Of a stretch of DNA of 64,000 bases, positions 1 through 64,000 are shown piece by piece (positions within the stretch are counted from its first letter, which is position 1; every line of letters begins with the position of its first letter). The stretch is from positions 101,638 through 165,637 of the IMG/VR virus record IMGVR_UViG_3300023110_001773; one strand, written 5' to 3'. A program made the translations under genes and the position numbers. This stretch comes from a virus. A model generated the notes under the pieces. It did no database searches. It was not told the DNA's origin and saw only the letters and a list, made by a program, of their open reading frames with translations.

Positions 1-1919
1 TCTCCGTTTAAATCATAGAGAAGTAAATCGGCAACACCGTTGTTTCCGTTGGGATCATTATAGAAAAGAACTCTAGCATCTTTGAGATCACCTCCACGAA
101 GTTTTACATCATAAACAAAAATTCGGTGTACAGCACTAGCTGTTCCAATAGTTCCACCAATGTGTTTTACACTGCGAACTCTACACGTTCCGAGAACGGT
201 GGCAGGAGCAGAAGTAGAACCAAAAGAACCACTGCCATAATTGTTTGGATCACCGTCCCCAGTAGCAGCGTAAGCTGGACTTAGGTTCGGACTAACCCCA
301 TAGTGTCCAAGTTGTACTTGAGCGCCTTGTTCTAAGTTCCAATTACCAACAACTTCAACACAATCGAAAAAATTACCATAAGACAAAGAGACATCTAACG
401 CTTCTTGAATTTTTGTTGACGTTCCTTTTCTTATTTTGACATAATTGTTTTGTATGAACTCTCTGCGATACCCGTCAACATAAGCAATGCCTGGGGATAC
501 CTTAGCAACTACAAAGTTTGGATCGCCTGGGTCTGTTGCATCGGTTGCATAATGATATCCATCATTGTCAATTCTATAGGAGTCTCCACGGTATTGAAAA
601 ACAACACTTCCAGAAGTTGCAGTGCCTTCGGTGTGGGTTGGTGGAATTGTATGATCAGAGGTGCCATTACCATTGACTACCTCGTAGAGATTTCCATTGT
701 GGTTTACAAATGTTCCTCTAGCAAAAGACTCATCAGTGCTAAGGTTAAAAGTAACGCCCCTTACGGTTCTAAGGTGTTCGATGATTTCTAACGTGAATGG
801 ATTAATAACATAATCACCAGATTCTTCACTGGTTCTTCTAGCTAAAGTTTTTCCTAGTTCAGAAAGTTCTTTTAATTCTTCATTTAGTTTTTTCTGAAGT
901 CTTCCGTTTACAATTTTATAAACAGAAGTAAAATTTTCTGGAAATTCATAATAGGTAAATTCTACGGAACCACTTGTTACGGAACCAGAAAGATGTACTG
1001 GAGCTCCATCACTAGAAGGAGAAGTACCAGCAGAAGTAACCTCGTAAATATTTCCTTCGTAAGCAACATGGTCACCAAGTTTGTAGAAAGTACTATTAGC
1101 GTATTCACTACCAAAAGGAACCTTTGTAAGTGTGGTAGTAATTTTTGTTCTATCTGCGCCAGGTGCATTATAATTAAATGCGCCAGTAGCTGGATCAAGA
1201 AGAGTGCCATCGTCATCAGATGTTACAATTTCTTCGTTTAGAACTACACCCAGAAAGTAGTTGACTTTTGCTGTATATGGGTCTAATCTAATTTTCTGTG
1301 TTTCGTGTTTAATAAAACGACCTTGTGCATACAATACGCCTTCTGGCATACTGAAGTCCAAGATCATACCATAAAAGTTGTTTGTGAAACTGGTTAAATC
1401 AGTATCAGTATTTACAACAAATGTATCACCATTTCTATCAGAATTTGTACTTACAACAGTAAGGGTTTCTCCAGAATCAAATCTTTTATTGATACCGTCT
1501 CCCCTGAGTTCTTCGTTCCCCTTCACATACTGAAGGTAGATAACTTTTTTGTCGGTAACTTCTGTTTGAACGCCAGTTTTTACATCGTAGACAATCGCTT
1601 CTATACCAGTCGTAGAACCTACAAGTTTGTCACCAATATAATTTGCAAGAGTATCATTTGAGACCGTACTTCCGTTTGAGTCCGTATCGTTGATCTTCAC
1701 ATAATCAACAATTAGGGGTTCTGCCTCGCAACCACGAACAGCTGCACCATCTACAAATACATAATCAGCAAAATCTTTTATGGTTTCATAAAAATAATCT
1801 TGCATCTGTGTAAGTTCACGAGCCTGAACAGCAACGCCAGGCTTAAAGACAACTCGATTGAATTTTTTATTCGGATCGAAATCGTCATAATATGGAGATA
1901 CGTTTAGATTAATTGCCAT
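1..1919 (-). CDS. Large VrlC/DUF4815-like virion structural protein (runs off window start)
   Basis: Not in the ORF track. ATG at 1919 reads MAINLNVSPYYDDFDPNKKFNRVVFKPGVAVQARELTQMQ, the typical N-terminus of VrlC-like proteins that follow gp8 in T4-like phages. Confidence 0.8.
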   Translation of the reverse strand, partial: MAINLNVSPYYDDFDPNKKFNRVVFKPGVAVQARELTQMQDYFYETIKDFADYVFVDGAAVRGCEAEPLIVDYVKINDTDSNGSTVSNDTLANYIGDKLVGSTTGIEAIVYDVKTGVQTEVTDKKVIYLQYVKGNEELRGDGINKRFDSGETLTVVSTNSDRNGDTFVVNTDTDLTSFTNNFYGMILDFSMPEGVLYAQGRFIKHETQKIRLDPYTAKVNYFLGVVLNEEIVTSDDDGTLLDPATGAFNYNAPGADRTKITTTLTKVPFGSEYANSTFYKLGDHVAYEGNIYEVTSAGTSPSSDGAPVHLSGSVTSGSVEFTYYEFPENFTSVYKIVNGRLQKKLNEELKELSELGKTLARRTSEESGDYVINPFTLEIIEHLRTVRGVTFNLSTDESFARGTFVNHNGNLYEVVNGNGTSDHTIPPTHTEGTATSGSVVFQYRGDSYRIDNDGYHYATDATDPGDPNFVVAKVSPGIAYVDGYRREFIQNNYVKIRKGTSTKIQEALDVSLSYGNFFDCVEVVGNWNLEQGAQVQLGHYGVSPNLSPAYAATGDGDPNNYGSGSFGSTSAPATVLGTCRVRSVKHIGGTIGTASAVHRIFVYDVKLRGGDLKDARVLFYNDPNGNNGVADLLLYDLNG

Positions 1920-1928
1920 CTTTTTTCC

Positions 1929-3536
1929 CTAGAACGTAAAAATTAATTTTACGGTTTCAACTTGATCCTCATCTCTGGTGATCGGTTTTCTGTTATCGAA
2001 GTATAGTAATTCACCAGAACTAGTATCTATTTCTGGTTGTGTGAGAGTATTACTATTTATAGTCAATCCAGAGATGTCCTTAGTAATATTTGTGAGAAGA
2101 TCAGAGTTTGATATTCCAGCAACCGTTTCCAAAAGATATACGGTATCATCTGTACCATCGGTATTTCCGTCTCTAACTTGAGTAACAACAAATTCCCCAT
2201 TACTTTCTGTAGATATAATATCATCTGGTTCATAACTAGTGGGGGCGTTTGTTCCAATAGTCCAGCAAGAACTACCAGTTGCTTCTGCAAACAGTGTAGT
2301 TGTATCGTACTGATAAATATTTTTTAACAGACCAACCTGCCTGTAATCATTGCCAGTTACTAAGTCTTGTGAATCATTATCAAATGAAACGGTAATACCT
2401 ACTCTTCTAGCAAACAATTCTTGTTGTGGATTTGCACCGTGACCAGCCCAAGGAGAAATTATTATTCTGAAGGATGCTCCACTACCTCCGCCAGAAACCT
2501 GATTTAAAACAACATTTGCTTTCGTATATCCGCTGCCTGGATTCGTAATAGAAACAGACTCTACATTTCCGTTTGAGTTTATAAAAATAGAAGCATCGGC
2601 ACCTTCGCCATCTCCTTCGATGGTAATAGTAGTATCTCCGTTTACATAATCAGAACCAAGATCAGTAATTAATATATTGTCAATTGTTCCACCAACTGCT
2701 GTGCTTTCTACAGCGGTCTGCAAGGTGGGACTTTCTGTTGACCCCAAATTAGCATCAGCCCTTGCAATGCTAGTATACCCACCGCCGGTTAGAACAACGT
2801 CAGCAAAACTATATCCATACCCACCATTGGTAATATTTATTGCACTAACAGCACCACCAGAAACGGTTGCAGTAGCTACTGCACCAACACCATCTCCCTG
2901 TATGGTAACAATAGGAGAAGAAGTATATCCAGTTCCACCATTGCTTATAGTTATAGAATCTATCTCACCATTGATATCAAATGATGGTTCTCCAGACCCA
3001 GATACTTTTCTAACTGGCATGTAATTGTCCGATAGAAATTTAGTTCTGTCGGAAGAACCGATTTGAAACATAAATTTCCACTTATAACCATCAATAGATT
3101 CAAATATTTCTGTACCTGTTCCATCTGGTTTTACTGTACTAGCAGTGTTGGAATTATTATCCATACACTTATAGACATTATAATCATCTGTAAGCACATA
3201 AAAATTTGCATCTTGTAGATTGTCAGCACCAGAATTACTAAGATTTTCTGGACTTAGTGCATCGTCATACTTATCATAAACCGTGCCACTTACCCAATCT
3301 ATTCTTCTAGCAAGCATGGCTACATCGGCGTTTTGGACTTTCTTTACAAAAAGAATGTCACGCCTAAACTGAGAAATATCAACCCGATTATCATAAGATG
3401 TGTCGGGTGATGTATCTGTTGTCCAAGTTTGAGTACGAGAGGCCGCTAGATAATATCTATCATTTCCGTTGTAGATATCTCTATAAAACGACCTAGCTTG
3501 TTGTACCCTAGCTTGGTCTCGTATTAATATAGCCAT
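1929..3536 (-). CDS. Baseplate wedge subunit gp8-like, with inserted GxGY repeat modules
   Basis: RRIDWVSGTVYD, FYVLTDDYNVYKC, DGYKWKFMF and C-terminal SGELLYFDNRKPITR motifs; synteny. Confidence 0.85.
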   Translation of the reverse strand: MAILIRDQARVQQARSFYRDIYNGNDRYYLAASRTQTWTTDTSPDTSYDNRVDISQFRRDILFVKKVQNADVAMLARRIDWVSGTVYDKYDDALSPENLSNSGADNLQDANFYVLTDDYNVYKCMDNNSNTASTVKPDGTGTEIFESIDGYKWKFMFQIGSSDRTKFLSDNYMPVRKVSGSGEPSFDINGEIDSITISNGGTGYTSSPIVTIQGDGVGAVATATVSGGAVSAINITNGGYGYSFADVVLTGGGYTSIARADANLGSTESPTLQTAVESTAVGGTIDNILITDLGSDYVNGDTTITIEGDGEGADASIFINSNGNVESVSITNPGSGYTKANVVLNQVSGGGSGASFRIIISPWAGHGANPQQELFARRVGITVSFDNDSQDLVTGNDYRQVGLLKNIYQYDTTTLFAEATGSSCWTIGTNAPTSYEPDDIISTESNGEFVVTQVRDGNTDGTDDTVYLLETVAGISNSDLLTNITKDISGLTINSNTLTQPEIDTSSGELLYFDNRKPITRDEDQVETVKLIFTF

Positions 3537-3558
3537 TAGGCAAACTCCTAATTAATTA

Positions 3559-4008
3559 TTAGGAGTCGCTTACGGTCAGCGTCCAAGTAATTTTTAACGT
3601 ATCCGCCGCTGCTTTATTCACAACTGAAAATACCGTCCGGCAAAGAAGAGTACCGCCAGTAGAGTTGTTCAAGATACCAGCTTCAACAACAGCACCAGTA
3701 CCAGTGCCAGCAGGAAAATCTCCAACATAGGTTACTGCATTACTCGTAACTGTGGTGGACGTAAGTGTAACCCGACCAAGTTCACCACCAAGAGCAGTGT
3801 CGCCAGATGCGGCAGCAGTGGTGTCTGAACCAATAGCCATGTGAGACATAGCAGTGGCGGTTGCATCTTTCATACGAGATGCGATATAGTCAAGACCATC
3901 AGCAACAACAACGTTGGTTGTGTCTTGAGTGTGAATCAGGTTTCCGTCCTTATCGAACTGTTCGATAGTGAGTTTACCCTTTGCATTAAAGGCACTAGAT
4001 TGTAACAT
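3559..4008 (-). CDS. Small virion/tail-associated structural protein
   Basis: NVVVADG, HMAIG, EAGILN, DTLKITW pattern common to phage tail proteins; late promoter and GGAG RBS upstream. Confidence 0.65.
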   Translation of the reverse strand: MLQSSAFNAKGKLTIEQFDKDGNLIHTQDTTNVVVADGLDYIASRMKDATATAMSHMAIGSDTTAAASGDTALGGELGRVTLTSTTVTSNAVTYVGDFPAGTGTGAVVEAGILNNSTGGTLLCRTVFSVVNKAAADTLKITWTLTVSDS

Positions 4009-4048
4009 GTTTGTTCTCCTTTGGGATTTTGTTTTGCCTTGATTTACT

Positions 4049-4056
4049 TATTTATA
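4049..4056 (-). promoter_or_regulatory. T4-type late promoter TATAAATA
   Basis: Exact consensus upstream of 3559..4008. Confidence 0.75.
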
Positions 4057-4063
4057 AAACTTT

Positions 4064-7000
4064 TTAAAAGTTTACTACAGTATCCGCCACATAATCTTCC
4101 GCAAAATATGTTAAGTCTACTGTGAATGATTGTGATATGAGACTACCCTCATCATCAACATTAAATATATCCGACTTCGTATTTGTAGATTCAAATGCAG
4201 TCAAATCATTTAATCCAATGGTGTCAGTCGATAAAGTTGTAATATCAAAGTTGTTTATCGAATCTCCAGCAGAGAAAGTTTGTGCTGGAATGACTCCAAT
4301 ATTTAGTCCATCGATTGTATCCGCAGTAGAGAATGCGTCAGATAAAGTTGGTTGAGCCTCTATAGAAACTGTTTGAAGAACTCTTAGAGAATCGGACTGG
4401 ATGGTGGTTATATCAAATGATGTTGAATCATCTACGTCAAAAGTATCTGTCAAATTCTTTCCAAACGATTCTATGGACAAGTCTTGTATAACAGCAACTC
4501 TATTTTCTTGTAATTTTTCTTTGAAAAGTTCAACCGCATCATCTTCCATCGTAACGGAATCATCTACTAGTCTTCCTCTTTCAAAGAGAATAGATGTGTC
4601 ATCCAACTCTACAGAATCAGATGGATTTCTAAAGAATACGAAAGACAGAACAAGCGAATCATCGATTAGAATCGTCTCCCCACTTGGAAGGGTTCTTCTT
4701 ACATAATCGTCATCTGGATTGGCATGCTGGAAGAAGTAGGGATCGCCAAGCGCTGTGCCGTCAGAAGTAGCATAGAGAGTATCTACTGCACTGGCGCCTC
4801 CCGTGACTTCAATCTCAACATTCAACGAGGTAATTACATCGTTAATTTGGAATAGTTCTGTTCCTCTCTCTGGGTCTTGATTAAGGAACTGTACATAATC
4901 CTCCAAGAAATAGTCTGTTGCATATCCACCAACGTTGGTGGAATCGAACACCATTTCAATATCTTTATAAGGATTTCCTAGTAACACATAATCTTCTAAG
5001 AAGTAGTCACCAGTTTGAAGTCTCTCCACATAGTCATCATTTTCATTTGGATATCTAAAGAAGTATGGATCACCAAGCGTTGAACCATCAGAAGTAGCAT
5101 AGAAGTTTTCTACTTCTGTACCCTGAAAGGTATATGGCCCAAACTCTGAGTTAGCTCCAACGCCATCTGATCTGACAGCATGTATATCCAGTTTATTAAC
5201 AACACTTGCAATATTTTGTCTATCAGCAAAACCATCGCCTGGGAATATGGACTCTATGACATCGTTCTTAGAAAAATCCCTAGTAACATCTTCGTCAGAA
5301 ATTAATACCGTTTCAATATCTGGATACTTGAAGAACATGTAGACATCTGTTTCGACATTAAAATTGCCAGAGAGATCAACAGATTGTCTTATTTGTAAAT
5401 TACCAAAAAGTCCAAATCCAATTGGGTGAGCAGCTCTTCTTACATAATCATTCCACTCTGATTGTGGTCTTTCGCTTTCAATTTCATAAGAGAAGTTTTG
5501 ATAAATTCTATTATCAAACAATCTGTTTGCATCCGATAAGAAACTTCCTGCGTCTTCGTATACTCCAGCAAGTAGTGCATTAAATCCAGTTGTTAAATCA
5601 ATAACACAAGTATTGCCAGTATTCGAAGTAATATTGAATTGGAAGTCGGCACGGAAGAATCCAACACCAACTGCGATAATATCAAAAGCAGATGGATATC
5701 CATTGGAGTCAACTTTTGATATTTTGATATATCCTTTATTATCAATGCCAGTTAAAGTATAATCTTCAGCAAAATAATCAATAGCATAGACACCAAGAAT
5801 GTCTCCAGTCTCGGAAATTTTAAATGTTTGTCCTACTTTAAAACCACCGTTGGTTGTAGAAGAACCTTCTGCAATAGAATTAAATGATGCAGAATTAAGA
5901 ACTCTGGATGGATAGGCTCGAATATTAAAGAACCCAGACTCCCCCTCAAGAGTAATATAAGTTAAAATAGAAGCAACATTTATTGCTAAATCTGGTCTGT
6001 TGTTATATCCTCTACCCTGTTGATTAGCAACAAAGACAGTTGAAGTAATTGTACCATCTGTTAGTCGAGTATCAATTACTGCATTAGAAGAAATGGTGTC
6101 TAAAGAATTTGGTCGTATTGTAACACTTGGGTTTGCACTAAATCCAGTACCGCCATCCAAAATTAAAACATTATCAATCTTACCAGAAGATATTTGATCT
6201 ACTTTAAATTTTACAGATGGCGTACCACTTCCACCAAAAAATGTGGTGGGTATTTCAATTATTTCGTTTGGTTGAAAGTTGGTTCCATTATCGACCACAG
6301 TAATATTGGAAACAGAATTTCCAGAAATAACAACAGTGAATTCTCCTCCAGAACTATCCGTTGTTTTGTGCGAATCAAAACTTACAAATCTAAATTTAGA
6401 AGTCCCATTTAGTTCATCACCAGATTCATGTGTTGGGCCAGTACCAACAGAATCGGTGGTTCCTTCGTTCACCGTGACGTATATTTTTGAGTTTGCTTTT
6501 ACATATGTGCCGACTTCATACACGGTATTGTTAGTATATTCAACATCAAGATAACTTTCATAGTCTGCATCGGTTACAGTGTAAATCCCGTCTACAACAG
6601 AAGAACTGGGGTTTTCAAATGATCCATTAGAACCAGTACCAGTTATTGTAGATATTTCGCCAGATACATAAGCTAGCAGTTGTTCGTCATATCCAGATTG
6701 ACCTACTCCAGGCCCAACGATATCGAAAGTGGCGGGAAGATCAAGAGTCAATTCATATACTTGTGGGGAAGTATATGATATCTTTTTAACTCGCTGAACA
6801 GTAGTAGTTTTTTTATAGTAATTTGTTGCGGCGCCTTCGGATACAGCATAATGAATGTCAATTCTTTTTCCCTGCAAATCATCTACATTTGGGACTTGAG
6901 CCTCATAAACCTTTACGACATAATCTTGTCTCCATCTGTTTGAGGACGGCCTTAAAACAAATTGTCCAGAATTTCTTAAAGAAACATTTTCATTATACAA

Positions 7001-7927
7001 AACTTTGAAAAGGTATTTCGTAGCTTCCACACTACCCTTAGCAGTGTAGAAACTATTAATATCTTTTATTACTCTTGATAATTTCGCTGCTTGATTTAAT
7101 GGAAAGTCTTTAGCATAATCATGGAAAAATTCTCTGATAAAATTATCATCAGTGTTTATACTTCCATCATCATTAAAATCAACATCGAGTTTTGATAAAA
7201 AATCTTGGAGTACTTTTAACGGGCCGTGTTTAGTATTGTCAATTGAGTTCGTTTGTTCCATGAACTCATAATATTTTTCAAACAGAGTTTTGAAGAGGGG
7301 AAACTCTTCTTGTAATACTTCTGGAATTTGTTCGCCAACAAATGGAGATATTTTTGGTTGAGCATAAACATAGTTTTTAAAAACTTTATCAATTTCTGTA
7401 CTAAATGTAGCTCCTGATCCATTATTGATTTTTACAATAGATGCAATAATTTCTGGATCATCTTCCATCCCACCCATCTCAATTGGGTCGATAGTAATCC
7501 TATCTCCTTCTCTGTATAGTGCATTACCATCATCATTGGTTGAAAAAGTAGAGTAACCAAATTCGTCAACAGTTATGTTTACTGTCAACCCAGAACCGTC
7601 AGCAGAATCAGTAGTGGTTGGAATGCCGATATATGTACCAGCATCAATTTCAGTGCTGGGATCAGATATCAGAGAGTAATCAGTAGGAAATCCGACAACA
7701 TAGGGGACTGGTGCTTCGATGTACCCATCACCGTCCTCTATAATATTAACTTCAGTAATACTTCCCCCAGTAACAACTACCTCTGCAACAGCTTGAACAG
7801 GTTCATCGTTGCTGCGATCTGGAGGAGGAATGATAAGTGTTGGGGGTTCAGAATATCCTGAGCCAGATGTTACAACAAATATCTCTTTGATGTATTCCTT
7901 AAATGTAGGGACTGTATGATTACTCAT
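4064..7927 (-). CDS. Baseplate wedge initiator gp7-like, extended with repeats
   Basis: FYTAKGSVEATKYLFKVLYNE and YQNFSYEIES...HPIGF motifs; directly follows gp6. Confidence 0.75.
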   Translation of the reverse strand: MSNHTVPTFKEYIKEIFVVTSGSGYSEPPTLIIPPPDRSNDEPVQAVAEVVVTGGSITEVNIIEDGDGYIEAPVPYVVGFPTDYSLISDPSTEIDAGTYIGIPTTTDSADGSGLTVNITVDEFGYSTFSTNDDGNALYREGDRITIDPIEMGGMEDDPEIIASIVKINNGSGATFSTEIDKVFKNYVYAQPKISPFVGEQIPEVLQEEFPLFKTLFEKYYEFMEQTNSIDNTKHGPLKVLQDFLSKLDVDFNDDGSINTDDNFIREFFHDYAKDFPLNQAAKLSRVIKDINSFYTAKGSVEATKYLFKVLYNENVSLRNSGQFVLRPSSNRWRQDYVVKVYEAQVPNVDDLQGKRIDIHYAVSEGAATNYYKKTTTVQRVKKISYTSPQVYELTLDLPATFDIVGPGVGQSGYDEQLLAYVSGEISTITGTGSNGSFENPSSSVVDGIYTVTDADYESYLDVEYTNNTVYEVGTYVKANSKIYVTVNEGTTDSVGTGPTHESGDELNGTSKFRFVSFDSHKTTDSSGGEFTVVISGNSVSNITVVDNGTNFQPNEIIEIPTTFFGGSGTPSVKFKVDQISSGKIDNVLILDGGTGFSANPSVTIRPNSLDTISSNAVIDTRLTDGTITSTVFVANQQGRGYNNRPDLAINVASILTYITLEGESGFFNIRAYPSRVLNSASFNSIAEGSSTTNGGFKVGQTFKISETGDILGVYAIDYFAEDYTLTGIDNKGYIKISKVDSNGYPSAFDIIAVGVGFFRADFQFNITSNTGNTCVIDLTTGFNALLAGVYEDAGSFLSDANRLFDNRIYQNFSYEIESERPQSEWNDYVRRAAHPIGFGLFGNLQIRQSVDLSGNFNVETDVYMFFKYPDIETVLISDEDVTRDFSKNDVIESIFPGDGFADRQNIASVVNKLDIHAVRSDGVGANSEFGPYTFQGTEVENFYATSDGSTLGDPYFFRYPNENDDYVERLQTGDYFLEDYVLLGNPYKDIEMVFDSTNVGGYATDYFLEDYVQFLNQDPERGTELFQINDVITSLNVEIEVTGGASAVDTLYATSDGTALGDPYFFQHANPDDDYVRRTLPSGETILIDDSLVLSFVFFRNPSDSVELDDTSILFERGRLVDDSVTMEDDAVELFKEKLQENRVAVIQDLSIESFGKNLTDTFDVDDSTSFDITTIQSDSLRVLQTVSIEAQPTLSDAFSTADTIDGLNIGVIPAQTFSAGDSINNFDITTLSTDTIGLNDLTAFESTNTKSDIFNVDDEGSLISQSFTVDLTYFAEDYVADTVVNF

Positions 7928-9833
7928 CGCTTACTCTTGGAACCATTGTTACGTTCAAACCTTTGCGAATATTATTTACAACATCTTCGGCAGCATCATC
8001 TAGTTGAAGGATGATGTTTCTCGCTGGTTGTGCAAAAACAGCATAATCCGCTTCCTCTGTTGTTCTAACAAGAATATCGGTAGAGATATTTTTAGAAGAT
8101 TCGTGTGGAGTAGAGACAACTCTGAAAATACTATTTCCAGCACCACTAATTGAGTCTATTCTCAAATCAACTATATCAAGTGCTCCAGTATCATAGTCAA
8201 TAGTCCCAACATTTTTGTCTACAATTTCGCCCCTTATTTTTGTTTTCAATTGCAGTATACCCCTACCACTGTACACTGGTGCGATAACATCTGGGTTTGG
8301 TTTGTCGCACAAAAATACTTCTACTTTAGAACCGTTTAAATCAGCAGTAAAATAATTTGATCTGATAGACAGAGGTAAAATTTTGTTATTAAATTTTGGT
8401 TCATATCTCGCAACACCACCTAAGACTGGATTCAATTTCTTAATCAATCTCATTTCAATTCCAGTTGCAACGATAGATTCTGAAATAGCATCGATATCTT
8501 TTGTTAATCTAGAATAATAAAAATTCTTTTTTAGAGCATTTACGTTCGTCTCAAAATGATTTTCTGTTCTTTGAACAATTAGTGACTTCAAAGAATCCGA
8601 TGACAACGTGGTTAATTTTTGGTCGTATGTAACGCTCGCATTGATACCAATATAAACATACTCTGGATCAACAAATTCTGGTGTCAGTCCAATAGGCATT
8701 CTATCATTAAGAACAGAATTTCTTATATTTTTTTTATCGTCTTCAGTGATAACAAAATTATCTTGCGGCTGCATAGAAATAAAAACCTTTCCATAAATGG
8801 GTGGGATATTATCTTCTCCGCCCCAAACGGCAACCGATTTAATATTTGGATTAGACTGTTTTATGGTAGATTCGTAGTCAGTTTTAGTTATTGTTCTACC
8901 CTTAGAAGCATTAAATCTTGGTGCATTGAATCGAATACTATCGGCTGTTTCTGCGGCAAATCCACCAGCAGATGCAGAAATAAGTTCACTACTTACACTT
9001 TCGCCAACGGCAGAAATTGCAGACGGGTAATTAAAAACTCTAGCACCATTTCCGTCTGCACCATTTGACACAACATAATCAACGATTACAATGTTTCCAA
9101 CTTCTAATGATTTGCCAAGAACATCATCACCAAAAACGATTTGATAGTGTCCATCAGTTCTTTCATCTAAATAGAAAACTTTAGATGTAGATGTGACATC
9201 CAAAACATTGTCAACGATGTTGAAGGTTTCTGTAGATGCGTTGCGAGTAGAAGTCTGAACTTTGACCCTGATTGTCGTGGTGTCGATGTTATCATTTTCA
9301 AGAACAATTGGGCCAGAAGTAGTGGTGTTAGTAATAATCTGAGAAGTTGTGGTTCTAGTTCCTTCCACCAACCGTATGTTTTCAAATCTAAAAGCAGATA
9401 CCCCATCGACAACACTCTTGGTCACCGTATAATCATCTTGGGGGACAAACGATCTACTTTTTCCATTCACTGTGCTGGAAAATACACTGTCTCTTGGCAA
9501 CTGTAATGTACTACTTGTATAAGAAGCCGGGGGTCGAACAGTAAGATTAATTGTTGCTACGGAAGACCTAGTTGACCTTGGAGTATAACCCATAGTCTTA
9601 GCAATAGATACTACAGAATTTCTTCTTACAGCAGAATCAAGAAATGCCTCGTTTGCCACCATGTGGGCCAACACTGCATTATAATGTGTATTATAAGCAA
9701 GTAGGTCTACCAAAGTAGATAGACCAGAAGCTTCAAAACTATAATCAGAAAACTCGTCCTGATTTTGCAAAAAGACTCTTAGATTCTCTCTAATGTCAGC
9801 ATAGTCTAATTCGGTGACATTTTTAACTGGCAT
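7920..9833 (-). CDS. Baseplate wedge subunit gp6
   Basis: ELDYADIRENL, DYSFEASGLSTLVDLLAYNTHY, VWGGED..PP.YGKVFIS motifs. Confidence 0.93.
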   Translation of the reverse strand: MPVKNVTELDYADIRENLRVFLQNQDEFSDYSFEASGLSTLVDLLAYNTHYNAVLAHMVANEAFLDSAVRRNSVVSIAKTMGYTPRSTRSSVATINLTVRPPASYTSSTLQLPRDSVFSSTVNGKSRSFVPQDDYTVTKSVVDGVSAFRFENIRLVEGTRTTTSQIITNTTTSGPIVLENDNIDTTTIRVKVQTSTRNASTETFNIVDNVLDVTSTSKVFYLDERTDGHYQIVFGDDVLGKSLEVGNIVIVDYVVSNGADGNGARVFNYPSAISAVGESVSSELISASAGGFAAETADSIRFNAPRFNASKGRTITKTDYESTIKQSNPNIKSVAVWGGEDNIPPIYGKVFISMQPQDNFVITEDDKKNIRNSVLNDRMPIGLTPEFVDPEYVYIGINASVTYDQKLTTLSSDSLKSLIVQRTENHFETNVNALKKNFYYSRLTKDIDAISESIVATGIEMRLIKKLNPVLGGVARYEPKFNNKILPLSIRSNYFTADLNGSKVEVFLCDKPNPDVIAPVYSGRGILQLKTKIRGEIVDKNVGTIDYDTGALDIVDLRIDSISGAGNSIFRVVSTPHESSKNISTDILVRTTEEADYAVFAQPARNIILQLDDAAEDVVNNIRKGLNVTMVPRVSDE

Positions 9834-9845
9834 TTTTTTATCCTA

Positions 9846-10157
9846 TTAAATTATACTTACTGTTGGACTTAGAGTTTTCGGCGGCGGGCCAGAATCAATT
9901 CCTCCGCCGCATGTAGCTGTTGTTGTTGCTATTGCAACTCTAAGTCCAGCGATAGTGACTGTTGCTTTTGCACATGTAGACGGATCAATTGTTATTGTCC
10001 CTGTGTGACTACCGTGTGGTGCAACAACACTGCCTTCTAGAATTGGAACAGAACCACTTATTGTGACCCCCGCAGCTGCAGCTGCTGGGTTTGGTGTAAT
10101 TGCCGCAACACCCTGTCCATCTTTTATAACACCAGGCGCAACCCAAACAAATGACAT
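9846..10157 (-). CDS. PAAR-like spike tip protein (gp5.4-like)
   Basis: Small protein with PH..H and CGG metal-site pattern, located between gp25 and gp6. Confidence 0.7.
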   Translation of the reverse strand: MSFVWVAPGVIKDGQGVAAITPNPAAAAAGVTISGSVPILEGSVVAPHGSHTGTITIDPSTCAKATVTIAGLRVAIATTTATCGGGIDSGPPPKTLSPTVSII

Positions 10158-10555
10158 TATCGCAACCTCTCCAGAACAACACCCATAGATTGTATTTGTG
10201 TAATACCAATGACATAAAATCTAATTTCAACATCATATGTGTGTTGATCAATATTTGGCGTACATATAACCTCTTCTACTTTTACTCTCGGTTCATATGT
10301 AGTAATAGCATTATCTATTTCATTTGAAAGCATACTTGCAGTACTTCTACCAAAAGGTTCAAATAACATTCTTCTTATATTAGAACCGTACAATGGGTCA
10401 AATGGTTTTTCATAAAACTGGGTATTCATTAATATTTTTAAAGCTTGTTTGACCGCCTGAACATCCAATTTCTTGGAAATGTCCTTTGTATTGGGATTCA
10501 TCGAAAACGATAGATCGATGTCCTTGTAAAGTCTTGTCGGTGTATTGATAGGCAT
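10157..10555 (-). CDS. Baseplate wedge subunit gp25
   Basis: YKDIDLSF, EKPFDPLYGS, YEPRV motifs. Confidence 0.92.
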   Translation of the reverse strand: MPINTPTRLYKDIDLSFSMNPNTKDISKKLDVQAVKQALKILMNTQFYEKPFDPLYGSNIRRMLFEPFGRSTASMLSNEIDNAITTYEPRVKVEEVICTPNIDQHTYDVEIRFYVIGITQIQSMGVVLERLR

Positions 10556-10560
10556 AGTAT

Positions 10561-10568
10561 TATTTATA
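10561..10568 (-). promoter_or_regulatory. T4-type late promoter TATAAATA
   Basis: Exact consensus 5 nt upstream of the gp25 ATG. Confidence 0.75.
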
Positions 10569-10572
10569 ACCC

Positions 10573-11511
10573 TTAACAGTCAGTCCAAGAACATTTTCCA
10601 TCAGCTTTTTGATCATATTTGTCATAATAGTCATGAACTTTATCTATTGAAAATCCTAGTTTCGCAAGAATCTCCTCTATCCTAGATACGAATGGAGAAG
10701 CTCCCTCCATAATAATTTCTTTAATGTCAATCTCTGGGCCTTCTAAACCAAATTCCGCAACACGAATTTTTATTTGTGCGGTCTTTGAGTCTTCCCATTG
10801 AGGAAGTTCTTTACAAAGTCCTGTGAGATCACCGCCGAGTCCTTGTAAGAACCCCTTTGGATCATCCAGTATTGCATCAATTACTGCATCACTGTTTCCA
10901 TACTTGTTCTTTAGCTGTTGAATCTTCTGATAATACTGAAAAGTGTCATATCCAAATGCGATCAGACCATTTAATTCATCGCCGAACGGCAATTGTTTAC
11001 GAAGTGAATCAAGCAAAGCAGTAGTCGATGGTAAGTCTTTTCTAATAGATGCCAATAACAATGCATATTCTACTTTGAATTTTACCTCAACAGCGGCAAC
11101 ACCAAAAAAATTACAAATCTTATCTGTAAGTTTATCTACTATAGCATCGAATTTATCACTGAGTTCATCGATCTTATCTGATAGTTCTTGAAATTGTTCT
11201 CCAATAGCATCACATCTAGCTTCTTGATCTCTAATCGCCTGTTCACCCTTCAAAAGATCGTCATATCTCTCAAATTGTGCAAATTCTTCATCGGTATAGT
11301 CTAATAACTCTTTGCCAAGATTGAGTGGGTCGGTGATGTCTGGGCCGGGGTAGTCATCCGGCAAAACTTCTTGACTTCTTATAATCTCAATATTCGCTTG
11401 AGCTTCAGATAACTTATTGATACCTTCGGATTTTGCCTGATCTATGGCAGCCTGTGCTTCACTTTTAGCCTTATTGGTAGCGTCCTTAACAAAATCGTCA
11501 ATGTAACCCAC
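10573..11511 (-). CDS. Hypothetical helical protein in the baseplate operon
   Basis: 312-aa ORF with GGAG RBS, between gp5 and gp25. Confidence 0.6.
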   Translation of the reverse strand: MGYIDDFVKDATNKAKSEAQAAIDQAKSEGINKLSEAQANIEIIRSQEVLPDDYPGPDITDPLNLGKELLDYTDEEFAQFERYDDLLKGEQAIRDQEARCDAIGEQFQELSDKIDELSDKFDAIVDKLTDKICNFFGVAAVEVKFKVEYALLLASIRKDLPSTTALLDSLRKQLPFGDELNGLIAFGYDTFQYYQKIQQLKNKYGNSDAVIDAILDDPKGFLQGLGGDLTGLCKELPQWEDSKTAQIKIRVAEFGLEGPEIDIKEIIMEGASPFVSRIEEILAKLGFSIDKVHDYYDKYDQKADGKCSWTDC

Positions 11512-11523
11512 AATATTCTCCCG

Positions 11524-13701
11524 TTATCCTATTGATACCGTAGCACCAGTAACAATTGTTGGACTGGTGATAATACCAAGAGTTGTTGTCGCAGTACCAA
11601 ACATTGATGCGGCTCCACCAGCAGTGACCGTAACAGCACCACCAGCGGTAACAGAAACAAATGCACCAGAAGCTACAACACTTCCTGCACCAGATGTCAT
11701 TGTAGCAGTACCAGCAACAGCATTTGCAAGATATGCACCAGCAGTAACGTTGTTTGCCATGCCACCAGCAGTAACATTATTTGTTATCCCGCCAGCAGTA
11801 ACGTTACTGAGTATTCCTCCGGCAGCAACGTTATTTGCAATACCTCCAGCAATAACAGTATTAAATTGACCACCAGCAACCACGGTGTTATATTGTCCGC
11901 CAGCTTGAACGGTGTTTATCATTCCTCCAAGAAGAATGGTATTGAACATACCTCCAGCAGTCACAAAGTTCTGAATGCCTGGAATCAAACTAAATACACC
12001 AGTATCAACCCCTTGAATATTGTTAATAGCAATACTAGCCTGTCTTGTTGCGTAGCCTGGTTTCAACAAAATAGAAGCGGCTCCAGTAAATGAGGCAGTA
12101 GGGCCAATTTTCTCATAAAGATCAGCAGTAGCACTCAAGTTATATCTAGCAGTAGCGATACTCACACTGGGTGCTGGGTTAAATGGTAAAAATGGGTCTG
12201 GATAAAGTTGTCCAGTGGCAATAGATACATCTTGTTGTGCAAACAATTCTAGTTTGGATACCGATTTTAATAGAGCAGTTGGATCAGCTTTAACGGTAGG
12301 ATCAAATAACATATCACGGAATGCGTCAACGTCCAACTCATATCTCGGGTACACATTAATCTTATGGTTTCCGAATGTGATGTCTTTTCTGTCCTGAGTA
12401 GCAATAGTTTTCCATTTCCCCTTTACTCGCCAGTTTGCTTGTCCAACGACTCTTAGAGAATCGTTTCCAACATAGGCAAGGTCTGGGTCTTGAGAACCCA
12501 CTTGAACGTTTCTATTTTTTCTGATGTGATGATGCATGGTACTTTCAGTATCAATCTCTTCCGTACCTTGAATCTTGCTAATCCTACTACCACGAACAGT
12601 TTGAAAAGCATGACCACTAATGTGTTCTACTTTGTTACCTTTGATGTTTAAGTAATAGTCACCATCCACGGTCATGCTGTAATCACCCCGAACATAAATT
12701 AATTTGTTCTTCAAATCAATTACATAATTGTTCCCAACAACCTTTTCTACTTTGGTTCCATCTGGTTGAATTTCTCTGAAAGTGCCAGCCTTGTGCATTT
12801 CATGAATTCGTTCTGCACCAAGTGTATCATCAACCTCAAATATATGTCCGCTCTCGCTTTCATAAACGTGGTTGTAGGGGTACTCAGACTTAGATTCTTC
12901 TGGGTCTGCGTTTGGGTCTGGTGGGGTAGATTGTGGATGTGGTTCATTCCAACTTCTAGGTCTATACTTTGGGTCTTTGATTTCCAGTCTTTCGCCACTG
13001 CCATCATCTGGGTGAGTAAATCCTTTTGGAGTAGTTCCTCCGCTGGCTAGACTTGCATAAGCCATGGGAATGTCTTTTATTCTCGTTTCTCTTTTCGATT
13101 TCAAAGACCAATGTTCTTCTGCCCACTTTCTCTCACTGTGGTTTCTAGAAAGACGAGAAGAATCGGCTTCTTCTAAAATATTTTCTCCAACGTCCTCCCC
13201 ACCATCTTCGTCATACTCTGGTGTTTCCCTCGGTCTACCGCTAGCATGGGTATCTGGGCCTGGGTCTTTTCTATTTGTTACTTTTCTTTTGGGATACCTA
13301 TAGTGCGGATGAGTTCCTTTTGGATCAAAGAAACCAACCAGACTTCTATCAATATCAATTACTGGGCCCGTATCATCTTCTCTTGGCAAATAAGAAGCAA
13401 CACCAAGTGATCCCATAATGATTGGGATTTGTCCGTTATCACCATCTGCAAAAAATCCAACAACAGCAGAACCCTCTACCAAACCAGTAGGAGAGTGTCC
13501 TATACCAGAAATGCCAGCAGAAGTAATTGGTTGCATTGGTACTGCCCAAGGAAGATGTGCAGTTGGAAGTCTCTCTTTACTCTGGGTATGGTGTCCAAAA
13601 ATACGCACACGATAACGTCCCAACTTTGCTGGGTCATCTCTATCTTCTACGATACCCTGCCACCAAGTAAACTTTGGATATTTTATATCTTTTCTAGCCA
13701 T
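11524..13701 (-). CDS. Baseplate central spike gp5-like (OB fold + beta-helix, no evident lysozyme domain)
   Basis: WWQGIVEDRDDPAKLGRYRVRIFG, EYPYNHVYESESGHIFEVDDT motifs; C-terminal 9-aa repeats. Confidence 0.9.
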   Translation of the reverse strand: MARKDIKYPKFTWWQGIVEDRDDPAKLGRYRVRIFGHHTQSKERLPTAHLPWAVPMQPITSAGISGIGHSPTGLVEGSAVVGFFADGDNGQIPIIMGSLGVASYLPREDDTGPVIDIDRSLVGFFDPKGTHPHYRYPKRKVTNRKDPGPDTHASGRPRETPEYDEDGGEDVGENILEEADSSRLSRNHSERKWAEEHWSLKSKRETRIKDIPMAYASLASGGTTPKGFTHPDDGSGERLEIKDPKYRPRSWNEPHPQSTPPDPNADPEESKSEYPYNHVYESESGHIFEVDDTLGAERIHEMHKAGTFREIQPDGTKVEKVVGNNYVIDLKNKLIYVRGDYSMTVDGDYYLNIKGNKVEHISGHAFQTVRGSRISKIQGTEEIDTESTMHHHIRKNRNVQVGSQDPDLAYVGNDSLRVVGQANWRVKGKWKTIATQDRKDITFGNHKINVYPRYELDVDAFRDMLFDPTVKADPTALLKSVSKLELFAQQDVSIATGQLYPDPFLPFNPAPSVSIATARYNLSATADLYEKIGPTASFTGAASILLKPGYATRQASIAINNIQGVDTGVFSLIPGIQNFVTAGGMFNTILLGGMINTVQAGGQYNTVVAGGQFNTVIAGGIANNVAAGGILSNVTAGGITNNVTAGGMANNVTAGAYLANAVAGTATMTSGAGSVVASGAFVSVTAGGAVTVTAGGAASMFGTATTTLGIITSPTIVTGATVSIG
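11700..11975 (-). repeat. 9-aa coding repeat (GGxxNxVxA) in the gp5 C-terminus
   Basis: GGMINTVQA GGQYNTVVA GGQFNTVIA GGIANNVAA GGILSNVTA GGITNNVTA GGMANNVTA. Confidence 0.85.
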
Positions 13702-13703
13702 AA

Positions 13704-15104
13704 TTATTTCTGCTCGTGCGAGTCCCTGATAACTTCCAGTTTCATTTTATGTTCAAATGCATCACCAAACATAAAGTCGTGGCGAATGCCTATGATCTGA
13801 TATAATCCAGATAATTTTTTATCTAGTTTCAAACTTTCTGGGGGATTTTCTCCCTTTTCTTCTGGGTTTGGAAATTGCAAATAAACCAACATACCCAAGT
13901 CAACATCTGTCCTTCCGTTTACATTAATATCTATTTGGTGTCGTGTCAGTTCAGCAATAGCACTATCTCGGAAAGAAATATTTTCAAAATGGAATTTGTC
14001 ATATCCAAATTCTTTATCATCCCACAAATTGTGATTACCCATAGCAACATTAACGTTTGAAAATGGATGAAACATAATACCAGAGTGGATGGGGTTTACC
14101 CTTTGTTTGTCATATAGATGATAGAAACTATCATATGTAAAATCTAATAGCGCCTGATTACCTTTGACCTTAGGCAAGTTTCCATTGGGTACACCAGCTT
14201 GATTAGGCGTGTAATCAAACATCATTAGATATGGCATTCTTTTTCCCATATCAAATCCAACCGTAAGACTTCCCATATATCCAGTATTTAAATCATGGTA
14301 AATGTCTGTAAATGTTGGATGAGATACCCCATCCATAACCACATATTTTTCGTGAATCCAAGGGTGAATGTAGTTATACGATGGTTCTCTGGAGTCACCC
14401 TCCGACCTTTCCATCTGTTCAGAAACATAGTTAAAACAGTCATATACCAGTCTGTTCGATTTGTATATATGAGCCATTTTTGATAAACTAGTACAATAGT
14501 TTTTCTTGTCACTCTGGAAAAAGAGTGTGTTTGGCATATACTCTGGAGAACCTTTTGGTGCGGCCTGTCGGCAAACGTAATTCATACATTTAAACCCAGA
14601 CCAATAATTCGCTACAAAAACAAACTCTTCTCTCTTGAATTCTAAACCAAAAAAATCTAATCCCTTGTCTACAGCAATAAACTCGTCATAAATCTGTTGT
14701 AATACCGCTTTTGGTTTTCCATCAAATCTTTTTGTTGCAACCATACTAGAATCACGATAAGCTTCTTCGGATGACAATCTAAGAGTATACATAGATTCTC
14801 TATCTTCTTTCAAAACTCTGTTGGTAATTCCAGTTACAACAAAAGTATATTTTAAAGGTGTGACTCCCTGTTCAGATTGAAACTCCACAATAACCTTTTC
14901 GGTTCCTCTGAGTTTTAATCTTCTTACTAAGTTTTTTGCATCACCAATAGCCAACTCCCCAAAAATGCCTTGGGTTAGTACGTTTTCAAAAATGGTTAAT
15001 TGTCCAGCAAAGTTCTGTAAATCTTGTGTACCACCCTCTCCCACCAACTTGAAGACGTTTGGTCTAAATCGGCCAGGAACGGTTCTGGGTTTTGTATTCG
15101 ACAT
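13704..15104 (-). CDS. Baseplate hub protein (gp27-like)
   Basis: Position between gp53 and gp5; C-terminal LSGLYQIIGIRHDF motif. Confidence 0.7.
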   Translation of the reverse strand: MSNTKPRTVPGRFRPNVFKLVGEGGTQDLQNFAGQLTIFENVLTQGIFGELAIGDAKNLVRRLKLRGTEKVIVEFQSEQGVTPLKYTFVVTGITNRVLKEDRESMYTLRLSSEEAYRDSSMVATKRFDGKPKAVLQQIYDEFIAVDKGLDFFGLEFKREEFVFVANYWSGFKCMNYVCRQAAPKGSPEYMPNTLFFQSDKKNYCTSLSKMAHIYKSNRLVYDCFNYVSEQMERSEGDSREPSYNYIHPWIHEKYVVMDGVSHPTFTDIYHDLNTGYMGSLTVGFDMGKRMPYLMMFDYTPNQAGVPNGNLPKVKGNQALLDFTYDSFYHLYDKQRVNPIHSGIMFHPFSNVNVAMGNHNLWDDKEFGYDKFHFENISFRDSAIAELTRHQIDINVNGRTDVDLGMLVYLQFPNPEEKGENPPESLKLDKKLSGLYQIIGIRHDFMFGDAFEHKMKLEVIRDSHEQK

Positions 15105-15106
15105 AA

Positions 15107-15613
15107 TTAAGCTCTAAGCAATGATTCGTATTGTCTTGCAAACGAAATGATATATTCTTTTTTTACTAGAAAAATATTTCTTCGTTTTTCATTTTCTTCT
15201 ACTTCGTGTTCAAAGTTTGTTATAGGAACAATTTGTCCACCAACTCCATCCAAGTGATCAAAGTCTACTTGGATGTCTGTCCCAGCAAATATATAATGGT
15301 GGGCCTCGTTTAATCTTTCTGAACTTCCATATTTTGCCAAAGCCCAGTCTCTAAGTTCTTCCGCCGGTTTTAACCAGTCATGATAAGGATTAATAATATC
15401 ATTTACCAAAAGTATAGTCCAATAATATTCAACATGTCCGTAGTAATCGTATGAAATTTGCCACGGAGTCTGACCATCTCTCAAAGTGATTTTTTCAAGT
15501 ATCAAAACCTCATCGATTCTTTCGTTCGGTGCAACCCTACGAAAAATATCAGGGGTATCTATTTCAACCCCATCAATAACATAGTTTCTTCTAGGAAACC
15601 TATCAAAGAACAT
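15107..15613 (-). CDS. Baseplate wedge subunit gp53
   Basis: TPWQISYDYYG..YYWTILLVNDIINPYHDW motif. Confidence 0.9.
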   Translation of the reverse strand: MFFDRFPRRNYVIDGVEIDTPDIFRRVAPNERIDEVLILEKITLRDGQTPWQISYDYYGHVEYYWTILLVNDIINPYHDWLKPAEELRDWALAKYGSSERLNEAHHYIFAGTDIQVDFDHLDGVGGQIVPITNFEHEVEENEKRRNIFLVKKEYIISFARQYESLLRA

Positions 15614-15624
15614 TGTATCTACTC

Positions 15625-16665
15625 CTACTTAATATCTTTTCTATCTCTGAGAAGAATTTCTTTAAACATCAGAGACAAGGTAATTTCTGTTGGCGCACCA
15701 CCTTCAAAACTAGTCATAAAACCATTGTGTCCATAGTCTACTTTCATATCAGTAAGAACACATGTGTTAAGTTCATTCAACCAAGTGTTTTTCTTATTGT
15801 CGTATCGATATTCGATTTGAAATTCTGAAGGATATCTTAAAAATATTTTTTCTTTTTCTGGGTGCATGTGATATTCTAATTGATATAAAATATCTTTGAC
15901 AGTTGCAGATTCAGCGGCAGATTTCGGAGCAAATTTAAATTGCATCGGAAAACTTCTGAAGTTCATGGTTTTAAATAATTGTTCTTTGAAGGGGTTTTCT
16001 ACTTTTCTAGTAAATACTTGAATGCCATCGGAAACTGGAAGATTGATTCCCAATTGTTTTCCTATGTTAAATATAGAAGCTAACTGTCTTGTTGCGTACT
16101 CAGAGCCCGTCCCAACATTTTTAGAAATGCTTTCCAACACATCATTCATAGAAGCATCTTTTCTAAACTGTTCTATAGCTGCACCAAGAAGACCAAAATC
16201 AGTAGCATCCCACTGAGCAGAGATTCTGTTTTCTGGTGCATTTGTCATGGCCAAAGTAATAGTACCAGCAGCGGTTGTTCTTCCTTGACTGAAATTCCTC
16301 ATAAATCCAGCAGCAGCCTCAGAAGCGGTACTGACAACTGCTTCTCCAACACTCAATCCACCACCCTCTGCACTTGTTGCAGCATTGAAATTACCAGCAG
16401 CACTCTCTGCGGAACTGGCAGCACCGGCAGCACCATCAGGATTAATTCCTCCAGTGCCGCCTTTGTTAGTCCTTATGGAAATGTGTACAGTATGCAAGTA
16501 ATTTCCACTGGCAGCATCACTCGGCCACTGGTGAGAAAAAAAATCAGTTGCAGTACTTTCTACAGTATTTCCAGTATCATTTCCAACACTGCTAACATCA
16601 CCAGTACCTTCAGCGGCACTGGTTGATGGAGTTGTTGATACTGCGCCTGGAGTTGTATCTGGCAT
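15625..16665 (-). CDS. Baseplate tail-tube cap gp48
   Basis: NPFKEQLFKTMNFRSF.MQFKFAPKS..ES, LSLMFKE motifs. Confidence 0.85.
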   Translation of the reverse strand: MPDTTPGAVSTTPSTSAAEGTGDVSSVGNDTGNTVESTATDFFSHQWPSDAASGNYLHTVHISIRTNKGGTGGINPDGAAGAASSAESAAGNFNAATSAEGGGLSVGEAVVSTASEAAAGFMRNFSQGRTTAAGTITLAMTNAPENRISAQWDATDFGLLGAAIEQFRKDASMNDVLESISKNVGTGSEYATRQLASIFNIGKQLGINLPVSDGIQVFTRKVENPFKEQLFKTMNFRSFPMQFKFAPKSAAESATVKDILYQLEYHMHPEKEKIFLRYPSEFQIEYRYDNKKNTWLNELNTCVLTDMKVDYGHNGFMTSFEGGAPTEITLSLMFKEILLRDRKDIK

Positions 16666-16701
16666 GATTGTATTACCTAAATAGTTATTTGGTTATGGGA
16701 C

Positions 16702-16709
16702 TATTTATA
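16702..16709 (-). promoter_or_regulatory. Late promoter TATAAATA for the gp48 operon; a divergent CTAAATA variant at 16677-16683 faces gp4
   Basis: Consensus in the divergent intergenic region. Confidence 0.65.
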
Positions 16710-17149
16710 TGCCTTATAGAAAAGATTTGCATCAAGGACGATTTATTCCTAAAAATCCTAAGAAATATCGTGGAAATTCTAACCAAATCATATATCGATC
16801 TGGATATGAGTTGAAATTCATGAATTGGTGTGACATGAATCCAGATGTTAAGTTCTGGTCTTCAGAATCAATAGTAATTCCCTACAAGTCTCCTTTAGAT
16901 AAAAGAGTACACAGATACTTTGTTGACTTCTACGCCAACATCAAAGGAAAGTCATATCTAATAGAAATCAAACCCTCTAGATTTACAAGACCACCAGAAC
17001 CAAGAAAGAGAACAAAAAAATATCTAGAAGAAGTGGCTCAATGGGGAGTCAATGAAGCCAAGTGGAAATCTGCAAAAGAATTTTGTCTTGATCGGGGGTG
17101 GGAATTTAAGATAATCACAGAAAAGGAGTTGGGAATCTCTTATAAATAG
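16709..17149 (+). CDS. Head completion nuclease gp4
   Basis: PKNPKKYRG, YRSGYELKFMNWCD, HRYFVDF, IEIKP motifs. Confidence 0.92.
   Translation: MPYRKDLHQGRFIPKNPKKYRGNSNQIIYRSGYELKFMNWCDMNPDVKFWSSESIVIPYKSPLDKRVHRYFVDFYANIKGKSYLIEIKPSRFTRPPEPRKRTKKYLEEVAQWGVNEAKWKSAKEFCLDRGWEFKIITEKELGISYK
17141..17148 (+). promoter_or_regulatory. Late promoter TATAAATA
   Basis: Exact consensus 6 nt before the ATG at 17155. Confidence 0.75.
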
Positions 17150-17154
17150 TGTTC

Positions 17155-17724
17155 ATGGCAAACCCATTTGAACAAATAAGAGCCAATTCTAACGATCAAT
17201 CAAAATCGTATAATTGGTACATGAACCAAGTTAGGAACGTTGCGAGAGGAATTAATAATCCTAGTACAGCGATGTCTTCTAGCATTGCAAAAAGACAAGG
17301 GTCATATGACATCGGTTCTATGTATTTGTTTAGATATGATGCAAAACACAAAAGTAAGTTGCCATACTTTGACGCATTTCCTCTGTGTCTACCATTTGAA
17401 CCAACCAACGATGGTTTCTGGGGAATGAATTTACATTATCTACCATATCTTTTACGAGCAAAACTGTTGGGCAAATTACTGGAAACCATGAACGATCAGA
17501 AACTCACATCACAGTCTCAGATGTCATACAATTGGGATTTGTTGAGTAGTGCGGCCAGATTTCCAGAAGTAAAACCCTGTGTAAAAAGATATCTGAATAC
17601 TCAGATGCGTAGTTCTTTTTACAGGATCGATCCATTGGATTGGAAGGCTGCAATCTTTTTGCCAGTAGAAGATTTCAATACTAGTAAGAGCAAAGTATTT
17701 TCAGATTCTAGAGGAATAATGTAA
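17155..17724 (+). CDS. DNA end protector gp2
   Basis: GSMYLFRYDAKHKSKLPYFDAFPL, GMNLHYLP motifs; start moved to ATG 17155. Confidence 0.9.
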   Translation: MANPFEQIRANSNDQSKSYNWYMNQVRNVARGINNPSTAMSSSIAKRQGSYDIGSMYLFRYDAKHKSKLPYFDAFPLCLPFEPTNDGFWGMNLHYLPYLLRAKLLGKLLETMNDQKLTSQSQMSYNWDLLSSAARFPEVKPCVKRYLNTQMRSSFYRIDPLDWKAAIFLPVEDFNTSKSKVFSDSRGIM

Positions 17725-18320
17725 TGAGTCTTAGTAGATTCTTGGGTCACGTTCAAGGAAACGACTTAGCAAGAGCAAACAGATTTGAAGTAGAAATTTA
17801 TGGGCCTGGTAGCGGAAGGTTGCCATCACTATTATGTGAAGAAGCTCAGATACCAGGCTTGCAAGCACTGTGGTCTCCAACAAAAATAGGAATGTGGACT
17901 GAAAACAGAGTTCACGGCATGGAATTTTTTGGGGAATCAGCTGCATTCACTTTCTATTGCGACACGGACTGGAATGTAAGATCGTATTTTGAAAACTGGA
18001 TGCAACAAGTAGCATCTTTTGAAACCAAAGAACCAAAATATCAAGACACCTATGTTGGGGAAGTTAAAGTAAAAGTACTCAACAGAAGAGACAGTGAAAG
18101 AAAATCTTGGACTATGAAAGAAGCCTTTCCAAGACTATTGAATATTATTCCAGTAGCTCAGGGTGGCGATGGCATTGTAAGAGTGACAGTAACGTTTGCA
18201 TTTAGAAGTTGGGAAGCAGGCGGCGGTGGCGGTTCAAGTATTGCGGATATTTACGACACGATCACTGGTGGTGGAAACGTGAGAGAGAAAATGAGAGATG
18301 TATTGGACAAAGTTTTTTAA
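17724..18320 (+). CDS. Baseplate tail-tube initiator gp54-like
   Basis: LARANRFEV, LLCEEAQIPG, VTFAFRSW tail-tube fold motifs; synteny. Confidence 0.8.
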   Translation: MSLSRFLGHVQGNDLARANRFEVEIYGPGSGRLPSLLCEEAQIPGLQALWSPTKIGMWTENRVHGMEFFGESAAFTFYCDTDWNVRSYFENWMQQVASFETKEPKYQDTYVGEVKVKVLNRRDSERKSWTMKEAFPRLLNIIPVAQGGDGIVRVTVTFAFRSWEAGGGGGSSIADIYDTITGGGNVREKMRDVLDKVF

Positions 18321-18340
18321 TTAATTGGAGTTTTTAAATT

Positions 18341-19036
18341 ATGGGATTACCTATTACAGAATACCCGCTAGTTGAGGTTTATGTTTATTCAGAAAAAAAG
18401 AAGGTCAATTTCAGACCATTTTTAGTAAAAGAAGAAAAACTATTAGTATTTGCAGCTGAAACTGGTGAGGCCATGGAAATGATAAAGGCCTCCCAGCAGA
18501 TTGTCACCAACTGTTCTTTTGGAAAAGTTAAGGGTGATGAGATACCAATTTTTGACATGCAAAATATATTTCTTGAACTTAGAAAAGCTTCTATAGGAAC
18601 AGATATTGAAGCGAGGTTTGGATGCGGTCATTGCGAAAAGAAAACCAATGTTACAATTGATTTAAACAGGTTTAAACTAAAAGAAAGTGAAGATCATTCT
18701 CCAATTGTAAAACTAACAGATGAAATGTCTGTCGAAATGAGGTATCCGAAATCGGAAGAACTCAAAGAGATTGCAGGCAAAGAATCCGATGCAGATATCT
18801 ATGAAGTATCATCAAGGTGTATAGAGAAAATTTTTATTAAAGATGAAGTCTATGAAGAAATTAGTGACGGGGATAAAAGAGAATTCATTGACAACATGCC
18901 CCCAACACAGTTTCAAAGTATTAGACAATTCTTTGAGACAATGCCGGTATTAGAAAACAAAATAGAATTTATTTGTAATGGTTGCGGTAGAGAAAATTAT
19001 GCATTTATGAATGGGTACATGGATTTTTTCGTATAA
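18341..19036 (+). CDS. Baseplate hub assembly chaperone gp26
   Basis: FRPFLVKEEKLL, two CxxC pairs, terminal DFF. Confidence 0.88.
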   Translation: MGLPITEYPLVEVYVYSEKKKVNFRPFLVKEEKLLVFAAETGEAMEMIKASQQIVTNCSFGKVKGDEIPIFDMQNIFLELRKASIGTDIEARFGCGHCEKKTNVTIDLNRFKLKESEDHSPIVKLTDEMSVEMRYPKSEELKEIAGKESDADIYEVSSRCIEKIFIKDEVYEEISDGDKREFIDNMPPTQFQSIRQFFETMPVLENKIEFICNGCGRENYAFMNGYMDFFV

Positions 19037-19209
19037 ACCTCTTCCATGAAAATCTCGAAAACTATTTCAAAACCAACTTTTTATTGATGCAAGAACATAA
19101 ATATAGTTTAACAGAGATTGAGAATTGGATGCCTTGGGAGAGGACAGTTTACATTTCCATGCTAGTTCAACACTTAAAAAAGAAATCAGAAAAATCAAAG
19201 AGTCGATAA
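19024..19209 (+). CDS. gp51-like hub assembly protein, probably reached by -1 frameshift from gp26 (first ATG at 19087)
   Basis: Not in the ORF track. Frame reads FFRINLFHENLENYFKTNFLLMQEHKYSLTEIENWMPWERTVYISMLVQHLKKKSEKSKSR*; YSLTEIENxMPWER is the gp51 signature. Confidence 0.8.
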   Translation, partial: FFRINLFHENLENYFKTNFLLMQEHKYSLTEIENWMPWERTVYISMLVQHLKKKSEKSKSR

Positions 19210-20925
19210 ATGGCGCCATTTTTTACTAGTTTGTTGGGATTTGGGTCGAGAACAATCGGCGGCCTTGGCCGTGCAATAATGAATCCCATAAAGAAGGTTG
19301 GGGGTCTGTTAGGAAACGCTGGCAAGGCTGGTGCTTATTATGGACTAGGAAATGCACTTTTTGGTGGCAACAACAACGAAGAACAAATTCAATCCGGCGG
19401 TTCTGGTGGCGGTGAAATGGGTGGATTCGGTGGAACCGTATCCGGCGCAACACCAGTAAGTACCGCAGCCTCTGCAACAAGTGCTTTGTCAGATGCAGAT
19501 AGTTCTGATCCAGTCGTAAGACAATTACAGGACATCGAAAGAGTCTTAGTATCAATCAAAGGTGATACATCCCAATTTGTTGGGGGAATGTCAAGAGCCG
19601 CACAAGCTGGCCCAAATAAAAATGCGTTGAGAAATATGTTCGGCCGCAGTGGTGGTGGTATTGGCCCCGCAGCTGCTGGTGGACTTGGACTCGCTTCACT
19701 TTTTGCATTGGGTATGGCCGGCAAGATGGGAGACAATGACAAAGGTGATACCGAGGCAGGAACTCAAGAAAGATTCGATGCCACCATAGGAAATGAATTA
19801 GAAGATTTCGGCGCCACCGCTGGGATGAAGGCGGCAGGAATAGCAGCTGGTGCAGCTGGAGAAAGAGCATCAAAGGCAGCTATAGAAGCAGGAGCAAACA
19901 GAGCAGGAAAAATGGCCGCCTCTACTATAGACACAAGTACTGGCGGGGTGAAATTTGATAGAAATGGTACTGCAATTAATAAAGCTGGAGATGAAGTACA
20001 TGGAGCAGCAAAAGAATCTGCAAGACAATCAATGGAAAAACTCCAGAAAGAAGCAGCAGAAGCAGCTTCAGAAACAGCTGCAAAAAATCCACAAATAGCA
20101 GCGAAGATAACAGCATCTATCGCCAAAAACCTTGGTCAAACTGGTGCGAAAGTTTTACCATTTGTAGGAGCAGGGTTTAACCTAATTTTTGCAATGGAAA
20201 AGGCTATAGCAGGGGATTGGAAAGGAGCTGCATTAGAAACTGCTGGTATGATTCCTTTTGCCGGAATAGGTGCTGACGTTGGTTCCTTGGTAAGAGATGT
20301 CTATAAAGACGTATATGATGTATTCCCAGAAGATGACTCAGAGAATTATGAGGAACGATTCCCAGAATTATTTAACATGGTTACTAGTGCTATTGCTGAC
20401 TTGATGTCCTCTAACATGGATAATGCTGTAAATGATCTAGAAGCAGTAGAGGCTAGACCAGAAGTTTCAGATCGTATGACTGGTAGACGGCGAGGACGAG
20501 CTCTAGAGAGACAAAGATCATGGGACAACAAATATGGAAATACACACAATGCAGATGGTAGTGTAAAAGCAGAACTATTAGAAAGTGCGGTGGAAGCAAG
20601 AATAGATACCAATCCTGATCAAACTACTAGTATGATGGATGCAGCAATCGAAACTGGACAAGAAGCTCTTGGTGGATTGGGAGTTGATGTTCCCCTAAAT
20701 GATTCTGCTAGAGTAGAGGATATGACTACATCAAGTTTTGAACAGACCAATGCATCATCTAATGATGCTCTAGTAGCTGCTCTTGGTGGAATGCCTGGGG
20801 CAACAGCTCCAGTACAAGGCGGACAGGGAGAAATCTCTGTACATGTGTCTTCTCCAAAAACAAGTTTCCCACAGTCAAATTCTGAATTGACTTGGATAAA
20901 CAGCAACGCATCTGGATTTGTTTAA
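19210..20925 (+). CDS. Tape measure-like protein (gp29-like)
   Basis: Ala/Gly-rich, KVLPFVGAG..AGDWKGAALE motif, follows gp26/gp51. Confidence 0.65.
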   Translation: MAPFFTSLLGFGSRTIGGLGRAIMNPIKKVGGLLGNAGKAGAYYGLGNALFGGNNNEEQIQSGGSGGGEMGGFGGTVSGATPVSTAASATSALSDADSSDPVVRQLQDIERVLVSIKGDTSQFVGGMSRAAQAGPNKNALRNMFGRSGGGIGPAAAGGLGLASLFALGMAGKMGDNDKGDTEAGTQERFDATIGNELEDFGATAGMKAAGIAAGAAGERASKAAIEAGANRAGKMAASTIDTSTGGVKFDRNGTAINKAGDEVHGAAKESARQSMEKLQKEAAEAASETAAKNPQIAAKITASIAKNLGQTGAKVLPFVGAGFNLIFAMEKAIAGDWKGAALETAGMIPFAGIGADVGSLVRDVYKDVYDVFPEDDSENYEERFPELFNMVTSAIADLMSSNMDNAVNDLEAVEARPEVSDRMTGRRRGRALERQRSWDNKYGNTHNADGSVKAELLESAVEARIDTNPDQTTSMMDAAIETGQEALGGLGVDVPLNDSARVEDMTTSSFEQTNASSNDALVAALGGMPGATAPVQGGQGEISVHVSSPKTSFPQSNSELTWINSNASGFV

Positions 20926-22427
20926 GATAAAAGTTTTTTAGTAATATACTCATCGACATGACCGAGTATATATTTACTTCTTCTCTCCATGTGAACTTCA
21001 GTTGCAAAGTCTTCCCACTTGACACTGGGATCAATAAAGAACTTATCATACATGAATGGGTCTATTAGATTCTTTGCCTGATACTGTGAGAACTCTTCTG
21101 CACAAAACTTCATAACCTCGTGTAGATTGGTGCAATCATTTTCCCACGGCAGATAGTATCCAGATTCTTTGACATAGTTGTATAGGGTCTCGTAGTATGG
21201 ATTTCTACTCTTTGACCAATCAATCGGATCATCTGGAAACTCTGTTCTGCGGTATCCAAACTTACTCCAATCACGATCAAACTCAGAGTTGTGATTCAAT
21301 GTCTCTACATTGTTCTGCAAGTCTTTGATCATCAGTACATTCATGTGATAACTGTTTCTGTTCCAGTACTGCGATAACCACTTGCCAGTGTCCCTCAGAT
21401 CGTCCACAGTCTCGTGTGGGAGTCCGGCGATAAGAGAGATATGTCCTTTGTAGAATCCAGCGTTCTCTCTGAAATACTCATCGACCTCTATCAAACCTTC
21501 TTTGATTCTACCACTGTCCATACCTTTGCCGATGGACTTGGCAGACTCATGTTTCATAGACTCGACACCATAGAAGTGTGAGGTGATACCCATCTTGATT
21601 AGATTGTCCCAATCTTGTTTGCGAGACACAATAAGATCAGCTCTAATATAGGCAGTCATCTTGGGTGTAAAGGGAAGTTTTTCTATGACGTTGGCAAACT
21701 TCTCAATCTTCTGTGAACTATCGTTGAAGGTTTCATCCAGAACAATATAATGTTCTGTACCCCACTTGTCATAGTTTTCCAACATCTCATCATATACACT
21801 CTGTGCTGTGCGTGAGTAATCACCCTTAACTCCGAGAACAGGGAAACTACAGAACTTGCATTTGAACTTGCATCCACGGGCAAACTCTAGTAACAGAATT
21901 TCTCTGGGGTTGATAAAGTCTGTATCCTTGTAAGACACCGTGAGATCGTCTTTCGGAAAGGACTTGTAGTTGACGTAACAGTTTATTACACGATTGGTAT
22001 GGATAGGTTCTGGCCCACCTTTGAAGTGATCTATGAGTGCAAGTATTGCATTCTCACCGTAACCGTAAACATACCAATCCATCTCCAATTCTTTCATAGA
22101 GTTGTTTTGACTGCCTGCAACAAGGGGAATGCGTGGATAAGTTTCTCGTAACCATTTTACGAGACCGATAACGCTTGGACTATTTAAAAAGAAGGTAGAA
22201 CCAAATCCGAAAAATAAAAATTCATCATCAACTTTACGAGAAATATATTTTTTTAATTGATCCAAACTCCATCTTTGAACGTAGTCAATGACTTCGACAT
22301 CATATCCGTGTTGACGTAAAAAGGTGCTTATTTTGTGGCCGCCAGATGAACGCCTGATACTGATCTTGGAACTATCAAAGTCTAATCCCAAATCTTCAAG
22401 TTGTCCACCAAAAATAATACTATGCAA
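20922..22427 (-). CDS. Cobalamin-binding-type (class B-like) radical SAM protein
   Basis: RGCKFKCKFC, DETFN, FYGVES, IAGLPHET; N-terminal Rossmann-like domain ending YGYGENAI. Confidence 0.8.
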   Translation of the reverse strand: MHSIIFGGQLEDLGLDFDSSKISIRRSSGGHKISTFLRQHGYDVEVIDYVQRWSLDQLKKYISRKVDDEFLFFGFGSTFFLNSPSVIGLVKWLRETYPRIPLVAGSQNNSMKELEMDWYVYGYGENAILALIDHFKGGPEPIHTNRVINCYVNYKSFPKDDLTVSYKDTDFINPREILLLEFARGCKFKCKFCSFPVLGVKGDYSRTAQSVYDEMLENYDKWGTEHYIVLDETFNDSSQKIEKFANVIEKLPFTPKMTAYIRADLIVSRKQDWDNLIKMGITSHFYGVESMKHESAKSIGKGMDSGRIKEGLIEVDEYFRENAGFYKGHISLIAGLPHETVDDLRDTGKWLSQYWNRNSYHMNVLMIKDLQNNVETLNHNSEFDRDWSKFGYRRTEFPDDPIDWSKSRNPYYETLYNYVKESGYYLPWENDCTNLHEVMKFCAEEFSQYQAKNLIDPFMYDKFFIDPSVKWEDFATEVHMERRSKYILGHVDEYITKKLLS

Positions 22428-22442
22428 ATCAGATTACCAGAT

Positions 22443-22472
22443 AAAAAAAGGGCGCCATTATTTATGGCGCCC
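22443..22472 (-). terminator. Intrinsic terminator after gp32
   Basis: GGGCGCCAT-aaata-ATGGCGCCC stem followed by a T7 tract on the minus strand. Confidence 0.85.
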
Positions 22473-22492
22473 AAAGAGGAGACGACTATATC

Positions 22493-23407
22493 TTAGTCAT
22501 CATCAGCCAGTCGGGAGAAATACGACATAGCATCTTCATCATCAGATGTGGCAACTGTGACTGTATCTGTAGATGCGGTACTTTCCGCAATAAAGATATC
22601 GTCTTCAATATCATCAGTCTGACTAGAAACAGTAGATGCAGGACTTACTGATACACTACCTTTTAGAACACCATTGAGTTTATCTTTGAGTTCATCATAA
22701 GACTTGAAGTTACTAGGATCAACAATCTCATTCAAAGAGTACTGTTGTTCCCAGATCGCATCAATAGCCTCATCCGAGTCGGCAATGGGACGAACCCTAG
22801 AAGCAAACTTAGATTTGTCATAGTTACGATAACCAGCAACGTTCCTTGCAACAAGTGCAAAGTCTACACCTTCCCACGGATCAAACGGATTGATCGGATC
22901 ATCGGAAGGAACGGTGGGTTTGATAACGTCTTGAATCATTTCAAAAATTTTCTGTCCATACCTGTACAAGAAAACTTTGCCTTCATTTTCTGGGTTGGCG
23001 GGATCAGAAACAACCAAAATGTTTGAGTAATAATTCAAACGGCGTTTCTGTTTGCGAGCGATTTCCTTATCGGCCTCTACACCAGAGTTCCAGAGTTGGG
23101 TGTTCAATTCTGAAACGGGGTCAGGTTGGTTCAGAGTTGTAAGAGAGTTTTCGATATACCACTTACCAGTAGGGCCTTGGAAACCATGTGTCCAAAGACG
23201 TACCCAATAACTGTCCTCGCCCTTGGAGGGGGGAAGGAAACGAATTACGGCAGAACCATTACCAGCCTTGTCAACGGAAAGTTTCCATTCTTTGCCAGTA
23301 TCGTTTGATTCTGTAGTGGTGGTAGTTGACATTTTCTCAACCTGCTTAAGCAGGGTATCGAAACTGCCACGACTCTTACGAAGATCAGAGATAGAATTTG
23401 CAGACAT
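22493..23407 (-). CDS. Single-stranded DNA-binding protein gp32
   Basis: DKAGNGSAVIRFLP, WYIENSLTTL, acidic tail ending SYFSRLADDD. Confidence 0.95.
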   Translation of the reverse strand: MSANSISDLRKSRGSFDTLLKQVEKMSTTTTTESNDTGKEWKLSVDKAGNGSAVIRFLPPSKGEDSYWVRLWTHGFQGPTGKWYIENSLTTLNQPDPVSELNTQLWNSGVEADKEIARKQKRRLNYYSNILVVSDPANPENEGKVFLYRYGQKIFEMIQDVIKPTVPSDDPINPFDPWEGVDFALVARNVAGYRNYDKSKFASRVRPIADSDEAIDAIWEQQYSLNEIVDPSNFKSYDELKDKLNGVLKGSVSVSPASTVSSQTDDIEDDIFIAESTASTDTVTVATSDDEDAMSYFSRLADDD

Positions 23408-23427
23408 ATGTTGCTCCTTTGTGCGGT

Positions 23428-23619
23428 TTATTTACTATCGTGTTTACTGTATATTTTGCTTTTTGCGGTTAGTGACTCGGCGAACTCATCACTATCATAT
23501 ACATCTTCATCATATAACAAATGTTTGTACTTGTCAAGCCTAGTTTTGCCTTCACTAGAAACTCGATGAATACGTTGTTCCTTTTGGTTACTACCTCGGG
23601 AACTTTTTGACTTACTCAT
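23428..23619 (-). CDS. Small hypothetical protein
   Basis: ATGA-coupled to gp59. Confidence 0.55.
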   Translation of the reverse strand: MSKSKSSRGSNQKEQRIHRVSSEGKTRLDKYKHLLYDEDVYDSDEFAESLTAKSKIYSKHDSK

Positions 23620-24218
23620 TGATGTACTTCCTTATTTATAACATCTTTAAGCGGTGTTGCAACAGACTTCATATTGTCTGTCAGTCTAACGAATGGACGG
23701 TACTTGGTTATACACATAGACGCATCTTCAAGCAATATGTCATTCGCATTCATATCGACAAAGTTAAAAATCTTATCTAAGATTGTCATTGTCTCTATAT
23801 TAATTATATTACCAAAAAAGAGACGAAATGTCAAGGGGTGTTTTCCATTAATTGAAATAAATGGGTCGGCGATTTCTTCCTTTTCCATGTCGAGTAGAAT
23901 TCTGTCAATATCTTGTTTAAACTGATATTCTCTTTTGACTTTTCTGTTCTGCCACTGATCGTATCTTCTTGCAGCATCAACATCAAACAACCCACCCCAT
24001 TTCTCTCCAGAGACAAAATTAGCAACAAGGAAATTAATTATTTCCTCACGAGAATAATCTCTGGCAAGTTTTTTAATAGAAACGAGGTCTTTTCTTTTAC
24101 GAAATGTTTCTTCTTTGACTCTTACTTTTCCTTTATACTTTACTATGTCATAATTCTTGGTTGTAAAGTGCAATTTGATTGCAAGGTAAAGTCGATAAAC
24201 TTCAAACGGTTCTATCAT
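23616..24218 (-). CDS. Helicase loader gp59
   Basis: VYRLYLAIKLHFT..YDIVKYKGK motif; upstream of gp32. Confidence 0.88.
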   Translation of the reverse strand: MIEPFEVYRLYLAIKLHFTTKNYDIVKYKGKVRVKEETFRKRKDLVSIKKLARDYSREEIINFLVANFVSGEKWGGLFDVDAARRYDQWQNRKVKREYQFKQDIDRILLDMEKEEIADPFISINGKHPLTFRLFFGNIINIETMTILDKIFNFVDMNANDILLEDASMCITKYRPFVRLTDNMKSVATPLKDVINKEVHQ

Positions 24219-24481
24219 ATTGGCAGTTTAGATGTCTTCTTTGCTTTTAACAAATTGAGGTTTTGAGCCTCGGCAGTAATCTTTTCTTTTAAAGACGGTG
24301 TAAGAAGTTTCTTAATACTTTCAATTTCTACTTCATTGCGAACACAAAAATCTGTTAGTACGTCAATATAATTTTGGCCCATACTAGCCTTTCTTTCAAT
24401 ATGTTGAGAAAACTCAACAGCACTAGAAAACTGTTGATTGCTTATTAGAAACTCATCGGTTTTTTTAACTTCTTCAATCAT
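24215..24481 (-). CDS. Late transcription coactivator gp33
   Basis: YIDVL...C...LKEKITAEAQNLNLL motif; synteny with gp59. Confidence 0.88.
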   Translation of the reverse strand: MIEEVKKTDEFLISNQQFSSAVEFSQHIERKASMGQNYIDVLTDFCVRNEVEIESIKKLLTPSLKEKITAEAQNLNLLKAKKTSKLPI

Positions 24482-25334
24482 TACTTTTTTCCTTTTGCAT
24501 CAAAAAATCTTCTTTCCAGTCCTTAATATATTTTAGGACATCATATTCACATTCGATAAAAGGACTATCACAGATAGTCTTTTCTGCCTCGCCTGGTCTA
24601 TCAAATTCATGGACAATGGGGTGATCAAAAGCTTTTGCTACTTCCAAAATACTCACTGGTTTGCCCCTACCCAAATTAACATGTTTTGTTTTTCTTCTGG
24701 TTTGCAATAGTTTTAACATGCCATCAACCACATCATAAACATGGGTAAAATCTCTTTCTTTTTTACCACTACCGAAAACTCGTAGTGGTTCATCATTTTC
24801 TACACATCTTTTAAATGCCCTGACTACAGTACTATATTCTCCGTAGTCTGCTTCTCTTGGCCCATAAACATTATAGAAGTATAACATATGATACTTAACT
24901 TTGTAAAGAGATTCATACAAATTTAATATCTCTTCACATGTATATTTACTAAAGGTATACGGATTAGAATCTTTGTTAGAAAATTTTGTGCTTGATGATG
25001 CTGCAAAGAAAATTGGAACTTTTAATTTTCTGGCCCACTCACATACAGTAAGAGTGGAGTTTACATTATTTTTAATAGTAATGTAGGGATTCTTGTGTGA
25101 CATGCGAACTCTGGGAGTTGCAGCAAGATGAAAAATTGCATCATAATTTCCAGCAGGAAAAACGTCTGCAACATCTTGATGTAGGTACTGAACTTTTTTG
25201 TGTGGTATCTTATAAGAACCAACACTCATGTCATCCACTACCAAAACATTTTGATCATGTAAGAGTAACGCCTCTACCAAGTGGGAACCAATGAAACCGC
25301 ATCCACCAGTAACAATAAAATTGTGTTTTGCCAT
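24474..25334 (-). CDS. NAD-dependent nucleotide-sugar epimerase/dehydratase
   Basis: TGGCGFIG, YxxxK (YTFSK), FYNVYGP, RDFTHV. Confidence 0.9.
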   Translation of the reverse strand: MAKHNFIVTGGCGFIGSHLVEALLLHDQNVLVVDDMSVGSYKIPHKKVQYLHQDVADVFPAGNYDAIFHLAATPRVRMSHKNPYITIKNNVNSTLTVCEWARKLKVPIFFAASSSTKFSNKDSNPYTFSKYTCEEILNLYESLYKVKYHMLYFYNVYGPREADYGEYSTVVRAFKRCVENDEPLRVFGSGKKERDFTHVYDVVDGMLKLLQTRRKTKHVNLGRGKPVSILEVAKAFDHPIVHEFDRPGEAEKTICDSPFIECEYDVLKYIKDWKEDFLMQKEKSND

Positions 25335-25916
25335 TTAATACCTATAAAATATGTGCGAATCAAATACCGCACTCACTTGCAAACTATCAGACCATTTTGG
25401 TTTTACATAATCTGCGTGATAGTATATTGCTCCATTTGTATTGTCTTCGTGGTATCCTTTTATAATTTGTCTAGAGACTTCAACAATATTATCAAAAGTT
25501 TTCCAATCAGTTATCTTATCTGATTTGCCATCACAATACCAACTAAATTGACATTGGTGTTTCATTGGAACCTTTTTACCTTGGGACAACCACCACTTGC
25601 TCAATTTAGCTTGATACACCACTTCACATATGGTATTGGGGTATTTGTCATTTTTTACTCTGTTAATTGTAACATGAGCAACAGCCATTTGTCCAGCGAT
25701 ATCTTCGCCTCTTGCTTCAAAATAAATGTTTTGTGCAAGACAGAAAACTTCTTCTGGATCGGGTAGTTTTTCTTTTATCACGGCTGGTGTGACAACAACA
25801 GTTATTGGTTCTAATGGTGGTTTCGTGGGGGTTGGTTTAACAGATAGTACTGCGACTGTTGGGGTAAGAATTAAAACTAATGCAAATGTCCAAGATAAAA
25901 CCTTTGGCGATACCAT
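25335..25916 (-). CDS. SleB/CwlJ-like cell wall hydrolase with N-terminal membrane anchor
   Basis: CLAQNIYFEARGE, CQFSWYCDG, YYHADYVKPKW. Confidence 0.92.
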   Translation of the reverse strand: MVSPKVLSWTFALVLILTPTVAVLSVKPTPTKPPLEPITVVVTPAVIKEKLPDPEEVFCLAQNIYFEARGEDIAGQMAVAHVTINRVKNDKYPNTICEVVYQAKLSKWWLSQGKKVPMKHQCQFSWYCDGKSDKITDWKTFDNIVEVSRQIIKGYHEDNTNGAIYYHADYVKPKWSDSLQVSAVFDSHIFYRY

Positions 25917-25937
25917 TGATTTCTCCTTCTTTTAAAA

Positions 25938-26219
25938 ATGGGCCCGTTGGATTATAAGGTGGAACCCATACCCCACTAGCCTTAAGCGGCTAGAGCATAA
26001 ACGTCATCGTTTGCGTTTACTTTAGGTTGGCACTTTGCCAGTCAATCAGTCTCACCTTTCCTAGACAATCGCAGTCGAACCTGTTCACCCCCATCAAAAG
26101 CACACTAGGAAGTCTTAATTTCGACACTGTACGTCCGTGCCTAATGTGCTTATGGTGGAGGTGGGGGGAATCGCACCCCCGTCCTACAATCTTTCAGTCC
26201 ACTTCAACGACCGATTCAA
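25938..26219 (-). ncRNA. ssrA: Circularly permuted (two-piece) tmRNA, tag ANDDVYALAA
   Basis: Acceptor piece ends GGGGG-TGCGATT-CCCCC-CACCTCC-ACCA (3' end 26153). A 60-nt hairpin spacer follows. Coding piece starts GGGGGTGAACAGGTTCGAC (26092). Acceptor stem has G3:U; tag ORF at 26014-25982. Confidence 0.93.
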
Positions 26220-26254
26220 TATTTATAATAACATGACTAGGCAGCAGATGTCAA
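26220..26254 (-). promoter_or_regulatory. Dual promoter for tmRNA: TTGACA-N18-TATTAT overlapping late TATAAATA
   Basis: -35 at 26254-26249; TATAAATA at 26227-26220. Confidence 0.7.
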
Positions 26255-26911
26255 TACCTCAGCCTCATATAAATCACGACATTCTAGTAAATAATCCACA
26301 TAATCGTCTCGTTTTTTGACAAATATCTGTGGTTCATCGTCTTGAACACCAATAATTACTACGCTTTTGTCAATAGGAATGCCAGTACGTTCCTCAAACA
26401 TAATTGCATAGGCAGAACACTGTGCAAAGTAGTTTTGAATATACTGTTCTTTCTTTGGTTTGGATGAGGTTTTGAAGTCTATGATGGAGAGTCTGCCGTC
26501 AAATTCTGCAATGCAGTCACACTGTCCGGCGAGACGGAGATGTTCACTGTATAGAAACTCTTCGACACAATGGATGTTGTCGATTCTATCAATGATAGGT
26601 TTCATCTTATTAAACATATCAATTTCAACAAAAGAGAGTTTGTCAAAACTCAACTCTTTGTTATTCACATAATCTTCGCAAACAGCGTGAATTTTCGTAC
26701 CACGAACAGAAGCTTGTTTGCTAATTCTGTTTGCCTTTTCTTCACCGACACGTTTGCGCCAAGCCTTGATGCCTGGTTTACTTTTGTGGCCGAGGACAGT
26801 GGTGACAGACGGGAATCTGACACCACTATCGGTTTTGTACATTCTTTTGCCTTCATAGTTTTCCCTAATTAACGAGGGAAGACTATAACTTCTTTCAACA
26901 TGATTAAACAT
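26237..26911 (-). CDS. PD-(D/E)XK exonuclease (T4-like phage exonuclease family)
   Basis: PSVTTVL, RGTKIH, AGQCDCIAE..IIDFKTS, Q..AYA. Confidence 0.88.
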   Translation of the reverse strand: MFNHVERSYSLPSLIRENYEGKRMYKTDSGVRFPSVTTVLGHKSKPGIKAWRKRVGEEKANRISKQASVRGTKIHAVCEDYVNNKELSFDKLSFVEIDMFNKMKPIIDRIDNIHCVEEFLYSEHLRLAGQCDCIAEFDGRLSIIDFKTSSKPKKEQYIQNYFAQCSAYAIMFEERTGIPIDKSVVIIGVQDDEPQIFVKKRDDYVDYLLECRDLYEAEVLTSAA

Positions 26912-26938
26912 AAATTAGATACCTACAAATATTCACCT

Positions 26939-26967
26939 ATCATACTATACTTATAACCAAATGTCAA
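26939..26967 (-). promoter_or_regulatory. Sigma70-like promoter TTGACA-N17-TATGAT
   Basis: Upstream of the exonuclease; -35 overlaps the phoH stop codon. Confidence 0.65.
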
Positions 26968-27722
26968 GCGGCTGAATCTTCGTATTTCATTCTCGCAATT
27001 AGATATTCTTTGACGAGATCGCTGCGAACAATATCGTCAGTGTCGAATTCAAACATTCTGAAAGAAGGCATATTTTCGGCAATCACCATAAACTTCTGCA
27101 AACCAGACATGTCGTTTCTGTTTTTATAAAGATCAGTCTGTCTGAAATCACCACAGAAGATAATCTTACTATTGACTCCGACTCTGGTCATGATGGAATT
27201 GAGTTCCATATCATTCATGTTTTGACATTCGTCAACGATAACAATGGTGTTGTCTAGTGTTAGTCCACGGACAAAAGATGTGATCATGAAATCAAGATAT
27301 TTTTGTTCGACTAACCTTTGAAAGGCCTGTTGTTTGGTGGGAAAGAGTTCTTCGCACATGGAAATGTACGGACTCATATAAACTTCGGATTTTTCTTTTT
27401 CGTCTCCAGGCAAGTGTCCGATTTCTCTGGAAGGAACTGCTGATCGTACTAATATAACTTTCTTGTAAAACCCCCCTTTATTTAAAACTTCTTCTAGTGC
27501 CTTGTATAGTGCAATAAAGGTTTTTCCTGTACCAGCAGCACCGTGTAATATCATTGCTTTTGAACCAGATTGATACTGAGAGAAGAATTGACCCTGTGTT
27601 TCTGTCATTGCATCAATAGTAACTAAATCTTCTATTCGCATCTTCAGTCCAGTACTAGGCGAACCGTTCCTTTGATTTTGGCTGTCCTCAATCAGATGAA
27701 GATTAGATTTTCGTTTTGGCAT
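26964..27722 (-). CDS. phoH: PhoH-family ATPase
   Basis: GAAGTGKT, IGHLPG, RGLTL, DECQN, GDFRQTD, DIVRS. Confidence 0.95.
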   Translation of the reverse strand: MPKRKSNLHLIEDSQNQRNGSPSTGLKMRIEDLVTIDAMTETQGQFFSQYQSGSKAMILHGAAGTGKTFIALYKALEEVLNKGGFYKKVILVRSAVPSREIGHLPGDEKEKSEVYMSPYISMCEELFPTKQQAFQRLVEQKYLDFMITSFVRGLTLDNTIVIVDECQNMNDMELNSIMTRVGVNSKIIFCGDFRQTDLYKNRNDMSGLQKFMVIAENMPSFRMFEFDTDDIVRSDLVKEYLIARMKYEDSAA

Positions 27723-27768
27723 AGTTGTTTCCTGACTCTTGATTAATTAATTTTAGGCTATAACAATA

Positions 27769-27927
27769 CTATGGGGTTTGATCCTCCTGTGAGGTGAGTT
27801 TTTTTGAAGCGTAGTCTTGGAGAAGACACGGAAATAATCCGTGAATAAAGAGGGCAAAAGAACAACTCCATGCCCTGTAAAGGTGTGAGAGGTAAGATAC
27901 TTTGTTTTCGGTTAAGTGTCTTATCAT
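27769..27927 (-). CDS. 52-aa small protein (DUF6356-like)
   Basis: Not in the ORF track. MIRHLTENKVSYLSHLYRAWSCSFALFIHGLFPCLLQDYASKKLTSQEDQTP; HL..SY..H..IH.LFP..AS pattern; CATAAATA 6 nt upstream. Confidence 0.7.
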   Translation of the reverse strand: MIRHLTENKVSYLSHLYRAWSCSFALFIHGLFPCLLQDYASKKLTSQEDQTP

Positions 27928-27936
27928 TAAATGTAT

Positions 27937-28266
27937 TTATGAAAATTCCGAGTGCAAAGCAGATAGTGGGAGTATTTCAGTTGAATTAATAATTCTAAGT
28001 ATATTCCGTTTGAATGGATCGGAAAAAATTGGACTGTCCAAACACATCCTCATTCTATCTATGGCAAATTCTGGTTCCATAGTTCGCAAGTCTTTGCGAA
28101 CCCATTTCTTATTGTCATCCATATCATCTGATATATTTAAGCATATCAAAACAATTGAAATGTCGTCCTCTGTATATAAATTGATTCTATATCCAGTTGG
28201 TTCGGATGATCTTTTATTAGGAAACTTTATTACATTGTCTTTCATTTTTCTTATACTTTTAAACAA
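27937..28266 (-). CDS. Hypothetical protein
   Basis: Coupled to the end of the enzyme island; NVIKFP motif. Confidence 0.55.
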   Translation of the reverse strand: MFKSIRKMKDNVIKFPNKRSSEPTGYRINLYTEDDISIVLICLNISDDMDDNKKWVRKDLRTMEPEFAIDRMRMCLDSPIFSDPFKRNILRIINSTEILPLSALHSEFS

Positions 28267-29102
28267 TCAGCTAAATGCTCTCCCCACTCTATGTGAGCCT
28301 GTAAACACGGATGTCCTCTGGGCATTCGCTTGTCTCCATGTTTATCATTATATTCAGAGAAAACCTTATCCGTTATCATATGTCTATTTATCTCTTTTTC
28401 GATAAAAAGAAGATTATCTTTGTATTCATAATCAAGGTGTTTAAGTTGTTCATGTTTCTTCAAATAAACTTTTTCAAAATATTGTACATTAATTCTTTCA
28501 AGACACTCAACAAAAATAACAGGTATATTATTCCTGTTAGCAATATACAAAATGTCTCTGAGATTATTCATATACTCATAAAAATGAATCCATGAGTGTC
28601 TTTCTCTGAAATATTTTAAAGCAAACTCATGATCACCCCCTCTATCGTGATGGGTGGGAACGACTCTATTGAAAGCACATCCCCTATATCTTTCGTCTAT
28701 GTTACTCCTGCCAATTTCTGCCCAATGTTCTAGTGAATGAAAACCAACTTCTCGAAAAAACCCAGTAGTTCCAAACATACAGAGATGTGTATCAGAAATT
28801 TTTTCATGAATTACATCATTGAAAAATTGTGATCGCATATTATCAATAGAGTTGCCCCTTTGACCTCTATTGTAAACATTAGTTATTCCCAATTTATTAC
28901 AAAGGTGTTGTGGATACGCAAGTTGTTTTTCTATCTTTTCGTGTTTTTGACTCAATAACTCACGTTGGTCTGAGTCTTCGCATTTTCCAATTAGGGGCAA
29001 AAATTCTTCATTTGCTAGTTCTTCTCCAGCAGTAAAAGAACATCCATAAAAATGAATACCATTTATCTTTATTACGTCATCCAAGTATTTTACGGGGTAC
29101 AC
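28251..29102 (-). CDS. SGNH/GDSL-like esterase/acyltransferase
   Basis: GCSFTAG near the N-terminus, N.G..G.S, C-terminal GHP...H. Confidence 0.65.
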   Translation of the reverse strand: MYPVKYLDDVIKINGIHFYGCSFTAGEELANEEFLPLIGKCEDSDQRELLSQKHEKIEKQLAYPQHLCNKLGITNVYNRGQRGNSIDNMRSQFFNDVIHEKISDTHLCMFGTTGFFREVGFHSLEHWAEIGRSNIDERYRGCAFNRVVPTHHDRGGDHEFALKYFRERHSWIHFYEYMNNLRDILYIANRNNIPVIFVECLERINVQYFEKVYLKKHEQLKHLDYEYKDNLLFIEKEINRHMITDKVFSEYNDKHGDKRMPRGHPCLQAHIEWGEHLADCLKV

Positions 29103-30520
29103 ACTTTTACTCCATAGAAATTTTCAAATACATCAGCATCAATTCTATTATTTACAATTGGTTTACCCTTTATGTTCAAACTAGTATTGAGCAACATTGG
29201 ACATCCAGTTTCCTCATACCACTTAGTAAGCAACACATATAATTCTGGATGATGTGCATAACTTACTGTCTGCACTCTACTAGTACCATCCTTATGTACT
29301 ATTGCTGGATATTTTTCTGGTTCTTTACACCTAACAACTTCTTGCATGTATGGAGAATTAAAAAAGACATCAACATCGAAGTGGTGTTGTGCATCACACT
29401 GTCTAATCACTGGAGCAAAAGGTCTAAACTCCTGTCGTCTTTTTATTGAGTTTACTTTATCTTTCATATCTTGGCCTCTAGGATCAGCCAACAGAGACCG
29501 ATTACCCAAAGCACGAGGGCCAAATTCAGCTCTACCAGAAGCTACTCCGACCATCCCAGATGTCATCAATTCATGAAGTACTGCATCGACTGGATATTCT
29601 CCTTTGATGTCGTGTCCCAAATAGGCAGTTTTAAAATCAACTCTCTGTTTTGTACCAGCAAGAACTGCTCCAAGAGAAGACCCAGCATCGCCTGGATTGG
29701 GCATTATCCAATATTTTCTAAAAAAATCTGGTAACAATCTATTGGCAAGACAGTTTAGAGCACATCCACCCATAAAAACCAAATCTCTTTTGCGAGTTAG
29801 TTCTGCTGTTAAATGTAAAAGAGCACCCAACCATTTTTCATATACGGATTGCACTCCAGCAGCAACATCAAAATAGTCTTCTGGTTCTAATTCTGGTCTC
29901 CACCATTTTACTCCACGATGAAATGGTGTTTTGTTTGCAAGTAAATCTGATATTTCCTTTGAAAATCTATATTTGTCTCCATAGGCAGACATTCCCATTA
30001 GAATATATTCATCCTCATTTGCCTTCAATCCAACCCTATCAGTAAAAGCAGAGTAGAACAAACCGAGAGAATTTGGATATTTCCTAGACCAAACTAATTT
30101 GTCATTATCCCAGATGGAAGTAGTAACCCACTCACCAATTGCATCAATAACAAGAGTAGCACAATCATCAAATGGTCTAGTGTAATACCCAGCTGCAAAA
30201 TGACTACGGTGATGATTCCCCCACTTTATTTTGCACGTTGGTTGATATTTTAATTTGTCAAAATAAGACCTTGGATTTACCCAAGGATTTGGTTGTCTGG
30301 AATACAACCTTCTAGTAGCTTTGAGTATGGGGTTCTCATACCAGTACATTTTATCTGGTTCCCCATACTGCAAAGCATCATTCAACAAATTATCATTTAA
30401 ATATTTGTCATTCTTGTAACCAGAGTATCTTTCTGCATGGCTAGCAAAAACTATCTCCCCATCTTTTATGACAGAAAGAGCTGCGTCATGATAACCAGCA
30501 CTGATCCCCCAATTAATCAT
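29090..30520 (-). CDS. O-carbamoyltransferase (NodU/CmcH family)
   Basis: HDAA, HHRSH, DAIGE, GGCALN, PGDAG, EFGPRALGNRS, LLNTSLN. Confidence 0.95.
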   Translation of the reverse strand: MINWGISAGYHDAALSVIKDGEIVFASHAERYSGYKNDKYLNDNLLNDALQYGEPDKMYWYENPILKATRRLYSRQPNPWVNPRSYFDKLKYQPTCKIKWGNHHRSHFAAGYYTRPFDDCATLVIDAIGEWVTTSIWDNDKLVWSRKYPNSLGLFYSAFTDRVGLKANEDEYILMGMSAYGDKYRFSKEISDLLANKTPFHRGVKWWRPELEPEDYFDVAAGVQSVYEKWLGALLHLTAELTRKRDLVFMGGCALNCLANRLLPDFFRKYWIMPNPGDAGSSLGAVLAGTKQRVDFKTAYLGHDIKGEYPVDAVLHELMTSGMVGVASGRAEFGPRALGNRSLLADPRGQDMKDKVNSIKRRQEFRPFAPVIRQCDAQHHFDVDVFFNSPYMQEVVRCKEPEKYPAIVHKDGTSRVQTVSYAHHPELYVLLTKWYEETGCPMLLNTSLNIKGKPIVNNRIDADVFENFYGVKVCTP

Positions 30521-30635
30521 AGATAAATGGGTCTCTCTCCCTAATTTCTTTCATTTTCTTTTTTATTCTTCGGCGCATTTTCCAATCGTCAAACTTTTGT
30601 TTTATACCGAGAAAAAACTTTTTAATTTTTTTCAT
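30513..30635 (-). CDS. 40-aa basic peptide ending RDPFIYD
   Basis: Not in the ORF track. MKKIKKFFLGIKQKFDDWKMRRRIKKKMKEIRERDPFIYD; overlaps both neighbours and fills the gap. Confidence 0.7.
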   Translation of the reverse strand: MKKIKKFFLGIKQKFDDWKMRRRIKKKMKEIRERDPFIYD

Positions 30636-31452
30636 ATCCCAGTTCTCCTAAAATTGTTTTTGTGATAAATTCGTTTTCTTGTTCGCCTGGATGCAGTAAA
30701 TCTCTAGCACGATATTTCAAACCCCCCAAATGAAGTCTTCCAGCTGGATTGAGGTATTTCTCAGTAATAAAGACCTCATCAAAACAATAAAATTTGGAAC
30801 CGTTTCTAGAACATACCGTTTCCAAAGCATCCATATTTTTTTGCATATTATAATTTAGATTTTCCTCATTGAGACACCATTGTGCATAAAAATCTCCGAA
30901 GTCGGAATTTAAAATTTTTGTTTCATCGGATTTTGCTGGAAGAAAATTGTGATAAAATGATATATCTCCATTTCCATTAGAAATTTTAATTTCCTTTCTC
31001 GATTTAGATACTACAAAACATATAACAAGTTTTGGTTTTAATATTGGTATCCAAAAAGACCCCAATCTATAACAAGTATCATTTGATCTGCCTGGTACAG
31101 AAAGGTTACATAAATTCATTCCCAGTTTTTTGGATATCGAATATGCAAAAGTTTTTTCAAGGGGCAACCCAATACCAGTAGTAATACTGCATCCTAGAAA
31201 AACTATATTATTATCAGAGTCATAAAAAGAAGGAGACCGAAAACCATACTCGTTAATTTCATAGGTTATATCAACGTTCTCCCATCTTTTCATAATTTCT
31301 GGGTATTTTAAAAAGTTTTCTTCATACAAACTTTTTTCGTCAGTGGGAAACCATTCTAATACGGTATTAAAATGTAGATCACCAGCAGCGCCTATGCCGG
31401 ACAACCCAAATGCAGTATTATGTTCTGTAGGAACACATTTTATTTTTTGCAT
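30622..31452 (-). CDS. SGNH-like protein
   Basis: INEYGFRS, LGCSITTGIG, NLSVPG.SN, ARDLLHPG. Confidence 0.7.
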   Translation of the reverse strand: MQKIKCVPTEHNTAFGLSGIGAAGDLHFNTVLEWFPTDEKSLYEENFLKYPEIMKRWENVDITYEINEYGFRSPSFYDSDNNIVFLGCSITTGIGLPLEKTFAYSISKKLGMNLCNLSVPGRSNDTCYRLGSFWIPILKPKLVICFVVSKSRKEIKISNGNGDISFYHNFLPAKSDETKILNSDFGDFYAQWCLNEENLNYNMQKNMDALETVCSRNGSKFYCFDEVFITEKYLNPAGRLHLGGLKYRARDLLHPGEQENEFITKTILGELGYEKN

Positions 31453-32624
31453 GACCTAGTATTACCATAATGGACTACAATATGGGATTTAGTTTTTGAT
31501 TCATACGTTCTCCAAGGATCAAAAATAACTACGCCTGGGACTAATTCTTCTTCATTAATTTCATCGGACTCATGCACTCTTACAATAACATCTGCTTGAT
31601 CTATGTCTTTGGTTACATTAGTATTAAATTTTTCGACATAATGTTGCACCAAAAGACTATAACTACCATTTGTATAATCTACATGTGGTTTGTAGGAATC
31701 GGAAGTGAAATAAACTTCATACCCGTGTTCACAAATTGCTCTAGCCATATTTTCTGCTTGAACATCTCTGGCTTTCATAATCTCTGCAAAAAGATCATAT
31801 CCCAAGGATAGATTGTCAGACATGAATCTAAGTGCAATGTTGTCTCTGGGATGACATGCACCACCATCACCCATCCCAGGCTTCATGTACCCAGGCCCCA
31901 TAATCCTCTGAGTACTATCTCTCAAAGCATTTGCAACAACATCCACATCAATATTACCCTGTTGTTCTGCAACATCTTGTATCATGTTTACCAAACCGAT
32001 CTTCGCACTGATAAACGTATTGTAAAATACTTTGATGCACTCGCACTCATCCCATGTACCTATTACATATCGTGGGTCGTTTTCCATAATAGACTCATAA
32101 AACTCTTTGAGTTCTTTTGCATCACCAGTTTCAGTACCATCTTCAGTGCCGATCATAACCATCTCTGGATTCACCATATCCCATGCAACAGTTCCCATGG
32201 CAATAAGGTAGGGATTATATACAAATCGAGTGTTTGTGACTAGAGGTACAAATTCTCTGCGTACAGTGCCAGGCAAAACAGTACTGATAAGAACAAGCAA
32301 CTGATCCTTGTTCATATGATTATTTGCTTCTTCTATAACATGTTGAACAATCCCATATCCAAAGTCTTTTGGTGGTAAGTGATATGTTGGAGTCTCTCCG
32401 CCATATTCTGGATCGTGTGGGGTGGGGACAGCGACAAAAACAATATCTCTATCTGCAACAGTATCTTTGATCGTTGGTCGCATATCAATATCGGTGTCAA
32501 TCGTTGCAACATCATAAGCTACAACATCGTGTCCTTTCTCTGCAATCACCTCTCCACAGGGTTGACCCAGTTTGCCAAATCCAATAAAACCAATTTTCAT
32601 AATGTTTTCAAATCCTCTATCCAT
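31440..32624 (-). CDS. UDP-glucose/GDP-mannose dehydrogenase family protein
   Basis: GFGKLG, VAVPTP, STVLPGT, GGACHPRD; probable start MKIGFIG at 32600. Confidence 0.9.
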   Translation of the reverse strand: MDRGFENIMKIGFIGFGKLGQPCGEVIAEKGHDVVAYDVATIDTDIDMRPTIKDTVADRDIVFVAVPTPHDPEYGGETPTYHLPPKDFGYGIVQHVIEEANNHMNKDQLLVLISTVLPGTVRREFVPLVTNTRFVYNPYLIAMGTVAWDMVNPEMVMIGTEDGTETGDAKELKEFYESIMENDPRYVIGTWDECECIKVFYNTFISAKIGLVNMIQDVAEQQGNIDVDVVANALRDSTQRIMGPGYMKPGMGDGGACHPRDNIALRFMSDNLSLGYDLFAEIMKARDVQAENMARAICEHGYEVYFTSDSYKPHVDYTNGSYSLLVQHYVEKFNTNVTKDIDQADVIVRVHESDEINEEELVPGVVIFDPWRTYESKTKSHIVVHYGNTRSCKK

Positions 32625-33628
32625 TGTTTGTTTTTTGTGATTAATTCTATCATTAGATTACGATTATTTTCCAACCTATTATATATGGAAGAATAAATTC
32701 TGTCAAGTTCTTCTATGGGAGTAAGGCACACCTTTTTTAAATCCTTTACCAAGTTGTCAGTTCTTTTATCTCTATCAACATCAAGTCCAACATTGGGAAA
32801 CAAATCTTCAAAAGTATCGAATCCAAATTCTCTTAGTTTTGGATATAAGTTTCTATCCCCCAAAGCAAGAAAAGGTCTTAATCCTATAATTGGTTTAAAA
32901 ATCTTTTCGCTCAGAAAAACATCTGTATGAGCAGCACTTTCCGTAACAACATTGACAAAGTGGGAGTTCCAATGCGTTGGGTCTCCCAGAGAAATTATAT
33001 CATTTGCTATATGTTTGTCAGATAAAACTTCGTGGTCATAAAACATATTTACCAGTTCTGGTGGTCTATTTTCTTCAAGAATAATTGGGTGTTCAAAATT
33101 GTATCCGGCGTCTCTTTGTAATACAGATATGTTTCCTTTTTTATAAATTGTTTCTTGTTCAAAAATCTTATTTAACAAGTGCCTTCTATGATCATTGGGT
33201 TTGTTATTTAAACACATAAAATGATATTGTAAATTTGGTTTTGATGTGTAGCATTCATCAAAAAAATATTTTTTGTAAAAATCTATAAATTCAACCCAAA
33301 AACTGAAATAGTGTCCCTCAGAAGTGTTTCCAATATGAGTGCAATCAAATCTATATTGTAGAAATATATGAGCAGCAGTACACACTGGTTCGCAGTGTGT
33401 ATTCATCCAATCCATACCAGAATATAGAAATGCTCTTTTTTTGTCTGTAGTAATTTGCCAATCAACAAATTTTTGAAATGTTATTGGATCATTTATCCAA
33501 GTGGTATCAATAAGACAAACATCATCTGGTATAAGTTCAAGAATCCTTTTGAAAAAAACCCTGTCAAAATCTGTAATCTGGTTGTTGCCAGATTTTATTG
33601 ATGGCCCATTCGTAAAATAATCAGTCAT
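32597..33628 (-). CDS. Putative glycosyltransferase-like protein (paralog 1)
   Basis: CLNNKPNDHR and VVTES..FLSEKIFKPIIGLRPF..GFDTF motifs. Confidence 0.5.
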   Translation of the reverse strand: MTDYFTNGPSIKSGNNQITDFDRVFFKRILELIPDDVCLIDTTWINDPITFQKFVDWQITTDKKRAFLYSGMDWMNTHCEPVCTAAHIFLQYRFDCTHIGNTSEGHYFSFWVEFIDFYKKYFFDECYTSKPNLQYHFMCLNNKPNDHRRHLLNKIFEQETIYKKGNISVLQRDAGYNFEHPIILEENRPPELVNMFYDHEVLSDKHIANDIISLGDPTHWNSHFVNVVTESAAHTDVFLSEKIFKPIIGLRPFLALGDRNLYPKLREFGFDTFEDLFPNVGLDVDRDKRTDNLVKDLKKVCLTPIEELDRIYSSIYNRLENNRNLMIELITKNKQWIEDLKTL

Positions 33629-35330
33629 ATAATCTTAGTTCATTAAAAATATTTCTATGTTCAGCGATACGAACAGAAGAACAGTTTTTAAAATGTTCGT
33701 AGTTTCTATAGAGTTTAGGTCTGACCGACTCGTACAGTCTAAATTTTTCTGCATGGGTTAGTGTTTTCCATCTTTCTAAATTTCTAATAATATGTGACAT
33801 TCTTTTCTTCGGGTTTAAAATAGAATCATACGTCTCATCAAACATTTCTGGAAATGTTTCGTACCCCATATCTCTGAGGTGTTCTAATGTGCCTGGTGAA
33901 CCCACTACCATGAATGGAATTCTATAAGCAAAACACTTATAAATCTTCTCTGTAATCTGCAAACAATTACTATCATCTAAACCGAAAAGAGTTTCACTAA
34001 CTAAAGCAAAAAATGATTTTCTGTAGTGATCCAACGTGATCCTTCTATCATCTTTGGTCACCGAGTCCGTATTGATGTCAATAGATATAATATCATTTTT
34101 ATGCCAAAATTTATAGAAAAATTCTCGTTGTGTTTCAAATTCCATGATCGTGTTGGGCGCAGTCCACTCGTTAGAAACCCAATCTTCTATAGTATCTTCC
34201 CTGTATTCAGATTTAGTATAAAAATATTTGAACTTCCAATAAAGTTCTGGATGTTCTTCTGGGTTCTCGTCTCTGGCTAAAAAACTAATGTAAGAGTTAT
34301 TATTGTCATATCCCAATCTAAATAATTCAGAGACAATTACTGGTCTATGGGGTCTTACTCTTGCATTCAGGCAGATCAAATCTCTTTCTTTTTCCGTGGA
34401 TGGGGGGACATCTGCCATAACTTCATCAAGTCTGATATCTCTATATTCGTCTGCCCATTGCAATCTAGGCCAGCCGGGTTTATTGGTATCTTGTTTAGAT
34501 TTTTTAACTTGTTCTGGTAAATCTTCAAACTCGATGTAAGCATCTCGATGTTTGGAACAATGATAATCACCAAAACTTTCAACAGATTTGTACTTATCAA
34601 AGTTGTGGGAAGGATTGAATCTCCAACAAGTTCTGGAAACATATTGTTTGAAGTAATGTTCATGGAAAAAATCAATGCCAAAACATTTTTTAAATTCAAA
34701 TTCTATTTCTGGATTGGCCCTCTTCCACCTGTCAAAGTTTTTTTGTACATTAAAATCACCGTAGATAAAATAATGTACTCCTCCACTTAGGTCATAATCT
34801 ACAATTTTTTTAACAAGTCTAGTCATCCAAGGATTATCGTTGACAACATCTCTCAAAGATGCCATCCCAAATCCCTCGTGCGGAAACCAGAAAACCATTG
34901 CCATCTTTCTTTCTCTAACCATCTGCAAGGCATGATGATTACATCCACAGAAAATGTCTTCTACGTTCACATGTACTTGTACAATTTCTATGAAATAAAG
35001 GTTGTCTCTGTCAACGTAAGTATCATTCCAATCAGAAATATCTTTCATTTCAAATGGAATGCCCATTCTTTCATAAAGGTCAACAATATCAGTAGGGCCG
35101 AAACAAACTTTATTATGTGGGTCTGATGAACTATTTTTTTGTGGATATTCGCCTTTAGCCAACTCCCTTATAGGGGGCAGTTTATCAAACCAGAGGATAG
35201 GGGGTTGGTTAGAAATTTTTCTGGGATTAGTTTTAAGTACAGATATCTCTTTTCTAAGAGATTGTACTTCATCCAGAACTTTTTGTAATAAAGTCTGGAT
35301 ATTCCCAAGGTCTGTTTCTGATGCCGCCAT
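33621..35330 (-). CDS. Putative glycosyltransferase-like protein (paralog 2)
   Basis: CLNARVRPHR and LVSET..ITEKIYK..PFMVVG..GYETF..DETYD motifs. Confidence 0.5.
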   Translation of the reverse strand: MAASETDLGNIQTLLQKVLDEVQSLRKEISVLKTNPRKISNQPPILWFDKLPPIRELAKGEYPQKNSSSDPHNKVCFGPTDIVDLYERMGIPFEMKDISDWNDTYVDRDNLYFIEIVQVHVNVEDIFCGCNHHALQMVRERKMAMVFWFPHEGFGMASLRDVVNDNPWMTRLVKKIVDYDLSGGVHYFIYGDFNVQKNFDRWKRANPEIEFEFKKCFGIDFFHEHYFKQYVSRTCWRFNPSHNFDKYKSVESFGDYHCSKHRDAYIEFEDLPEQVKKSKQDTNKPGWPRLQWADEYRDIRLDEVMADVPPSTEKERDLICLNARVRPHRPVIVSELFRLGYDNNNSYISFLARDENPEEHPELYWKFKYFYTKSEYREDTIEDWVSNEWTAPNTIMEFETQREFFYKFWHKNDIISIDINTDSVTKDDRRITLDHYRKSFFALVSETLFGLDDSNCLQITEKIYKCFAYRIPFMVVGSPGTLEHLRDMGYETFPEMFDETYDSILNPKKRMSHIIRNLERWKTLTHAEKFRLYESVRPKLYRNYEHFKNCSSVRIAEHRNIFNELRLYD

Positions 35331-36435
35331 CTACTAAAATCTCATAAAATTCTGGAAAAGTTTTTTTGTAGTCTTCTTCTCTTACTGAGTCAAGTCTTTC
35401 TGTCACCGCAATGAAACCCAAGTCTAACTTATCGTGTTCGGCCTCTTGCATCATAAAGTTTATAATGGCATCGGTGTTGGGAATATTTATAATTTTCTCA
35501 CGAACTTTATCTTTGCTGGAATCTGGCATATTACGAACACAATATTGTCTGGGGAAGTGCAACAAATTGAAATAAATGTTATTACCATCAAATGTTTCTA
35601 CAAAATCATTCAAATAATATACGTTAAACAAACTAACAGTATGACATATTTGTATGTTGAGAAATTTATGGGATTTGAAATGATTGAAGTTTTCCCAAAC
35701 CTCATCCCACACAGCACCACTGCGAATATACTCAAATTGTTCTCCAACGCCATCTATACTGAACATGATTTCACAGTGTTTAAATTCTTTCCACAGATCA
35801 AATATTTCTTTGGGGGGTCTAATTGTTCCGTTTGTATTGTAATGTATGGCAATGTTCTTGGCATAACCAGAATCAACTGCATGTCGCAACAGATCAAAAT
35901 GTTGATCTATCATAAAAGGTTCTCCACCAGTAAAATCCATATGTTCTACTGTCGGCATAATTTTATCAAGTTCTTCCCAGACGCCAGGATTCTTTTTCAC
36001 CCACAAAGCATCTTTGTTATCAAGCACTCTTCCGTACATTTTAATTTCATCTGCCTTCCAACTGGAAGAGTTTACACTTCCACAAGATCGACATTTTAGA
36101 TTACACAATGTACCAAACTTTAAATCAAGATAAACTGGGGGAGTTATATCTTTTCCTATTTTGTCTACATGATTAGAAAACCTGTCGATATCTTGCAATC
36201 TTTTTGACTTGTATCCAGCATCTTCGTTCTGCCAACACATAGCACAACCAGAAGGCATTTTTCCATCAAGAAATTCTTGTCGCAGATTATTGTACTTTTC
36301 GCCACTCCAAATGTCCATCAAGGATTCTTCTTTGAGATTCCCCATTGGTTCACCACGATATAAACAACATGGTTTGGCAGTACCTTCTGTAGTAAACTCG
36401 GTGTGTATCCAAGGCAGTAAACAAATTTTATCCAC
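35269..36435 (-). CDS. N-terminal twitch-domain radical SAM protein 1
   Basis: CLLPWIH..PCC..C..C, then CNLKCRSC and TGGEP. Confidence 0.9.
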   Translation of the reverse strand: MDKICLLPWIHTEFTTEGTAKPCCLYRGEPMGNLKEESLMDIWSGEKYNNLRQEFLDGKMPSGCAMCWQNEDAGYKSKRLQDIDRFSNHVDKIGKDITPPVYLDLKFGTLCNLKCRSCGSVNSSSWKADEIKMYGRVLDNKDALWVKKNPGVWEELDKIMPTVEHMDFTGGEPFMIDQHFDLLRHAVDSGYAKNIAIHYNTNGTIRPPKEIFDLWKEFKHCEIMFSIDGVGEQFEYIRSGAVWDEVWENFNHFKSHKFLNIQICHTVSLFNVYYLNDFVETFDGNNIYFNLLHFPRQYCVRNMPDSSKDKVREKIINIPNTDAIINFMMQEAEHDKLDLGFIAVTERLDSVREEDYKKTFPEFYEILVDGGIRNRPWEYPDFITKSSG

Positions 36436-37672
36436 GCAAAACCTCTAGTTCTGGGAAGGTCTTAAAAAAGTCTTCGTTTCTAATAATATCTAAGGTTTCC
36501 ATTTTATGTAAAAATGGTTTTATCAAATCTTGTCTATCTTCTGAATTCATGAATGTCATCAGAGATTCAAAATCATTTGCAACAGCATTATGGCCATATT
36601 TCTTCAACATGTCAACGTGTATTCTATATTGAGTTGTCAACATTTTCTTGGTTTCTATCGGAAGAATTTGTAAACTTAGGAGAGGGGGTTCCATAACAGG
36701 ATTCACATGAAACTTATCTAAACCAGATATAAATTCTTGATCAAATAAGGCTTGATGAAACTTGATGCAATGAAATGCATTTTGAACACTGACCGTACAG
36801 TTTACATAAAAGTCAACATGAGGACAAAGTTCTTTCATCTTTTCTCTGTTCTGAACAAACTGATCCCACTTGAAACCACTGCGAATGAGTTCACCCTGTT
36901 CTTTCATTCCGTCAATACTAGCACCAACACTGACGTTTTTGAATTTCGGCCAATATTCAAGAACATGCAAGTCCTTGTATCGCATCTCACTGAAATTCGT
37001 GTTGTATCTAATCTGCACATCGTGTCTACCCATCTCATCAAGTTTTTTCAAGATGCGATAGTGTTCTTCCATGATCAATGGTTCACCACCAGCAAAGTAA
37101 ATGATTTCTACATCTTCAAAGTAAGGTTGTATGTCTTCCCACAAATCAAAGTGTACTTCTCTGGGAATATCATCTGGCAAAAATTTTCTGCCAGTTTCCA
37201 TCTCTGCAATTTTCTTAGTATCACTGTACCATCCCGTACTCAACTGAGGCCCACAACTTCTGCACTTAAAATTGCAAACGTTTGAAAACCGAAAGTCCCA
37301 GTAAGACAATCTAATCTCGTCAACGGAACCATCATCGTTGGTAGATTCTATCAAATCACTATGTTGATTAAAATCTCTGTTTGAACTCATTCTAAAAGAG
37401 TGAGCGCCGCAGTCTTCTTGTATGTAACACCTCTGGCAACTTTCGGGTCTTTTGTTATCCAACATCTCAAGACGAATTTTTTTCATCTTGTCATCGTTGA
37501 ATATTTCTTGAAGACTTTTTTCGTTTAGATTGCCTACACGGTGTTCCATTGGAGAAATGCAACATGGGTATACTGACCCGTTTGGCCATGTATGCAAATG
37601 TATCCAAGGTATAATACAAAGATTGTCGTTCTTTATCTTTGTCTTTGTGGGATTATTTTTTCCTTTACTCAT
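36428..37672 (-). CDS. N-terminal twitch-domain radical SAM protein 2
   Basis: CIIPWIH..PCC..CQRC; CNFKCRSC; AGGEP. Confidence 0.9.
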   Translation of the reverse strand: MSKGKNNPTKTKIKNDNLCIIPWIHLHTWPNGSVYPCCISPMEHRVGNLNEKSLQEIFNDDKMKKIRLEMLDNKRPESCQRCYIQEDCGAHSFRMSSNRDFNQHSDLIESTNDDGSVDEIRLSYWDFRFSNVCNFKCRSCGPQLSTGWYSDTKKIAEMETGRKFLPDDIPREVHFDLWEDIQPYFEDVEIIYFAGGEPLIMEEHYRILKKLDEMGRHDVQIRYNTNFSEMRYKDLHVLEYWPKFKNVSVGASIDGMKEQGELIRSGFKWDQFVQNREKMKELCPHVDFYVNCTVSVQNAFHCIKFHQALFDQEFISGLDKFHVNPVMEPPLLSLQILPIETKKMLTTQYRIHVDMLKKYGHNAVANDFESLMTFMNSEDRQDLIKPFLHKMETLDIIRNEDFFKTFPELEVLRG

Positions 37673-38933
37673 AATCTTTTATCAATTCATAAAGTTCTGG
37701 AAAAGTTTTTTCAAAGGACTGTTTTCTCAACTCGTCCATTGATCTGGTTTTTTCAAAAAACATTTTCATGTTTCCTGATACTCCGCCGCCCCATCTATTT
37801 TCACCATCGACACTGAGATAATTTTTTATATCGTTGTATCCCTGATATCCTTCAAGTCTCTGCAAAACAACTTTTTGAACTTCTTTTGGCAAAACCCTGC
37901 AATCAAAGTGTTCTGGATCATTCACAAAGTTATGACTAATATGCAAAGATGAATCTTCTAGGGGGTGACCCCTCAGAGGAACCTTATCCTTGAAAAATTC
38001 ATAGAACTCTGGTACATAGTAGACATTATATGTAGATACCGTCTGCAAGATATTGTAATTAATGTTTTTATATCTAGCAGTCATACTCATCATCCAAGTG
38101 ACAAACTCTAAAACCTTTTCCCACTTGGTAAATGTTCTGATATATTCATTCCTGTCGCCAACATCATCAATGGACAACATAAACTGAACGTGTTTAAAAT
38201 TCTTCCAAATTTCTTCGTAGTCCTTGTTCACCACGGTGCAATTTGTCGAATAAACTATTTCAACATTTTTGGCCAATCCCATATCAACCAGAGTTGACAG
38301 AAAATCCATATGTTTATCAACAATGAATGGTTCGCCACCATTGATATACAATACTTTGAGTTTGTCGCATCTTGTTATCAGTTTATCCCAAAAGCCCTGA
38401 TCCAAAGGCCAGTTGAAATTTTTCTGACTCATCATCTCTGGTAGTGCCGGACGTTCTGGGTAAATTACATCCCAATCTTTCATCCACCGAGAGCTAGAAT
38501 ATGGATTGCATGTACGACACTGTACATTGCAGTGGTTACCCAAACGCAATTCAACAAATTCATAATTGACTTCTTTAAGTGTTCCATCTTCGTTTGTGAT
38601 ACTCTTAGCGTATTCAACATCCATAGGGACTCTACGACTTTCATAGTATCGTTTACTCTTGACACCGACACTCTCCAAATCCCAGCACTTTCTACACTCA
38701 ACGGGTTGTTCTCCGTTTAACATTTTTTTCCTGACTTTGCTAAAACTATCAGAATTGGTAATCTTAGAAAAGTCATCAACATTCTGTAGTGTGATCAGTT
38801 TTCTTCCATGTCCATAGTCGTTGAAAGCTTGAGAAATGCCATCCTGTTGTTCTGATTCGCAACATAGGGTGCAAACACCGTGTGGGTGTGTTGCTAAGTG
38901 ATTCCACGGAAGTGGACAAAAAGTTTTACTCAC
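37665..38933 (-). CDS. N-terminal twitch-domain radical SAM protein 3
   Basis: CPLPWNH..LCC..CRKC; CNVQCRTC; NGGEP. Confidence 0.9.
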   Translation of the reverse strand: MSKTFCPLPWNHLATHPHGVCTLCCESEQQDGISQAFNDYGHGRKLITLQNVDDFSKITNSDSFSKVRKKMLNGEQPVECRKCWDLESVGVKSKRYYESRRVPMDVEYAKSITNEDGTLKEVNYEFVELRLGNHCNVQCRTCNPYSSSRWMKDWDVIYPERPALPEMMSQKNFNWPLDQGFWDKLITRCDKLKVLYINGGEPFIVDKHMDFLSTLVDMGLAKNVEIVYSTNCTVVNKDYEEIWKNFKHVQFMLSIDDVGDRNEYIRTFTKWEKVLEFVTWMMSMTARYKNINYNILQTVSTYNVYYVPEFYEFFKDKVPLRGHPLEDSSLHISHNFVNDPEHFDCRVLPKEVQKVVLQRLEGYQGYNDIKNYLSVDGENRWGGGVSGNMKMFFEKTRSMDELRKQSFEKTFPELYELIKDYE

Positions 38934-39451
38934 AGGAACATACCTTTTACATCAATATTAACATTTACATCTGGTTGATCTAAATCCAATCTTCTAGTAT
39001 ATTTTTCCCCGTCATTGCGATCCTCCAACCAAACAAGTTTTCCACCAAATTCTTTATATATTTTTGACTGCCACTCCAGACACTTCAGTATTACTTTAAA
39101 AGAGTATTCCAATGAAACTTGCATATCCGCATCCCAATCTGGTTCTGTAAGCTTTTGCCACGGATGCCAATCATTTGAAATTCCACAATAGGCATGTGAC
39201 TTAATTTGATTGGAAACATCCTCTCTCAGAGTGTAGTATATTTCATCAGCATTTTCTAGATAATCTTTTTTAAATTGTTCGTAATATCTATCATAATGAA
39301 ACTGATCTGGAATTACTTTATATACGTCCAACTCTGGTGTGGGTGGTCTATAATCACAAACGGTGTTGTGCAACCATTCATCACCATCTCCTCCGAGGAG
39401 AAGAGAAAAGGTAGTAGAACCAGTTCTATAATTTGCAATTATTAATTTCAT
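38930..39451 (-). CDS. Putative sulfotransferase-like protein
   Basis: N-terminal RTGST resembles the PAPS-binding loop; later R....Q..S as in Stf0-type enzymes. Confidence 0.5.
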   Translation of the reverse strand: MKLIIANYRTGSTTFSLLLGGDGDEWLHNTVCDYRPPTPELDVYKVIPDQFHYDRYYEQFKKDYLENADEIYYTLREDVSNQIKSHAYCGISNDWHPWQKLTEPDWDADMQVSLEYSFKVILKCLEWQSKIYKEFGGKLVWLEDRNDGEKYTRRLDLDQPDVNVNIDVKGMFL

Positions 39452-40749
39452 ATATTATCCCACCAATCCACTGCATCACCATACAGCGTATCTCTAAATG
39501 TAATACAACTATTTCTTTTTTCGTCTAGAAATTCTTGAAAGGATTTGCCACGTTTTAACCCATCACAATATGTTTCTGGCCATTGTTCATCAAATGACTG
39601 TCTATTTATTAGGTTGTTCAAAGAGTCAGTATACACACGATTCTTCCAAGTGGTGTATGGTGCTAAATCCGAGATGAGACTTTCACAAAGTGGTTTTGAA
39701 ATATGTTTTGGCAAACACATCGGACTCATTACAACAGATGGGTCAAATGCAAAAGTAAACTTGAAGTATGACTTTACATTCAGTCTGAATGCTTCATGAA
39801 ACAAATCCTTCAGATAGAACAGGCCGGGCGTTGTCAACGTTACATCAAACACCATTGCATCATCACCAAACTGGTCGATCAAAAACAATCCCTCTTGAAA
39901 GTTTTCGATCCACTCATTCCACTTCAACCCGTCTCTGATATATTCCCCAACGGTATACGCTCCGTCAATACTTGCACAAATGTTTACTTTCTTAAAGTGC
40001 GGCAGTAAGTCATAGAGGTGAGACCCGTTAAATGATGTTCTACTCAAATTCGTATTATATCTTACCGTAACATTTTTTGAGTGACCACTATCAACAAGTT
40101 GTTGCATGACAGTCCAGTGACGTTCCCACATTAGAGGTTCCCCACCAACCCAATAAATCTCTTCTATCGTTTCGTTGTCAACAGCACGTTGCAATTCTTC
40201 TTCTAAAACTTCTTTTTGAAAATTGCCGATTTGTTTTCTCGTATTGGGTTCCAACCAAGGTTCTTCTGTTATATCAATGAGGTTGAGTTTCTTTTTCTCA
40301 GCTTCCCAACTGCTGGACAATTGTTCGCCACACATCCTACACTTAAAGTTGCATAGATTAGATATTCTATAGTCATATGAAACTGGATGGTCACTATAGT
40401 AACCATCTGGCGATGTATTGGATATTATACTTTCCACTTTATGCGGAAACAAGGTTTCCGTGAAATATTTTTTATATGTGTGCAAGTTCAATATCTGATC
40501 ATTACAAACTTCGCATTGGGGCAAACGTTCGCCGGCCAACATTCTTTTACGAATGTCTTTCATGTAATCGCTGTTCCAGTGTTCTTCTAATGATACTGGT
40601 TCAAACTTACCCTTTGCGGTTCCGCTATCAATATACTGTTTTTGAAATGAGGCCTCTTCTCTGCTAGCACAACAAAGTCTACGTTCTCCTTGCGGGGAGA
40701 CGTATGTGTGAGTCCACGGTGCAGTACAGAAGTAGGGATTATCTTTCAA
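39448..40749 (-). CDS. N-terminal twitch-domain radical SAM protein 4
   Basis: CTAPWTH..LCC..CEVC; CNFKCRMC; VGGEP. Confidence 0.9.
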   Translation of the reverse strand: MKDNPYFCTAPWTHTYVSPQGERRLCCASREEASFQKQYIDSGTAKGKFEPVSLEEHWNSDYMKDIRKRMLAGERLPQCEVCNDQILNLHTYKKYFTETLFPHKVESIISNTSPDGYYSDHPVSYDYRISNLCNFKCRMCGEQLSSSWEAEKKKLNLIDITEEPWLEPNTRKQIGNFQKEVLEEELQRAVDNETIEEIYWVGGEPLMWERHWTVMQQLVDSGHSKNVTVRYNTNLSRTSFNGSHLYDLLPHFKKVNICASIDGAYTVGEYIRDGLKWNEWIENFQEGLFLIDQFGDDAMVFDVTLTTPGLFYLKDLFHEAFRLNVKSYFKFTFAFDPSVVMSPMCLPKHISKPLCESLISDLAPYTTWKNRVYTDSLNNLINRQSFDEQWPETYCDGLKRGKSFQEFLDEKRNSCITFRDTLYGDAVDWWDNI

Positions 40750-41740
40750 GAATCAAACCCTCTGGAATTTCCATTTCTTTAAATTTTTCATGTATCAAAA
40801 AAACCGATTCAATCATAGTTGGCCATGGTCTGGGGATGTGTTTCGGAAATGGAGGAGGCCCAGTATCAGTTTTTGCAAAATTGAAAGCCCATTCAAAATT
40901 TTTCAATCTTATTTCTCTAGTAATATCCGATAATTCAGAAACTTCATATGTATTAATCAAATTATCAAGTTGTTCTATTATCATTTCACCACGTTTTTCG
41001 TTATCAATAACCCTATCGAAAGAGTAATCAATTTCTGGGTGTGGCGTATATCCACACATAAACAACCTTTGGTAAGTTTTTGGTGCTGCATAAATCAAAG
41101 GAATCTTTCCATATACAATTGGCCTAAAAGTTTTCTCTGTTAAAAAAATTACATTTTCATCTGTTTCGGTAACAAAATCAATCAAAACTCTCGGATAAAA
41201 TTCTGGGCACAATTCCCTCTCTGAATACCACTTAACAATTTTATAAACGTTTAATTTTTCTCCAGCATGATACTTACAATACTCATTAATAATAGGAGAT
41301 ATTTTTTTCCACAAAACATCTCTGTGGGGCCTTCTCCTAGCCCACATAGTAATAAATGAAATATCATGGTCAGAATTTAAATTTTTTTCTATGTCTTTCC
41401 AAAAAATCTCTTCAGAAATCTGGTAGTCTTTTCCTTGATGTAACATATAGTACCAAAAAACATACATCCACCACCAGTAATATACTCTGGCGTCAATCAG
41501 AGAAAATACTTTACATGGCATTTTGTTTACATCTAGGAATTTTATCTCGTTGTCATTTGGGTCTCTATAAGCTATTTCAATCTCTTGTGGCATATAAATA
41601 TTTACAATACTATCACGAGCTTCTCCAGTAGCCAACTTATATCCATTGATTAGGGTTTGTCCGTATACTGGGTACATAACCCCGTCAATGAACATACAAT
41701 ATCCTGCTGGATCAGCAGTACCCTCACCTTCAAACATCAT
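40739..41740 (-). CDS. Putative glycosyltransferase-like protein (paralog 3)
   Basis: RRPHR and FVTET..FLTEKTFRPI..IDYSFD motifs. Confidence 0.45.
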   Translation of the reverse strand: MMFEGEGTADPAGYCMFIDGVMYPVYGQTLINGYKLATGEARDSIVNIYMPQEIEIAYRDPNDNEIKFLDVNKMPCKVFSLIDARVYYWWWMYVFWYYMLHQGKDYQISEEIFWKDIEKNLNSDHDISFITMWARRRPHRDVLWKKISPIINEYCKYHAGEKLNVYKIVKWYSERELCPEFYPRVLIDFVTETDENVIFLTEKTFRPIVYGKIPLIYAAPKTYQRLFMCGYTPHPEIDYSFDRVIDNEKRGEMIIEQLDNLINTYEVSELSDITREIRLKNFEWAFNFAKTDTGPPPFPKHIPRPWPTMIESVFLIHEKFKEMEIPEGLILER

Positions 41741-42272
41741 AAAATCCGCTGACTTGTAAAGTATATTTGTTTGTCAACCCAGCGTTGCAACTTAGGTGGA
41801 GTGGTTCGCTGTCCCACAAATACCCCTCACCAGCATTCCAATGAGTACAACTAACCCAGTCATCCCCATGTTTGTACTGAAGAAAATGTCCTACTTGCCA
41901 GTCTTCTAAGAATATATTTGCCCTGACTTTTGGTCTATTATCATCTGGATAGAGATTTTTAAATTTGAAAAAAGTATCCCTGTGTAAAGTAACAACATTT
42001 CCAGGCGGTTGAAGAATTGCACTGATTGTTTTCACATCAATGTTTAAAAGACTTCCTATCTCCTTATAATCAATGTCATCTTCCGTCCACCAAATTTGTT
42101 GTATTCTTGTATTGTCTTCATGGTAAGATTCTGGAAATCCATCTCCAATAGTTTCATGAATGTCCGTCTGTTCTCTTTTTTGATAAGAAATACAACTGCC
42201 AAAATGTTGAGAGAAGTCACCATTTAAAAACTTATTCAGATCATAGTTGAAATTAATTTTTTGAAATATCAT
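41730..42272 (-). CDS. 2OG-Fe(II) oxygenase-like cupin
   Basis: QPPG..LHRD (HxD), distal H..N.G...KYTLQV. Confidence 0.7.
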   Translation of the reverse strand: MIFQKINFNYDLNKFLNGDFSQHFGSCISYQKREQTDIHETIGDGFPESYHEDNTRIQQIWWTEDDIDYKEIGSLLNIDVKTISAILQPPGNVVTLHRDTFFKFKNLYPDDNRPKVRANIFLEDWQVGHFLQYKHGDDWVSCTHWNAGEGYLWDSEPLHLSCNAGLTNKYTLQVSGFYDV

Positions 42273-42273
42273 T

Positions 42274-43767
42274 TTAGTACTCTGCTAATGGATCGTCTAT
42301 GTTTTTATTGTCTGGTTTCAACACCCACCCCTCTTCCTCTGCAATCTTTTTCAGATCGGGGTCATCGTCATATTGTCTTGTACTGTCACCATCAACCAAC
42401 TTTACGGCAATCGTCTCTGTATCTGGAATAGTATCAACCCAGTCAGTAAGAATTTCTGGAAATACATTGAGTGACTTATTTCGTCTCTCATCATACTGTT
42501 TGAAGAAAGTTTTAAAGTCTCTCCACAGAGTCATCTTGTCGCTGGTGCGTCTGTGTGGTGCATCAACTGTAACAAGATAGTCAATCAGTCTTTCGATGCT
42601 TGCCTTCTCGAAATCGTGCCACAGTGGTTGCTCTTTGACTGCGTTATACCAATCTTCCAACTGTTCCCGCAGATAGTCTTTTATATGATCTGGGAGTGCG
42701 AGCGGTGATTGAAAACTTGGAAAACGTAACAAGTTCACACTAACAACAGGTGCTTTTGTGCCAGTATGTAACTTCATCTCATAGACATCATCAAGGAACT
42801 CGGTGATACTAAACAAGCACAGACTATTGATGGTCATCATAATATTCAGTCCCTTCAGATTACAGTTGTCCATAATCTTGTACATGTTTTTCTTCCATGT
42901 ATCGTAGTGCAGTCCGTCACGAATGTAATCCGCTTGTAGTCCAGTCGCTTCACAACTAGTATACAAATGAAAGTCATTGACACCTTGACTTCGTTCAATT
43001 AGTCGGTCAATCAAACTATCTTTTGCCATGAGATTTGAGTTAATAGCAAAACGCATCTTGCTGGGATTATCATTGAACCAGTCGAACAACTTCCACACTT
43101 GGTCAGACATCAGTGGTTCACCACCAGTAATACGCAACTCTTCTAGACTGTCAGATAATCCGTCTTCCCACCAATCCCAAAAAGCCTTAATGTATGGATT
43201 GTCTTCATCTTTTGCATATGGTTCTGCCCATGCGCCGTCTTGTTGAAACGCAGCTGCACCATCCGACACCATGTTCTGATACGCACCCTTCTTGGTGATA
43301 TCTTTTGCCCATGTTGTAGAGAAAGATGCATTGCAATAAGAACAAGCCAACTGACAAGTACGGTCAAATGCAATCTCAAATGTTTTCAGATCAACACTTT
43401 CATTGTGATCCATTTCATATGCTTTCTGTAAGTCTGCATTTGAATAGATGATAGATTTAAACACACGATCAGACACGGCATCTTTGCCCATGTCTTCCAC
43501 TTTCCAGCAGTACTCACATTCTCGTGGTCGTTCTCCTCTCTGCATCATCTTACGCATCGCCTTCTTGTGGCGAGTGTTATGAATAGCAGATGGGTCTACA
43601 GCAATCTCTTCTAATGGAATCTTATGTGCTGGAGGGTGATGACAAGAAGCGGTAGTACCACTGCCTAGCCAAGTTGTAGCATTATACCACTTAGCACCAC
43701 AGAAACTTTCAGATTTTGTATCAAGAATATCTTTTCGATACTTAATCAAGTCAAATTCTTTACTCAT
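42274..43767 (-). CDS. N-terminal twitch-domain radical SAM protein 5 (CHH subtype)
   Basis: FCGAKW..SCHHP..CEYCW; CQLACSYC; TGGEP. Confidence 0.88.
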   Translation of the reverse strand: MSKEFDLIKYRKDILDTKSESFCGAKWYNATTWLGSGTTASCHHPPAHKIPLEEIAVDPSAIHNTRHKKAMRKMMQRGERPRECEYCWKVEDMGKDAVSDRVFKSIIYSNADLQKAYEMDHNESVDLKTFEIAFDRTCQLACSYCNASFSTTWAKDITKKGAYQNMVSDGAAAFQQDGAWAEPYAKDEDNPYIKAFWDWWEDGLSDSLEELRITGGEPLMSDQVWKLFDWFNDNPSKMRFAINSNLMAKDSLIDRLIERSQGVNDFHLYTSCEATGLQADYIRDGLHYDTWKKNMYKIMDNCNLKGLNIMMTINSLCLFSITEFLDDVYEMKLHTGTKAPVVSVNLLRFPSFQSPLALPDHIKDYLREQLEDWYNAVKEQPLWHDFEKASIERLIDYLVTVDAPHRRTSDKMTLWRDFKTFFKQYDERRNKSLNVFPEILTDWVDTIPDTETIAVKLVDGDSTRQYDDDPDLKKIAEEEGWVLKPDNKNIDDPLAEY

Positions 43768-45139
43768 CCCAATCCTCTAACAAATGTGCATACTGTGGAA
43801 AAGTGTTTCTAAAATCTTTCTGTCTTCTCTTGTCATACTCGGTTATGTACTTGACAAAATCACCTCTATGTTTATCAGCGACTTCGGTAATTCTAAGATA
43901 CTCACAGAATCTTTGTATTTGGTCAAACTCTTCAAGATAAATTCTGGCAAACTTATCTGGCGAGTAATACTTCAACCAAGACTCCGCCAAGTTTTCAATA
44001 TCACTAGCATAAGATATTCTCGTTATCTTATCAAGTAAAGTGCATTGCAAGTGAGGGGGAAATCTAAGATAATTCACACTTAGGGGTACTCTGTTATGTG
44101 CAAGGTCTCTATTGAATTCCACTCTGAGTTTCATAATGTCTTCGATGAAGTTACAAAACGTGGGCAGACTGAGAATGTTGAGTGTTGTCATGATTGCAAC
44201 ATTGGCATCAGTCTCATTCAAAACTCGTTGTACGTTTGCATACCAGTATCCATAATCCAACCCATCTCTGGCATACTCTGCCTGTCTACCCGTTGCCTCA
44301 CAACTTGTGTAAATTTCAATTTGTTTTACCTTGTCCTTCACCTTGTTCACAGAATCAATAAGTTTCTGTATGAGTCGAGGATCAGTTCCCAAATTACTAT
44401 TGATTGCAATAGACAGTTCTGGTTGGGCGTTATCGTAAATATAGTCCAACACCTTCCAGACATCTTTACTCATGGTGGGTTCGCCACCAGTGATTCGGAA
44501 AACTTTTAGATGCGGAAGTGCTTCTGGAAACCAATCCCAGAAAGCATCAACATATGGATTGGGATCAGAGTGTTTGTAAGGAAACTTTTCTGTCTCTCTC
44601 AAATAGTCTAAATTGTGAGAACCAAACTGCACTGGATACTCACCATTAGACTCAATGTCTTTCATCCACGTTGAGGATATCTCTGGTGAACAATAAGCGC
44701 AGGCAAAGTTACATGCGTTACTAAAAGACACCTCAAGGTAAGTCGGGTACACATCTTCCGTGGGATCACTGGTTGCAATGACATCAACCTTGTCCCAAGC
44801 CCACCAATCAGAAGTCTTGTAATGACGATCAGAAAAATGATCCTTGTCCTGATCTTCTATTCTCCAACAATAGTCACACTCACGAGGCCTCTCTCCATTA
44901 ATCATTTTTATTCTTTGCTGTTTTTTATAATTGCTATTGTGCAAAGCAGCAGGATTGATTTTAATCTCTGCAACAGGGATTTTGTGTGGAGATGGATGGT
45001 GACAAGAATGATTGTATCCGTTCTGCAACATCAAAGTAGTTTGCAACCACTTAGCAGAACAAAAAGACGGACTAATCTCGTTGATCTTAATTCGTTTTTC
45101 TTTTAGTACTTCAATCCAGTGTTCATTGGTTTGTGTCAT
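43760..45139 (-). CDS. N-terminal twitch-domain radical SAM protein 6 (CHH subtype)
   Basis: FCSAKW..SCHHP..CDYCW; CNFACAYC; TGGEP. Confidence 0.88.
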   Translation of the reverse strand: MTQTNEHWIEVLKEKRIKINEISPSFCSAKWLQTTLMLQNGYNHSCHHPSPHKIPVAEIKINPAALHNSNYKKQQRIKMINGERPRECDYCWRIEDQDKDHFSDRHYKTSDWWAWDKVDVIATSDPTEDVYPTYLEVSFSNACNFACAYCSPEISSTWMKDIESNGEYPVQFGSHNLDYLRETEKFPYKHSDPNPYVDAFWDWFPEALPHLKVFRITGGEPTMSKDVWKVLDYIYDNAQPELSIAINSNLGTDPRLIQKLIDSVNKVKDKVKQIEIYTSCEATGRQAEYARDGLDYGYWYANVQRVLNETDANVAIMTTLNILSLPTFCNFIEDIMKLRVEFNRDLAHNRVPLSVNYLRFPPHLQCTLLDKITRISYASDIENLAESWLKYYSPDKFARIYLEEFDQIQRFCEYLRITEVADKHRGDFVKYITEYDKRRQKDFRNTFPQYAHLLEDWDE

Positions 45140-46443
45140 GATATCTCATCATAAAAATATTGTAATTCTGGAAACGCATCATGCCAACTAACATTTCTGC
45201 GTTTATCGTGTTCATCGACAAAAAGTTTAAAATCTTTTCTATGAGTATTTAGGTCTTCTTCAACAAACCTATTTTTTTCTACCCATTTAACAACAGTTTT
45301 AAATTTTTGCAACTCACCAGAATTAAATTTTAAATTGTCGCCGTCATCCGTATTCTGTTCCATGAATTTTTCAGCATCTTTCAACATATTCATCATATTG
45401 TCGTCAAGTATTAAAGCAGAAAGATGTTTGGGATTTGTCATATAAGGAGTATCAAGTTTTACATCGCCAAGTCTTTTTAATTCCAAAACATATCCAAGAA
45501 ATTCTTTGAACTTAGGAATACTCAGGAGATTAAATGTTACCATTAATCCAACTGGAATACTAGCATTCAAAATTTGAACCAGATTGATTTCAAATGTTTT
45601 CCAATTCAGTCCGTGGCGAATCCATTCTGCCTGTTCACCCAAAGTATCAACACTGGCATAAATCTTGGGTGACTTCATCTCGGACATGGTTTTTATTATT
45701 CTATCAACCCGTCTCGTAGAAACAGATAGGTTGCTGTTGACATGAAATGCAATATTTTCTCCGTTGGGATGATTGCGAATAAACTTTGCCAGTTTGAATG
45801 TATGTTCGCTCAACAAAGGTTCGCCGCCAGTAATCCTAATTACTTGTAAGTGCATGACTGCTTCTCTTATCCACTTCCAAAACTTGTCATACATTTCACT
45901 GTTTTCTGGCCACAAGTTTTCTCTTCCATGAGAAACATACTGGGAATTGTTTTCTGGGTGTATCAAAGGATACTCGCCAAATTTTTTGATTTCTTCGTGC
46001 AATGAAGAACTGTTCTGCGTGGAACAATAACTGCACTTCATCTGACACTTGTTACTAAAACTCATCTCCAAGTATTTTGGATATACTGGTTCGTCCCACT
46101 GCATCCTAGCAGTAGTCTCAATAATATCTGATTGCATCTCCGTGTATATTGGAGTTAATGCAATCCTCGGACTAATAGAACCACTGTCTTCAACATTCCA
46201 ACAATAAAAACACTCCACTGGGCGACCACCTTCCAGCATTGCTTTTCTTTGTCGCATCTTTTGTTCTGTGTTGTGGAAGTCTTCTTCCAAATTTATGTGT
46301 CTTTGTGGACAATGGAAACAAGAATGACTTTGAGCAGAACTGAGATGCATTTCCAAATGATGCCATTTGAGCACACAAAATCCAGGCCCGACTTTATCGT
46401 ACCTGTCCTGCAACTCTTTGTAATATTCAACGGGAGTTTTCAT
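45136..46443 (-). CDS. N-terminal twitch-domain radical SAM protein 7
   Basis: FCVLKW..SCFHC..CFYCW; CQMKCSYC; TGGEP. Confidence 0.88.
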   Translation of the reverse strand: MKTPVEYYKELQDRYDKVGPGFCVLKWHHLEMHLSSAQSHSCFHCPQRHINLEEDFHNTEQKMRQRKAMLEGGRPVECFYCWNVEDSGSISPRIALTPIYTEMQSDIIETTARMQWDEPVYPKYLEMSFSNKCQMKCSYCSTQNSSSLHEEIKKFGEYPLIHPENNSQYVSHGRENLWPENSEMYDKFWKWIREAVMHLQVIRITGGEPLLSEHTFKLAKFIRNHPNGENIAFHVNSNLSVSTRRVDRIIKTMSEMKSPKIYASVDTLGEQAEWIRHGLNWKTFEINLVQILNASIPVGLMVTFNLLSIPKFKEFLGYVLELKRLGDVKLDTPYMTNPKHLSALILDDNMMNMLKDAEKFMEQNTDDGDNLKFNSGELQKFKTVVKWVEKNRFVEEDLNTHRKDFKLFVDEHDKRRNVSWHDAFPELQYFYDEIS

Positions 46444-47173
46444 TGTCTTCTAAAATTTGGGTGAACATGTTTTTATCAGAAATCAAATTTGCAAAATGTT
46501 TTGTGTCTTTTGGTAGACACTTGCCCCCAAATCCACGTTTACCATCTGGGCCGGGGACATCCCAATGTGTCCAACCAAATTCATTCTCAACCACATACAA
46601 TTTTTTTATATTATTGTAATCGGCACCATTTTTTTCACAAACATCATAAACATGATTTGCAAACATGACTCTAGCTGCAAGTAAAGAATTTCTACTCATC
46701 TTATATATCGCAGCTTCTCTGGGTGAGACACGATGAGCGGTTTTCATGAATGGCAAAGCGTACTGAAGGGCAAAAAAATCTTCTTCATCACTAGCACCAA
46801 TTATCACCGATTTGCGATGATCCATTGTATCCTCTTTCCAGTGATTTTCTCTCAAAAACTCCGGCATGTAAATCCAATCATCTTCCAATTGATCTGGGCC
46901 TAGAGTGCTTCTGACAACAATCTTACCACCACGGTTTGATTTGCTAGTTTTACTCCTAACTTCCCTAATAGCATCCTTGACTACAGATTTTGACAAACCC
47001 TTTTTGGTAAAATCATTAATAGGAGTTGGAACACAAATAAAAGTATATTGAACATCAGACCAAGATTTAATTTCATAACCCAAAGCTGGATCGTGTATCA
47101 AACACTCATGTTCACTAAAAAGCAATTCCGTTGATTTACCAACAAAACCATAACCAACTATAGCAATTTTCAT
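46427..47173 (-). CDS. Short UDP-glucose dehydrogenase-like protein (no C-terminal UDP-binding domain)
   Basis: GYGFVG, ICVPTP, PEFLRE, GFGGKCLPKD; ends shortly after the catalytic Cys. Confidence 0.85.
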   Translation of the reverse strand: MKIAIVGYGFVGKSTELLFSEHECLIHDPALGYEIKSWSDVQYTFICVPTPINDFTKKGLSKSVVKDAIREVRSKTSKSNRGGKIVVRSTLGPDQLEDDWIYMPEFLRENHWKEDTMDHRKSVIIGASDEEDFFALQYALPFMKTAHRVSPREAAIYKMSRNSLLAARVMFANHVYDVCEKNGADYNNIKKLYVVENEFGWTHWDVPGPDGKRGFGGKCLPKDTKHFANLISDKNMFTQILEDNENSR

Positions 47174-47763
47174 TCTTTGTAACCTGTCACCGTAAATCTT
47201 TTATATGTTGTATTGTTTGGGCCCGGCAGTTCCATTTCCTCTGCGTGTGTCACCGAACACTTGTTTCGCATAACAAAATCATCTAAATTATTAAAGGGTC
47301 TTATGTGTTCTGGTATGATTAAATTGTTGCCTTGCATGATAACAAAAGTACCGTCTGGAATATTGTTATACCAAGAATCAAAAGTTTCTTGATCAACGTG
47401 TTCCGTACTTGTATTGATAACAACATCTGGGTCTTTGTCGTAAGAAAAGTTTTTCATGTCGGCAGTAATAAAATTAACAAACTGACTAGAAAAATATTTG
47501 TTGCCGACTTCTTCACACTTTGCATCAACATCAATAGAGTTGACATCAGAGACAAACCTGTTATCTTCAATCATCTTTGCAAGGACGCCATACCACCCAC
47601 CGAAGATATAACATGGGCCGTGCAAGAATTCTGGGTAGAGTTCAATTACTCTTTCTTTGCTTTGTAATTGGGTATCCCAAAAACATTCTAGGAATCGTCT
47701 GTCGTCTGGGTTTTCTCTCATATAATTAAACCAAGAAGACATTGTATCAATAGAAAAAATCAA
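47170..47763 (-). CDS. Class I SAM-dependent methyltransferase-like protein
   Basis: FGGWYG..SIDVD..ADM..INTSTEH. Confidence 0.75.
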   Translation of the reverse strand: MIFSIDTMSSWFNYMRENPDDRRFLECFWDTQLQSKERVIELYPEFLHGPCYIFGGWYGVLAKMIEDNRFVSDVNSIDVDAKCEEVGNKYFSSQFVNFITADMKNFSYDKDPDVVINTSTEHVDQETFDSWYNNIPDGTFVIMQGNNLIIPEHIRPFNNLDDFVMRNKCSVTHAEEMELPGPNNTTYKRFTVTGYKE

Positions 47764-48377
47764 GATGTTCTCCTAACAACATTAGAAACTGGATTCCAAA
47801 CAAACCCATCTTCTAATGTCCAATAATAGATGTATTGCAGTAGATCACTATTTGAATCGACTTGAAAGAAATATCTATCGTCTGTTTTCAATGCTTTATA
47901 CCAATCACTATGCCACATATCCTTGATTTGTTTTTGCAACGGGGTAACTGCGGCACCAAATCTTTTATGTTGGTACATCAAATTTATCGCACGATTGTTG
48001 ATATCATGAGTAAAGTATAACACCTTAAACCCCCTTTGTCTAGCCCATTCTATCTGATAGGGTAGAATTGGTATACCCAACCATGCTGGTCTAAACTTCT
48101 TTGCAATGTGAAGTCTACATATTCTTGCGGATATTTCTGGGTCGCTGGTGTAATGACTGGATTCTGCCACACTAATACATGCAAGTTCACCATCTACATA
48201 AACCAACCAAGTTTCCCCATCAATGTTATCGGGATCATACTTGTCATAAGCTAAACTATCGTTGCCCTCTGCAAAGGACAATTCTCTAAAAGTTTCTACT
48301 TCTGATTTTTTATCTGGGGCGTATGTGGTTATTTCAAAGCCAGACATTCGATGTCTTCTTGGGATTTCAATGTCCAT
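47760..48377 (-). CDS. GNAT-family acyltransferase
   Basis: ARICRLHIAKKFR..QIEWARQRG..N motif. Confidence 0.65.
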   Translation of the reverse strand: MDIEIPRRHRMSGFEITTYAPDKKSEVETFRELSFAEGNDSLAYDKYDPDNIDGETWLVYVDGELACISVAESSHYTSDPEISARICRLHIAKKFRPAWLGIPILPYQIEWARQRGFKVLYFTHDINNRAINLMYQHKRFGAAVTPLQKQIKDMWHSDWYKALKTDDRYFFQVDSNSDLLQYIYYWTLEDGFVWNPVSNVVRRTS

Positions 48378-49027
48378 ACCAAAGCAACTCTATTCTCCGT
48401 TCCACGATTCTCCACGGAATGTCTAAATCCTGTATTTAAGAAGTAGACTGACCCATCCGCTTTGAGATTGTAAGATTGTTTCTCACCATTATACCAAAAA
48501 AAGTTTGTTGTCCCTTCTGTACCTGATATGGGACAAATGACACGAACGCCATAAGAAGGATCATAGTCAATATGGGGCGAGATATCTTTGCCTGGCTCCA
48601 GTAAGTGTATCCTAGCACGACACACTTCTGCTTTGAAATTTTCTGTAATAGCCTTTTCAAAATAACTCCCAGTATAATCTTCCAAAGGATAGTCCCACAA
48701 CATTTCATTTGCAGTTGGTGGTAAATTGTCACCCTTTGCGGATTTGTTTCTCACCCTCTCAATTTTTGATTTACCAATATCAGTAATTTCAAACTCTTCT
48801 GCCTTCTTCATATTTTCTGGAGACATTGACATCAGAGGTATTTCATGAAGAGTGCTGTAAATCTGTGCAAGGAAACCCTGATCGTGCAACTTGGTTATGC
48901 CTGGGTTTGCATCGTAAATATTCTGCCACTTGTCTCCTATACGAGACAATTCTTCTTTCATCATCCCAATATCAAACTTAATATTTGGAATTGGCGCACA
49001 GGCAGGCAACTGTCTTTTCTTAAGCAT
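48329..49027 (-). CDS. Aspartyl/asparaginyl beta-hydroxylase-like 2OG-Fe(II) oxygenase
   Basis: RARIHLLEPG..PHID..NTGFRHSVEN.G..RVALV. Confidence 0.8.
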   Translation of the reverse strand: MLKKRQLPACAPIPNIKFDIGMMKEELSRIGDKWQNIYDANPGITKLHDQGFLAQIYSTLHEIPLMSMSPENMKKAEEFEITDIGKSKIERVRNKSAKGDNLPPTANEMLWDYPLEDYTGSYFEKAITENFKAEVCRARIHLLEPGKDISPHIDYDPSYGVRVICPISGTEGTTNFFWYNGEKQSYNLKADGSVYFLNTGFRHSVENRGTENRVALVWTLKSQEDIECLALK

Positions 49028-49751
49028 GGAAAGGTTCTCTCAAAATAGCTGCATCGAAAACGTGACACATATAATTATTTTCATCCAATCCATCAATCCA
49101 ATGTACACCATTTACAGAATTGAATTCTAACAATAACATTTCACCTTTTTTTGGAAAGTCTATACTAACAACACCTTCATCTGGGACAGGAGTTATAAAT
49201 GGTAACCTTAACATATGGTATAAGTCCTTGTTCTCTACCCAAGGAGTGTTGTCGGTATGAAATATATGAAACTTTTCCGTGACTGGCAAATCTTGTTTCA
49301 ATGGATAGATGACCGTAAACGTTCTTCTATTTTCAACACCTTCAATAAAGTTTACCGCATGGGCGTGTTGAAAAAGTTTTGCGGTTGGGGGTCTGTATTG
49401 ATTATTTCCGAACAAAAAAGTAAACGATCCTTGTGCAGACTCTAGATAGTGTTGTACAGTTAATTTTGCTCTATCGTGTATCTCGTTAAAGGGGAAATCT
49501 TCAATCAATATTTTTTTGTCCGATTGAGATTGTACAGACTTTTCTCCATATGTATCCGTGAGAAAATAATAACTGGTATCAATAATTTCTTTCAGTTCAT
49601 CTTCTGGAATCATGCTGCAAATGTGTTGCAACACATGTTTTGGCATGTGTGGATGAGTTTCCAGTTGGTGTTTGTAGGGTATTCTTTCACAGATGGAAAA
49701 ATCAAATTCCACAAAAGGAAATTCAATATAATCATGATTAACTAAATTCAT
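49020..49751 (-). CDS. Putative cupin/2OG oxygenase-like protein
   Basis: HAH plus distal H with a beta-strand pattern; weak. Confidence 0.4.
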   Translation of the reverse strand: MNLVNHDYIEFPFVEFDFSICERIPYKHQLETHPHMPKHVLQHICSMIPEDELKEIIDTSYYFLTDTYGEKSVQSQSDKKILIEDFPFNEIHDRAKLTVQHYLESAQGSFTFLFGNNQYRPPTAKLFQHAHAVNFIEGVENRRTFTVIYPLKQDLPVTEKFHIFHTDNTPWVENKDLYHMLRLPFITPVPDEGVVSIDFPKKGEMLLLEFNSVNGVHWIDGLDENNYMCHVFDAAILREPFHA

Positions 49752-50458
49752 TTTGAAATCCTAAAAGTGTCCTCAAACAAACCTATCAACATGCCACCCA
49801 CATCATACTTGTGAAACTGCCAGTCCCACGGTTGTTTGTGATGATTTGAGTGATATCCTTCTCCAAGAGTAGCAATACCCAACCAATGATCGCTTCTGGG
49901 TTTTCCTCCACGGTGAGAGTGTATAAAGACAATTGATCCGATGAGTTTAGCAAATCCTGCTGGGGCCAACCATGCATAGATCACTGCAAATGGATCAATT
50001 AGGAAGAGTGTTGCAGCCCACACAACAATAACATGCCAGTAATATCGGTGTTGCGCTTTTAGAAAGTCATTTCTCAACAGATCAGTGACAAACTTCATTC
50101 TAGGTAAAGATTTTACCTGAGAAAAATAACAACGAATAAATCCACGATACTCAGGCGAGTGTGGGTCTTTTTCTGTATCAGCAAACTTGTGGTGTTCTCG
50201 GTGTTGTGCTGCCCATGCTAGTGCTGGCCCAACCATCATGATGTGAGCAAAAAAGGTCATCAAATAAACAAACCAATTTGGAGCAGTAAAACAATAGTGA
50301 GACCAATACCTATGATATCCTACTGTGATACCCAACATGATACCGCAATACATAAAGAATGTAATAGCCCACTCCATCGGAGTAGCAAAGAACATTCCTA
50401 ATACTGAAAGTTGTGCAATTACTTGTCCAGCAAGTAGTGAGTTTGGAGTTGGTTTCAT
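49748..50458 (-). CDS. Membrane fatty acid desaturase (delta9-type)
   Basis: His boxes HRYWSH, HREHH, HSNHH; DPHSP; GEGYH. Confidence 0.92.
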   Translation of the reverse strand: MKPTPNSLLAGQVIAQLSVLGMFFATPMEWAITFFMYCGIMLGITVGYHRYWSHYCFTAPNWFVYLMTFFAHIMMVGPALAWAAQHREHHKFADTEKDPHSPEYRGFIRCYFSQVKSLPRMKFVTDLLRNDFLKAQHRYYWHVIVVWAATLFLIDPFAVIYAWLAPAGFAKLIGSIVFIHSHRGGKPRSDHWLGIATLGEGYHSNHHKQPWDWQFHKYDVGGMLIGLFEDTFRISK

Positions 50459-50784
50459 TACCTTCTCATTCGGGAGATATCTTCCGCTTGTTGTTGATCA
50501 ATAACTGGCACCGCATTAGATTTATGCATCGTAGCAATGCCTTTAATTAGTGTACCCGTGTATTTCATTGGTTCTTTCTTTGAACATGCATCAGCAGAAC
50601 CAAAACTATCTACACTAGGATATTTATCACGATGATCAGCCGATCTGTAAAAAGTTTGTGGAGCAACATACTCGGTGAACTCAGGTTTTTTCATTTTCTG
50701 ATAATACACCTTGTTCTGCCATCCTTTTCCACGAGGCTTCTTTTTACGGGGTTTGGTATTGGTATGAAAAACTGTCATATTCAT
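50458..50784 (-). CDS. Conserved phage hypothetical protein
   Basis: YTGTLIKGIATMHKSNAVPV motif recurrent in T4-like phages. Confidence 0.7.
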   Translation of the reverse strand: MNMTVFHTNTKPRKKKPRGKGWQNKVYYQKMKKPEFTEYVAPQTFYRSADHRDKYPSVDSFGSADACSKKEPMKYTGTLIKGIATMHKSNAVPVIDQQQAEDISRMRR

Positions 50785-50806
50785 TCTCTCCCATTAAAGT
50801 AATTAT

Positions 50807-50840
50807 TATAAATATACCATAGAGAGAACCCAAATGTCAA
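50807..50840. promoter_or_regulatory. Overlapping divergent promoters: late TATAAATA (+, 50807-50814) and sigma70-like TTGACA-N18-TATATT (-)
   Basis: Both consensus elements are read directly in the intergenic gap. Confidence 0.65.
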
Positions 50841-50865
50841 GTCTTTTCTTAGGGGAGAGAGTAAT

Positions 50866-51945
50866 ATGCATTCGCATAAGCACTTTTTTTATGCTTTTTT
50901 TATCACGGTAGCACTTCTGGTCAGTTGTGAGGCAGCATTCGGCCAAACGGATGACGGGTCAACAACGACTAACATCAACAACAACACCACGACTGATAAC
51001 ACTAGTACTAGCACAAACACCAATACTAATACTAACACAAATAACAACACCAACACAAGTACTAGTACGAGTACGAACACAAATACTAATACTAATGTGA
51101 ACACCAACACTAGCACCAATACAAATTATAATAACAACACTAGTACTAGTAACAACACCAACAATAATACTAATACTAACAACACAACAATCAATAGTAC
51201 TAGTAATAACACCAACAACAATACTAATACTAATACTAATATCAACACCTCGACCAGTACTAGCAACAATACAAACAATAATACGAACACCAACATTAAT
51301 ACTAGTACTAGTTCTAGCACATCTGACATCAATCAGAATGTAAACAGTAACACAAATAGCACCAGTACTTCTGACAACACCAATACCAACAATAATACCA
51401 ATAACAATTACAGTGAAAGCAATTCTAATTCTAACGTCAATACCAAGAATGAGAATATCAATAGAAACGAAAATGTAACCAAATCAGAGACTACAATTAA
51501 GTCTCCCCCGCCCAGTGCAATCGCACCGAGCATTGGTTCTTCTTATTCTCAAGACCTGTGTACTACTGGTATAAGTGGTGCAGTACAAACTCAGATATTC
51601 GGTATTTCTGGTGGCAAATCTGTTAGAGATATGAACTGTGAGAGAATCAAACTTTCAAAGACCCTGTATGACATGGGAATGAAAGTTGCGGCGGTTTCCT
51701 TAATGTGTCAAGATGAAAGAGTGTGGAATGCCATGAGAATGGCTGGAACACCTTGTCCGTTTGAGGGTGCGTTAGGTGACGAAGCAATACAGTCTTGGGA
51801 CGTAAACAAAGACAGAATGCCTACGGGTGCATATGACAAGAAAGCAGTTGACGGAAGGTTGAAAGATAATCCAGACACAGCCTACAATGTCTACTCAAAG
51901 GAAGAATTCTGTGAAAGATATCCTGACGAAGCTATTTGTTACTAG
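50866..51945 (+). CDS. Exported Asn/Thr-rich protein with Cys-rich C-terminal domain
   Basis: Signal peptide (LVSC lipobox-like or AFG|Q); ~175-aa N/T/S tract; PPPSAIAP..DLC..NCERIKLSK..CQD..GTPCP. Confidence 0.85.
   Translation: MHSHKHFFYAFFITVALLVSCEAAFGQTDDGSTTTNINNNTTTDNTSTSTNTNTNTNTNNNTNTSTSTSTNTNTNTNVNTNTSTNTNYNNNTSTSNNTNNNTNTNNTTINSTSNNTNNNTNTNTNINTSTSTSNNTNNNTNTNINTSTSSSTSDINQNVNSNTNSTSTSDNTNTNNNTNNNYSESNSNSNVNTKNENINRNENVTKSETTIKSPPPSAIAPSIGSSYSQDLCTTGISGAVQTQIFGISGGKSVRDMNCERIKLSKTLYDMGMKVAAVSLMCQDERVWNAMRMAGTPCPFEGALGDEAIQSWDVNKDRMPTGAYDKKAVDGRLKDNPDTAYNVYSKEEFCERYPDEAICY
50960..51480 (+). repeat. Low-complexity Asn-Thr/Ser-Thr dipeptide array
   Basis: NTNTNT and TSTSTS encoded with mixed synonymous codons. 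Confidence 0.9.
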
Positions 51946-54106
51946 TATTGCGGTTGGTTTTCTATGGGCCGCAAATTACGCTGAAGCACAAACTCAAGTA
52001 ATGGATGGTGTCGATGACGGCACCGTTCACATCAACTTGGGTCATACCTTTCCTTATTATGGCGGAGTATTCACAGACGCCTGGATGTCTAGTAACGGAT
52101 TCATCTTGTTCTACGATCCAGTGAATTCATTTGGAAACCCAACCACATACAATAATGGATGTTGTAATGGGTTTTTTCCAGGCGGCATAGGAGGAACCTT
52201 TTCTTACATGCTTGCCCCTTTGTGGACAGACTTGCGGCATGACACTAGTATACCAGACTCAGGTTACTTTTATGAGACAGGTAAAGACGGCACTGCATTT
52301 CTCTGGCAGAACATAACAGAATTCGGCACTAACAATCTAAACACATTTGGTGTTCAACTATGGCCCGATGGTTCTTTTGACTTTCATTATGCAGATGTTA
52401 ATGTCACAAATCATAATGTATGGATTGGATTTACAGGTGACACGACAAGTTTAAATGGTAACGTCTACGATGAAGTAAACGAATTGTTTTACAAGACTGC
52501 CCAAGAAGGCGGTATGACAACAGATCACATTGGCAACTTTGCATCTGAAACTTATGAAGTAGAAGGTAACACATATTACGCATGGTACGGGGAAGACGGA
52601 GGTTACACCTCTGGGCCCGATTGTAGTAACCCACTAAACGATTCATCGTGTGAAGGATATGAGGAAGCATACTTCAATCAACAATGCGAACAGAATCCTC
52701 TTTACGATACGCAATGTCCAGGCTACGAACAAGCATACTACGAACAACAATGTTCTGCCGATCCATTGTATGATTCTGGGTGTCCTGGCTATGCAGAAGC
52801 TTATCACGACCTACAGTGTTCGTTGGATTCACTTTACAAAGATACATGTCCAGGCTACAAGGAAGCATTGTTTGAGTACAACTGTACACTAGACCCACAA
52901 TATGACATGTTGTGTCCCGGCTACATTGACGAGGAAATGTTTAAAGTAGACGATACTAAAGATGATTTTTCTGGTGTCGATGACGGAAGTGATGACGGCA
53001 CTAGTTTTAACATGGATGGTATTGAGGAAACAGTTTACACTTCAGAGGATTCGTATACTCAGACTATACAAGATGAAAAATTTGTAAAATTTGACGATAA
53101 GGATGTTCATTCTGAAGAAGTGTTCATTAATAATGAACAAACTGAATTAGTGGACACAGAAGAATTGGTTGCAAATGACGGAAAGGTGAATGAAGAAAAG
53201 ATTTTAGAAGACCAAATAGAAGACCAAATAGAAGAAGAATTAGTAATTTTAGAAGAAATGGAAGTTGTTGAGGTTCTTGAAGAGAAGGTTTTGGAAGAAG
53301 AAGTCGAATTAGACAAGGTTGAGTTGGTTCCAGTGACCGAAAAAGTAGTTGCAACAGCAAAAGTTGATGCAACATCACTAGTTTTAGCACAAACTGCTAA
53401 ACTAGTTTCAAATTTAAGAGAAGAAAGTGCATCTTCTTCCCAAAATTCCCAAAATACTTCAAATTTGAGTGTAAGTGAGTCTGCAATTGGGTCAAATTCG
53501 CAAGAATTTACCGATGATCCAGCAACAAGTGAGTCAAATTCGCAAGAATTTACCCAACAGACAGAAAATTTGATCTCCGAGACTGAAAATTCTGGTCAAT
53601 ATATGTCACCAGAACAGTTTTTGTTCGGTTCTGACAACGCTTCCTTTGCAATGATGACAGGAAGTGTATCAAATAATACAGAAAGTGTATCAGAAAATGA
53701 ACAAACAGAGTCAGATGCACAGAATGTTGAACAAAATCTTGCATTGGGAGACTTGGCTCCAATAGGATTTGCTATCATACCAGTGCAAACGTCTAGCGGA
53801 ATGGTGGAAACAGTGGTTCCAATAGAAGAACAGTCCTTGGCAGAGAGACTAGCTGAACGTATAAGACAGAAAAATCTGGAAAATTCAAACGAAGCGGCAA
53901 TTGGACAGACTGCTGTATTGCAACAAATCGCATCTGGAACTGATATGTCGGCATATTATGACAAAGCACCAACATACAAACAAGACATGTATACACAAGA
54001 ACAGGTTTATGGTAATATCGTGTTGACCGACAACGTAAAGTCGCATTATAAAATGTTCTCAGAAAATCACGGAACAATGCAAGAACTAATTAGGAGTCAA
54101 TACTAA
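51887..54106 (+). CDS. Exported protein: nidogen(NIDO)-like domain, 5 Cys repeats, acidic tail
   Basis: Signal ending AEA|Q; DDG..LGHTFPYYG..SNG..LAPLWTDL; CxxNPLYDxxCPGY x5; probable start GTG 51911. Confidence 0.75.
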   Translation: MSTQRKNSVKDILTKLFVTSIAVGFLWAANYAEAQTQVMDGVDDGTVHINLGHTFPYYGGVFTDAWMSSNGFILFYDPVNSFGNPTTYNNGCCNGFFPGGIGGTFSYMLAPLWTDLRHDTSIPDSGYFYETGKDGTAFLWQNITEFGTNNLNTFGVQLWPDGSFDFHYADVNVTNHNVWIGFTGDTTSLNGNVYDEVNELFYKTAQEGGMTTDHIGNFASETYEVEGNTYYAWYGEDGGYTSGPDCSNPLNDSSCEGYEEAYFNQQCEQNPLYDTQCPGYEQAYYEQQCSADPLYDSGCPGYAEAYHDLQCSLDSLYKDTCPGYKEALFEYNCTLDPQYDMLCPGYIDEEMFKVDDTKDDFSGVDDGSDDGTSFNMDGIEETVYTSEDSYTQTIQDEKFVKFDDKDVHSEEVFINNEQTELVDTEELVANDGKVNEEKILEDQIEDQIEEELVILEEMEVVEVLEEKVLEEEVELDKVELVPVTEKVVATAKVDATSLVLAQTAKLVSNLREESASSSQNSQNTSNLSVSESAIGSNSQEFTDDPATSESNSQEFTQQTENLISETENSGQYMSPEQFLFGSDNASFAMMTGSVSNNTESVSENEQTESDAQNVEQNLALGDLAPIGFAIIPVQTSSGMVETVVPIEEQSLAERLAERIRQKNLENSNEAAIGQTAVLQQIASGTDMSAYYDKAPTYKQDMYTQEQVYGNIVLTDNVKSHYKMFSENHGTMQELIRSQY
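52622..52925 (+). repeat. ~22-aa CxxxPxYDxxCPGY repeat x5
   Basis: Visible in the translation. Confidence 0.85.
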
Positions 54107-54594
54107 TGGCAGAAATAGAAATTGGGGGAGTAACCTTCAAGGGCGGCAAAATGCTCGCAGTAGGTATGGCCTTATCTTCCGCAGTAGGTGTGTTGTACGG
54201 GGGGTTTGAAGTCTACAAAGATTACATGGATATGAAAGAACAAATCCAAGAATATGTAGCACCAGACCTCTCAGGAATCGAGCAGAGTATCGCTGTGCTT
54301 GAAGAAACAGTAAACTCGCAAAACACAACCATCCTGGCGCAAAGATCAACCATCGAAGCTCTAGGACAAGAGATAGAAGCAAAGACAGATGCGTTGGATC
54401 AAACCACGGACGTTATGCGTGAAAGTATAAATAGGATAGACGGTGATCTACAAGGTCTGTTCGCAGACGTTAGGGATACCGATAAAAGACTGTATGAATT
54501 GGAAAAGGGTACTTCCAAGGAACTCAGCGAAATAAGAAAATCTATCCAAGATCAAATTCAAGAAGCCTTGGAGAACCCACTGGCGGGACAATAA
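54106..54594 (+). CDS. Membrane-anchored coiled-coil protein
   Basis: N-terminal hydrophobic helix followed by a heptad-rich region; TAATG-coupled to the previous gene. Confidence 0.75.
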   Translation: MAEIEIGGVTFKGGKMLAVGMALSSAVGVLYGGFEVYKDYMDMKEQIQEYVAPDLSGIEQSIAVLEETVNSQNTTILAQRSTIEALGQEIEAKTDALDQTTDVMRESINRIDGDLQGLFADVRDTDKRLYELEKGTSKELSEIRKSIQDQIQEALENPLAGQ

Positions 54595-54610
54595 AAATGG
54601 GTGAAGAATA

Positions 54611-55678
54611 ATGGCGCAGTCGGGAGCAGGAGCAGAGATAACAGCACTCTATGAGTCGTTGCAGGCTTACGCTTGTGCAGCCAGACAAGAAAAGGGAAGA
54701 GACCTTGAAAGTCTTTTTGAAATTAAAGCGTCAAATACAAAAAGTGCAGATTGCGACAGAACTTTAAAAGAATGCATGGATCAATTCAAAGGTGATGCGG
54801 GGTACAGTTATAGTATCATTGCAACTGCAAACAAATTTTTCAAAGACTACCAAATCAGAAGCGGGTACACCTTCCACAGAGGCAGTCAGAAAGTAGAAGG
54901 AATCTACAGAGAGTGGAGAAAGTATAAGACTGGTTCTGGGATGACAGGTGATGACAAATGGAATCCAGCAGACATCTGGGCGATCAAGGCTGGATATACC
55001 CAGAAAACCAACTGCAAGAACCTACAAGAGTACAATGATTTTGTATTAGATCAATACAATGCAAAAAAACTCATCGGCATTTCATTGAAAAAAGTCCCAA
55101 AGGGACAGGTGAAAACCAAAGTATATAACGATGGCAATAATAAAATAACTGCAAAATTCAAAGAAGTCAAACCAATGACAGACGTTACTGCATCGAAAGA
55201 TGTTTATCTAACCGTAACTTCTGACGGAAAGGATTTTGACATTCAGTTAAGAAACTTTTCTTCTAGAGCAGTAACATCATCATGGCAGGGTGAGGTAAAA
55301 GGAAAGTCAGCAGCCGGTGGTAAAATTGGTGGGGGTCTTTTGGTTGAACAGGCAAAATCTGGAGGCGTTACTGTAACTCCCCCCAATCAATTCAATCCAA
55401 ACCTAAAACCAACTGACACAGTTTTACGCAAATTTGCAACCATGTACAAAAAGATTGCTGGGACAACAAATAAAGAAAAACAAACAGAGGTAATTGCAAA
55501 AACAAAGGGGTTGGCTGCAGTCGATCCGACTTGGTGGATGTCCAAGTATCTGAGTGTATATTATGCACACGAGGTTTCTACTTCAACAAACAAAAACAAA
55601 GTGGCGAGTAAAATATACTCCTACGCATCATCCGCAACGGAGAACAGTAGTGTGTTTGTGAAGTATTATGACATATAA
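54611..55678 (+). CDS. Putative PD-(D/E)XK endonuclease
   Basis: DKWNPADIW...IGISLKK catalytic-like motif. Confidence 0.6.
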   Translation: MAQSGAGAEITALYESLQAYACAARQEKGRDLESLFEIKASNTKSADCDRTLKECMDQFKGDAGYSYSIIATANKFFKDYQIRSGYTFHRGSQKVEGIYREWRKYKTGSGMTGDDKWNPADIWAIKAGYTQKTNCKNLQEYNDFVLDQYNAKKLIGISLKKVPKGQVKTKVYNDGNNKITAKFKEVKPMTDVTASKDVYLTVTSDGKDFDIQLRNFSSRAVTSSWQGEVKGKSAAGGKIGGGLLVEQAKSGGVTVTPPNQFNPNLKPTDTVLRKFATMYKKIAGTTNKEKQTEVIAKTKGLAAVDPTWWMSKYLSVYYAHEVSTSTNKNKVASKIYSYASSATENSSVFVKYYDI

Positions 55679-55683
55679 AGAAA

Positions 55684-55866
55684 ATGAGCAGTTTATCGGA
55701 ACATGCTCAGGTTCCTGTTACGCTCCCGATAGCTGGGAGGGAGCAGTTTTTCCTTGGTCTGTTCTACCGCCGTTGCTCAGGGCGCCCAACGTTTAACGTC
55801 TATCTGACGGAGCAGTTTAAGGTAGGTCTGGGTGGGGTCATGCTCAGGAACCGCAACCGTATGTCC
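55684..55866 (-). ncRNA. Candidate ncRNA of three tandem H-type pseudoknot units
   Basis: Three copies of [stem]-CTGAGCA-[stem]..AAACTGCTC with covarying stems; dedicated promoters upstream. Confidence 0.7.
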
Positions 55867-55869
55867 GAT

Positions 55870-55908
55870 TATTTATACAAGTTTAACAAAAAAATGAGTT
55901 TAAGTCAA
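55870..55908 (-). promoter_or_regulatory. Dual promoter TTGACT-N17-TAAACT plus late TATAAATA
   Basis: -35 at 55908-55903, -10 at 55885-55880, TATAAATA at 55877-55870. Confidence 0.7.
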
Positions 55909-55929
55909 GGGGCTTTCGCCCCTTTTTTT
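55907..55929. terminator. Hairpin terminator AAGGGGC-TTTC-GCCCCTT with T tract (+); GAAA loop on minus
   Basis: Perfect stem between convergent transcription units. Confidence 0.75.
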
Positions 55930-57172
55930 AGTCCAAATCCATTGTTGCAAACTGGACATCTTTTTGGATGTGAGGAAGATTGAAAAACTCAACACTTAAT
56001 CCACGGGGTTCAAGAGCCCAAGTAAACATCTCTTGGTTTTCAATTCCCTTTTGACCATTGTTCCATTCTTCATAAAAACTAGGAAGAGCATGGCGAACCA
56101 ATACTTTGACCGTGTTGTGTTGTCCCTCAATCAAATCATCTTTGACGTTTCGCAACAGAGTTTGCAAACTGCCACCAGAACCAGAAGTAATTGTGTAGGC
56201 GAGAGTTGATCCATCAGCACGCAACTGACTAATCTTTTCGGCAAGTTTTGATTTGTGCGGTTCAACGTTATAGTCAATCATTTTCTGTCCAACCATATTC
56301 ATTTCTTGCACCTCAATCAATTTCTTTGCCTTCTTAGCGATGTTCTTTGCATTGCGGCGGGGAATGTTAAGGTCAACAAGAATCTCTAGCATTTCATCAC
56401 TGAGAGGATCGACATGTTCGTTGAAGTACATCGTTTCAATCATCTTGTTAAGATCATCTGGTTGATTGCGTTTTGGATCAATGACACTTTCGGGTTTGTT
56501 TAGATGCATACCCAAATAATCAATTTCAGTATCATTTAGATGTTCCCACTCTTCACGAGGAACACGGACAGTAGGAATATCCTTACCATGTTTTGAATCA
56601 GCGGTGCCTTCTGTAGAATGGTTTCCGCCGACCATAAGAGAACCATCAACACCGTACTCTGGGTCAGATTCATCGTAATACTCGTCAAGCAAAACGGCAC
56701 GCAATCCAAGTCCCACTGTATCACCATGTGCATCATCAATGGCATTCTGAATAGCTAGTTTATGGTTACGATCATCAGCTGCACGAACCTGTAATTTCGC
56801 AGATTTCAGAATTTCTTTTGCATCAGTAAGAACACCTTCACGACTCATGATATCATCAGCGAGTTCTTTTACTGCTTCTCGGTTGATCCCTTTACTAGCG
56901 GGTGACCCATTCGACTTGTTAAAGTACATGGGGTTAGACTTTGCGTTCACTGCTTTCAACATTTTATGCTCCTCGTTTCGCATTGTGTTGTAACTACCTG
57001 TCAGTAGTATTTCATAACAAAAATCCTCACGACTATTTCGTAGTAAGGAAGCAAACTCTTCATCCGTAGAAGAGTGATTGTATTCATCAGAGATCATTCC
57101 CTTATGAATTCCAATATAAATTCGGCCGGTTGGAATGTGAGTGTATTGATAAAGATATGCTTCGTATCTCAT
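55928..57172 (-). CDS. Protein with N-terminal GIY-YIG-like domain and possible ParB-like region
   Basis: YLYQYT..GRIYIGIHK..E..L..YFN; central VGGNHS. Confidence 0.55.
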   Translation of the reverse strand: MRYEAYLYQYTHIPTGRIYIGIHKGMISDEYNHSSTDEEFASLLRNSREDFCYEILLTGSYNTMRNEEHKMLKAVNAKSNPMYFNKSNGSPASKGINREAVKELADDIMSREGVLTDAKEILKSAKLQVRAADDRNHKLAIQNAIDDAHGDTVGLGLRAVLLDEYYDESDPEYGVDGSLMVGGNHSTEGTADSKHGKDIPTVRVPREEWEHLNDTEIDYLGMHLNKPESVIDPKRNQPDDLNKMIETMYFNEHVDPLSDEMLEILVDLNIPRRNAKNIAKKAKKLIEVQEMNMVGQKMIDYNVEPHKSKLAEKISQLRADGSTLAYTITSGSGGSLQTLLRNVKDDLIEGQHNTVKVLVRHALPSFYEEWNNGQKGIENQEMFTWALEPRGLSVEFFNLPHIQKDVQFATMDLD

Positions 57173-57756
57173 TTTTTGAATCCATTCCGATCCACGTTGG
57201 TTGAAAACTCAACCTCGGTCAAAAGTGGCGACAACAGTCTATCCTGCAATCGAAATGCCTCTTTCTCCCAAGGCTGATCTTCGTAGCTCATATTATATGA
57301 GCAGTGTCGTGACTTCCACTTAATTGCTGAATGGTTGTCATTTAGTTCACGATTAACGTATTGTTTAACGTGAACCATCTCATGAATGATGGTAGAAACC
57401 ATCTCCATAAAATGTAGGGTTTTATTAATCTGAAGTTTGAATGTGCGTGGCGAAGAACCAACAAAATCTTCTTTCTCAAGGGCGATATTCTCGCAGTATC
57501 CATCTGCATCAGGAATGTTCTTCAGATGAACATCAATATAAATGCGTCTGACATCTGGCATGAGATTGCGAGTACACCAATCGACACACTGATTGACGAC
57601 ATGTTTTTGGAAACTGTTTCCACCACGAACCAATACCGAAATTTTACTCAAAAGGAATTTCCTCCCACAAGTAATCTTTAGCCACTTCCTTGGCGTAGGA
57701 GACAAGATAGGGTCTATCCGAAAACTGATCTTCAATAACAACCTCAACATCAGCAC
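57169..57756 (-). CDS. Putative zinc metallopeptidase (true start probably ~57652)
   Basis: TIIHEMVHVKQY..Y..QPWEKEA. Confidence 0.75.
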   Translation of the reverse strand: MLMLRLLLKISFRIDPILSPTPRKWLKITCGRKFLLSKISVLVRGGNSFQKHVVNQCVDWCTRNLMPDVRRIYIDVHLKNIPDADGYCENIALEKEDFVGSSPRTFKLQINKTLHFMEMVSTIIHEMVHVKQYVNRELNDNHSAIKWKSRHCSYNMSYEDQPWEKEAFRLQDRLLSPLLTEVEFSTNVDRNGFKK

Positions 57757-57820
57757 CAGTGGCGTAAGCCTCTTCGGCTGCGGTTTGACATTCCAAAACG
57801 AATTGACCCATCTTACTCAT
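57644..57820 (-). CDS. Small hypothetical protein (MSKMGQFV...)
   Basis: TAATG coupling, GAGG RBS. Confidence 0.6.
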   Translation of the reverse strand: MSKMGQFVLECQTAAEEAYATGADVEVVIEDQFSDRPYLVSYAKEVAKDYLWEEIPFE

Positions 57821-58158
57821 TACTGCACCTCTCCACATTCACCATATCGTCCACATCGATAAGCACGATCTTTTTCACGTTTCCAGATTTCGTACTCACG
57901 TTCCCAAACACCTCGTTCGTATGCACACTGCACAGAGTTAGCATTACATCGGAAGGGCGGGAATTCTGCACGATCATTATATCGATAATCACCGTACTCA
58001 CCATAAGAACCGCCAGAACGGCGATCTTTTAGAACCGAACCAACCAGAATGGCAGAACCCAAACCAATCAGTACACCTTCTTCACGTTTTCCCAAAGCGA
58101 AAGCAGAGTTCGCAGAAAGCAGGGACATCGCAACAACAGCTGAAATAAGAAATTTCAT
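57820..58158 (-). CDS. Small exported/membrane protein
   Basis: Signal peptide AFA|, glycine-zipper-like segment, 4 Cys. Confidence 0.7.
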   Translation of the reverse strand: MKFLISAVVAMSLLSANSAFALGKREEGVLIGLGSAILVGSVLKDRRSGGSYGEYGDYRYNDRAEFPPFRCNANSVQCAYERGVWEREYEIWKREKDRAYRCGRYGECGEVQ

Positions 58159-58167
58159 AATAGACTC

Positions 58168-58425
58168 CTATGATATCTGTTTTAAATTTCTCAGAACATC
58201 CTTGTCTTTGTAATTGCCGGCATTAATCCAATTACGAAAAGCTTGACATTGAACAGCGGCATCCATACAATTTTTGTAGTTGGAACACCCATCACACGGC
58301 TCCGATCTTTTACTGGTTGGGCCATAATAAAGTTGTGTGCCTTGATCGCACTGATCGCTGCCCCACTCAGATTTCCAACCTCTGCCGTTATAAGACTCAG
58401 AGTCCCACCAAATCGTATCACGCAT
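58168..58425 (-). CDS. Small Cys-rich hypothetical protein
   Basis: PCDGC....C......C..F pattern. Confidence 0.6.
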   Translation of the reverse strand: MRDTIWWDSESYNGRGWKSEWGSDQCDQGTQLYYGPTSKRSEPCDGCSNYKNCMDAAVQCQAFRNWINAGNYKDKDVLRNLKQIS

Positions 58426-58427
58426 AA

Positions 58428-58592
58428 TTATTTATCCCCCAAATCAAAAGTTCCGTCCAGCACTGGCCAAGACATTATAAACAAACCGATAATGCTTAGG
58501 AAAGTATAATTAAGTAGGGAGGCCGTTGGATCGGTATCCAACGTACCAACAGCACCCAAAAGAAGAAGCAAACCAAAAATAAAACGAATCAT
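58428..58592 (-). CDS. 54-aa two-helix membrane protein
   Basis: Not in the ORF track. MIRFIFGLLLLLGAVGTLDTDPTASLLNYTFLSIIGLFIMSWPVLDGTFDLGDK; TAATG-coupled. Confidence 0.65.
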   Translation of the reverse strand: MIRFIFGLLLLLGAVGTLDTDPTASLLNYTFLSIIGLFIMSWPVLDGTFDLGDK

Positions 58593-58963
58593 TAGGCAGT
58601 CACCTCATATTCTTTATTCCACTGACCGACATTGACATCCATATAATAGGCAGTGTCAAAGTAGTCAACCATGGCATCGGAATTGTCATACCAGAGATTA
58701 CCACGCATGGCAGCCAAAAGTTCCTGTAGAAACTTCTTTGCCTTACCTGTGTAATGCTTTTCGAACCAGTAAGGATTGATCTGGTAATGATGGGCGCCTT
58801 CGCCAGTGTAATCTTTCTGGAAGTCAACAGCACCAGACTTGAGATTCACGACCAATACCATATGGTCACGGACAGCAATCGAACCCTTGACACCGTACTT
58901 GTTAAGAACAGACTTGATGCCTGGGGCGAGCTGCTTTTTGCGTTCTTGATTCATGTAAGCCAT
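58592..58963 (-). CDS. Conserved early phage protein (MAYMNQERKK...DAMVDYFD)
   Basis: Start set at ATG 58963, after the promoter and GAGAGAG leader. Confidence 0.75.
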   Translation of the reverse strand: MAYMNQERKKQLAPGIKSVLNKYGVKGSIAVRDHMVLVVNLKSGAVDFQKDYTGEGAHHYQINPYWFEKHYTGKAKKFLQELLAAMRGNLWYDNSDAMVDYFDTAYYMDVNVGQWNKEYEVTA

Positions 58964-58997
58964 AATTTTCTCTCTCTCAATCAACGTTACAGTACAT

Positions 58998-59026
58998 ATT
59001 ATGACAGCCCTCGGGGCAGATGTCAA
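58998..59026 (-). promoter_or_regulatory. Early sigma70 promoter TTGACA-N17-CATAAT
   Basis: Near consensus; shares TTGACAnCTGCCCC with the promoter at 63425. Confidence 0.8.
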
Positions 59027-59042
59027 GAAAAAGCTGCCTCCG

Positions 59043-59139
59043 TAAGCCATTGAAAAATAAGGAAAAGCGAAAAAAGTTCAAAAAAATTGTAAGTTGTTGA
59101 TTCATAACGATTTTTTTCTTCAATAAAATCAAGGACTTA
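59043..59139. promoter_or_regulatory. Three IHF-consensus boxes (WATCAANNNNTTR)
   Basis: 59043-59055 (-, 1 mismatch), 59090-59102 (-, exact), 59127-59139 (+, exact). Confidence 0.6.
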
Positions 59140-59997
59140 GAAATTAATTGATTCTAATATCAAATCTGTCACTTTTTTGTGGGCCCATCGGTCTGGGTGA
59201 GCGTCATTTGAGACATGACTAGACGCCAATTTGGGCCAATAATTGTTGGTAACATCTAAAATCAAATCCATCATTTCCTCGGAAAAGTGATTTCGGCCGT
59301 CCTTCTTAAAAGAATCTACGCCATCTGTTTTCCACCTAGCACCAACTTGAAAATCGGTGTATCTTGGAATGCTTATATCTGGATGGCATAGTTCTACTAC
59401 GCTCCTAATCAATGGAATAAAATATTCATTTTTGAAATCATATACCCAAGGTGGTAGTTTTTGTTGAGCACCAATCAAGTACAGTGGGATTCGTTTTTTT
59501 GATGAGAATAATATCATCCTAGACACCATCATAAAACTTAGAAGTTCATTCCAATGTCCCCATTTATCAATGGTGATGCCGCCAGTTTTACTTTGTTCTA
59601 ACAAAAATATACTGGGGTCTGTTATCATAGATGGAATATCTCTACAAGGCCCACTCCAAAAAAAGATGATTGCATCAAAGTCTTCAATTGTTTTCCAAGA
59701 ATCACCAAAACCATGTACATCACAAGACATCTTTGCCCTGTCATCTTCAAGTTTGATGCCATGATGTTGAGTAGCATAAAACATTCCGTTTTCTAAATGA
59801 TTCATTGCGGTGTGATTTGATCCGCCTGGGAATCCCTGCCTTATTGCAAAATGCCCTGCCTCTGTCAACCAGTGTTGTGTACCAGTGTGAGTAACCACAT
59901 ATCCTCTAGTTGAGACTTTGTGGCCATATTGTGGAGAGTCTTCATGCCCCCACTCTCCACAAGCATTACTGTCACCCGTGATAAAAAACTTAGCCAC
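59137..59997 (-). CDS. SGNH-like protein
   Basis: TGDSNACGEW, PGGSN, DAHPD. Confidence 0.65.
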   Translation of the reverse strand: MAKFFITGDSNACGEWGHEDSPQYGHKVSTRGYVVTHTGTQHWLTEAGHFAIRQGFPGGSNHTAMNHLENGMFYATQHHGIKLEDDRAKMSCDVHGFGDSWKTIEDFDAIIFFWSGPCRDIPSMITDPSIFLLEQSKTGGITIDKWGHWNELLSFMMVSRMILFSSKKRIPLYLIGAQQKLPPWVYDFKNEYFIPLIRSVVELCHPDISIPRYTDFQVGARWKTDGVDSFKKDGRNHFSEEMMDLILDVTNNYWPKLASSHVSNDAHPDRWAHKKVTDLILESINF

Positions 59998-60845
59998 TAC
60001 AACATCTCCAAAATTTTATTTGCTAAAATTTCATGACATTTTCTGTCGGGGTGAGCATCTTTTGCAACGGTATTTTTATTTTTAACCTGTTTCCAAAAAT
60101 TTACCGACTTTATTAGAACGTCCAATGTCTTCTCGTCATAACGTGATCCCGTGTACTTTATCTTTATGTCCAATCCTTTATTCAGACGCAAATTATTGTT
60201 TCCCCATCCAAAATAGACGGTATCCATCCATTCTGGCCTATCTAGTTCTGGGTAGCATAATTCTATAAGACTCGGTATTGTCCTTAGACCACTGTCAGCA
60301 AACTGGTTGAAATCAATCTCTGGTAAATCCTCTTGTCCGCCAAGCAGTATTATGTTATTGTGCAAACCGATCAGTTTAAACAAGTCTTGGTGAATACACA
60401 ATTGATTCCAGGCCTGCATCATTTGCCATGTTATTGCTCCTTGACTCTGATAAGACTCCAAAAATAAATCAAATTGCGTGGAATCGACTATCGACCTCAA
60501 AGGCCCCGTCCAAAAGAAAACAATTACATCCAATGAATTCCTATAGGGTTCCGTGTCATAATCAAATTCATCGGCAATAATGTATGGGCAAAGTCTTGGC
60601 CCCCATGTCGATGAATCGTACTCTGGTTGAAGATATGCTGGTTTGTCACGGCACAACATATCAATTGCAAGGGCGTTGGAACCGCCTGGGAAAGATTGCC
60701 TGAAAACCTCATGACCGGCATTGGAAAGAAACTCGGCAACACCCCTGTGAGAGTTTATTGTGTTAATCCCGATTATGTTTGATCGGTCTCCCACTACATC
60801 CCATTCACCTGCCGAAACGGAATCCCCCGTCACCAAGATTCTCAT
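59997..60845 (-). CDS. SGNH-like protein (tandem paralog)
   Basis: TGDSVSAGEW, PGGSN, DAHPD. Confidence 0.65.
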   Translation of the reverse strand: MRILVTGDSVSAGEWDVVGDRSNIIGINTINSHRGVAEFLSNAGHEVFRQSFPGGSNALAIDMLCRDKPAYLQPEYDSSTWGPRLCPYIIADEFDYDTEPYRNSLDVIVFFWTGPLRSIVDSTQFDLFLESYQSQGAITWQMMQAWNQLCIHQDLFKLIGLHNNIILLGGQEDLPEIDFNQFADSGLRTIPSLIELCYPELDRPEWMDTVYFGWGNNNLRLNKGLDIKIKYTGSRYDEKTLDVLIKSVNFWKQVKNKNTVAKDAHPDRKCHEILANKILEML

Positions 60846-60884
60846 AGTTTATTTCTCTCCGAAGGTTCAGCGCCGAAATTCACC

Positions 60885-61163
60885 CTACCACTCCCGAAGG
60901 ATCGCAGTTAGCAACATAAACAAGGAAACCGCATTCAACATAATCAAAGCCCGATCCTTCCACATCACAGACACCCATAACCAGAGAGAAACGCCGACAG
61001 TTCCAAAGAACAAATCATAGGGTCTATATTCTGGCCCCGCAGCACGAAATGCTAGCGAGAGCAGTATTAAAACGGATGCGGCCCACTTAACGTACCAGTC
61101 CAGATTCTCAGGATACCATCTATCATCGGGTCTTTCGTCTGGCATATGCGGATGTTCAGTCAT
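60885..61163 (-). CDS. Small three-helix membrane protein
   Basis: DWYVKWAAS..W.DRALIMLN pattern. Confidence 0.7.
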   Translation of the reverse strand: MTEHPHMPDERPDDRWYPENLDWYVKWAASVLILLSLAFRAAGPEYRPYDLFFGTVGVSLWLWVSVMWKDRALIMLNAVSLFMLLTAILREW

Positions 61164-61336
61164 AATCTCGTTGTCTCCAATATGGTTGATTTCAAAATGT
61201 CTTCATATGTCCCGTCATCACGTTCGATAACCACACGATCACTTTGAGGATTAGTTGGCACTTCCAATCCCTCGACAGTATACTCTTTGTCAGGTTTAGT
61301 CCAATGATGATATCTTACTCTGATCCTTGGTCTCAT
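61160..61336 (-). CDS. 58-aa hypothetical protein
   Basis: Not in the ORF track. MRPRIRVRYHHWTKPD...; ATGA overlaps at both ends. Confidence 0.65.
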   Translation of the reverse strand: MRPRIRVRYHHWTKPDKEYTVEGLEVPTNPQSDRVVIERDDGTYEDILKSTILETTRL

Positions 61337-61563
61337 CCGATATGATTCCCGTTGAGAATTTTGAGCAGTTCTTCTGCCGTCTTATTGTACCCTTCAACCT
61401 GTGATGGCTGCACAGTATTTTCTTCAAGTTGTGCAAGAAACCTTGGAAACTCTTCGGCCTTGACAATGTACTCACCATCACGATATGCAAAGTAATGTTC
61501 TACAAGTAACTTTAAGTTTGCACTTAATGGTGGTAACTTGGGTGGTGGGTTAAGTTTAGACAT
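61333..61563 (-). CDS. Hypothetical protein
   Basis: ORF coupled to the downstream gene. Confidence 0.55.
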   Translation of the reverse strand: MSKLNPPPKLPPLSANLKLLVEHYFAYRDGEYIVKAEEFPRFLAQLEENTVQPSQVEGYNKTAEELLKILNGNHIG

Positions 61564-61675
61564 AGTACTTTCCGAAAAATTAATATTTAAGCAAAAGGTG
61601 AATGTAGAGGGTGTCGTTTATCTGCTATTCGTGGGGAATCGGGTTGCAACCCCACCTCTACATTCGCCCCCAAAA

Positions 61676-61751
61676 TGGTGCCGGTTGTAGGAATCGAACC
61701 CACGACCTACTGATTACAAATCAGTTGCTCTACCTACTGAGCTAAACCGGC
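61676..61751 (-). tRNA. tRNA-Thr(UGU)
   Basis: GCCGGTTTAGCTCAGTAGGTAGAGCAACTGATTTGTAATCAGTAGGTCGTGGGTTCGATTCCTACAACCGGCACCA; full cloverleaf with encoded CCA. Confidence 0.97.
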
Positions 61752-61764
61752 TTTTCAATGGCTT

Positions 61765-62181
61765 TCAGTATCCAAAATCATCCTGTTCCTTTGTTTGTTC
61801 AACCACTTTCTTCAAACTAGGACTCTGAAACTGTGGCACATACTCGGGTTTTGGTGGTGGTTTAAAGTTATCTATAACAACCTTGGGTTTTCTCTTGGGA
61901 GGAGTTCTTTTGAGAGACCAATAAAATGCTTTCTTCTGCTTTATAACAAATATGGATATAATCTTATCCGGCTGAAGATCAATTATTCTGTTACTCTCGT
62001 CATAGTGTCTCCAAGAATAACTCCCGTCCTTAGATACTTTCAGATTGTACACCCACATCTCATGCTGATACCCCGTCTCATAGATGATTCGGAGTTTATC
62101 TAATCTGCGCCTTTTTAGCCTGTATTTGAATATCTTTGGGGTTTTCACGCAAATCCTGTGGGGCAAAAAAATTCTGGGCAA
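61765..62181 (-). CDS. Hypothetical protein (start uncertain)
   Basis: ORF track; basic protein with Pro-rich tail. Confidence 0.5.
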   Translation of the reverse strand: MPRIFLPHRICVKTPKIFKYRLKRRRLDKLRIIYETGYQHEMWVYNLKVSKDGSYSWRHYDESNRIIDLQPDKIISIFVIKQKKAFYWSLKRTPPKRKPKVVIDNFKPPPKPEYVPQFQSPSLKKVVEQTKEQDDFGY

Positions 62182-62295
62182 AAAATTTTAAAAAACGCTT
62201 TTAACTAATGTATATAGGGGGATGCCAGATGCCCTAGTAAGGGCCAGAGAGCCCGGCCCAAAGCATAGGCCCGGCTCTCGCCCCCTAGAGCCTAC

Positions 62296-62544
62296 TTAGG
62301 CAGCAGACAGAGCACGGTAGCCAGCGGCCACCACAGCACGACTCGGAGTGCCGAGGCGAAACTTCTTGCTGACGCCCTTAGAGGTCTTCACGCTGTTCAG
62401 ATAGATAGCGTAGCCCTCATGGCGCAGACGGTTCACTTCACGCACAGCATCACCGACACCGAAGCGAGAGGCAATCTGCTTAGCGGTCAACTGCTCACCG
62501 TTCTGGAATGCGGCTAGGATTTTCTCACGATTAGTCATTATCAA
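62296..62544 (-). CDS. Small winged-helix DNA-binding protein
   Basis: LTAKQIASRFG..VNRLRHEGYAIY; own promoter; GAAAGGAAG RBS. Confidence 0.8.
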   Translation of the reverse strand: MIMTNREKILAAFQNGEQLTAKQIASRFGVGDAVREVNRLRHEGYAIYLNSVKTSKGVSKKFRLGTPSRAVVAAGYRALSAA

Positions 62545-62624
62545 CTTCCTTTCGTTAAGTTAAAGTTAAGGTCGGCCGTTTTGGCTATGGCCAAGGTCAA
62601 GGCCGGTTCACCTTTTAAAAATAA

Positions 62625-62654
62625 ATTATACCACTAAATTAAGGCATCTGTCAA
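62625..62654 (-). promoter_or_regulatory. Sigma70 promoter TTGACA-N18-TATAAT (extended -10)
   Basis: Consensus hexamers. Confidence 0.75.
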
Positions 62655-62722
62655 GAGTATTAATAGCCAAAATCCAACGGTTGCGTATACTATTTCTGTC
62701 ATTAATATTGCCTACCTATAAT

Positions 62723-62763
62723 AAAAAAGGGATGTGGGGAGGAGAAAGAAAAAACCACATCCC
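62723..62763 (-). terminator. Probable intrinsic terminator
   Basis: GGGATGTGG..CCACATCCC stem followed by T6 on the minus strand. Confidence 0.6.
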
Positions 62764-62801
62764 ATCAAGGCCATGGACACCACACCCACGGCAGGAGAAA
62801 C

Positions 62802-63044
62802 TCAACTAAATTTGTGACTGTATATCTGCCACTTTTCGATCACTGGGTAGCCATACTCGTCTTCATCTATGGCAATCTCAGCGACAGTGGCCTTAATGTT
62901 GGCATATCGAAAGCCATCATTAGTAATTAACTTGTGGGGGAACTGCCATGGCGTTGTCATATCGTCCAACTCATCATTGGCCTCATACCAGTGGCGACCC
63001 TTCACATCCTTTTCAATAAAAGAACCCTTAACGTTATTCATCAT
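62802..63044 (-). CDS. Hypothetical early protein
   Basis: ATGA-coupled start MMNNVKG; FRYA..DEDEYG.PV.EKW. Confidence 0.65.
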   Translation of the reverse strand: MMNNVKGSFIEKDVKGRHWYEANDELDDMTTPWQFPHKLITNDGFRYANIKATVAEIAIDEDEYGYPVIEKWQIYSHKFS

Positions 63045-63364
63045 AGATACTCCGGCCCTGTCCAGCGAACCCAACTAAAATCCCCTTCCAACACATTACC
63101 ACGAGCCTTGTTTCTGGCAGGGGCAGACCAACTAGCGGCCTTCAAGATGTCACCAGCACGAAACTGTTTATCATCTGCCTTCTGAATGAAACCCCACACC
63201 ATAGTCTGGCCATCGGTCTTTATCACCTTGAGGTATTTGCGGCCCTCTTCGACTGACAACTTGGCACGAAATGACTCAAAATCATCGTCCTTAGCATACT
63301 CTGAGCGGCTGTGCCAGCGTTGGTAGTCAGTAGCAATGGCGTCAAAAAGGGCATCAATATTCAT
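63041..63364 (-). CDS. Conserved early phage protein
   Basis: GRKYLKV..GDILKAASWSAPARNKARGN..WTGPEYL motif. Confidence 0.75.
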   Translation of the reverse strand: MNIDALFDAIATDYQRWHSRSEYAKDDDFESFRAKLSVEEGRKYLKVIKTDGQTMVWGFIQKADDKQFRAGDILKAASWSAPARNKARGNVLEGDFSWVRWTGPEYL

Positions 63365-63396
63365 AAGGCTTTACTCTCTCAAAAGGTACAAATACA

Positions 63397-63425
63397 ATTA
63401 TACAGATGGCTGGGGCAGTTGTCAA
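63397..63425 (-). promoter_or_regulatory. Perfect sigma70 early promoter TTGACA-N17-TATAAT
   Basis: Exact consensus with upstream A/T tracts. Confidence 0.88.
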
Positions 63426-63567
63426 GGGGCTTTGGCGAAAAAAGCGAGAAAAAAATGTGCTTTTTTGCCCTTGACATTGGGGGAAAAGTATGGTAGCCTG
63501 GCTTTTAAACCTCAGCGAATCGCTCAGCAGCTGTCGCCGTGCGGATTTAGATAACCACTATTTCCCA

Positions 63568-63987
63568 CTATTCACCACAAAGCACCTCATGTATAGAACC
63601 TTCCAAATATCTCACAGCATTTCTAAGTATACCTATATCTTCTCTGAATTTACCGAATCCCGTATTACAATTATCACATAGCCATCCACGAACATTACCC
63701 GTATCGTGGCAATGATCTAGTCTAGCATATGATCCATCGTATACATGTTTACATACGGGGCATTCAAACGTTTGGGGTCTTTTCCAATGTTTAGATTGAG
63801 ACCTTTTTATAGTTTTTTTCTTTGATCGGCAAGTCCTACAAGACGGTCTACGAACAACTCTGCCATTTGGGTTATCTTTACTATAAAACCTTCTGTTTGG
63901 TTCAAATTCTTCTATTGCTTTCTCTATATTACAATCACGACAAATTTTTGTTTCTATCGTATTATCTTCTCCCCACAGCGTTAGCAT
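63568..63987 (-). CDS. Endonuclease VII-family (His-Me finger) nuclease, homing-endonuclease-like
   Basis: CRDC..CRTC..CPVC..LDHCHDTGNVRGWLCDNCN. Confidence 0.85.
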   Translation of the reverse strand: MLTLWGEDNTIETKICRDCNIEKAIEEFEPNRRFYSKDNPNGRVVRRPSCRTCRSKKKTIKRSQSKHWKRPQTFECPVCKHVYDGSYARLDHCHDTGNVRGWLCDNCNTGFGKFREDIGILRNAVRYLEGSIHEVLCGE

Positions 63988-64000
63988 TATAGTCTCTTCA

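Follow-up and report, generated by a model that had tools for sequence, protein, structure and literature searches.

A conserved block of seven twitch radical SAM paralogs and predicted GT-B glycosyltransferases in a marine T4-like phage, a candidate module for sugar editing and glycan assembly

Extent and layout of the block

We analyzed a 64,000-nt window of the genome of an uncultured marine T4-like phage (165.6 kb, rated 100% complete by CheckV); positions below are those of the window, and all block genes lie on the minus strand. The ORF list showed 24 co-oriented minus-strand ORFs at 27937-50784, and one additional 40-aa ORF brought the block to 25 genes. Overlaps of 1-62 nt were found at 21 of the 23 ORF junctions, in agreement with an earlier note on this DNA that had described more than 20 co-oriented, mostly overlapping genes. 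That note had set the upper boundary at 50458, whereas the first block gene is g24 (50458..50784, 108 aa; phrog_27048 of unknown function at E 7.8e-20, no Pfam match), and the block begins with its start at 50784, behind a promoter-like site. This sigma-70-type site (50811..50840, minus strand) consists of TTGACA, an 18-nt spacer, TG and TATATT, an 11/12 consensus match with an extended -10, and is located ~27 nt upstream of the g24 start. A perfect TTGACA-17-TATAAT was present at 32706-32678, upstream of the g05 start. The site at the head suggests that the block is transcribed early by the host RNA polymerase. Since promoter-like sites overall were not above chance (56 observed vs 71 expected), we infer this timing from the single strong matches and from the replication and auxiliary genes in the neighbourhood, gp32, gp59 and phoH. 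The final block gene, g01 (27937..28266, 109 aa), lies directly ahead of phoH and is conserved at 69-77% in relatives. Plus-strand genes adjoin the block, and the T4-type late-promoter motif TATAAATA at 50807 belongs to them. A hydropathy scan detected transmembrane-like segments within the block in the desaturase g23 alone, and none of the block proteins matched a PKS, NRPS or transporter family, as the note had stated.

Radical SAM paralogs and their cellular homologs

Seven ORFs matched NF033640 (N_Twi_rSAM, radical SAM with an N-terminal twitch domain) at 295-410 bits against a cut-off of 170 bits, and the alignment indicated that all of them retain four N-terminal cysteines, CxxxCxxC and GGEP; the seven twitch radical SAMs first read from the sequence were thus confirmed. 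Each paralog has an auxiliary-cluster domain with four cysteines in N-terminal position. The paralogs split into subtype A, comprising g08 (35269-36435), g09 (36428-37672), g10 (37665-38933) and g12 (39448-40749) at 323-410 bits, and subtype B, comprising g15 (42274-43767), g16 (43760-45139) and g17 (45136-46443) at 295-321 bits, which are mutually 30-36% identical. A structure search with the g16 model (pLDDT 93.5) gave BlsE among the best matches (Z 13.8, rmsd 3.2, 220 aligned), followed by DesII and MoaA (both Z 13.1). These enzymes act on sugars or nucleotides, and the g16 fold resembles them. However, the peptide-acting SkfB (Z 13.8) and anSME (Z 12.7) tie with them, and the fold therefore does not select a sugar substrate.

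Cellular homologs were found in 78 genome_contigs loci, most of them Bdellovibrionota MAGs or chromosomes. Among 126 neighbour proteins from 18 loci, the commonest after more radical SAMs were Glycos_transf_2 (8) and Glycos_transf_1 (4), so that GT1 or GT2 accounted for 12 of the 126; DegT, carbamoyltransferase, epimerase/GDP-mannose dehydratase, ABC-2/ABC, flagellin and methyltransferases followed with 2 each. In one locus (L079), radical SAMs stand beside an ABC-2 Wzm permease, two GT1, a carbamoyltransferase and a DegT sugar aminotransferase. The cellular homologs are thus mostly located in Bdellovibrionota polysaccharide loci, which is an association and not proof.

Sugar, glycosyl-transfer and decorating enzymes

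Two sugar-nucleotide dehydrogenases had been proposed, and both were recovered as NDP-sugar types with a catalytic-Cys motif. The full-length enzyme, g05 (31440..32624, GGACHPRD), matched PF03721, PF00984, phrog_9148 (E 6.7e-96) and, in the PDB, GDP-mannose dehydrogenase (8e-18) and UDP-glucose dehydrogenase (4.5e-17). The other 6-dehydrogenase, g18 (46427..47173, GGKCLPKD; family matches, sequence and PHROGs), is truncated: the NAD and central domains are present while the C-terminal nucleotide-sugar domain is missing, and it is shortened in every relative also (249-268 aa). An NAD-dependent sugar epimerase/dehydratase (24474..25334, minus strand; PF01370 138.6 bits, PF16363 110 bits) lies outside the stretch delimited by the note, co-oriented with the block and several genes past phoH; it is a possible supplier for the block's pathway.

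The AF2 model of g06 (32597..33628, 343 aa; pLDDT 90.6, pTM 0.90) has a GT-B fold, and among the 50 VIA matches listed nearly all were glycosyltransferases or other GT-B-type sugar transferases. No Pfam domain was found in any of 103 homologs of the family. The match to T4 beta-glucosyltransferase (Z 11.9, rmsd 4.8, 265 aligned) was followed by glycogen synthase (Z 11.3), T4 alpha-glucosyltransferase (Z 11.2) and GT10 fucosyltransferase (Z 10.7). Residues 315-558 of g07 (33621..35330, 569 aa), a C-terminal GT-B donor domain behind an N-terminal region without an assigned fold, aligned with the g06 family by hhalign (probability 99%, E 2.1e-18). The C-terminal part of g13 (40739..41740, 333 aa), which lies in a variable cassette, is akin to the donor-binding domain of the g06 family by hhalign (probability 88%, E 3e-6, 93 columns) and blastp. 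Profile alignment and modelling thus identify g06, g07 and g13, noted earlier as three GT-like paralogs, as predicted glycosyltransferases of a new GT-B family. Since these three would be the assembling enzymes, the description of the island as having no scaffold synthase does not fit a glycan pathway.

The two T4 glucosyltransferases among the top VIA rows for g06 raise the question of DNA hypermodification, a wholly cytoplasmic pathway in which the GT-B enzymes would add sugars to phage DNA, with the adduct elaborated by the radical SAM and decorating enzymes. Many other GT-B enzymes, however, score within 1 Z unit of those two matches, and the cellular homologs are located in polysaccharide loci with exporters. 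No ThyA/dNMP hydroxymethylase, C5 DNA methylase or TGT/DpdA was found in the whole, 100% complete genome, and the genome therefore shows no known way of making a base that could be glycosylated; a Tet_JBP search of the genome gave no match, and its controls gave none either. The DNA option, already regarded as weakened, lost further ground, and we consider it highly improbable.

The proposed carbamoyltransferase is g03 (29090..30520), of the NodU/NovN/TobZ O-carbamoyltransferase type (PF16861 167 bits, PF02543 118 bits, phrog_1601 E 7e-91; PDB NovN 5.6e-48 and TobZ 4e-38). Its nearest solved relatives, NovN, GdmN and TobZ, carbamoylate small molecules, and BlsE, DesII and AprD4 among the g16 structure matches belong to antibiotic sugar pathways. 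The product could accordingly be a soluble glycoside resembling aminoglycoside or nucleoside antibiotics, freed at lysis or acting intracellularly, for which nucleotide sugars would pass through GT-B transfer, radical SAM tailoring, carbamoylation, methylation and acetylation. The lack of carrier-lipid and export genes would suit such a product. Genome-wide, on the other hand, there was no sugar-phosphate cyclase match and no DegT aminotransferase, and the setting of the cellular homologs is Wzm-type polysaccharide loci and not antibiotic clusters; we judge this reading very improbable.

The remaining decorating enzymes were supported to varying degrees. The class-I SAM methyltransferase-like g19 (47170..47763; GGWYG, acidic D78/D80 and DVVINTSTEH in the alignment) matched PDB 3dtn, a methyltransferase, at E 1.1e-4, with spermidine synthases weaker, giving modest support to that assignment. 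For g20 (47760..48377, 205 aa), a candidate GNAT-like acyltransferase from atlas features and alignment, the features scored 0.98 and 10 of 10 best matches were GNAT, but the PDB GNAT match had an E of 0.75, which leaves it a lead. Likewise, the two SGNH proteins are leads, having characteristic motifs but PDB matches of E 0.4-1.1: g02 (28251..29102, 283 aa) has invariant GCS..G.EL and HP...H and a closest atlas cluster auto-named SGNH/GDSL (0.97), against PDB acetyl-xylan esterases at E 0.4, and g04 (30622..31452, 276 aa; GCSITTG, GRSND and DLLHP), a variable cassette missing from relatives, has a weak PDB esterase match (E 0.82). The desaturase held up: g23 (49748..50458) is a membrane fatty-acid desaturase of the delta-9 type (PF00487, 49.5 bits) with the His boxes HRYWSH, HREHH and HSNHH. 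Of the two or three 2OG oxygenases suggested, g21 (48329..49027) was retained as an Asp/Asn beta-hydroxylase-like (LpxO-type cupin) enzyme (PF05118, 25.3 bits; cut-off 22.6), while g14 and g22 had no Pfam or PDB match. Both of the latter are variable cassettes: g14 (41730..42272, 180 aa) also lacked NCBIfam and PHROGs matches and has a 56% homolog in L019, and g22 (49020..49751, 243 aa) lacked a PHROG match and is missing between the g23 and g21 orthologs in L008. The sulfotransferase-like label was not borne out, as g11 (38930-39451, 173 aa), a variable cassette between g12 and g10, had no match in Pfam, NCBIfam, PHROGs or the PDB.

Conservation, the 40-aa ORF and the proposed pathway

Collinear copies of the block, at 31-91% amino acid identity and with phoH adjoining every time, occur in six or more independent contigs from marine metagenomes, and the block is therefore not a chimera. 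Rather than assorting randomly, the genes of L001, L002, L004-6 and L008 kept the order g21-g20-g19-g18-g17-g16-g15-[slot]-g12-g10-g09-[slot]-g08-g07-g06-g05-[slot]-g03-g02-g01-phoH, and every radical SAM paralog had a one-to-one ortholog there. In relatives, a variable slot holds an AAA_18 kinase and a CTP_transf_like cytidylyltransferase. The g09 ortholog P0019 is indexed by 135 blocks of the assembly collection. Ortholog identity was high for the radical SAMs g15, g16 and g12 (77-90%), g21 (82-91%) and g20 (75-84%), and low for g07 (36-52%), g06 (42-60%) and g02 (27-35%).

The 40-aa ORF (30513..30635, minus strand), which the earlier note had missed, ends in an invariant RDPFIYD when relatives are compared. 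Its stop overlaps the g03 start, and its translation is coupled to that of the next gene. The orthologs in L001, L002, L004-6 and L008 have the C-terminus in common, with a synonymous Arg codon change. This ORF might be the scaffold of a peptide-centred product, either as a RiPP-like precursor in which the twitch radical SAMs form cross-links, as in MftA/MftC and PqqA/PqqE, as a tyrosine primer for a glycan built by the GT-B enzymes, or as a HypE-like tail modified by the carbamoyltransferase. Its presence in all close relatives with the heptapeptide invariant, the coupling, and the peptide- or protein-acting SkfB and anSME at the top of the g16 matches are consistent with such a product. Complex prediction for g03, g06 and the peptide lends weak support (at least 61% of contacts common between runs, partner pLDDT at least 54): the score was 0.33 against 0.09 for the best control and 0.01 when g03 was replaced, but the tool holds so weak a pass more often wrong than right. 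Of 80 solved complexes 58 passed its mark, as did 2 of 110 mismatches; at scores up to 0.60, it was passed by 7 of the 80 and by both of these mismatches. Moreover, RDPFIYD was found neither in the distant islands (L007, L009 and L010) nor in any Bdellovibrionota locus, although they keep the radical SAMs; no leader-recognition (RRE) domain or peptidase family was found with Pfam and NCBIfam, and a pure RiPP reading leaves the sugar-nucleotide enzymes unexplained. We regard a peptide product as quite improbable.

We favor, with moderate confidence and from sequence and models, a conserved cytoplasmic module for sugar editing and glycan assembly that would rely on the host for precursors and export. 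Support for the note's options of virion or exported-protein glycans and of host LPS/lipid remodelling comes from the GT-B fold of g06, from both NDP-sugar dehydrogenases, from the O-carbamoyltransferase of sugar type and from the polysaccharide-locus setting of the cellular homologs. In the proposed pathway, g05 and g18 would oxidise host UDP- or GDP-sugars to uronic acids, the seven radical SAMs would perform oxygen-independent C-H chemistry on sugar units, the GT-B enzymes would pass the products to an acceptor, and g03, g19, g20, g02 and g04 would carbamoylate, methylate and (de)acylate the glycan. The radical SAM substrates are probably nucleotide sugars, because the radical SAM genes are the most conserved and the transferases the most divergent. 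Genome-wide, we found no initiating glycosyl-phosphate transferase (Bac_transf), sugar nucleotidyltransferase (NTP_transferase), ABC-2 exporter (ABC2_membrane) or GT2. Without a phosphoglycosyl transferase, sugar nucleotidyltransferase and exporter, the phage would need precursors from the host and, for a product that leaves the cytoplasm, the carrier lipid and export of the host as well. Of the promoter-proximal genes, g21 (LpxO-like) and g23 probably work separately on host lipids, and g21-g24 may be unrelated auxiliary genes merely on the same transcript.

As acceptor, we consider a host envelope glycan (O-antigen, capsule or glycoprotein) that is remodelled during infection the most likely, with a virion protein next. 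By the same sugar chemistry, a phage structural protein (capsid, tail or fibre) would be glycosylated in the cytoplasm before assembly, and neither carrier lipid nor exporter would be needed; the absence of an initiating transferase, flippase and ABC-2 exporter from the genome fits such a cytoplasmic acceptor, and the block enzymes are soluble bar the desaturase. The block core is kept in contigs that differ widely elsewhere, as an acceptor carried by the phage itself would predict; the adjoining plus-strand genes also bear the late-promoter motif. Nevertheless, the block's own promoter motifs are sigma-70-type and not late-type, it sits among gp32, gp59 and phoH, and an exporter (Wzm/Wzt) is present in the cellular homolog loci, and we consider a structural-protein acceptor unlikely.

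In the favored sugar-editing module, the radical SAMs might oxidise sugar units to keto sugars, epimerise them, dehydrate them or decarboxylate them, as is the case for BtrN, DesII, AprD4 and BlsE.

Phage lineage and conservation of the block

The window forms the final 64 kb of a single IMG/VR record of 165,637 bp, for which CheckV gave a completeness of 100%. PHROG matches to the baseplate wedge gp6, the hub/lysozyme gp5 and the tail tube cap indicated a T4-like myovirus. The closest gp6 proteins were those of Pelagibacter and Methylophilales myophages at only 35% identity, which together with the T4-like structural genes points to a distinct, uncultured marine lineage. We dropped a cyanophage origin in view of these nearest gp6 proteins and because psbA was not found in the record. 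The block comprises 24 minus-strand ORFs, from g24 (50784) down to g01 (27937), and its neighbours are phoH, at its end, and gp32 and gp59 (22493-24218). Consecutive ORFs overlap by 1-62 nt at 21 of the 23 junctions, and the sole real gap, of 101 nt, contains an extra ORF of 40 aa. The GC content of the block (0.34-0.40) was close to that of the window (0.35-0.45) and gave no sign of recent acquisition. When compared by megablast with 50,697 phage records, the complete block had no match. We also detected an eighth radical SAM gene outside the block (20922-22427, minus strand), adjoining gp32; its 501-aa product matched Radical_SAM at 49.7 bits, carried a B12-binding-like N-terminus at 19.5 bits, which is below the cut-off, and had no PHROG match.

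The gene order of the block, with phoH at its end, was identical in six relative contigs (two from IMG/VR and four from ENA or Logan) at 31-91% identity. The earlier note had allowed that the genes might assort randomly among relatives or that the island was an assembly chimera; collinear orthologs in independent contigs ruled out both. Every radical SAM paralog had a one-to-one ortholog in the relatives, and variation was limited to three slots, filled in the window by g13 and g14, by g11 and by g04, and in the relatives by an AAA_18 kinase with a CTP_transf_like cytidylyltransferase or by other unknown ORFs. The distant islands, on contigs of 100-206 kb, retained g16, g15, g09, g08, g05 and g06/g07-like genes. 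In one related island (L009:4714-21191, on a marine contig of 102 kb), at least 10 radical SAM genes lie within 21 kb, indicating that the family grows well past seven copies in some phages. In the assembly collection, 135 blocks are indexed as containing the g09 ortholog P0019. Conservation was highest among the radical SAM proteins (g15, g16 and g12 at 77-90% to their orthologs) and lowest among the transferases and an esterase-like protein (g07 at 36-52%, g06 at 42-60% and g02 at 27-35%). Such a gradient is usual in systems where constraint acts on the sugar-precursor enzymes and the acceptor-specific ones drift.

A consensus-matching promoter-like site (TTGACA-18-(TG)TATATT) was located ~27 nt upstream of g24. 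The 3' end of g06 contains a perfect sigma-70 consensus (TTGACA-17-TATAAT; 32678-32706, minus strand), 54 nt ahead of the start of g05; it may act as an internal promoter driving the block's distal half. Since the overall counts of promoter-like sites were not above chance, early expression is something that we infer. A T4-type late-promoter motif, TATAAATA (50807-50814, plus strand), faces the divergent plus-strand genes. The four genes at 50866-55678 (plus strand), encoding products of 359, 739, 162 and 355 aa, had PHROG matches of unknown function only and could be fibre or host-recognition genes.

Radical SAM paralogs and sugar-handling enzymes

Seven block ORFs matched the NCBIfam model NF033640 (N_Twi_rSAM, 'twitch domain-containing radical SAM protein') at 294.9-410 bits, the curated cut-off being 170 bits, and in the whole genome this model matched in exactly these seven places (g08, g09, g10, g12, g15, g16 and g17). 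The CxxxCxxC motif (C111, C115 and C118) and the GGEP motif (G170-P173) were invariant in both radical SAM alignments, A1 and A8. A Pfam SPASM match at residues ~5-85 precedes the Radical_SAM match at ~107-290, placing the auxiliary domain at the N-terminus. Four N-terminal cysteines (C5, C24, C64 and C67) were invariant in all seven proteins in A1, which suggests a fully ligated auxiliary cluster, as in BtrN. Fully ligated auxiliary clusters serve electron transfer in oxidations. The paralogs fell into two subtypes, g08/g09/g10/g12 and g15/g16/g17. The model of g16 (pLDDT 93.5) showed a standard radical SAM core with near-equal structural matches to BlsE (Z 13.8; rmsd 3.2, 220 residues aligned), SkfB (13.8), DesII (13.1), MoaA (13.1) and anSME (12.7); AprD4 was among the Foldseek matches. 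As g16 ties with both sugar-acting and peptide-acting enzymes, the fold alone does not pick the substrate class. In the literature searched we found nothing on the accession NF033640, the family name or the N-terminal SPASM arrangement, and nothing relevant on twitch proteins with nucleotide sugars or on the enzyme combination of the block. By tblastn, g09 had no match in plasmids, and among isolated phages only ~24% matches in KVP40-like Vibrio phages and the Ralstonia phage RsoM2USA; the neighbourhood of K566, an isolated-phage match, consisted of hypothetical proteins throughout.

Several other block genes encode enzymes of sugar metabolism. The g03 product matched Carbam_trans_N (118.5 bits) and Carbam_trans_C (167.3 bits) and, in the PDB, NovN (5.6e-48) and TobZ (4.3e-38), and is predicted to be an O-carbamoyltransferase of the NodU/NovN/TobZ type; it scored 121 bits against the NodU equivalog, whose cut-off is 1000, and is thus not NodU itself. 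Both g05 and g18 carry PF03721 and PF00984, with the catalytic motifs GGACHPRD and GGKCLPKD, respectively. By these features g05 is a predicted NDP-sugar 6-dehydrogenase; its last 110 residues matched no model, and its PDB alignments ended near residue 300. The g18 product, of 248 aa, ends right after the catalytic Cys motif, and its orthologs are as short in all relatives; lacking the C-terminal nucleotide-sugar-binding domain, it is not a standard member of the 6-dehydrogenase family.

The glycosyltransferase candidates were recognized from structure and profile comparison. None of the 103 homologs of g06 carried a Pfam domain, and comparison of the g06 family with the PDB by sequence gave nothing significant. 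The g06 model (pLDDT 90.6) had two facing Rossmann-like domains in a GT-B fold, and nearly all of its 50 best VIA rows (Z 8.2-11.9) were glycosyltransferases or other GT-B-type sugar transferases. The leading rows, tied within ~1 Z unit, were T4 beta-glucosyltransferase (Z 11.9; rmsd 4.8, 265 residues aligned), glycogen synthase (11.3), T4 alpha-glucosyltransferase (11.2) and a GT10 fucosyltransferase (10.7); GT10 enzymes appeared as structural rows alone (Z 9.8-10.7), and the top Foldseek rows were mostly GT-B enzymes at weak E-values of 1e-3 to 2e-2. In profile comparison, residues 315-558 of g07 matched the donor-side domain of g06 (probability 99%, E 2e-18), as did part of g13 (88%, E 3e-6). 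The three GT-like paralogs proposed in the earlier note are therefore real and constitute GT-B enzymes of an undescribed family.

Ten ORFs (g01, g02, g04, g06, g07, g11, g13, g14, g19 and g20) had no Pfam, PHROGs or NCBIfam match. The g19 family matched a class-I methyltransferase structure in the PDB (E 1.1e-4), which modestly supports the methyltransferase-like label proposed from the sequence. By sequence, g20, g02, g14, g22, g11 and g04 had no significant PDB match. For g20, a GNAT candidate with a weak PDB match, the language-model neighbours were GNAT proteins. In g02 and g04, candidate SGNH/GDSL proteins, the Ser of block I, the Gly/Asn of block III and the His of block V were visible (PDB E 0.4-1.1), and an atlas neighbour was auto-named SGNH. 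The proposed sulfotransferase (g11) and additional 2OG oxygenase (g14 and g22) labels found no PDB match in their support. At the proximal end of the block, g21 is an Asp/Asn beta-hydroxylase-like cupin by Pfam and g23 is a desaturase with delta-9-type histidine boxes; apart from the desaturase, no block protein had transmembrane-like segments. It may be that g21-g24 are auxiliary genes with a separate role, directed at lipids, that share the transcript. However, a Bdellovibrionales MAG (L083:6698-8214) also has adjacent g21-like and g23-like genes (32% and 31%), 2.8 kb from a subtype-B radical SAM gene, so the hydroxylase-desaturase pair is linked outside phages too. Besides its Pfam match to Asp_Arg_Hydrox, g21 (48329-49027, minus strand) matched phrog_274, labelled 'DNA endonuclease V' (E 2.7e-5), a label that looks unreliable for this cupin family.

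Cellular homologs and the likely product

Scanning a single genome for each prokaryote species, we identified 78 loci with subtype-B relatives at 31-58% identity. Most of their record titles were Bdellovibrionota MAGs and chromosomes of up to 2.2 Mb, including Bdellovibrio, Bacteriovorax and Halobacteriovorax. Among 126 neighbours in 18 of the loci, the commonest families after further radical SAM proteins were GT2 (8) and GT1 (4), followed with two each by DegT, carbamoyltransferase, epimerase/GDP-mannose dehydratase, ABC/ABC-2, flagellin and methyltransferases. In L079, a Halobacteriovoraceae MAG, both radical SAM subtypes stand beside a Wzm (ABC-2) permease, two GT1 enzymes, a carbamoyltransferase and a DegT aminotransferase. 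This locus and the neighbour families indicate that the radical SAM family keeps company with glycan synthesis. L072, a 1.9-Mb chromosome, contained seven radical SAM homologs, a g16-like match and six further tandem ORFs, and tandem arrays were also present in L069, L077 and L085; the occurrence of these homologs in Bdellovibrionota could reflect gene exchange or point to the phages' host range. Mis-binning of phage contigs may explain some loci that have the full gene set on contigs of ~40-250 kb. By gene content this may apply to L011, L019, L021 and L022 (42-248 kb, binned as Flavobacteriaceae, Haliscomenobacter and Legionellales MAGs), which carry homologs of g16, g15, g09, g08, g12 and g03 at 34-56%.

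Taken together, the findings on the block are best accounted for by a cytoplasmic module for sugar editing and glycan assembly that uses host nucleotide sugars. The dehydrogenases would make uronic acids, the seven radical SAM enzymes would perform distinct C-H functionalisations on sugar units, the GT-B enzymes would transfer the resulting sugars, and the carbamoyl-, methyl- and acyl-handling enzymes would decorate the product. The genome does not hold a self-contained O-antigen or capsule locus as judged by PF02397 (Bac_transf), PF00483 (sugar-1-phosphate nucleotidyltransferase) and PF01061 (ABC-2), which like GT2 and DegT aminotransferase were absent genome-wide in searches whose controls responded. 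We favour as acceptor a host envelope glycan exported by the host machinery, given the type of promoter motif, the presence of exporters in the cellular loci and the precedent in PMC7029224; a virion protein comes second.

Another option in the earlier note was hypermodification of the phage DNA. In favour of a T4-like hmC glucosylation, the g06 GT-B fold is common to the T4 beta- and alpha-glucosyltransferases, and both systems occur in a T4-like phage; on the other hand, the identity to g06 is 6-8% and the match is not separable from those to dozens of GT-B enzymes. A dCMP hydroxymethylase homolog is absent from this genome. With controls responding, the whole genome gave no match to PF00303 (ThyA/dNMP hydroxymethylase), PF00145 (C5 DNA methylase) or PF01702 (TGT/DpdA), leaving the hmC/hmU, TET-GT and 7-deazaguanine systems without a base-creating enzyme; PF12851 (Tet_JBP) was not matched either, in a search whose controls were equally silent. 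With PF00303, PF00145 and PF01702 missing from a complete genome, DNA hypermodification is now unlikely, and the block raises no new DNA-modification question.

A peptide-centred product was considered on account of the 40-aa ORF (30513-30635, minus strand), whose position between g05 and g03 is constant and whose stop overlaps the start of the carbamoyltransferase gene g03. Its C-terminus, RDPFIYD, was invariant in the six close relatives (L001, L002, L004-6 and L008), with one arginine codon differing, while the Lys/Glu-rich N-terminus varied; the motif was not found in the distant islands or the cellular loci. Complex prediction for g03, g06 and the peptide scored 0.33 (best control 0.09; 0.01 with g03 replaced), with at least 61% of contacts shared between runs and a partner pLDDT of at least 54. 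Of 80 solved complexes, 58 attained the mark used, as did 2 of 110 mismatches; at scores up to 0.60 it was attained by just 7 of the solved complexes and by both of these mismatches. The prediction weakly supports a g03-peptide contact, and passes of this kind are rated as more often wrong than right. Pfam and NCBIfam scans gave no RRE or peptidase family typical of RiPPs, with nine block ORFs unassigned. HypF docks HypE, and by analogy the carbamoyltransferase might dock the peptide tail, with the product of the radical SAM line built on or coupled to the peptide. We regard this as an interesting reading of low probability. If true, phages would have a new class of product, a peptide-primed glycoconjugate or cofactor-like molecule, and a radical SAM family of thousands of members would gain its first substrates.

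Relation to known systems

Cyanomyophages such as P-SSM2 carry LPS gene clusters, and in marine T4-like phages 'LPS genes' have been recognized for two decades; to our knowledge, no product of them was ever identified. The block shows, for one widespread lineage, that the conserved centre of such a cluster is formed by seven non-redundant radical SAM proteins and not by glycosyltransferases; the same family occurs in polysaccharide loci of predatory Bdellovibrionota. If these enzymes act on sugars, they point to a large number of oxygen-independent carbohydrate reactions that are still untapped, and g05 with individual radical SAM genes would form a defined, clonable set with which to find those reactions. 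The block is also directly relevant to the ways in which abundant ocean phages alter cell surfaces or their own particles, with effects on superinfection, adsorption and grazing.

Phage glycan and 'LPS' clusters were already known, as were radical SAM cassettes in pelagimyophage variable regions, which are mentioned but not analysed in the description of the LPS/O-antigen-type host recognition cluster (PMC7029224). The block resembles the pelagimyophage and cyanomyophage clusters as a large co-oriented set with glycosyltransferases and UDP-glucose 6-dehydrogenases in a marine T4-like phage. It differs from the PMC7029224 cluster in having a Pfam-less GT-B family in place of GT8, in its position beside phoH, gp32 and gp59, and in its conserved core, in which seven paralogs, all from one uncharacterised radical SAM family, each have a one-to-one ortholog; gp6 of HTVC008M is only 35% identical to that of this phage. 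This fixed core with inverted domain architecture is new, as are its linkage to the Pfam-less GT-B family and a truncated dehydrogenase and its kinship with Bdellovibrionota polysaccharide loci. The ABC-transporter loci of the Bdellovibrionota share with the block both radical SAM subtypes, the carbamoyltransferase and GT-B (GT1) transferases, but add Wzm/Wzt export, a DegT aminotransferase and GT2, all three of which the phage lacks.

All seven paralogs share with NF033640 an N-terminal four-Cys domain followed by CxxxCxxC and GGEP. No reaction is assigned to that family, and a phage tandem of seven members in two subtypes was undescribed in the literature searched. With BlsE, DesII, BtrN, AprD4 and MoaA the common feature is the partial TIM-barrel radical SAM core; the identity of g16 to them is only 10-16%, its matches tie with the peptide-acting SkfB, anSME and SuiB, and the auxiliary domain is C-terminal in those enzymes whereas it is N-terminal here. 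BlsE acts on a glucuronic-acid substrate, and the radical SAM genes of the block are linked to dehydrogenases that would form uronic acids.

Follow-up and report, generated by a model that had tools for sequence, protein, structure and literature searches.

Seven non-redundant N-terminal-twitch radical SAM enzymes as the possible core of a glycan-tailoring pathway in a phage

Why does a phage carry seven paralogous radical SAM enzymes together, and on what kind of molecule do they act? The window analysed here, a 64,000-nucleotide stretch of viral DNA, contains seven intact radical SAM ORFs on the minus strand at 35269-46443, with three ORFs of other kinds (173 aa, 333 aa and 180 aa) interleaved among them. 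All seven proteins belong to NF033640 (N_Twi_rSAM, NCBIfam), a family defined by a curated cut-off of 170 bits for the whole-protein HMM score; they score 295-410 bits over profile positions ~1-398, as a genome scan confirms. They are the only matches to this family in the complete 165.6-kb phage genome, which encodes two further radical SAM genes outside it. NF033640 is a known family, present as a catalogue entry without a characterised member, and a full-text search for the accession or for ‘N-terminal twitch’ returned no paper. The seven genes are:

35269-36435, minus strand: R1, N_Twi radical SAM, subtype A; NF033640 372 bits; in a clade with type II co-orthologs (support 98)
36428-37672, minus strand: R2, N_Twi radical SAM, subtype A; NF033640 410 bits; overlaps R1 by 8 nt
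37665-38933, minus strand: R3, N_Twi radical SAM, subtype A; NF033640 352.1 bits; orthologs in type I phages only
39448-40749, minus strand: R4, N_Twi radical SAM, subtype A; NF033640 322.9 bits; type II co-ortholog clade (support 100); dN/dS ~0.07
42274-43767, minus strand: R5, N_Twi radical SAM, subtype B (FCGAKW..SCHH); NF033640 298.9 bits; clade with type II co-orthologs (support 99); dN/dS 0.02-0.04
43760-45139, minus strand: R6, N_Twi radical SAM, subtype B (FCSAKW..SCHH); NF033640 320.8 bits; AF2 pLDDT 93.5; dN/dS 0.035-0.049
45136-46443, minus strand: R7, N_Twi radical SAM, subtype B (FCVLKW..SCFH); NF033640 294.9 bits; ortholog in L001, pN 0.152 against pS 0.745

BtrN is a twitch/SPASM radical SAM enzyme with a C-terminal auxiliary domain. 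In R1-R7, unlike enzymes of the BtrN/anSME type, the auxiliary domain is N-terminal: a Cys domain precedes CxxxCxxC and GGEP in each protein. In alignment A1 (R1 numbering) C5, W9, C24, C64, C67, C111, C115 and C118 are invariant, with C5, C24, C64 and C67 lying before C111, C115 and C118; CxxxCxxC and GGEP are invariant in both A1 and A5. PF04055 matches six of the seven proteins, R5 giving a weak match at genome level only, and Pfam SPASM matches R1-R4 at residues ~5-85 of each. Beyond the core, ~100 further helical residues close with a D..R..FPE motif; the ending D..R......FP(E/Q) is found in 6/7 proteins, R4 diverging there. The inverted architecture, the uncharacterised N-terminal-twitch family and the shared C-terminal ending of most copies, all proposed in a preliminary description of this DNA, were thus recovered.

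The same description divided the enzymes into two subtypes, and the tree separates A (R1-R4) from B (R5-R7) with support of 100. R1-R4 show the pattern C..PW.H...CC (FCxxPWxH..CC) and R5-R7 the pattern FC..KW...SC(H/F)H. Judged from the alignments, this motif pattern is not a matter of chance, as both signatures are kept across 172 homologues, in 128 and 40 sequences respectively. The auxiliary ligand pattern in these 172 sequences is C-X12-G-X4-C(C)...CxxC for subtype A and C-X13-G-X4-C(H)...CxxC for subtype B. A His-ligated auxiliary site had been suggested for subtype B; a His ligand is not required, because the four auxiliary-cluster Cys residues of CX9-15GX4C...CX2C are retained in both subtypes and in all seven proteins. 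The real subtype difference is instead the residue after the predicted second ligand Cys, which is Cys in A and His/Tyr in B.

The AF2 model of R6 (pLDDT 93.5) has radical SAM enzymes as its nearest solved folds, while at sequence level the N_Twi proteins matched no PDB chain. The fold matches include the peptide-modifying SkfB (Z 14.2), anSME (12.8) and SuiB (12.8) as well as the sugar- or nucleotide-modifying BlsE (Z 13.9) and MoaA (13.0); AprD4 (6fd2) and DesII (8hzv) are also among them, and BtrN is not present in the match lists. For this predicted structure, the nearest solved enzymes are a tie between those that modify peptides and those that modify sugars or nucleotides. The twitch/SPASM structures BlsE (7vob), anSME (4k36-39), SkfB (6efn) and MoaA (1tv7) likewise combine a radical SAM partial TIM-barrel core with a four-Cys auxiliary motif (fold Z 12.8-14.2).

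The set of paralogs is old, and for every copy separate orthologs exist in other phages, in keeping with the earlier proposal of distinct, non-redundant copies. Even arrays of only 36-41% identity contain co-orthologs of R1, R2, R4, R5 and R6/7. Relaxed selection was looked for and not found: purifying selection on the copies is strong, with dN/dS of 0.02-0.09 where dS is unsaturated, pN far below pS in every pair, and intact motifs. Among the 17 viral loci, 10 have arrays of 5-7 copies, and these 10 come from 9 distinct contigs; in other complete phage genomes, 6 and 11 NF033640 members exceed the cut-off. Single-copy loci also exist, in phage loci L006 and L014 and in 51 of the 78 bacterial loci having a match.

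The array lies within an operon whose other genes, together with the interleaved ORFs, are as follows:

28251-29102, minus strand: SGNH/GDSL-like protein, 283 aa (GCSFTAGE), cluster c26; motif read by eye
29090-30520, minus strand: NodU/CmcH/TobZ-type carbamoyltransferase (c4); PF16861 2.9e-49, PF02543 5.7e-34; 8 loci
30622-31452, minus strand: SGNH/GDSL-like protein, 276 aa (GCSITTG); motif read by eye
31440-32624, minus strand: UDP-glucose/GDP-mannose dehydrogenase family protein; PF03721 5e-17, PF00984 1.5e-15
32597-33628, minus strand: c1 ‘TEK’ family GT-B glycosyltransferase-like protein, 343 aa; AF2 pLDDT 71; VIA Z 10-10.8
33621-35330, minus strand: c1 ‘TEK’ family GT-B glycosyltransferase-like protein, 569 aa; cluster c1, alignment A4
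38930-39451, minus strand: ORF of 173 aa with a P-loop-like N-terminus (RTGSTT), possibly sulfotransferase-like; no match in Pfam, PHROGs, NCBIfam or PDB sequences
40739-41740, minus strand: ‘TEK’ GT-B transferase family (c1-like) protein, 333 aa; R..HR and VTET....LTEK in alignment A4
41730-42272, minus strand: ORF of 180 aa, cupin/2OG-oxygenase-like by eye (HRD...H); no match in Pfam, PHROG or NCBIfam
46427-47173, minus strand: short UDP-sugar dehydrogenase-like protein, 248 aa; PF00984 5.1e-13, PF03721 1.7e-10
47170-48377, minus strand: two tailoring-type ORFs in conserved clusters, c8 methyltransferase-like and c13 GNAT-like by eye; no Pfam match
48329-49027, minus strand: Asp/Asn beta-hydroxylase-family (LpxO-type cupin) oxygenase; PF05118 1.5e-5
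49748-50458, minus strand: membrane di-iron fatty-acid-desaturase-family protein; PF00487 6.2e-13

The operon thus holds three GT-B transferases, two UDP-sugar dehydrogenase-like genes, a carbamoyltransferase, SGNH-like proteins and hydroxylases; an epimerase accompanies the UDP-sugar dehydrogenase-like genes. Most cassette partners have no family in Pfam, PHROG or NCBIfam, and two cassette-family members match Lipase_GDSL. Of the 18 loci, 14 have cluster c1. In a close relative there is a kinase and HxGH nucleotidyltransferase pair (read by eye), and in type III arrays a fusion of GT7 with a ConA-like lectin domain. The bacterial single-copy homologues are without these cassette partners; GDSL proteins are the commonest non-rSAM neighbours in bacterial loci.

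For 32597-33628 an Atlas lead pointed to PF00852 at 0.80. The c1 proteins do not match PF00852, and none of 32597-33628, 33621-35330 and 40739-41740 matches a Pfam family at E<=0.01; c1 has no PDB sequence match. In VIA, the c1 model for 32597-33628 matches almost exclusively GT-B enzymes (Z 9-10.8 over 240-273 residues), among them T4 BGT, phage HY126 GT and H. pylori alpha1,3-FucT at Z 10-10.8 over ~250-270 residues. On the basis of a model with pLDDT 71 and intermediate Z scores, c1 is probably a GT-B transferase family. GT10 enzymes carry the motif FxxxFENS....Y.TEK, which the VTE(T/S)....(S/T)EK of c1 resembles; GT10 alpha1,3-fucosyltransferases (H. pylori FucT 2nzw, FUT9 8d0o) share the GT-B fold with c1 at Z 9.1-10.2 and 10-13% identity.

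In other genomes, modules that are separate genes in the window occur as natural fusions. R2-like and R1-like domains are fused in 46 clusters, in the order of the adjacent genes of the window; R6/7+R5 and R1+R4 fusions exist, as does one three-module protein. N_Twi modules are also joined to a c1 GT-B domain (A4 profile E 5.6e-14), to c3 in 9-10 clusters (c3 being a DXD protein whose GT-A reading comes from that motif and a single Pfam match at E 0.0048), to the cassette families c44, c20 and c38, and, in 11 clusters, to a radical SAM enzyme of another type. These fusions suggest that the modules act as coupled units of one pathway. They lend weight to the earlier idea of a heteromer, or to coupled action; an obligate heteromer is unlikely because single-copy loci exist. 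Gene neighbourhood and fusions indicate co-function, not chemistry.

The operon and the gene that diverges from it are preceded by promoters of different kinds:

50812-50840, minus strand: sigma-70-like promoter TTGACA-N18-TATATT, preceding the first island gene (50458-50784)
50866-51945, plus strand: divergent gene for an Asn/Thr-rich secreted, lipoprotein-like protein, cluster c16

These same promoter elements are kept in L003, L004 and L005. The island promoter is early-type, whereas the gene for the Asn/Thr-rich protein has a late promoter, TATAAATA, at 50807-50814. The preliminary description had listed this protein among the substrates to be assayed. Cluster c16 adjoins all type I arrays and is confined to type I loci; the protein is therefore not a general substrate, being absent from type II and type III arrays, and only for type I phages is it a candidate acceptor.

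Because the array lies inside an operon of sugar-handling genes, the N_Twi enzymes most likely edit a sugar-bearing molecule. The operon context points to glycan or glycoconjugate tailoring, and we give about an even chance to the seven non-redundant enzymes being the radical-chemistry core of such a phage pathway. By analogy with what is known of radical SAM, twitch and SPASM enzymes, each enzyme would hold a [4Fe-4S] cluster at CxxxCxxC and cleave SAM to a 5'-deoxyadenosyl radical, which would abstract hydrogen from a sugar C-H bond; the N-terminal twitch cluster, bound by four Cys, would then accept or donate the electron that completes the reaction. The outcome could be keto-sugar oxidation, epimerisation, dehydration/deoxygenation or C-C bond formation, with the paralogs differing in the sugar, the position or the step that they serve. 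Paralogs that lie side by side (R2 with R1, R6/7 with R5) and adjoining transferases may form coupled units and, more speculatively, the residue beside the second ligand Cys may set the outcome as a hydrogen-atom donor or acid/base. A host-type promoter would drive the operon, and the IscU and A-type carrier encoded in the same phage genome may supply the clusters.

Most SPASM/twitch enzymes modify a protein or peptide, and the enzymes could instead be maturases that cross-link, epimerise or oxidise residues of the Asn/Thr-rich protein, of a protein of the virion or its fibres, or of the product of a short conserved ORF (c23, for example), with the sugar enzymes decorating the same protein. 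The SPASM matches of R1-R4, the RiPP maturase SkfB as best structural neighbour with anSME, SuiB and CteB close, the retention of the Asn/Thr-rich protein beside all type I arrays, the fibre-like genes that precede type II arrays, and the PqqD-like proteins among bacterial neighbour ORFs (4/148) are consistent with this. However, Pfam scans of the seven proteins and of other island ORFs gave no RRE/PqqD domain, although a divergent RRE may have escaped them, and no candidate precursor is common to type I, II and III arrays. The shared or fused partners are transferase-like and sugar-type enzymes, and the island promoter differs in timing from the late promoter of the Asn/Thr-rich protein. On balance maturation is an unlikely role.

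Less likely again is remodelling of host envelope lipid or LPS, in which the radical SAM enzymes and the desaturase- and LpxO-family oxygenases would act on acyl chains or a lipid-linked core and alter the cell surface so as to block superinfection. LpxO is a member of the Asp/Asn hydroxylase family, and genes of this and the FA_desaturase family lie within the operon; radical SAM lipid enzymes, GDGT-MAS for one, are among the structural neighbours of R6 (Z 11.3-11.6), and a host-type promoter suits host takeover. Such phage islands have also been interpreted as modifying the O-chain (PMC7029224). Yet type II arrays keep the radical SAM core set without the desaturase and hydroxylase, and none of the island genes was recognised as an acyl-carrier, acyltransferase or lipid A gene. 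Were LPS targeted through its glycan part, this reading would overlap with glycan tailoring.

Elaboration of sugars on phage DNA bases, in the style of T4 glucosyl-hydroxymethylcytosine, is very improbable. An early-type promoter would fit DNA modification, and the best VIA matches of c1 are T4 beta-glucosyltransferase (Z 10.8), phage HY126 glycosyltransferase and T4 alpha-glucosyltransferase, but these lie within one Z unit of many other GT-B enzymes, and the complete genome has ThyX only, with no ThyA-family hydroxymethylase (PF00303) or TGT/DpdA (PF01702) match. Finally, that the tandem genes are redundant or decaying copies amplified for gene dosage was rejected as having next to no probability, given pairwise identities to R1 of 22-32%, a separate ortholog clade for each copy, the low dN/dS and pN, and intact catalytic Cys residues.

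The pathway proposed for glycan tailoring resembles those of aminoglycosides and nucleosides, where BtrN (dehydrogenase), AprD4 (diol dehydratase), NeoN (epimerase), BlsE (decarboxylase) and DesII represent a similar sugar C-H abstraction alongside transferases and a TobZ-type carbamoyltransferase. Those pathways belong to bacterial secondary metabolism and use one or two such enzymes, without orthology to the present ones, whereas the phage operon uses five to seven from one family.

Aerobes run radical SAM enzymes in their cytoplasm. The juxtaposition of oxygen-sensitive enzymes and oxygenases to which the preliminary description drew attention is real, in that FA-desaturase-like and Asp/Asn beta-hydroxylase-like genes lie in the operon; it is no paradox, since aerobes run such enzymes and the phage brings IscU and an A-type carrier. 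Nishimura et al. noted that such phages carry these Fe-S assembly genes (PMC5332604), and in pelagimyophages the host-recognition clusters contain glycosyltransferases and radical SAM cassettes (PMC7029224). These two studies (Nishimura 2017; Zaragoza-Solas 2020) concern comparable marine T4-like phages, and share with the present locus the Fe-S assembly link and the placement among glycosyltransferases in a variable host-recognition region. They count or mention the genes, without family, subtypes, orthogroups or fusions, and the NF033640 model merges the two subtypes and the five-orthogroup phage set that are set apart here. The natural fusions of N_Twi paralogs with one another and with cassette neighbours are likewise new. 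The source phage is itself uncultured, marine and T4-like.

The 165,637-bp IMG/VR virus record whose final 64 kb forms the window is rated complete by CheckV, and genes for T4-type baseplate proteins (gp5, gp6, gp7 and gp8-like) lie at window positions 1929-15104. A single minus-strand block of ~27 genes, referred to here as the island, runs from 50784 down to 27937, with most starts and stops overlapping. Compared with phage records by megablast, the region gave no match. The preliminary description had placed seven radical SAM genes within this block; all were found where it had located them, and all belong to NCBIfam family NF033640 (N_Twi_rSAM):

35269-36435, minus strand: R1, NF033640, subtype A
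36428-37672, minus strand: R2, NF033640, subtype A
37665-38933, minus strand: R3, NF033640, subtype A
39448-40749, minus strand: R4, NF033640, subtype A
42274-43767, minus strand: R5, NF033640, subtype B
43760-45139, minus strand: R6, NF033640, subtype B
45136-46443, minus strand: R7, NF033640, subtype B

Their scores are 295-410 bits against a family cut-off of 170 bits, with nearly the full profile covered, and no other NF033640 match occurs in the whole genome. Two radical SAM genes of other kinds are also encoded. One, the eighth in the window, is a 501-aa gene outside the N_Twi family (20922-22427, minus strand; PF04055, 52.7 bits) with no PHROG match and no PDB sequence match by phmmer; the ninth lies beyond the window at 28206-28721 of the whole genome (G000). 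The catalytic motifs of R1-R7 are intact: in their alignment C5, W9, C24, C64, C67, the CxxxCxxC triad, GGEP, N202, S226 and R238 are invariant. The motifs quoted previously are correct (C..PW.H...CC in R1-R4 and FC..KW...SC(H/F)H in R5-R7), and the C-terminal ending D..R......FP(E/Q) is present in six of the seven, R4 being the exception. In R1-R4 a Pfam SPASM match at residues ~5-85 stands N-terminal to the Radical_SAM match; the N_Twi proteins would resemble twitch radical SAM enzymes in their working, but lack the C-terminal domain placement that defines that group.

Two signatures emerged from 172 homologues taken from both phage and bacterial loci:

subtype A (n=128): F-C-x-x-P-W-x-H...G-x4-C-C, the Cys residues of the CC pair conserved in 128/128 and 127/128
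subtype B (n=40): F-C-x-A-K-W...L..G-x4-(S)C-H-H-P..H, with S in 40/40, C in 40/40, then H in 28 or Y in 9, then H in 37, then H in 35

The canonical twitch/SPASM arrangement, CX9-15GX4C and then CX2C, is seen in both, so that four Cys are kept for one [4Fe-4S] cluster. The His-ligated auxiliary site suggested for subtype B was rejected as a necessity, a His ligand being unnecessary. The position immediately after the second ligand Cys is Cys in subtype A and His or Tyr in subtype B. In the radical SAM epimerases NeoN and EpeE a hydrogen atom is donated by a non-ligand Cys; by analogy, we hypothesise that the residue at this position could set the outcome of the reaction. AlphaFold modelled R6 with confidence (pLDDT 93.5, pTM 0.90). 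The model's best fold matches are SkfB (Z 14.2), BlsE (13.9), MoaA (13.0) and anSME (12.8), which are tied and reveal no specific relative; the predicted fold appears equally distant from peptide- and sugar-modifying radical SAM enzymes. A profile of R2 orthologs found nothing significant among PDB sequences.

Homology searches with R2 and R6 as queries recovered 17 viral loci, of which 10, on nine distinct contigs, have five to seven N_Twi genes in an array. In other phage genomes, likewise rated complete, 6 and 11 members exceed the cut-off. In a maximum-likelihood tree of 66 phage sequences, subtype B is separated from subtype A with full support and every window paralog has its own ortholog clade. 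A second type of array holds co-orthologs of R1, R2, R4, R5 and R6/7 whose proteins are just 36-41% identical, and R3 and R7 were apparently gained later, within the type I lineage described below. Against orthologs in two related loci, L001 and L003, dN/dS is 0.02-0.09 where dS is unsaturated, and pN is far lower than pS in all pairs. Together, the ortholog clades, the distant co-orthologs and the low dN/dS indicate that the copies are old, specialised and strongly constrained. The earlier proposal of distinct roles is borne out to this extent, there being no sign of one redundant activity or of relaxed selection. Gene-dosage redundancy is refuted.

When every ORF of the window and of the 17 viral loci was clustered (18 loci in total), three array classes could be told apart by gene order. 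Type I comprises the window, L001-L005 and L008; in transcription order it has cluster c23, a desaturase-family gene, c18, an Asp/Asn-hydroxylase-family gene, c13, c8 and a short UDP-sugar-dehydrogenase-like gene, then six or seven radical SAM genes, two c1 genes, a UDP-sugar dehydrogenase and a carbamoyltransferase. In type II, fibre-like genes are followed by c3 (a DXD protein), one radical SAM gene, c1, three or four radical SAM genes (one sometimes apart), c20 and a carbamoyltransferase. Type III has two proteins combining GT7 and ConA-lectin, radical SAM genes, c1, DUF6734, a radical SAM gene of a different kind and an Asp/Asn hydroxylase. The most constant partner, in 14 of the 18 loci, is c1, which is represented in the window by three members; an epimerase gene lies near the operon but outside it:

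32597-33628, minus strand: c1 member
33621-35330, minus strand: c1 member
40739-41740, minus strand: c1 member
24474-25334: NAD-dependent epimerase/dehydratase gene

No Pfam, PHROG or NCBIfam family matches c1, whose alignment shows the motifs R..HR and VTE(T/S)....(S/T)EK..KP. The matches to its model (pLDDT 71) are nearly all GT-B glycosyltransferases (Z 9-10.8 over 240-273 residues), among them T4 beta-glucosyltransferase, a phage HY126 glycosyltransferase and an H. pylori alpha1,3-fucosyltransferase. Neither the c1 nor the c3 profile found anything significant among PDB sequences. A reading of c3 as a GT-A enzyme is weak, since a Pfam search with 95 cassette-family members gave only 10 families, for the most part DUFs. 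The island also encodes two UDP-glucose/GDP-mannose-dehydrogenase-family proteins, a NodU/CmcH/TobZ-type carbamoyltransferase, a desaturase-family protein and an Asp/Asn-hydroxylase-family protein. Further ORFs, read by eye only, are two SGNH-like, a methyltransferase-like, a GNAT-like, a cupin-like and a P-loop ORF; ten island ORFs searched against PHROGs and NCBIfam matched nothing, and a 173-aa ORF found nothing in the PDB by phmmer. A P-loop kinase and HxGH nucleotidyltransferase pair, read by eye in the close relative L001 (6733-7457) and also present in L002 and L004, occupies the slot held in the window by the cupin-like ORF and c1 (40739-42272), suggesting that tailoring genes are swapped round a constant radical SAM core.

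Fusion proteins provide the main new evidence on which modules belong together. A search for R2 relatives of greater length yielded 79 proteins, and in 46 distinct 90%-identity clusters (~803-852 residues) an R2-like module is followed directly by an R1-like one, which is the order of the adjacent, overlapping window genes R2 and R1. An exhaustive profile search added an R7/6-like and R5-like tandem (P0200), an R1-like and R4-like tandem (P0206), whose types adjoin in type II arrays, and a three-module protein (P0201). Fusions also join N_Twi modules to c3 (nine to ten clusters), to the c1 GT-B family (P0189; c1 profile E 5.6e-14), to each of c20, c44 and c38, to a second type of radical SAM enzyme (eleven clusters) and to a B12-binding radical SAM enzyme (P0169); P0183 and P0193 are triple fusions of c3, N_Twi and the second-type enzyme. 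The N_Twi genes are both inherited together with, and fused to, transferase-like and sugar-pathway proteins. Because neighbours here are single polypeptides elsewhere, the fusions are strong sequence evidence that the window neighbours would act jointly on one substrate in fixed stoichiometry. As to the heteromeric complex envisaged earlier, fusions of neighbouring paralogs favour coupled action, but an obligate heteromer is unlikely because single-copy loci exist, namely the phage loci L006 and L014, each with a single subtype-B gene, and 51 of the 78 bacterial loci with a match.

In the leading reading, which we put at even odds, each of the seven enzymes carries out its own radical C-H functionalisation on sugars of a glycan or glycoconjugate; co-encoded transferases would build this molecule, and enzymes of carbamoyl, acyl and methyl type would add decorations. 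Cluster binding, SAM cleavage and a sugar substrate are inferred. A more specific version is tentative: a 'radical glycan-editing' system of marine and freshwater phages might physically couple a fixed set of five to seven N_Twi enzymes to one another and to glycosyltransferases, each enzyme catalysing a different C-H functionalisation and subtypes A and B giving two outcomes. The steps on the growing glycan could include epimerisation, deoxygenation, oxidation and C-C or C-O cross-linking, and in some genomes the partners are joined in transferase-like-rSAM-rSAM polypeptides. If true, polysaccharides or glycoproteins would here be tailored in a way that has no described precedent.

Maturation of a protein or peptide is rather unlikely. 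The SPASM heritage, SkfB as the top fold match and an Asn/Thr-rich protein adjoining the island all point towards it, but no RRE was detected, no precursor is common to all array types, and types II and III have no Asn/Thr protein. Remodelling of lipid or LPS lipid, suggested by the desaturase-family and LpxO-family genes, is less probable still, as both lie outside the conserved core. DNA hypermodification is very improbable, a hydroxymethylase and a base-exchange enzyme both being absent from the complete genome; T4-type DNA glycosylation was rejected on the same grounds.

The Asn/Thr-rich protein belongs to a divergent operon of secreted proteins, conserved beside type I arrays only:

50866-51945, plus strand: 359-aa secreted protein with a lipobox-like signal peptide (LLVSC); ~200 residues almost purely Asn/Thr/Ser, then a Cys-containing C-terminal domain
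51887-54106, plus strand: 739-aa secreted protein with the tandem repeat C-PGY-..AY-..QC-...PLYD

On the minus strand upstream of the first island gene is a sigma-70-like element, TTGACA-N18-TATATT, which is kept in L003, L004 and L005 despite diverged flanks; no TATAAATA was found there on that strand. In the same spacer a plus-strand T4-late TATAAATA (50807-50814) precedes the secreted-protein operon. The two promoters overlap within an 81-bp divergent control region (50785-50865) conserved in three related contigs, from which we infer that the island would be transcribed early by host polymerase and the secreted proteins late. The window holds 12 TATAAATA sites against 4.4 expected. One of them, within R1 (35484-35491, minus strand) and ~150 nt ahead of the 569-aa c1 gene, may serve as an internal late promoter or may be there by chance. 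Outside the window, adjacent genes at G000 57631-58309 encode IscU (185 bits) and an A-type Fe-S carrier (55.7 bits), in agreement with Nishimura et al., who linked Fe-S assembly genes to T4-like marine phages rich in radical SAM genes (PMC5332604). Zaragoza-Solas et al. described a pelagimyophage host-recognition cluster with glycosyltransferases and 'radical SAM cassettes' (PMC7029224). With ~9 kb spent on the seven enzymes and Fe-S assembly genes of its own, the phage must draw a substantial benefit from the product, which is probably a surface or virion glycan affecting host recognition or superinfection.

N_Twi enzymes form a very large family that is abundant in ocean and lake phages. 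R2 has 5,696 relatives among the 90% clusters at E<=1e-10, and the family comprises ~7,000 clusters at 50% identity (E<=1e-30), all with generic radical SAM labels only. A literature search on N-terminal-twitch radical SAM enzymes and NF033640, including radical SAM with glycosyltransferase or polysaccharide, found nothing relevant. Bacterial members occur in Bacteroidota, Bdellovibrionota, Elusimicrobiota, Alphaproteobacteria, a Synechococcus and a Eubacterium. No single partner recurs throughout the neighbourhoods of the 78 bacterial loci; the families seen most often in 148 neighbour ORFs are other radical SAM (11), GDSL (7), GT1 (4), PhyH (4), PqqD (4) and UbiA (4). Among bacterial loci, a cassette of several radical SAM genes with c1 occurs only on two contigs of one Haliscomenobacter MAG, L021 (183 kb) and L023 (148 kb). 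Each has five N_Twi, five c1-like, a c3-like and a carbamoyltransferase gene in type II phage order, and both probably represent phage or prophage sequence that was binned into the MAG.

Two cultured phages have two members each above the cut-off: Ralstonia phage RsoM2USA, in which one lies beside a c3 homologue, the two adjacent genes spanning 217357-219688, and Vibrio phage K566. Vibrio phage KVP40 has three copies, all scoring below it. Such above-threshold members in cultured phages make the question accessible to bench work, and the fusions and the fixed five-orthogroup set indicate which pairs and transferases to combine. The chemistry could add new carbohydrate radical reactions to the repertoire of enzymology and biocatalysis. 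New here are the evidence from fusions that modules are coupled, the argument from four Cys against a His ligand, the bidirectional promoter and its conservation, the negative outcome for DNA modification and the cultured phages with members above the cut-off.

Two further features of the window were observed. A 414-aa ORF (55928-57172, minus strand) has a weak N-terminal match to a homing-endonuclease PHROG. A phage tmRNA lies at 25917-26267 (minus strand), with the ARAGORN tag peptide ANDDVYALAA; it scores 102.9 bits against Rfam tmRNA_permuted (gathering 47) and 81.9 against beta_tmRNA, slightly below the gathering value of 84, and may offer a clue to the host lineage.

Follow-up and report, generated by a model that had tools for sequence, protein, structure and literature searches.

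An intergenic gap in a T4-like phage carries on its minus strand three H-type pseudoknots in a row (55852-55810, 55784-55741 and 55715-55685), which are almost certainly a selected RNA structure and likely constitute an independent RNA gene. Positions are those of the window, the whole 64,000-nt stretch of viral DNA analysed here. This RNA belongs to a clade of uncultured marine T4-like phages, and what is new is a stand-alone, promoter-driven three-knot array with L3 insertions, conserved in that small clade. The units are members of an uncatalogued pseudoknot family, absent from Rfam and from the literature searched, whose knot appears from sequence comparison to be a Watson-Crick version of the coremin / xrRNA-C motif. 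We tentatively read the region as a long-lived, knot-protected small RNA with two conserved L3 inserts exposed. An initial annotation of this DNA had proposed a minus-strand structured RNA built from three covarying pseudoknots; the units lie where it had placed them, and their homologues covary.

Organisation of the three-knot locus

The pattern CTGAGCA-N(3-33)-AAACTGCTC matched three times in the window and not once in 100 shuffles, so none of the three knots is expected by chance, and a scan of the whole 165.6-kb virus record with this pattern returned the three window knots as sole copies. A compact-knot scan of the whole genome in which the P2 sequence was left free matched knot 3 only and found no further knot. 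The minimum-free-energy fold was no better than that of shuffles (z of -0.9 and -1.2 for the two strands), as the folding program cannot score pseudoknots. The array lies in a 249-nt intergenic gap between convergent genes, one of 355 aa on the plus strand (ending at 55678) and one of 414 aa on the minus strand (ending at 55928). Along the minus strand the order is hairpin, sigma70 promoter, late box, leader, knot 1, hairpin, knot 2, hairpin and knot 3:

54611..55678, plus strand: convergent 355-aa gene (phrog_1462, unknown function), its 3' end toward knot 3 in every homologue
55684..55983, plus strand: 99-aa ORF spanning the RNA gene, not a gene
55907..55930 (stem-loop 55922-55909), plus strand: GGGGC-GAAA-GCCCC hairpin with T-run, terminator-like on the plus strand only
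55908-55880, minus strand: sigma70-type promoter TTGACT-17-TAAACT with TG upstream of the -10; its -35 opens the conserved stretch
55877-55870, minus strand: T4-type late promoter box TATAAATA, invariant in all five homologues
55866..55853, minus strand: short 5' leader with conserved ACGGUUGC, of which ACGGTTGC is invariant in all five homologues
55852-55810, minus strand: knot 1, P1 GG(U)UC/GACC, loop CUGAGCAU, AAAC, P2 GAGCA/UGCUC
55809..55791, minus strand: hairpin CGUC-AGAUA-GACG (55809-55797), then UUAAAC; abuts knot 1, in the hp2 position
55784-55741, minus strand: knot 2, P1 CGCC/GGCG, loop CUGAGCAAC, AAAC, P2 GAGCA/UGCUC
55739-55723, minus strand: hairpin CUCCC-AGCUAUC-GGGAG, 1 nt behind knot 2, in the hp2 position
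55715-55685, minus strand: knot 3, GGAAC-CUGAGCAU-GUUCC-GAU-AAAC-UGCUC-A, the canonical compact form

Both promoters described in the initial annotation are present, and the parallel it drew with the tmRNA is borne out: the permuted tmRNA gene of the phage has the same dual, overlapping design of sigma70 and late promoters. The TATAAATA box occurs 12 times in the window against 4.4 expected, several copies lying just upstream of genes and of the tmRNA. The GGGGC-GAAA-GCCCC hairpin looks like the intrinsic terminator of the convergent 355-aa gene; read on the minus strand, it directly follows the stop codon of the 414-aa gene and has a weak U-tract. Among the five phages that carry the RNA it is found in the window, L135 and L132 and is missing from L333 and L334, so the RNA gene can do without it. 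The arrangement resembles the PeSL cassettes of T4-type phages, which combine a stem-loop terminator with a sigma70-like early promoter (PMC2839356), in that three of the five homologues have a stem-loop and a strong promoter of sigma70 type ahead of the RNA and the genes in the neighbouring slot vary. Unlike PeSL cassettes, that of the window is unique in its genome (no further copies of the hairpin/promoter cassette were found there) and has an additional late promoter, and two homologues do without the stem-loop.

The product would be a non-coding RNA of ~185 nt with its own transcription, extending from ~55866 to 55685 on the minus strand (3' end approximate), with a transcription start placed, from the promoter sequences, ahead of the leader. 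In agreement with the initial annotation, no credible minus-strand ORF lies 3' of the array, and no terminator is present behind knot 3. The units are 31-44 nt long and spaced 68-69 nt apart, and they have only the loop and the 3' strand in common. As first described, stem P1 (4-5 bp in each knot) varies in sequence yet pairs, and loop GAGCA pairs with the 3' UGCUC, none of the three units showing a mismatch in P2. For knot 1 we prefer a drawing in which a U bulges out, GG(U)UC/GACC, as this retains the C-G closing pair of the pseudoknot family. Knots 1 and 2 carry L3 inserts of 17-18 nt, namely CCACCCAGACCUACCUU (17 nt) in knot 1 and, in knot 2, an insert with the invariant GAACAGACC.

Conservation among related phages

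Homologues were drawn from relatives of the neighbouring 355-aa gene and from pattern scans. Four further phage contigs conserve the complete three-knot RNA, namely L135 (of which L325 and L328 are identical copies), L132 (matched exactly by L330), L333 and L334. The helices of knots 1 and 2, misplaced in a three-way MAFFT alignment, were examined by eye in a five-way alignment of the window with these four. A scan for GAACAGACC...AACTGCTC gave 65 loci, of which only two, both known homologues, were real and the others were rejected as fortuitous matches within coding sequence. The locus had no BLAST match among GenBank phages.

Similarity among the five homologues opens exactly at the -35 hexamer, and the sequence upstream differs. 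In L333 and L334 the upstream sequence is unrelated, and in L132 and L135 the upstream gene has been replaced by an unrelated one with the RNA retained. The RNA body is 76-87% identical, compared with 70-78% for the coding DNA of the 355-aa gene and 55-64% for a flanking 195-aa gene. Every helix is kept through compensatory or neutral changes. P1 of knot 1 reads GG(U)UC/GACC, GGUC/GACC or AGUC/GACU across relatives, and P2 of knot 2 pairs either GAGCA or, in L135 and L333, GAGUA with UGCUC. The U-G wobble of the latter is possible only on the minus strand, being an A-C mismatch on the opposite strand, and therefore the element acts as RNA, in the window as RNA of the minus strand.

Both linker hairpins of the earlier description are likewise present and kept in relatives. 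The first retains its CGUC/GACG stem while its loop varies, with a longer version of 6 bp in L132 (CGUCUG/CAGACG); the CUCCC/GGGAG stem of the second is invariant, with a replaced loop in L132. The inserts fared less uniformly against what had been claimed for them. CAGACC does occur in both, and is invariant in insert 2 (within GAACAGACC, in all five sequences) and partly kept in insert 1. A proposed helix between the inserts (CUACC/GGUAG and CCUU/AAGG) was rejected: it can be drawn in the window, but relatives read CCACC, CCUCC and CUCCU/GGCGG, and since the pairing is broken in every relative, it has no evolutionary support.

Indels in the RNA region are numerous and mostly not multiples of three, and no ORF on either strand of the region is conserved among the homologues. 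The 99-aa plus-strand ORF, whose conservation as a protein would have spoken against an RNA, was rejected as a gene, having no family match, being split into two frames in L135 and being unlike the ORF in L132.

The pseudoknot family and its resemblance to coremin

The pseudoknot unit (variable P1, CUGAGCA loop, AAAC, UGCUC) was found by exact pattern at at least 119 viral loci, and by a stricter pattern at at least 119 bacterial or archaeal loci spanning many phyla and some archaea, with Saccharibacteria prominent among the matches listed. Pseudomonas contigs are among the carriers. Most copies among the matches listed span 23 nt, counted from the first C of CUGAGCA to the end of the unit, and the family consensus is P1a(3-5 nt, ending in C) - C U GAGCA W - P1b - WW AAAC - UGCUC - A. 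As members of this CUGAGCA...AAACUGCUC family, all three window knots have a P1 of 3-5 covarying, C-G-closed pairs around C-U-GAGCA-W, and all three have an exact 3' AAAC followed by UGCUC pairing to loop GAGCA. The compact L3 of the family (2-3 nt plus AAAC, in a 27-nt core) is seen in knot 3; knots 1 and 2 carry inserts, as do members elsewhere (L078, L085 and L076). A covariance model, R1, built only from other phages scored knot 3 at 35.7 bits (E 1.3e-7), knot 1 at 14.5 bits and knot 2 at 17.2 bits, the low scores of knots 1 and 2 being due to their long L3 inserts.

Among 137 distinct members, 93% of cells pair, compared with 78% after shuffling and at most 38% with partners slid. Covariation is massive in P1, where each position takes four Watson-Crick types, and modest in P2, where G-C/A-U/G-U and C-G/U-G/U-A exchanges and one inserted C-G pair occur. 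The recurrent U-G wobbles of the family can form only on the CUGAGCA strand and so fix the strand of the RNA. The C-G closing pair is present in 121 of the 137 members, WW is variable and AAACU is invariant; in 72% of members the A after UGCUC lengthens P2 to six pairs by pairing with U1. An outcome without covariation in homologs, which the initial annotation had named as grounds for abandoning its proposal, is contradicted by both helices. Its suggestion that single units might match DUF805-type Rfam motifs found no support, as no family in Rfam 15 covers the units at gathering scores or at E up to 10.

In beet necrotic yellow vein virus (BNYVV), coremin has the form (N)GUC-CGAA-GAC-G-UUAAACUAC, with another hairpin behind it; the C-G pair that closes its loop is sequence-specific, its loop starts with Y, U13U14 can be replaced and A16-A20 are essential (PMC6546385). 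Loops of 6-8 nt are functional, among them the heptaloop CGAGUAA, which resists Xrn1, and scanning ribosomes are likewise stalled by the motif (PMC10520033). In the Watson-Crick type of coremin, loop GAG pairs with CUC, as proven by compensatory mutants, and such variants stimulate frameshifting without the second hairpin (PMC10321173). Carriers of coremin / xrRNA-C and of xrRNA-WCC are beny-, cucumo-, hypo- and other eukaryotic RNA viruses (PMC6546385, PMC10520033, PMC10321173).

The phage unit shares with coremin a short first hairpin (hp1) of 3-5 bp with a C-G loop-closing pair, and a loop with an initial pyrimidine and GAG. Phage loops read C(U)GAG(C/U)A(A/U), nearly the CGAGUAA tested in coremin, and that of knot 1 in L135 is CGAGCAA; relative to the coremin loop consensus YGAD / YGNNAD, phage CUGAGCAW starts with Y and ends A-D, with an extra U before the G. 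The spacer UUAAACU has a replaceable UU and a fixed AAACU in both, the bases right after AAAC pair with the loop in both, and tandem copies occur. Compared with coremin UUAAACUAC, the phage sequence has the same WW-AAAC-U, continues with GC(UC) rather than AC, and pairs with the loop like the Watson-Crick type; among family variants, L065 reads AAACUAC and L247 carries GACGUUAAACUAC. The second hairpin (hp2), which coremin needs for Xrn1 resistance, has a counterpart in the conserved hairpins behind knots 1 and 2 and none behind knot 3. The GACGUUAAAC of the first linker hairpin reproduces 10 nt of BNYVV coremin exactly, and this hairpin may be a degenerate fourth knot unit; the frame CGUC...GACG-UUAAAC forms a full knot in contigs L322, L326, L329 and L247.

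Several features set the two apart. The phage loop has 8 nt, P2 has 5-6 bp against at most 3 bp in coremin, and knots 1 and 2 contain their 17-18-nt L3 inserts. A following hairpin is not general in the phage family: one stands directly behind the knot in 16% of the family and in 9-19% of controls, and a trailing hairpin was accordingly rejected as a family-wide feature for want of enrichment. The carriers, moreover, are dsDNA phages and bacteria, which lack Xrn1. Literature searches by sequence strings and by xrRNA/coremin plus phage yielded nothing on the family in phages and no paper linking coremin or xrRNAs to phages; a report on nuclease resistance across kingdoms deals with plant-virus class 3 xrRNAs and does not mention phages (PMC12397905).

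Possible roles of the array

We think the array more likely to be an RNA that withstands degradation than a toxin-antitoxin mimic. A nuclease-resistant scaffold was one of the alternatives offered in the initial annotation, and it is the one we favour, with some reserve. From the likeness to coremin and the placement of family members at RNA ends, we infer that the knots resist nucleases or translocases; the RNA would then be stable and might act in trans. Each knot would form a compact plug, with the A-rich L3 along P1 and the 3' strand locking the loop. Machines that thread RNA would stall on it, candidates being RNase J (5'-3'), 5'-end-dependent scanning by RNase E, ribosomes and Rho, and 3' exonucleases coming from the other side would meet a structured end. 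With three knots in series, two of them backed by a hairpin as coremin needs, a transcript made from the early and late promoters could accumulate and be long-lived, presenting the conserved single-stranded L3 inserts, CCACCCAGACC... and GAACAGACC, as its exposed working surface.

Pseudomonas is not known to have RNase J, and as the knot family is present in Pseudomonas, RNase J cannot be the universal target. A flaviviral xrRNA with a fold other than that of coremin stops bacterial RNase J1 (PMC5760640), and blocks of this sort are therefore not necessarily tied to one enzyme. Tandem flaviviral xrRNAs, which give rise to sfRNA, likewise place pseudoknotted units in a row, yield a stable non-coding RNA and act as a mechanical block; they differ in being three-way junction rings and in that their RNA is made by trimming the genome 3' UTR, without a promoter of its own. 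A phage counterpart of sfRNA, in which a dedicated and strongly transcribed coremin-type array survives decay and also stalls and ties up a host exoribonuclease or another RNA-threading enzyme, is an extension that we regard as unlikely.

Elsewhere, family members are usually single copies that are oriented like the preceding gene and come shortly after its stop codon. Measured from that codon to the final base of the 5' strand of P1, the spacing has a sharp minimum at 8 nt, which is also the mode (typically 8-15 nt), leaving ~5 nt of free spacer between stop codon and knot. The genes upstream are functionally unrelated and include those for DUF932, ribonucleotide reductase, ssDNA-binding protein, Hsp20, transglycosylases and tape-measure proteins. 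Among the matches listed, 18 of 264 units precede a tRNA on the same strand by 4-35 nt (16 of them by 4-14 nt) and none of the 264 lies directly downstream of one; some knots directly precede a type III hammerhead (L161) or a DUF2800 RNA (L036). Coremin is known only as a 5'-3' block, whereas the placement of units after stop codons and ahead of tRNAs and ribozymes, with none following a tRNA, is explained equally well or better by a 3'-end cap. Luteovirus-type -1 frameshifting pseudoknots (BWYV) are similarly compact H-type knots with an A-rich L3 along P1, and similarly sit ~5-8 nt after the ribosomal A-site codon. Recoding products are not possible with the phage knots, since these follow stop codons, often in all three frames, and unlike the luteovirus-type knots those of the window have no ORF closely preceding them. 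Knot 1 begins 76 nt after the nearest stop codon, behind the hairpin and two promoters, so that the context of the family may not transfer to the window locus.

The knots could instead be a boundary element, a structured tail of leftward transcripts at a convergent junction without a proper minus-strand terminator. These transcripts would arise by read-through of the weak minus side of the 55909-55922 hairpin or from the promoters, and the knots would serve as a bumper that keeps 3' exonucleases from upstream messages. We consider this unlikely, although several observations suit it: the unit overwhelmingly follows the stop codon of an upstream gene elsewhere; it occurs just before RNA cut sites (tRNA 5' ends and hammerheads), where cleavage would make it the 3' terminus of the fragment upstream; tandem pairs and triples lie between genes in other phages (L060, L026, L078 and L326); and the 55909-55922 hairpin scores as a terminator only on the plus strand. 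Against it, conservation begins at the -35 box, with two homologues differing upstream and lacking the hairpin, the RNA persists in L132 and L135 behind an unrelated upstream gene, and no other gene in the genome has such a knot behind it.

A cis-antisense RNA, in which the knot array forms the stabilising 5' head of a transcript that enters the 3' end of the 355-aa late gene and modulates its mRNA, seems distinctly unlikely. In every homologue the RNA gene points at the 3' end of the 355-aa gene, regardless of upstream context, no terminator intervenes after knot 3, and the TATAAATA box also stands upstream of the 355-aa gene. The plus-strand mRNA must cross the RNA gene before reaching its terminator, so complementary transcripts are expected if both are made. 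However, four relatives have the 355-aa gene without the RNA (L131, L133, L134 and L136), and because the overlap is under coding constraint, no independent antisense signal can be read from it.

The initial annotation itself leaned toward a multivalent decoy or anti-defence RNA, that is, a mimic of a type III (ToxI-like) antitoxin or a sponge for a host factor, and this part of it did not hold up. Phage-encoded ToxI mimics are known, and type III antitoxin RNAs (ToxI, CptI and TenpI) likewise consist of tandem pseudoknot-forming units; the strong promoters, the lack of an ORF and the conserved single-stranded inserts, which could be binding sites, would also fit. Yet the units share only ~16 conserved nt and differ in P1, L3 and spacing, in contrast to the near-identical 34-36-nt repeats of the antitoxins, and they resemble those RNAs neither in sequence nor by any Rfam match. 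No toxin gene is adjacent: no ToxN/AbiQ-like or defence-family protein was found nearby, the neighbours lack PADLOC and Pfam toxin matches, and a 162-aa protein gave only weak coiled-coil matches. Moreover, the unit is mostly a single-copy gene-boundary element in phages and bacteria of many phyla, which is unexpected for a specific antitoxin mimic, and we judge a decoy very unlikely.

Still more improbable is a tRNA-acceptor-like knot acting as a signal for RNase P or RNase Z, in which the stack of P2 and P1 would imitate the acceptor/T arm and offer U-1, G+1 and a discriminator A. Cleavage at CU|GAGCA would yield U-1/G+1, roughly two thirds of the viral units among the matches listed have an A right behind UGCUC, ACCA is the commonest 4-mer there (12 of the 111 viral units listed) and ends knot 3 of L132, and the bacterial and archaeal spread would suit a universal enzyme. 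Among genomic copies listed, however, ACC follows in ~6% and ACCA in ~1%, and part of the ACC is the first stem of adjacent hammerheads or DUF2800 RNAs. The window knots continue with C, C and AUUUU. An RNase P site 4-14 nt ahead of a tRNA would only duplicate that of the tRNA itself, and the A is mostly taken up by its pairing with U1. A tRNA-like ACCA tail was rejected as a feature, being confined to a subset of viral contigs and without a tRNA model match. A small ligand-sensing riboswitch would share the size class, H-type topology, A-rich 3' loop and very high loop conservation of preQ1-I, and it can be set aside as extremely improbable given the lack of an Rfam match at E up to 10, the position of units behind rather than ahead of functionally unrelated genes, their occurrence several to a genome, and the absence of a following gene here.

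This locus is a good entry point to the family. It has its own promoters, no tie to a neighbouring gene, three natural variants of the knot and natural covariation, so that fold, stability and partners can be addressed on one short synthetic construct. Exoribonuclease-resistant RNAs have so far been a feature of eukaryotic RNA viruses, and if the knot described here, which has the coremin signature and recurs in hundreds of contigs of phages and bacteria, works in the same way, it would extend the principle to prokaryotes and provide a 27-nt stabilising module for bacterial RNA biology and synthetic biology. Should the RNA prove to be a counterpart of sfRNA, host and phage RNA turnover would be reshaped during infection, and one type of exoribonuclease-resistant RNA would span plant and fungal RNA viruses and the DNA viruses of bacteria.

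Genomic setting in the window

Features other than the three-pseudoknot (knot) RNA gene itself are listed below, together with the insert of its first knot.

Features of the window and its relatives
25982-26215, minus strand: permuted (two-piece) tmRNA gene, 102.9 bits
26216-26260, minus strand: tmRNA promoter region, TTGACA-18-TATTAT overlapping a TATAAATA late box
55835-55819, minus strand: L3 insert of knot 1, columns about 136-152 of A5 (alignment of the window gene and four homologues)
55928-57172, minus strand: slot flanked by the RNA gene and a conserved 195-aa metallopeptidase-like gene
61679-61751, minus strand: single tRNA gene, 77.4 bits
L135:4316-5533 and L132:4318-5553: matching slot in two related contigs

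In the window, the tmRNA gene and the knot RNA have a dual-promoter design in common, the two tmRNA elements overlapping directly upstream of the gene. In the window the slot encodes a 414-aa protein whose N-terminus (phrog_314) is homing-endonuclease-like, and in L135 and L132 an unrelated protein of 405-411 aa takes its place, which makes this a variable cassette position. Within knot 1, the L3 insert is C-rich in the window (ACCUACCUUA) and in homologues. The versions in L334 (CCCUCCUUA) and L132 (CCUCCUCUA) resemble the anti-Shine-Dalgarno end of 16S rRNA, a sequence likeness that could be coincidence.

Processing sites and stop codons at knots

On three other contigs (L161, L036, L157) the knot is directly followed by a type III hammerhead ribozyme or a DUF2800 RNA (RF02960, 159.9 bits), which ties the knot to RNA-processing sites; hammerhead cleavage falls 6 nt past the knot. 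No knot adjoins the window tRNA gene.

Knots with a downstream processing-site RNA
L161:7271-7347, minus strand
L036:261-445, plus strand

In several bacterial MAG contigs (L181, L211, L212, L139, L221, L227, L184 and others) and one viral case (L013), a small ORF ending ...C-x-E-G-C-x(3-4) stops at UGA within CCUGAGCA of the knot, so that the stop codon is embedded in the pseudoknot loop.

Distribution and wider family

Candidatus Saccharibacteria genomes carry the knot at two or more conserved loci (contigs L137, L174, L187, L201 and L217; and L140, L180 and L199), where it may therefore be chromosomal rather than phage-borne. A CGUC-loop-GACG-UUAAAC frame also recurs (L322-L324, L326, L329, L321/L331) with very different loop-to-3' pairings (CUAAGCA/UGCUU, CCGAGCA/CUCG, GCCCC/GGGGC and UUUGGGC/GCCCAAA). 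Judged from this recurrent frame, the CUGAGCA-type knot is apparently a subtype within a larger UUAAAC pseudoknot superfamily.
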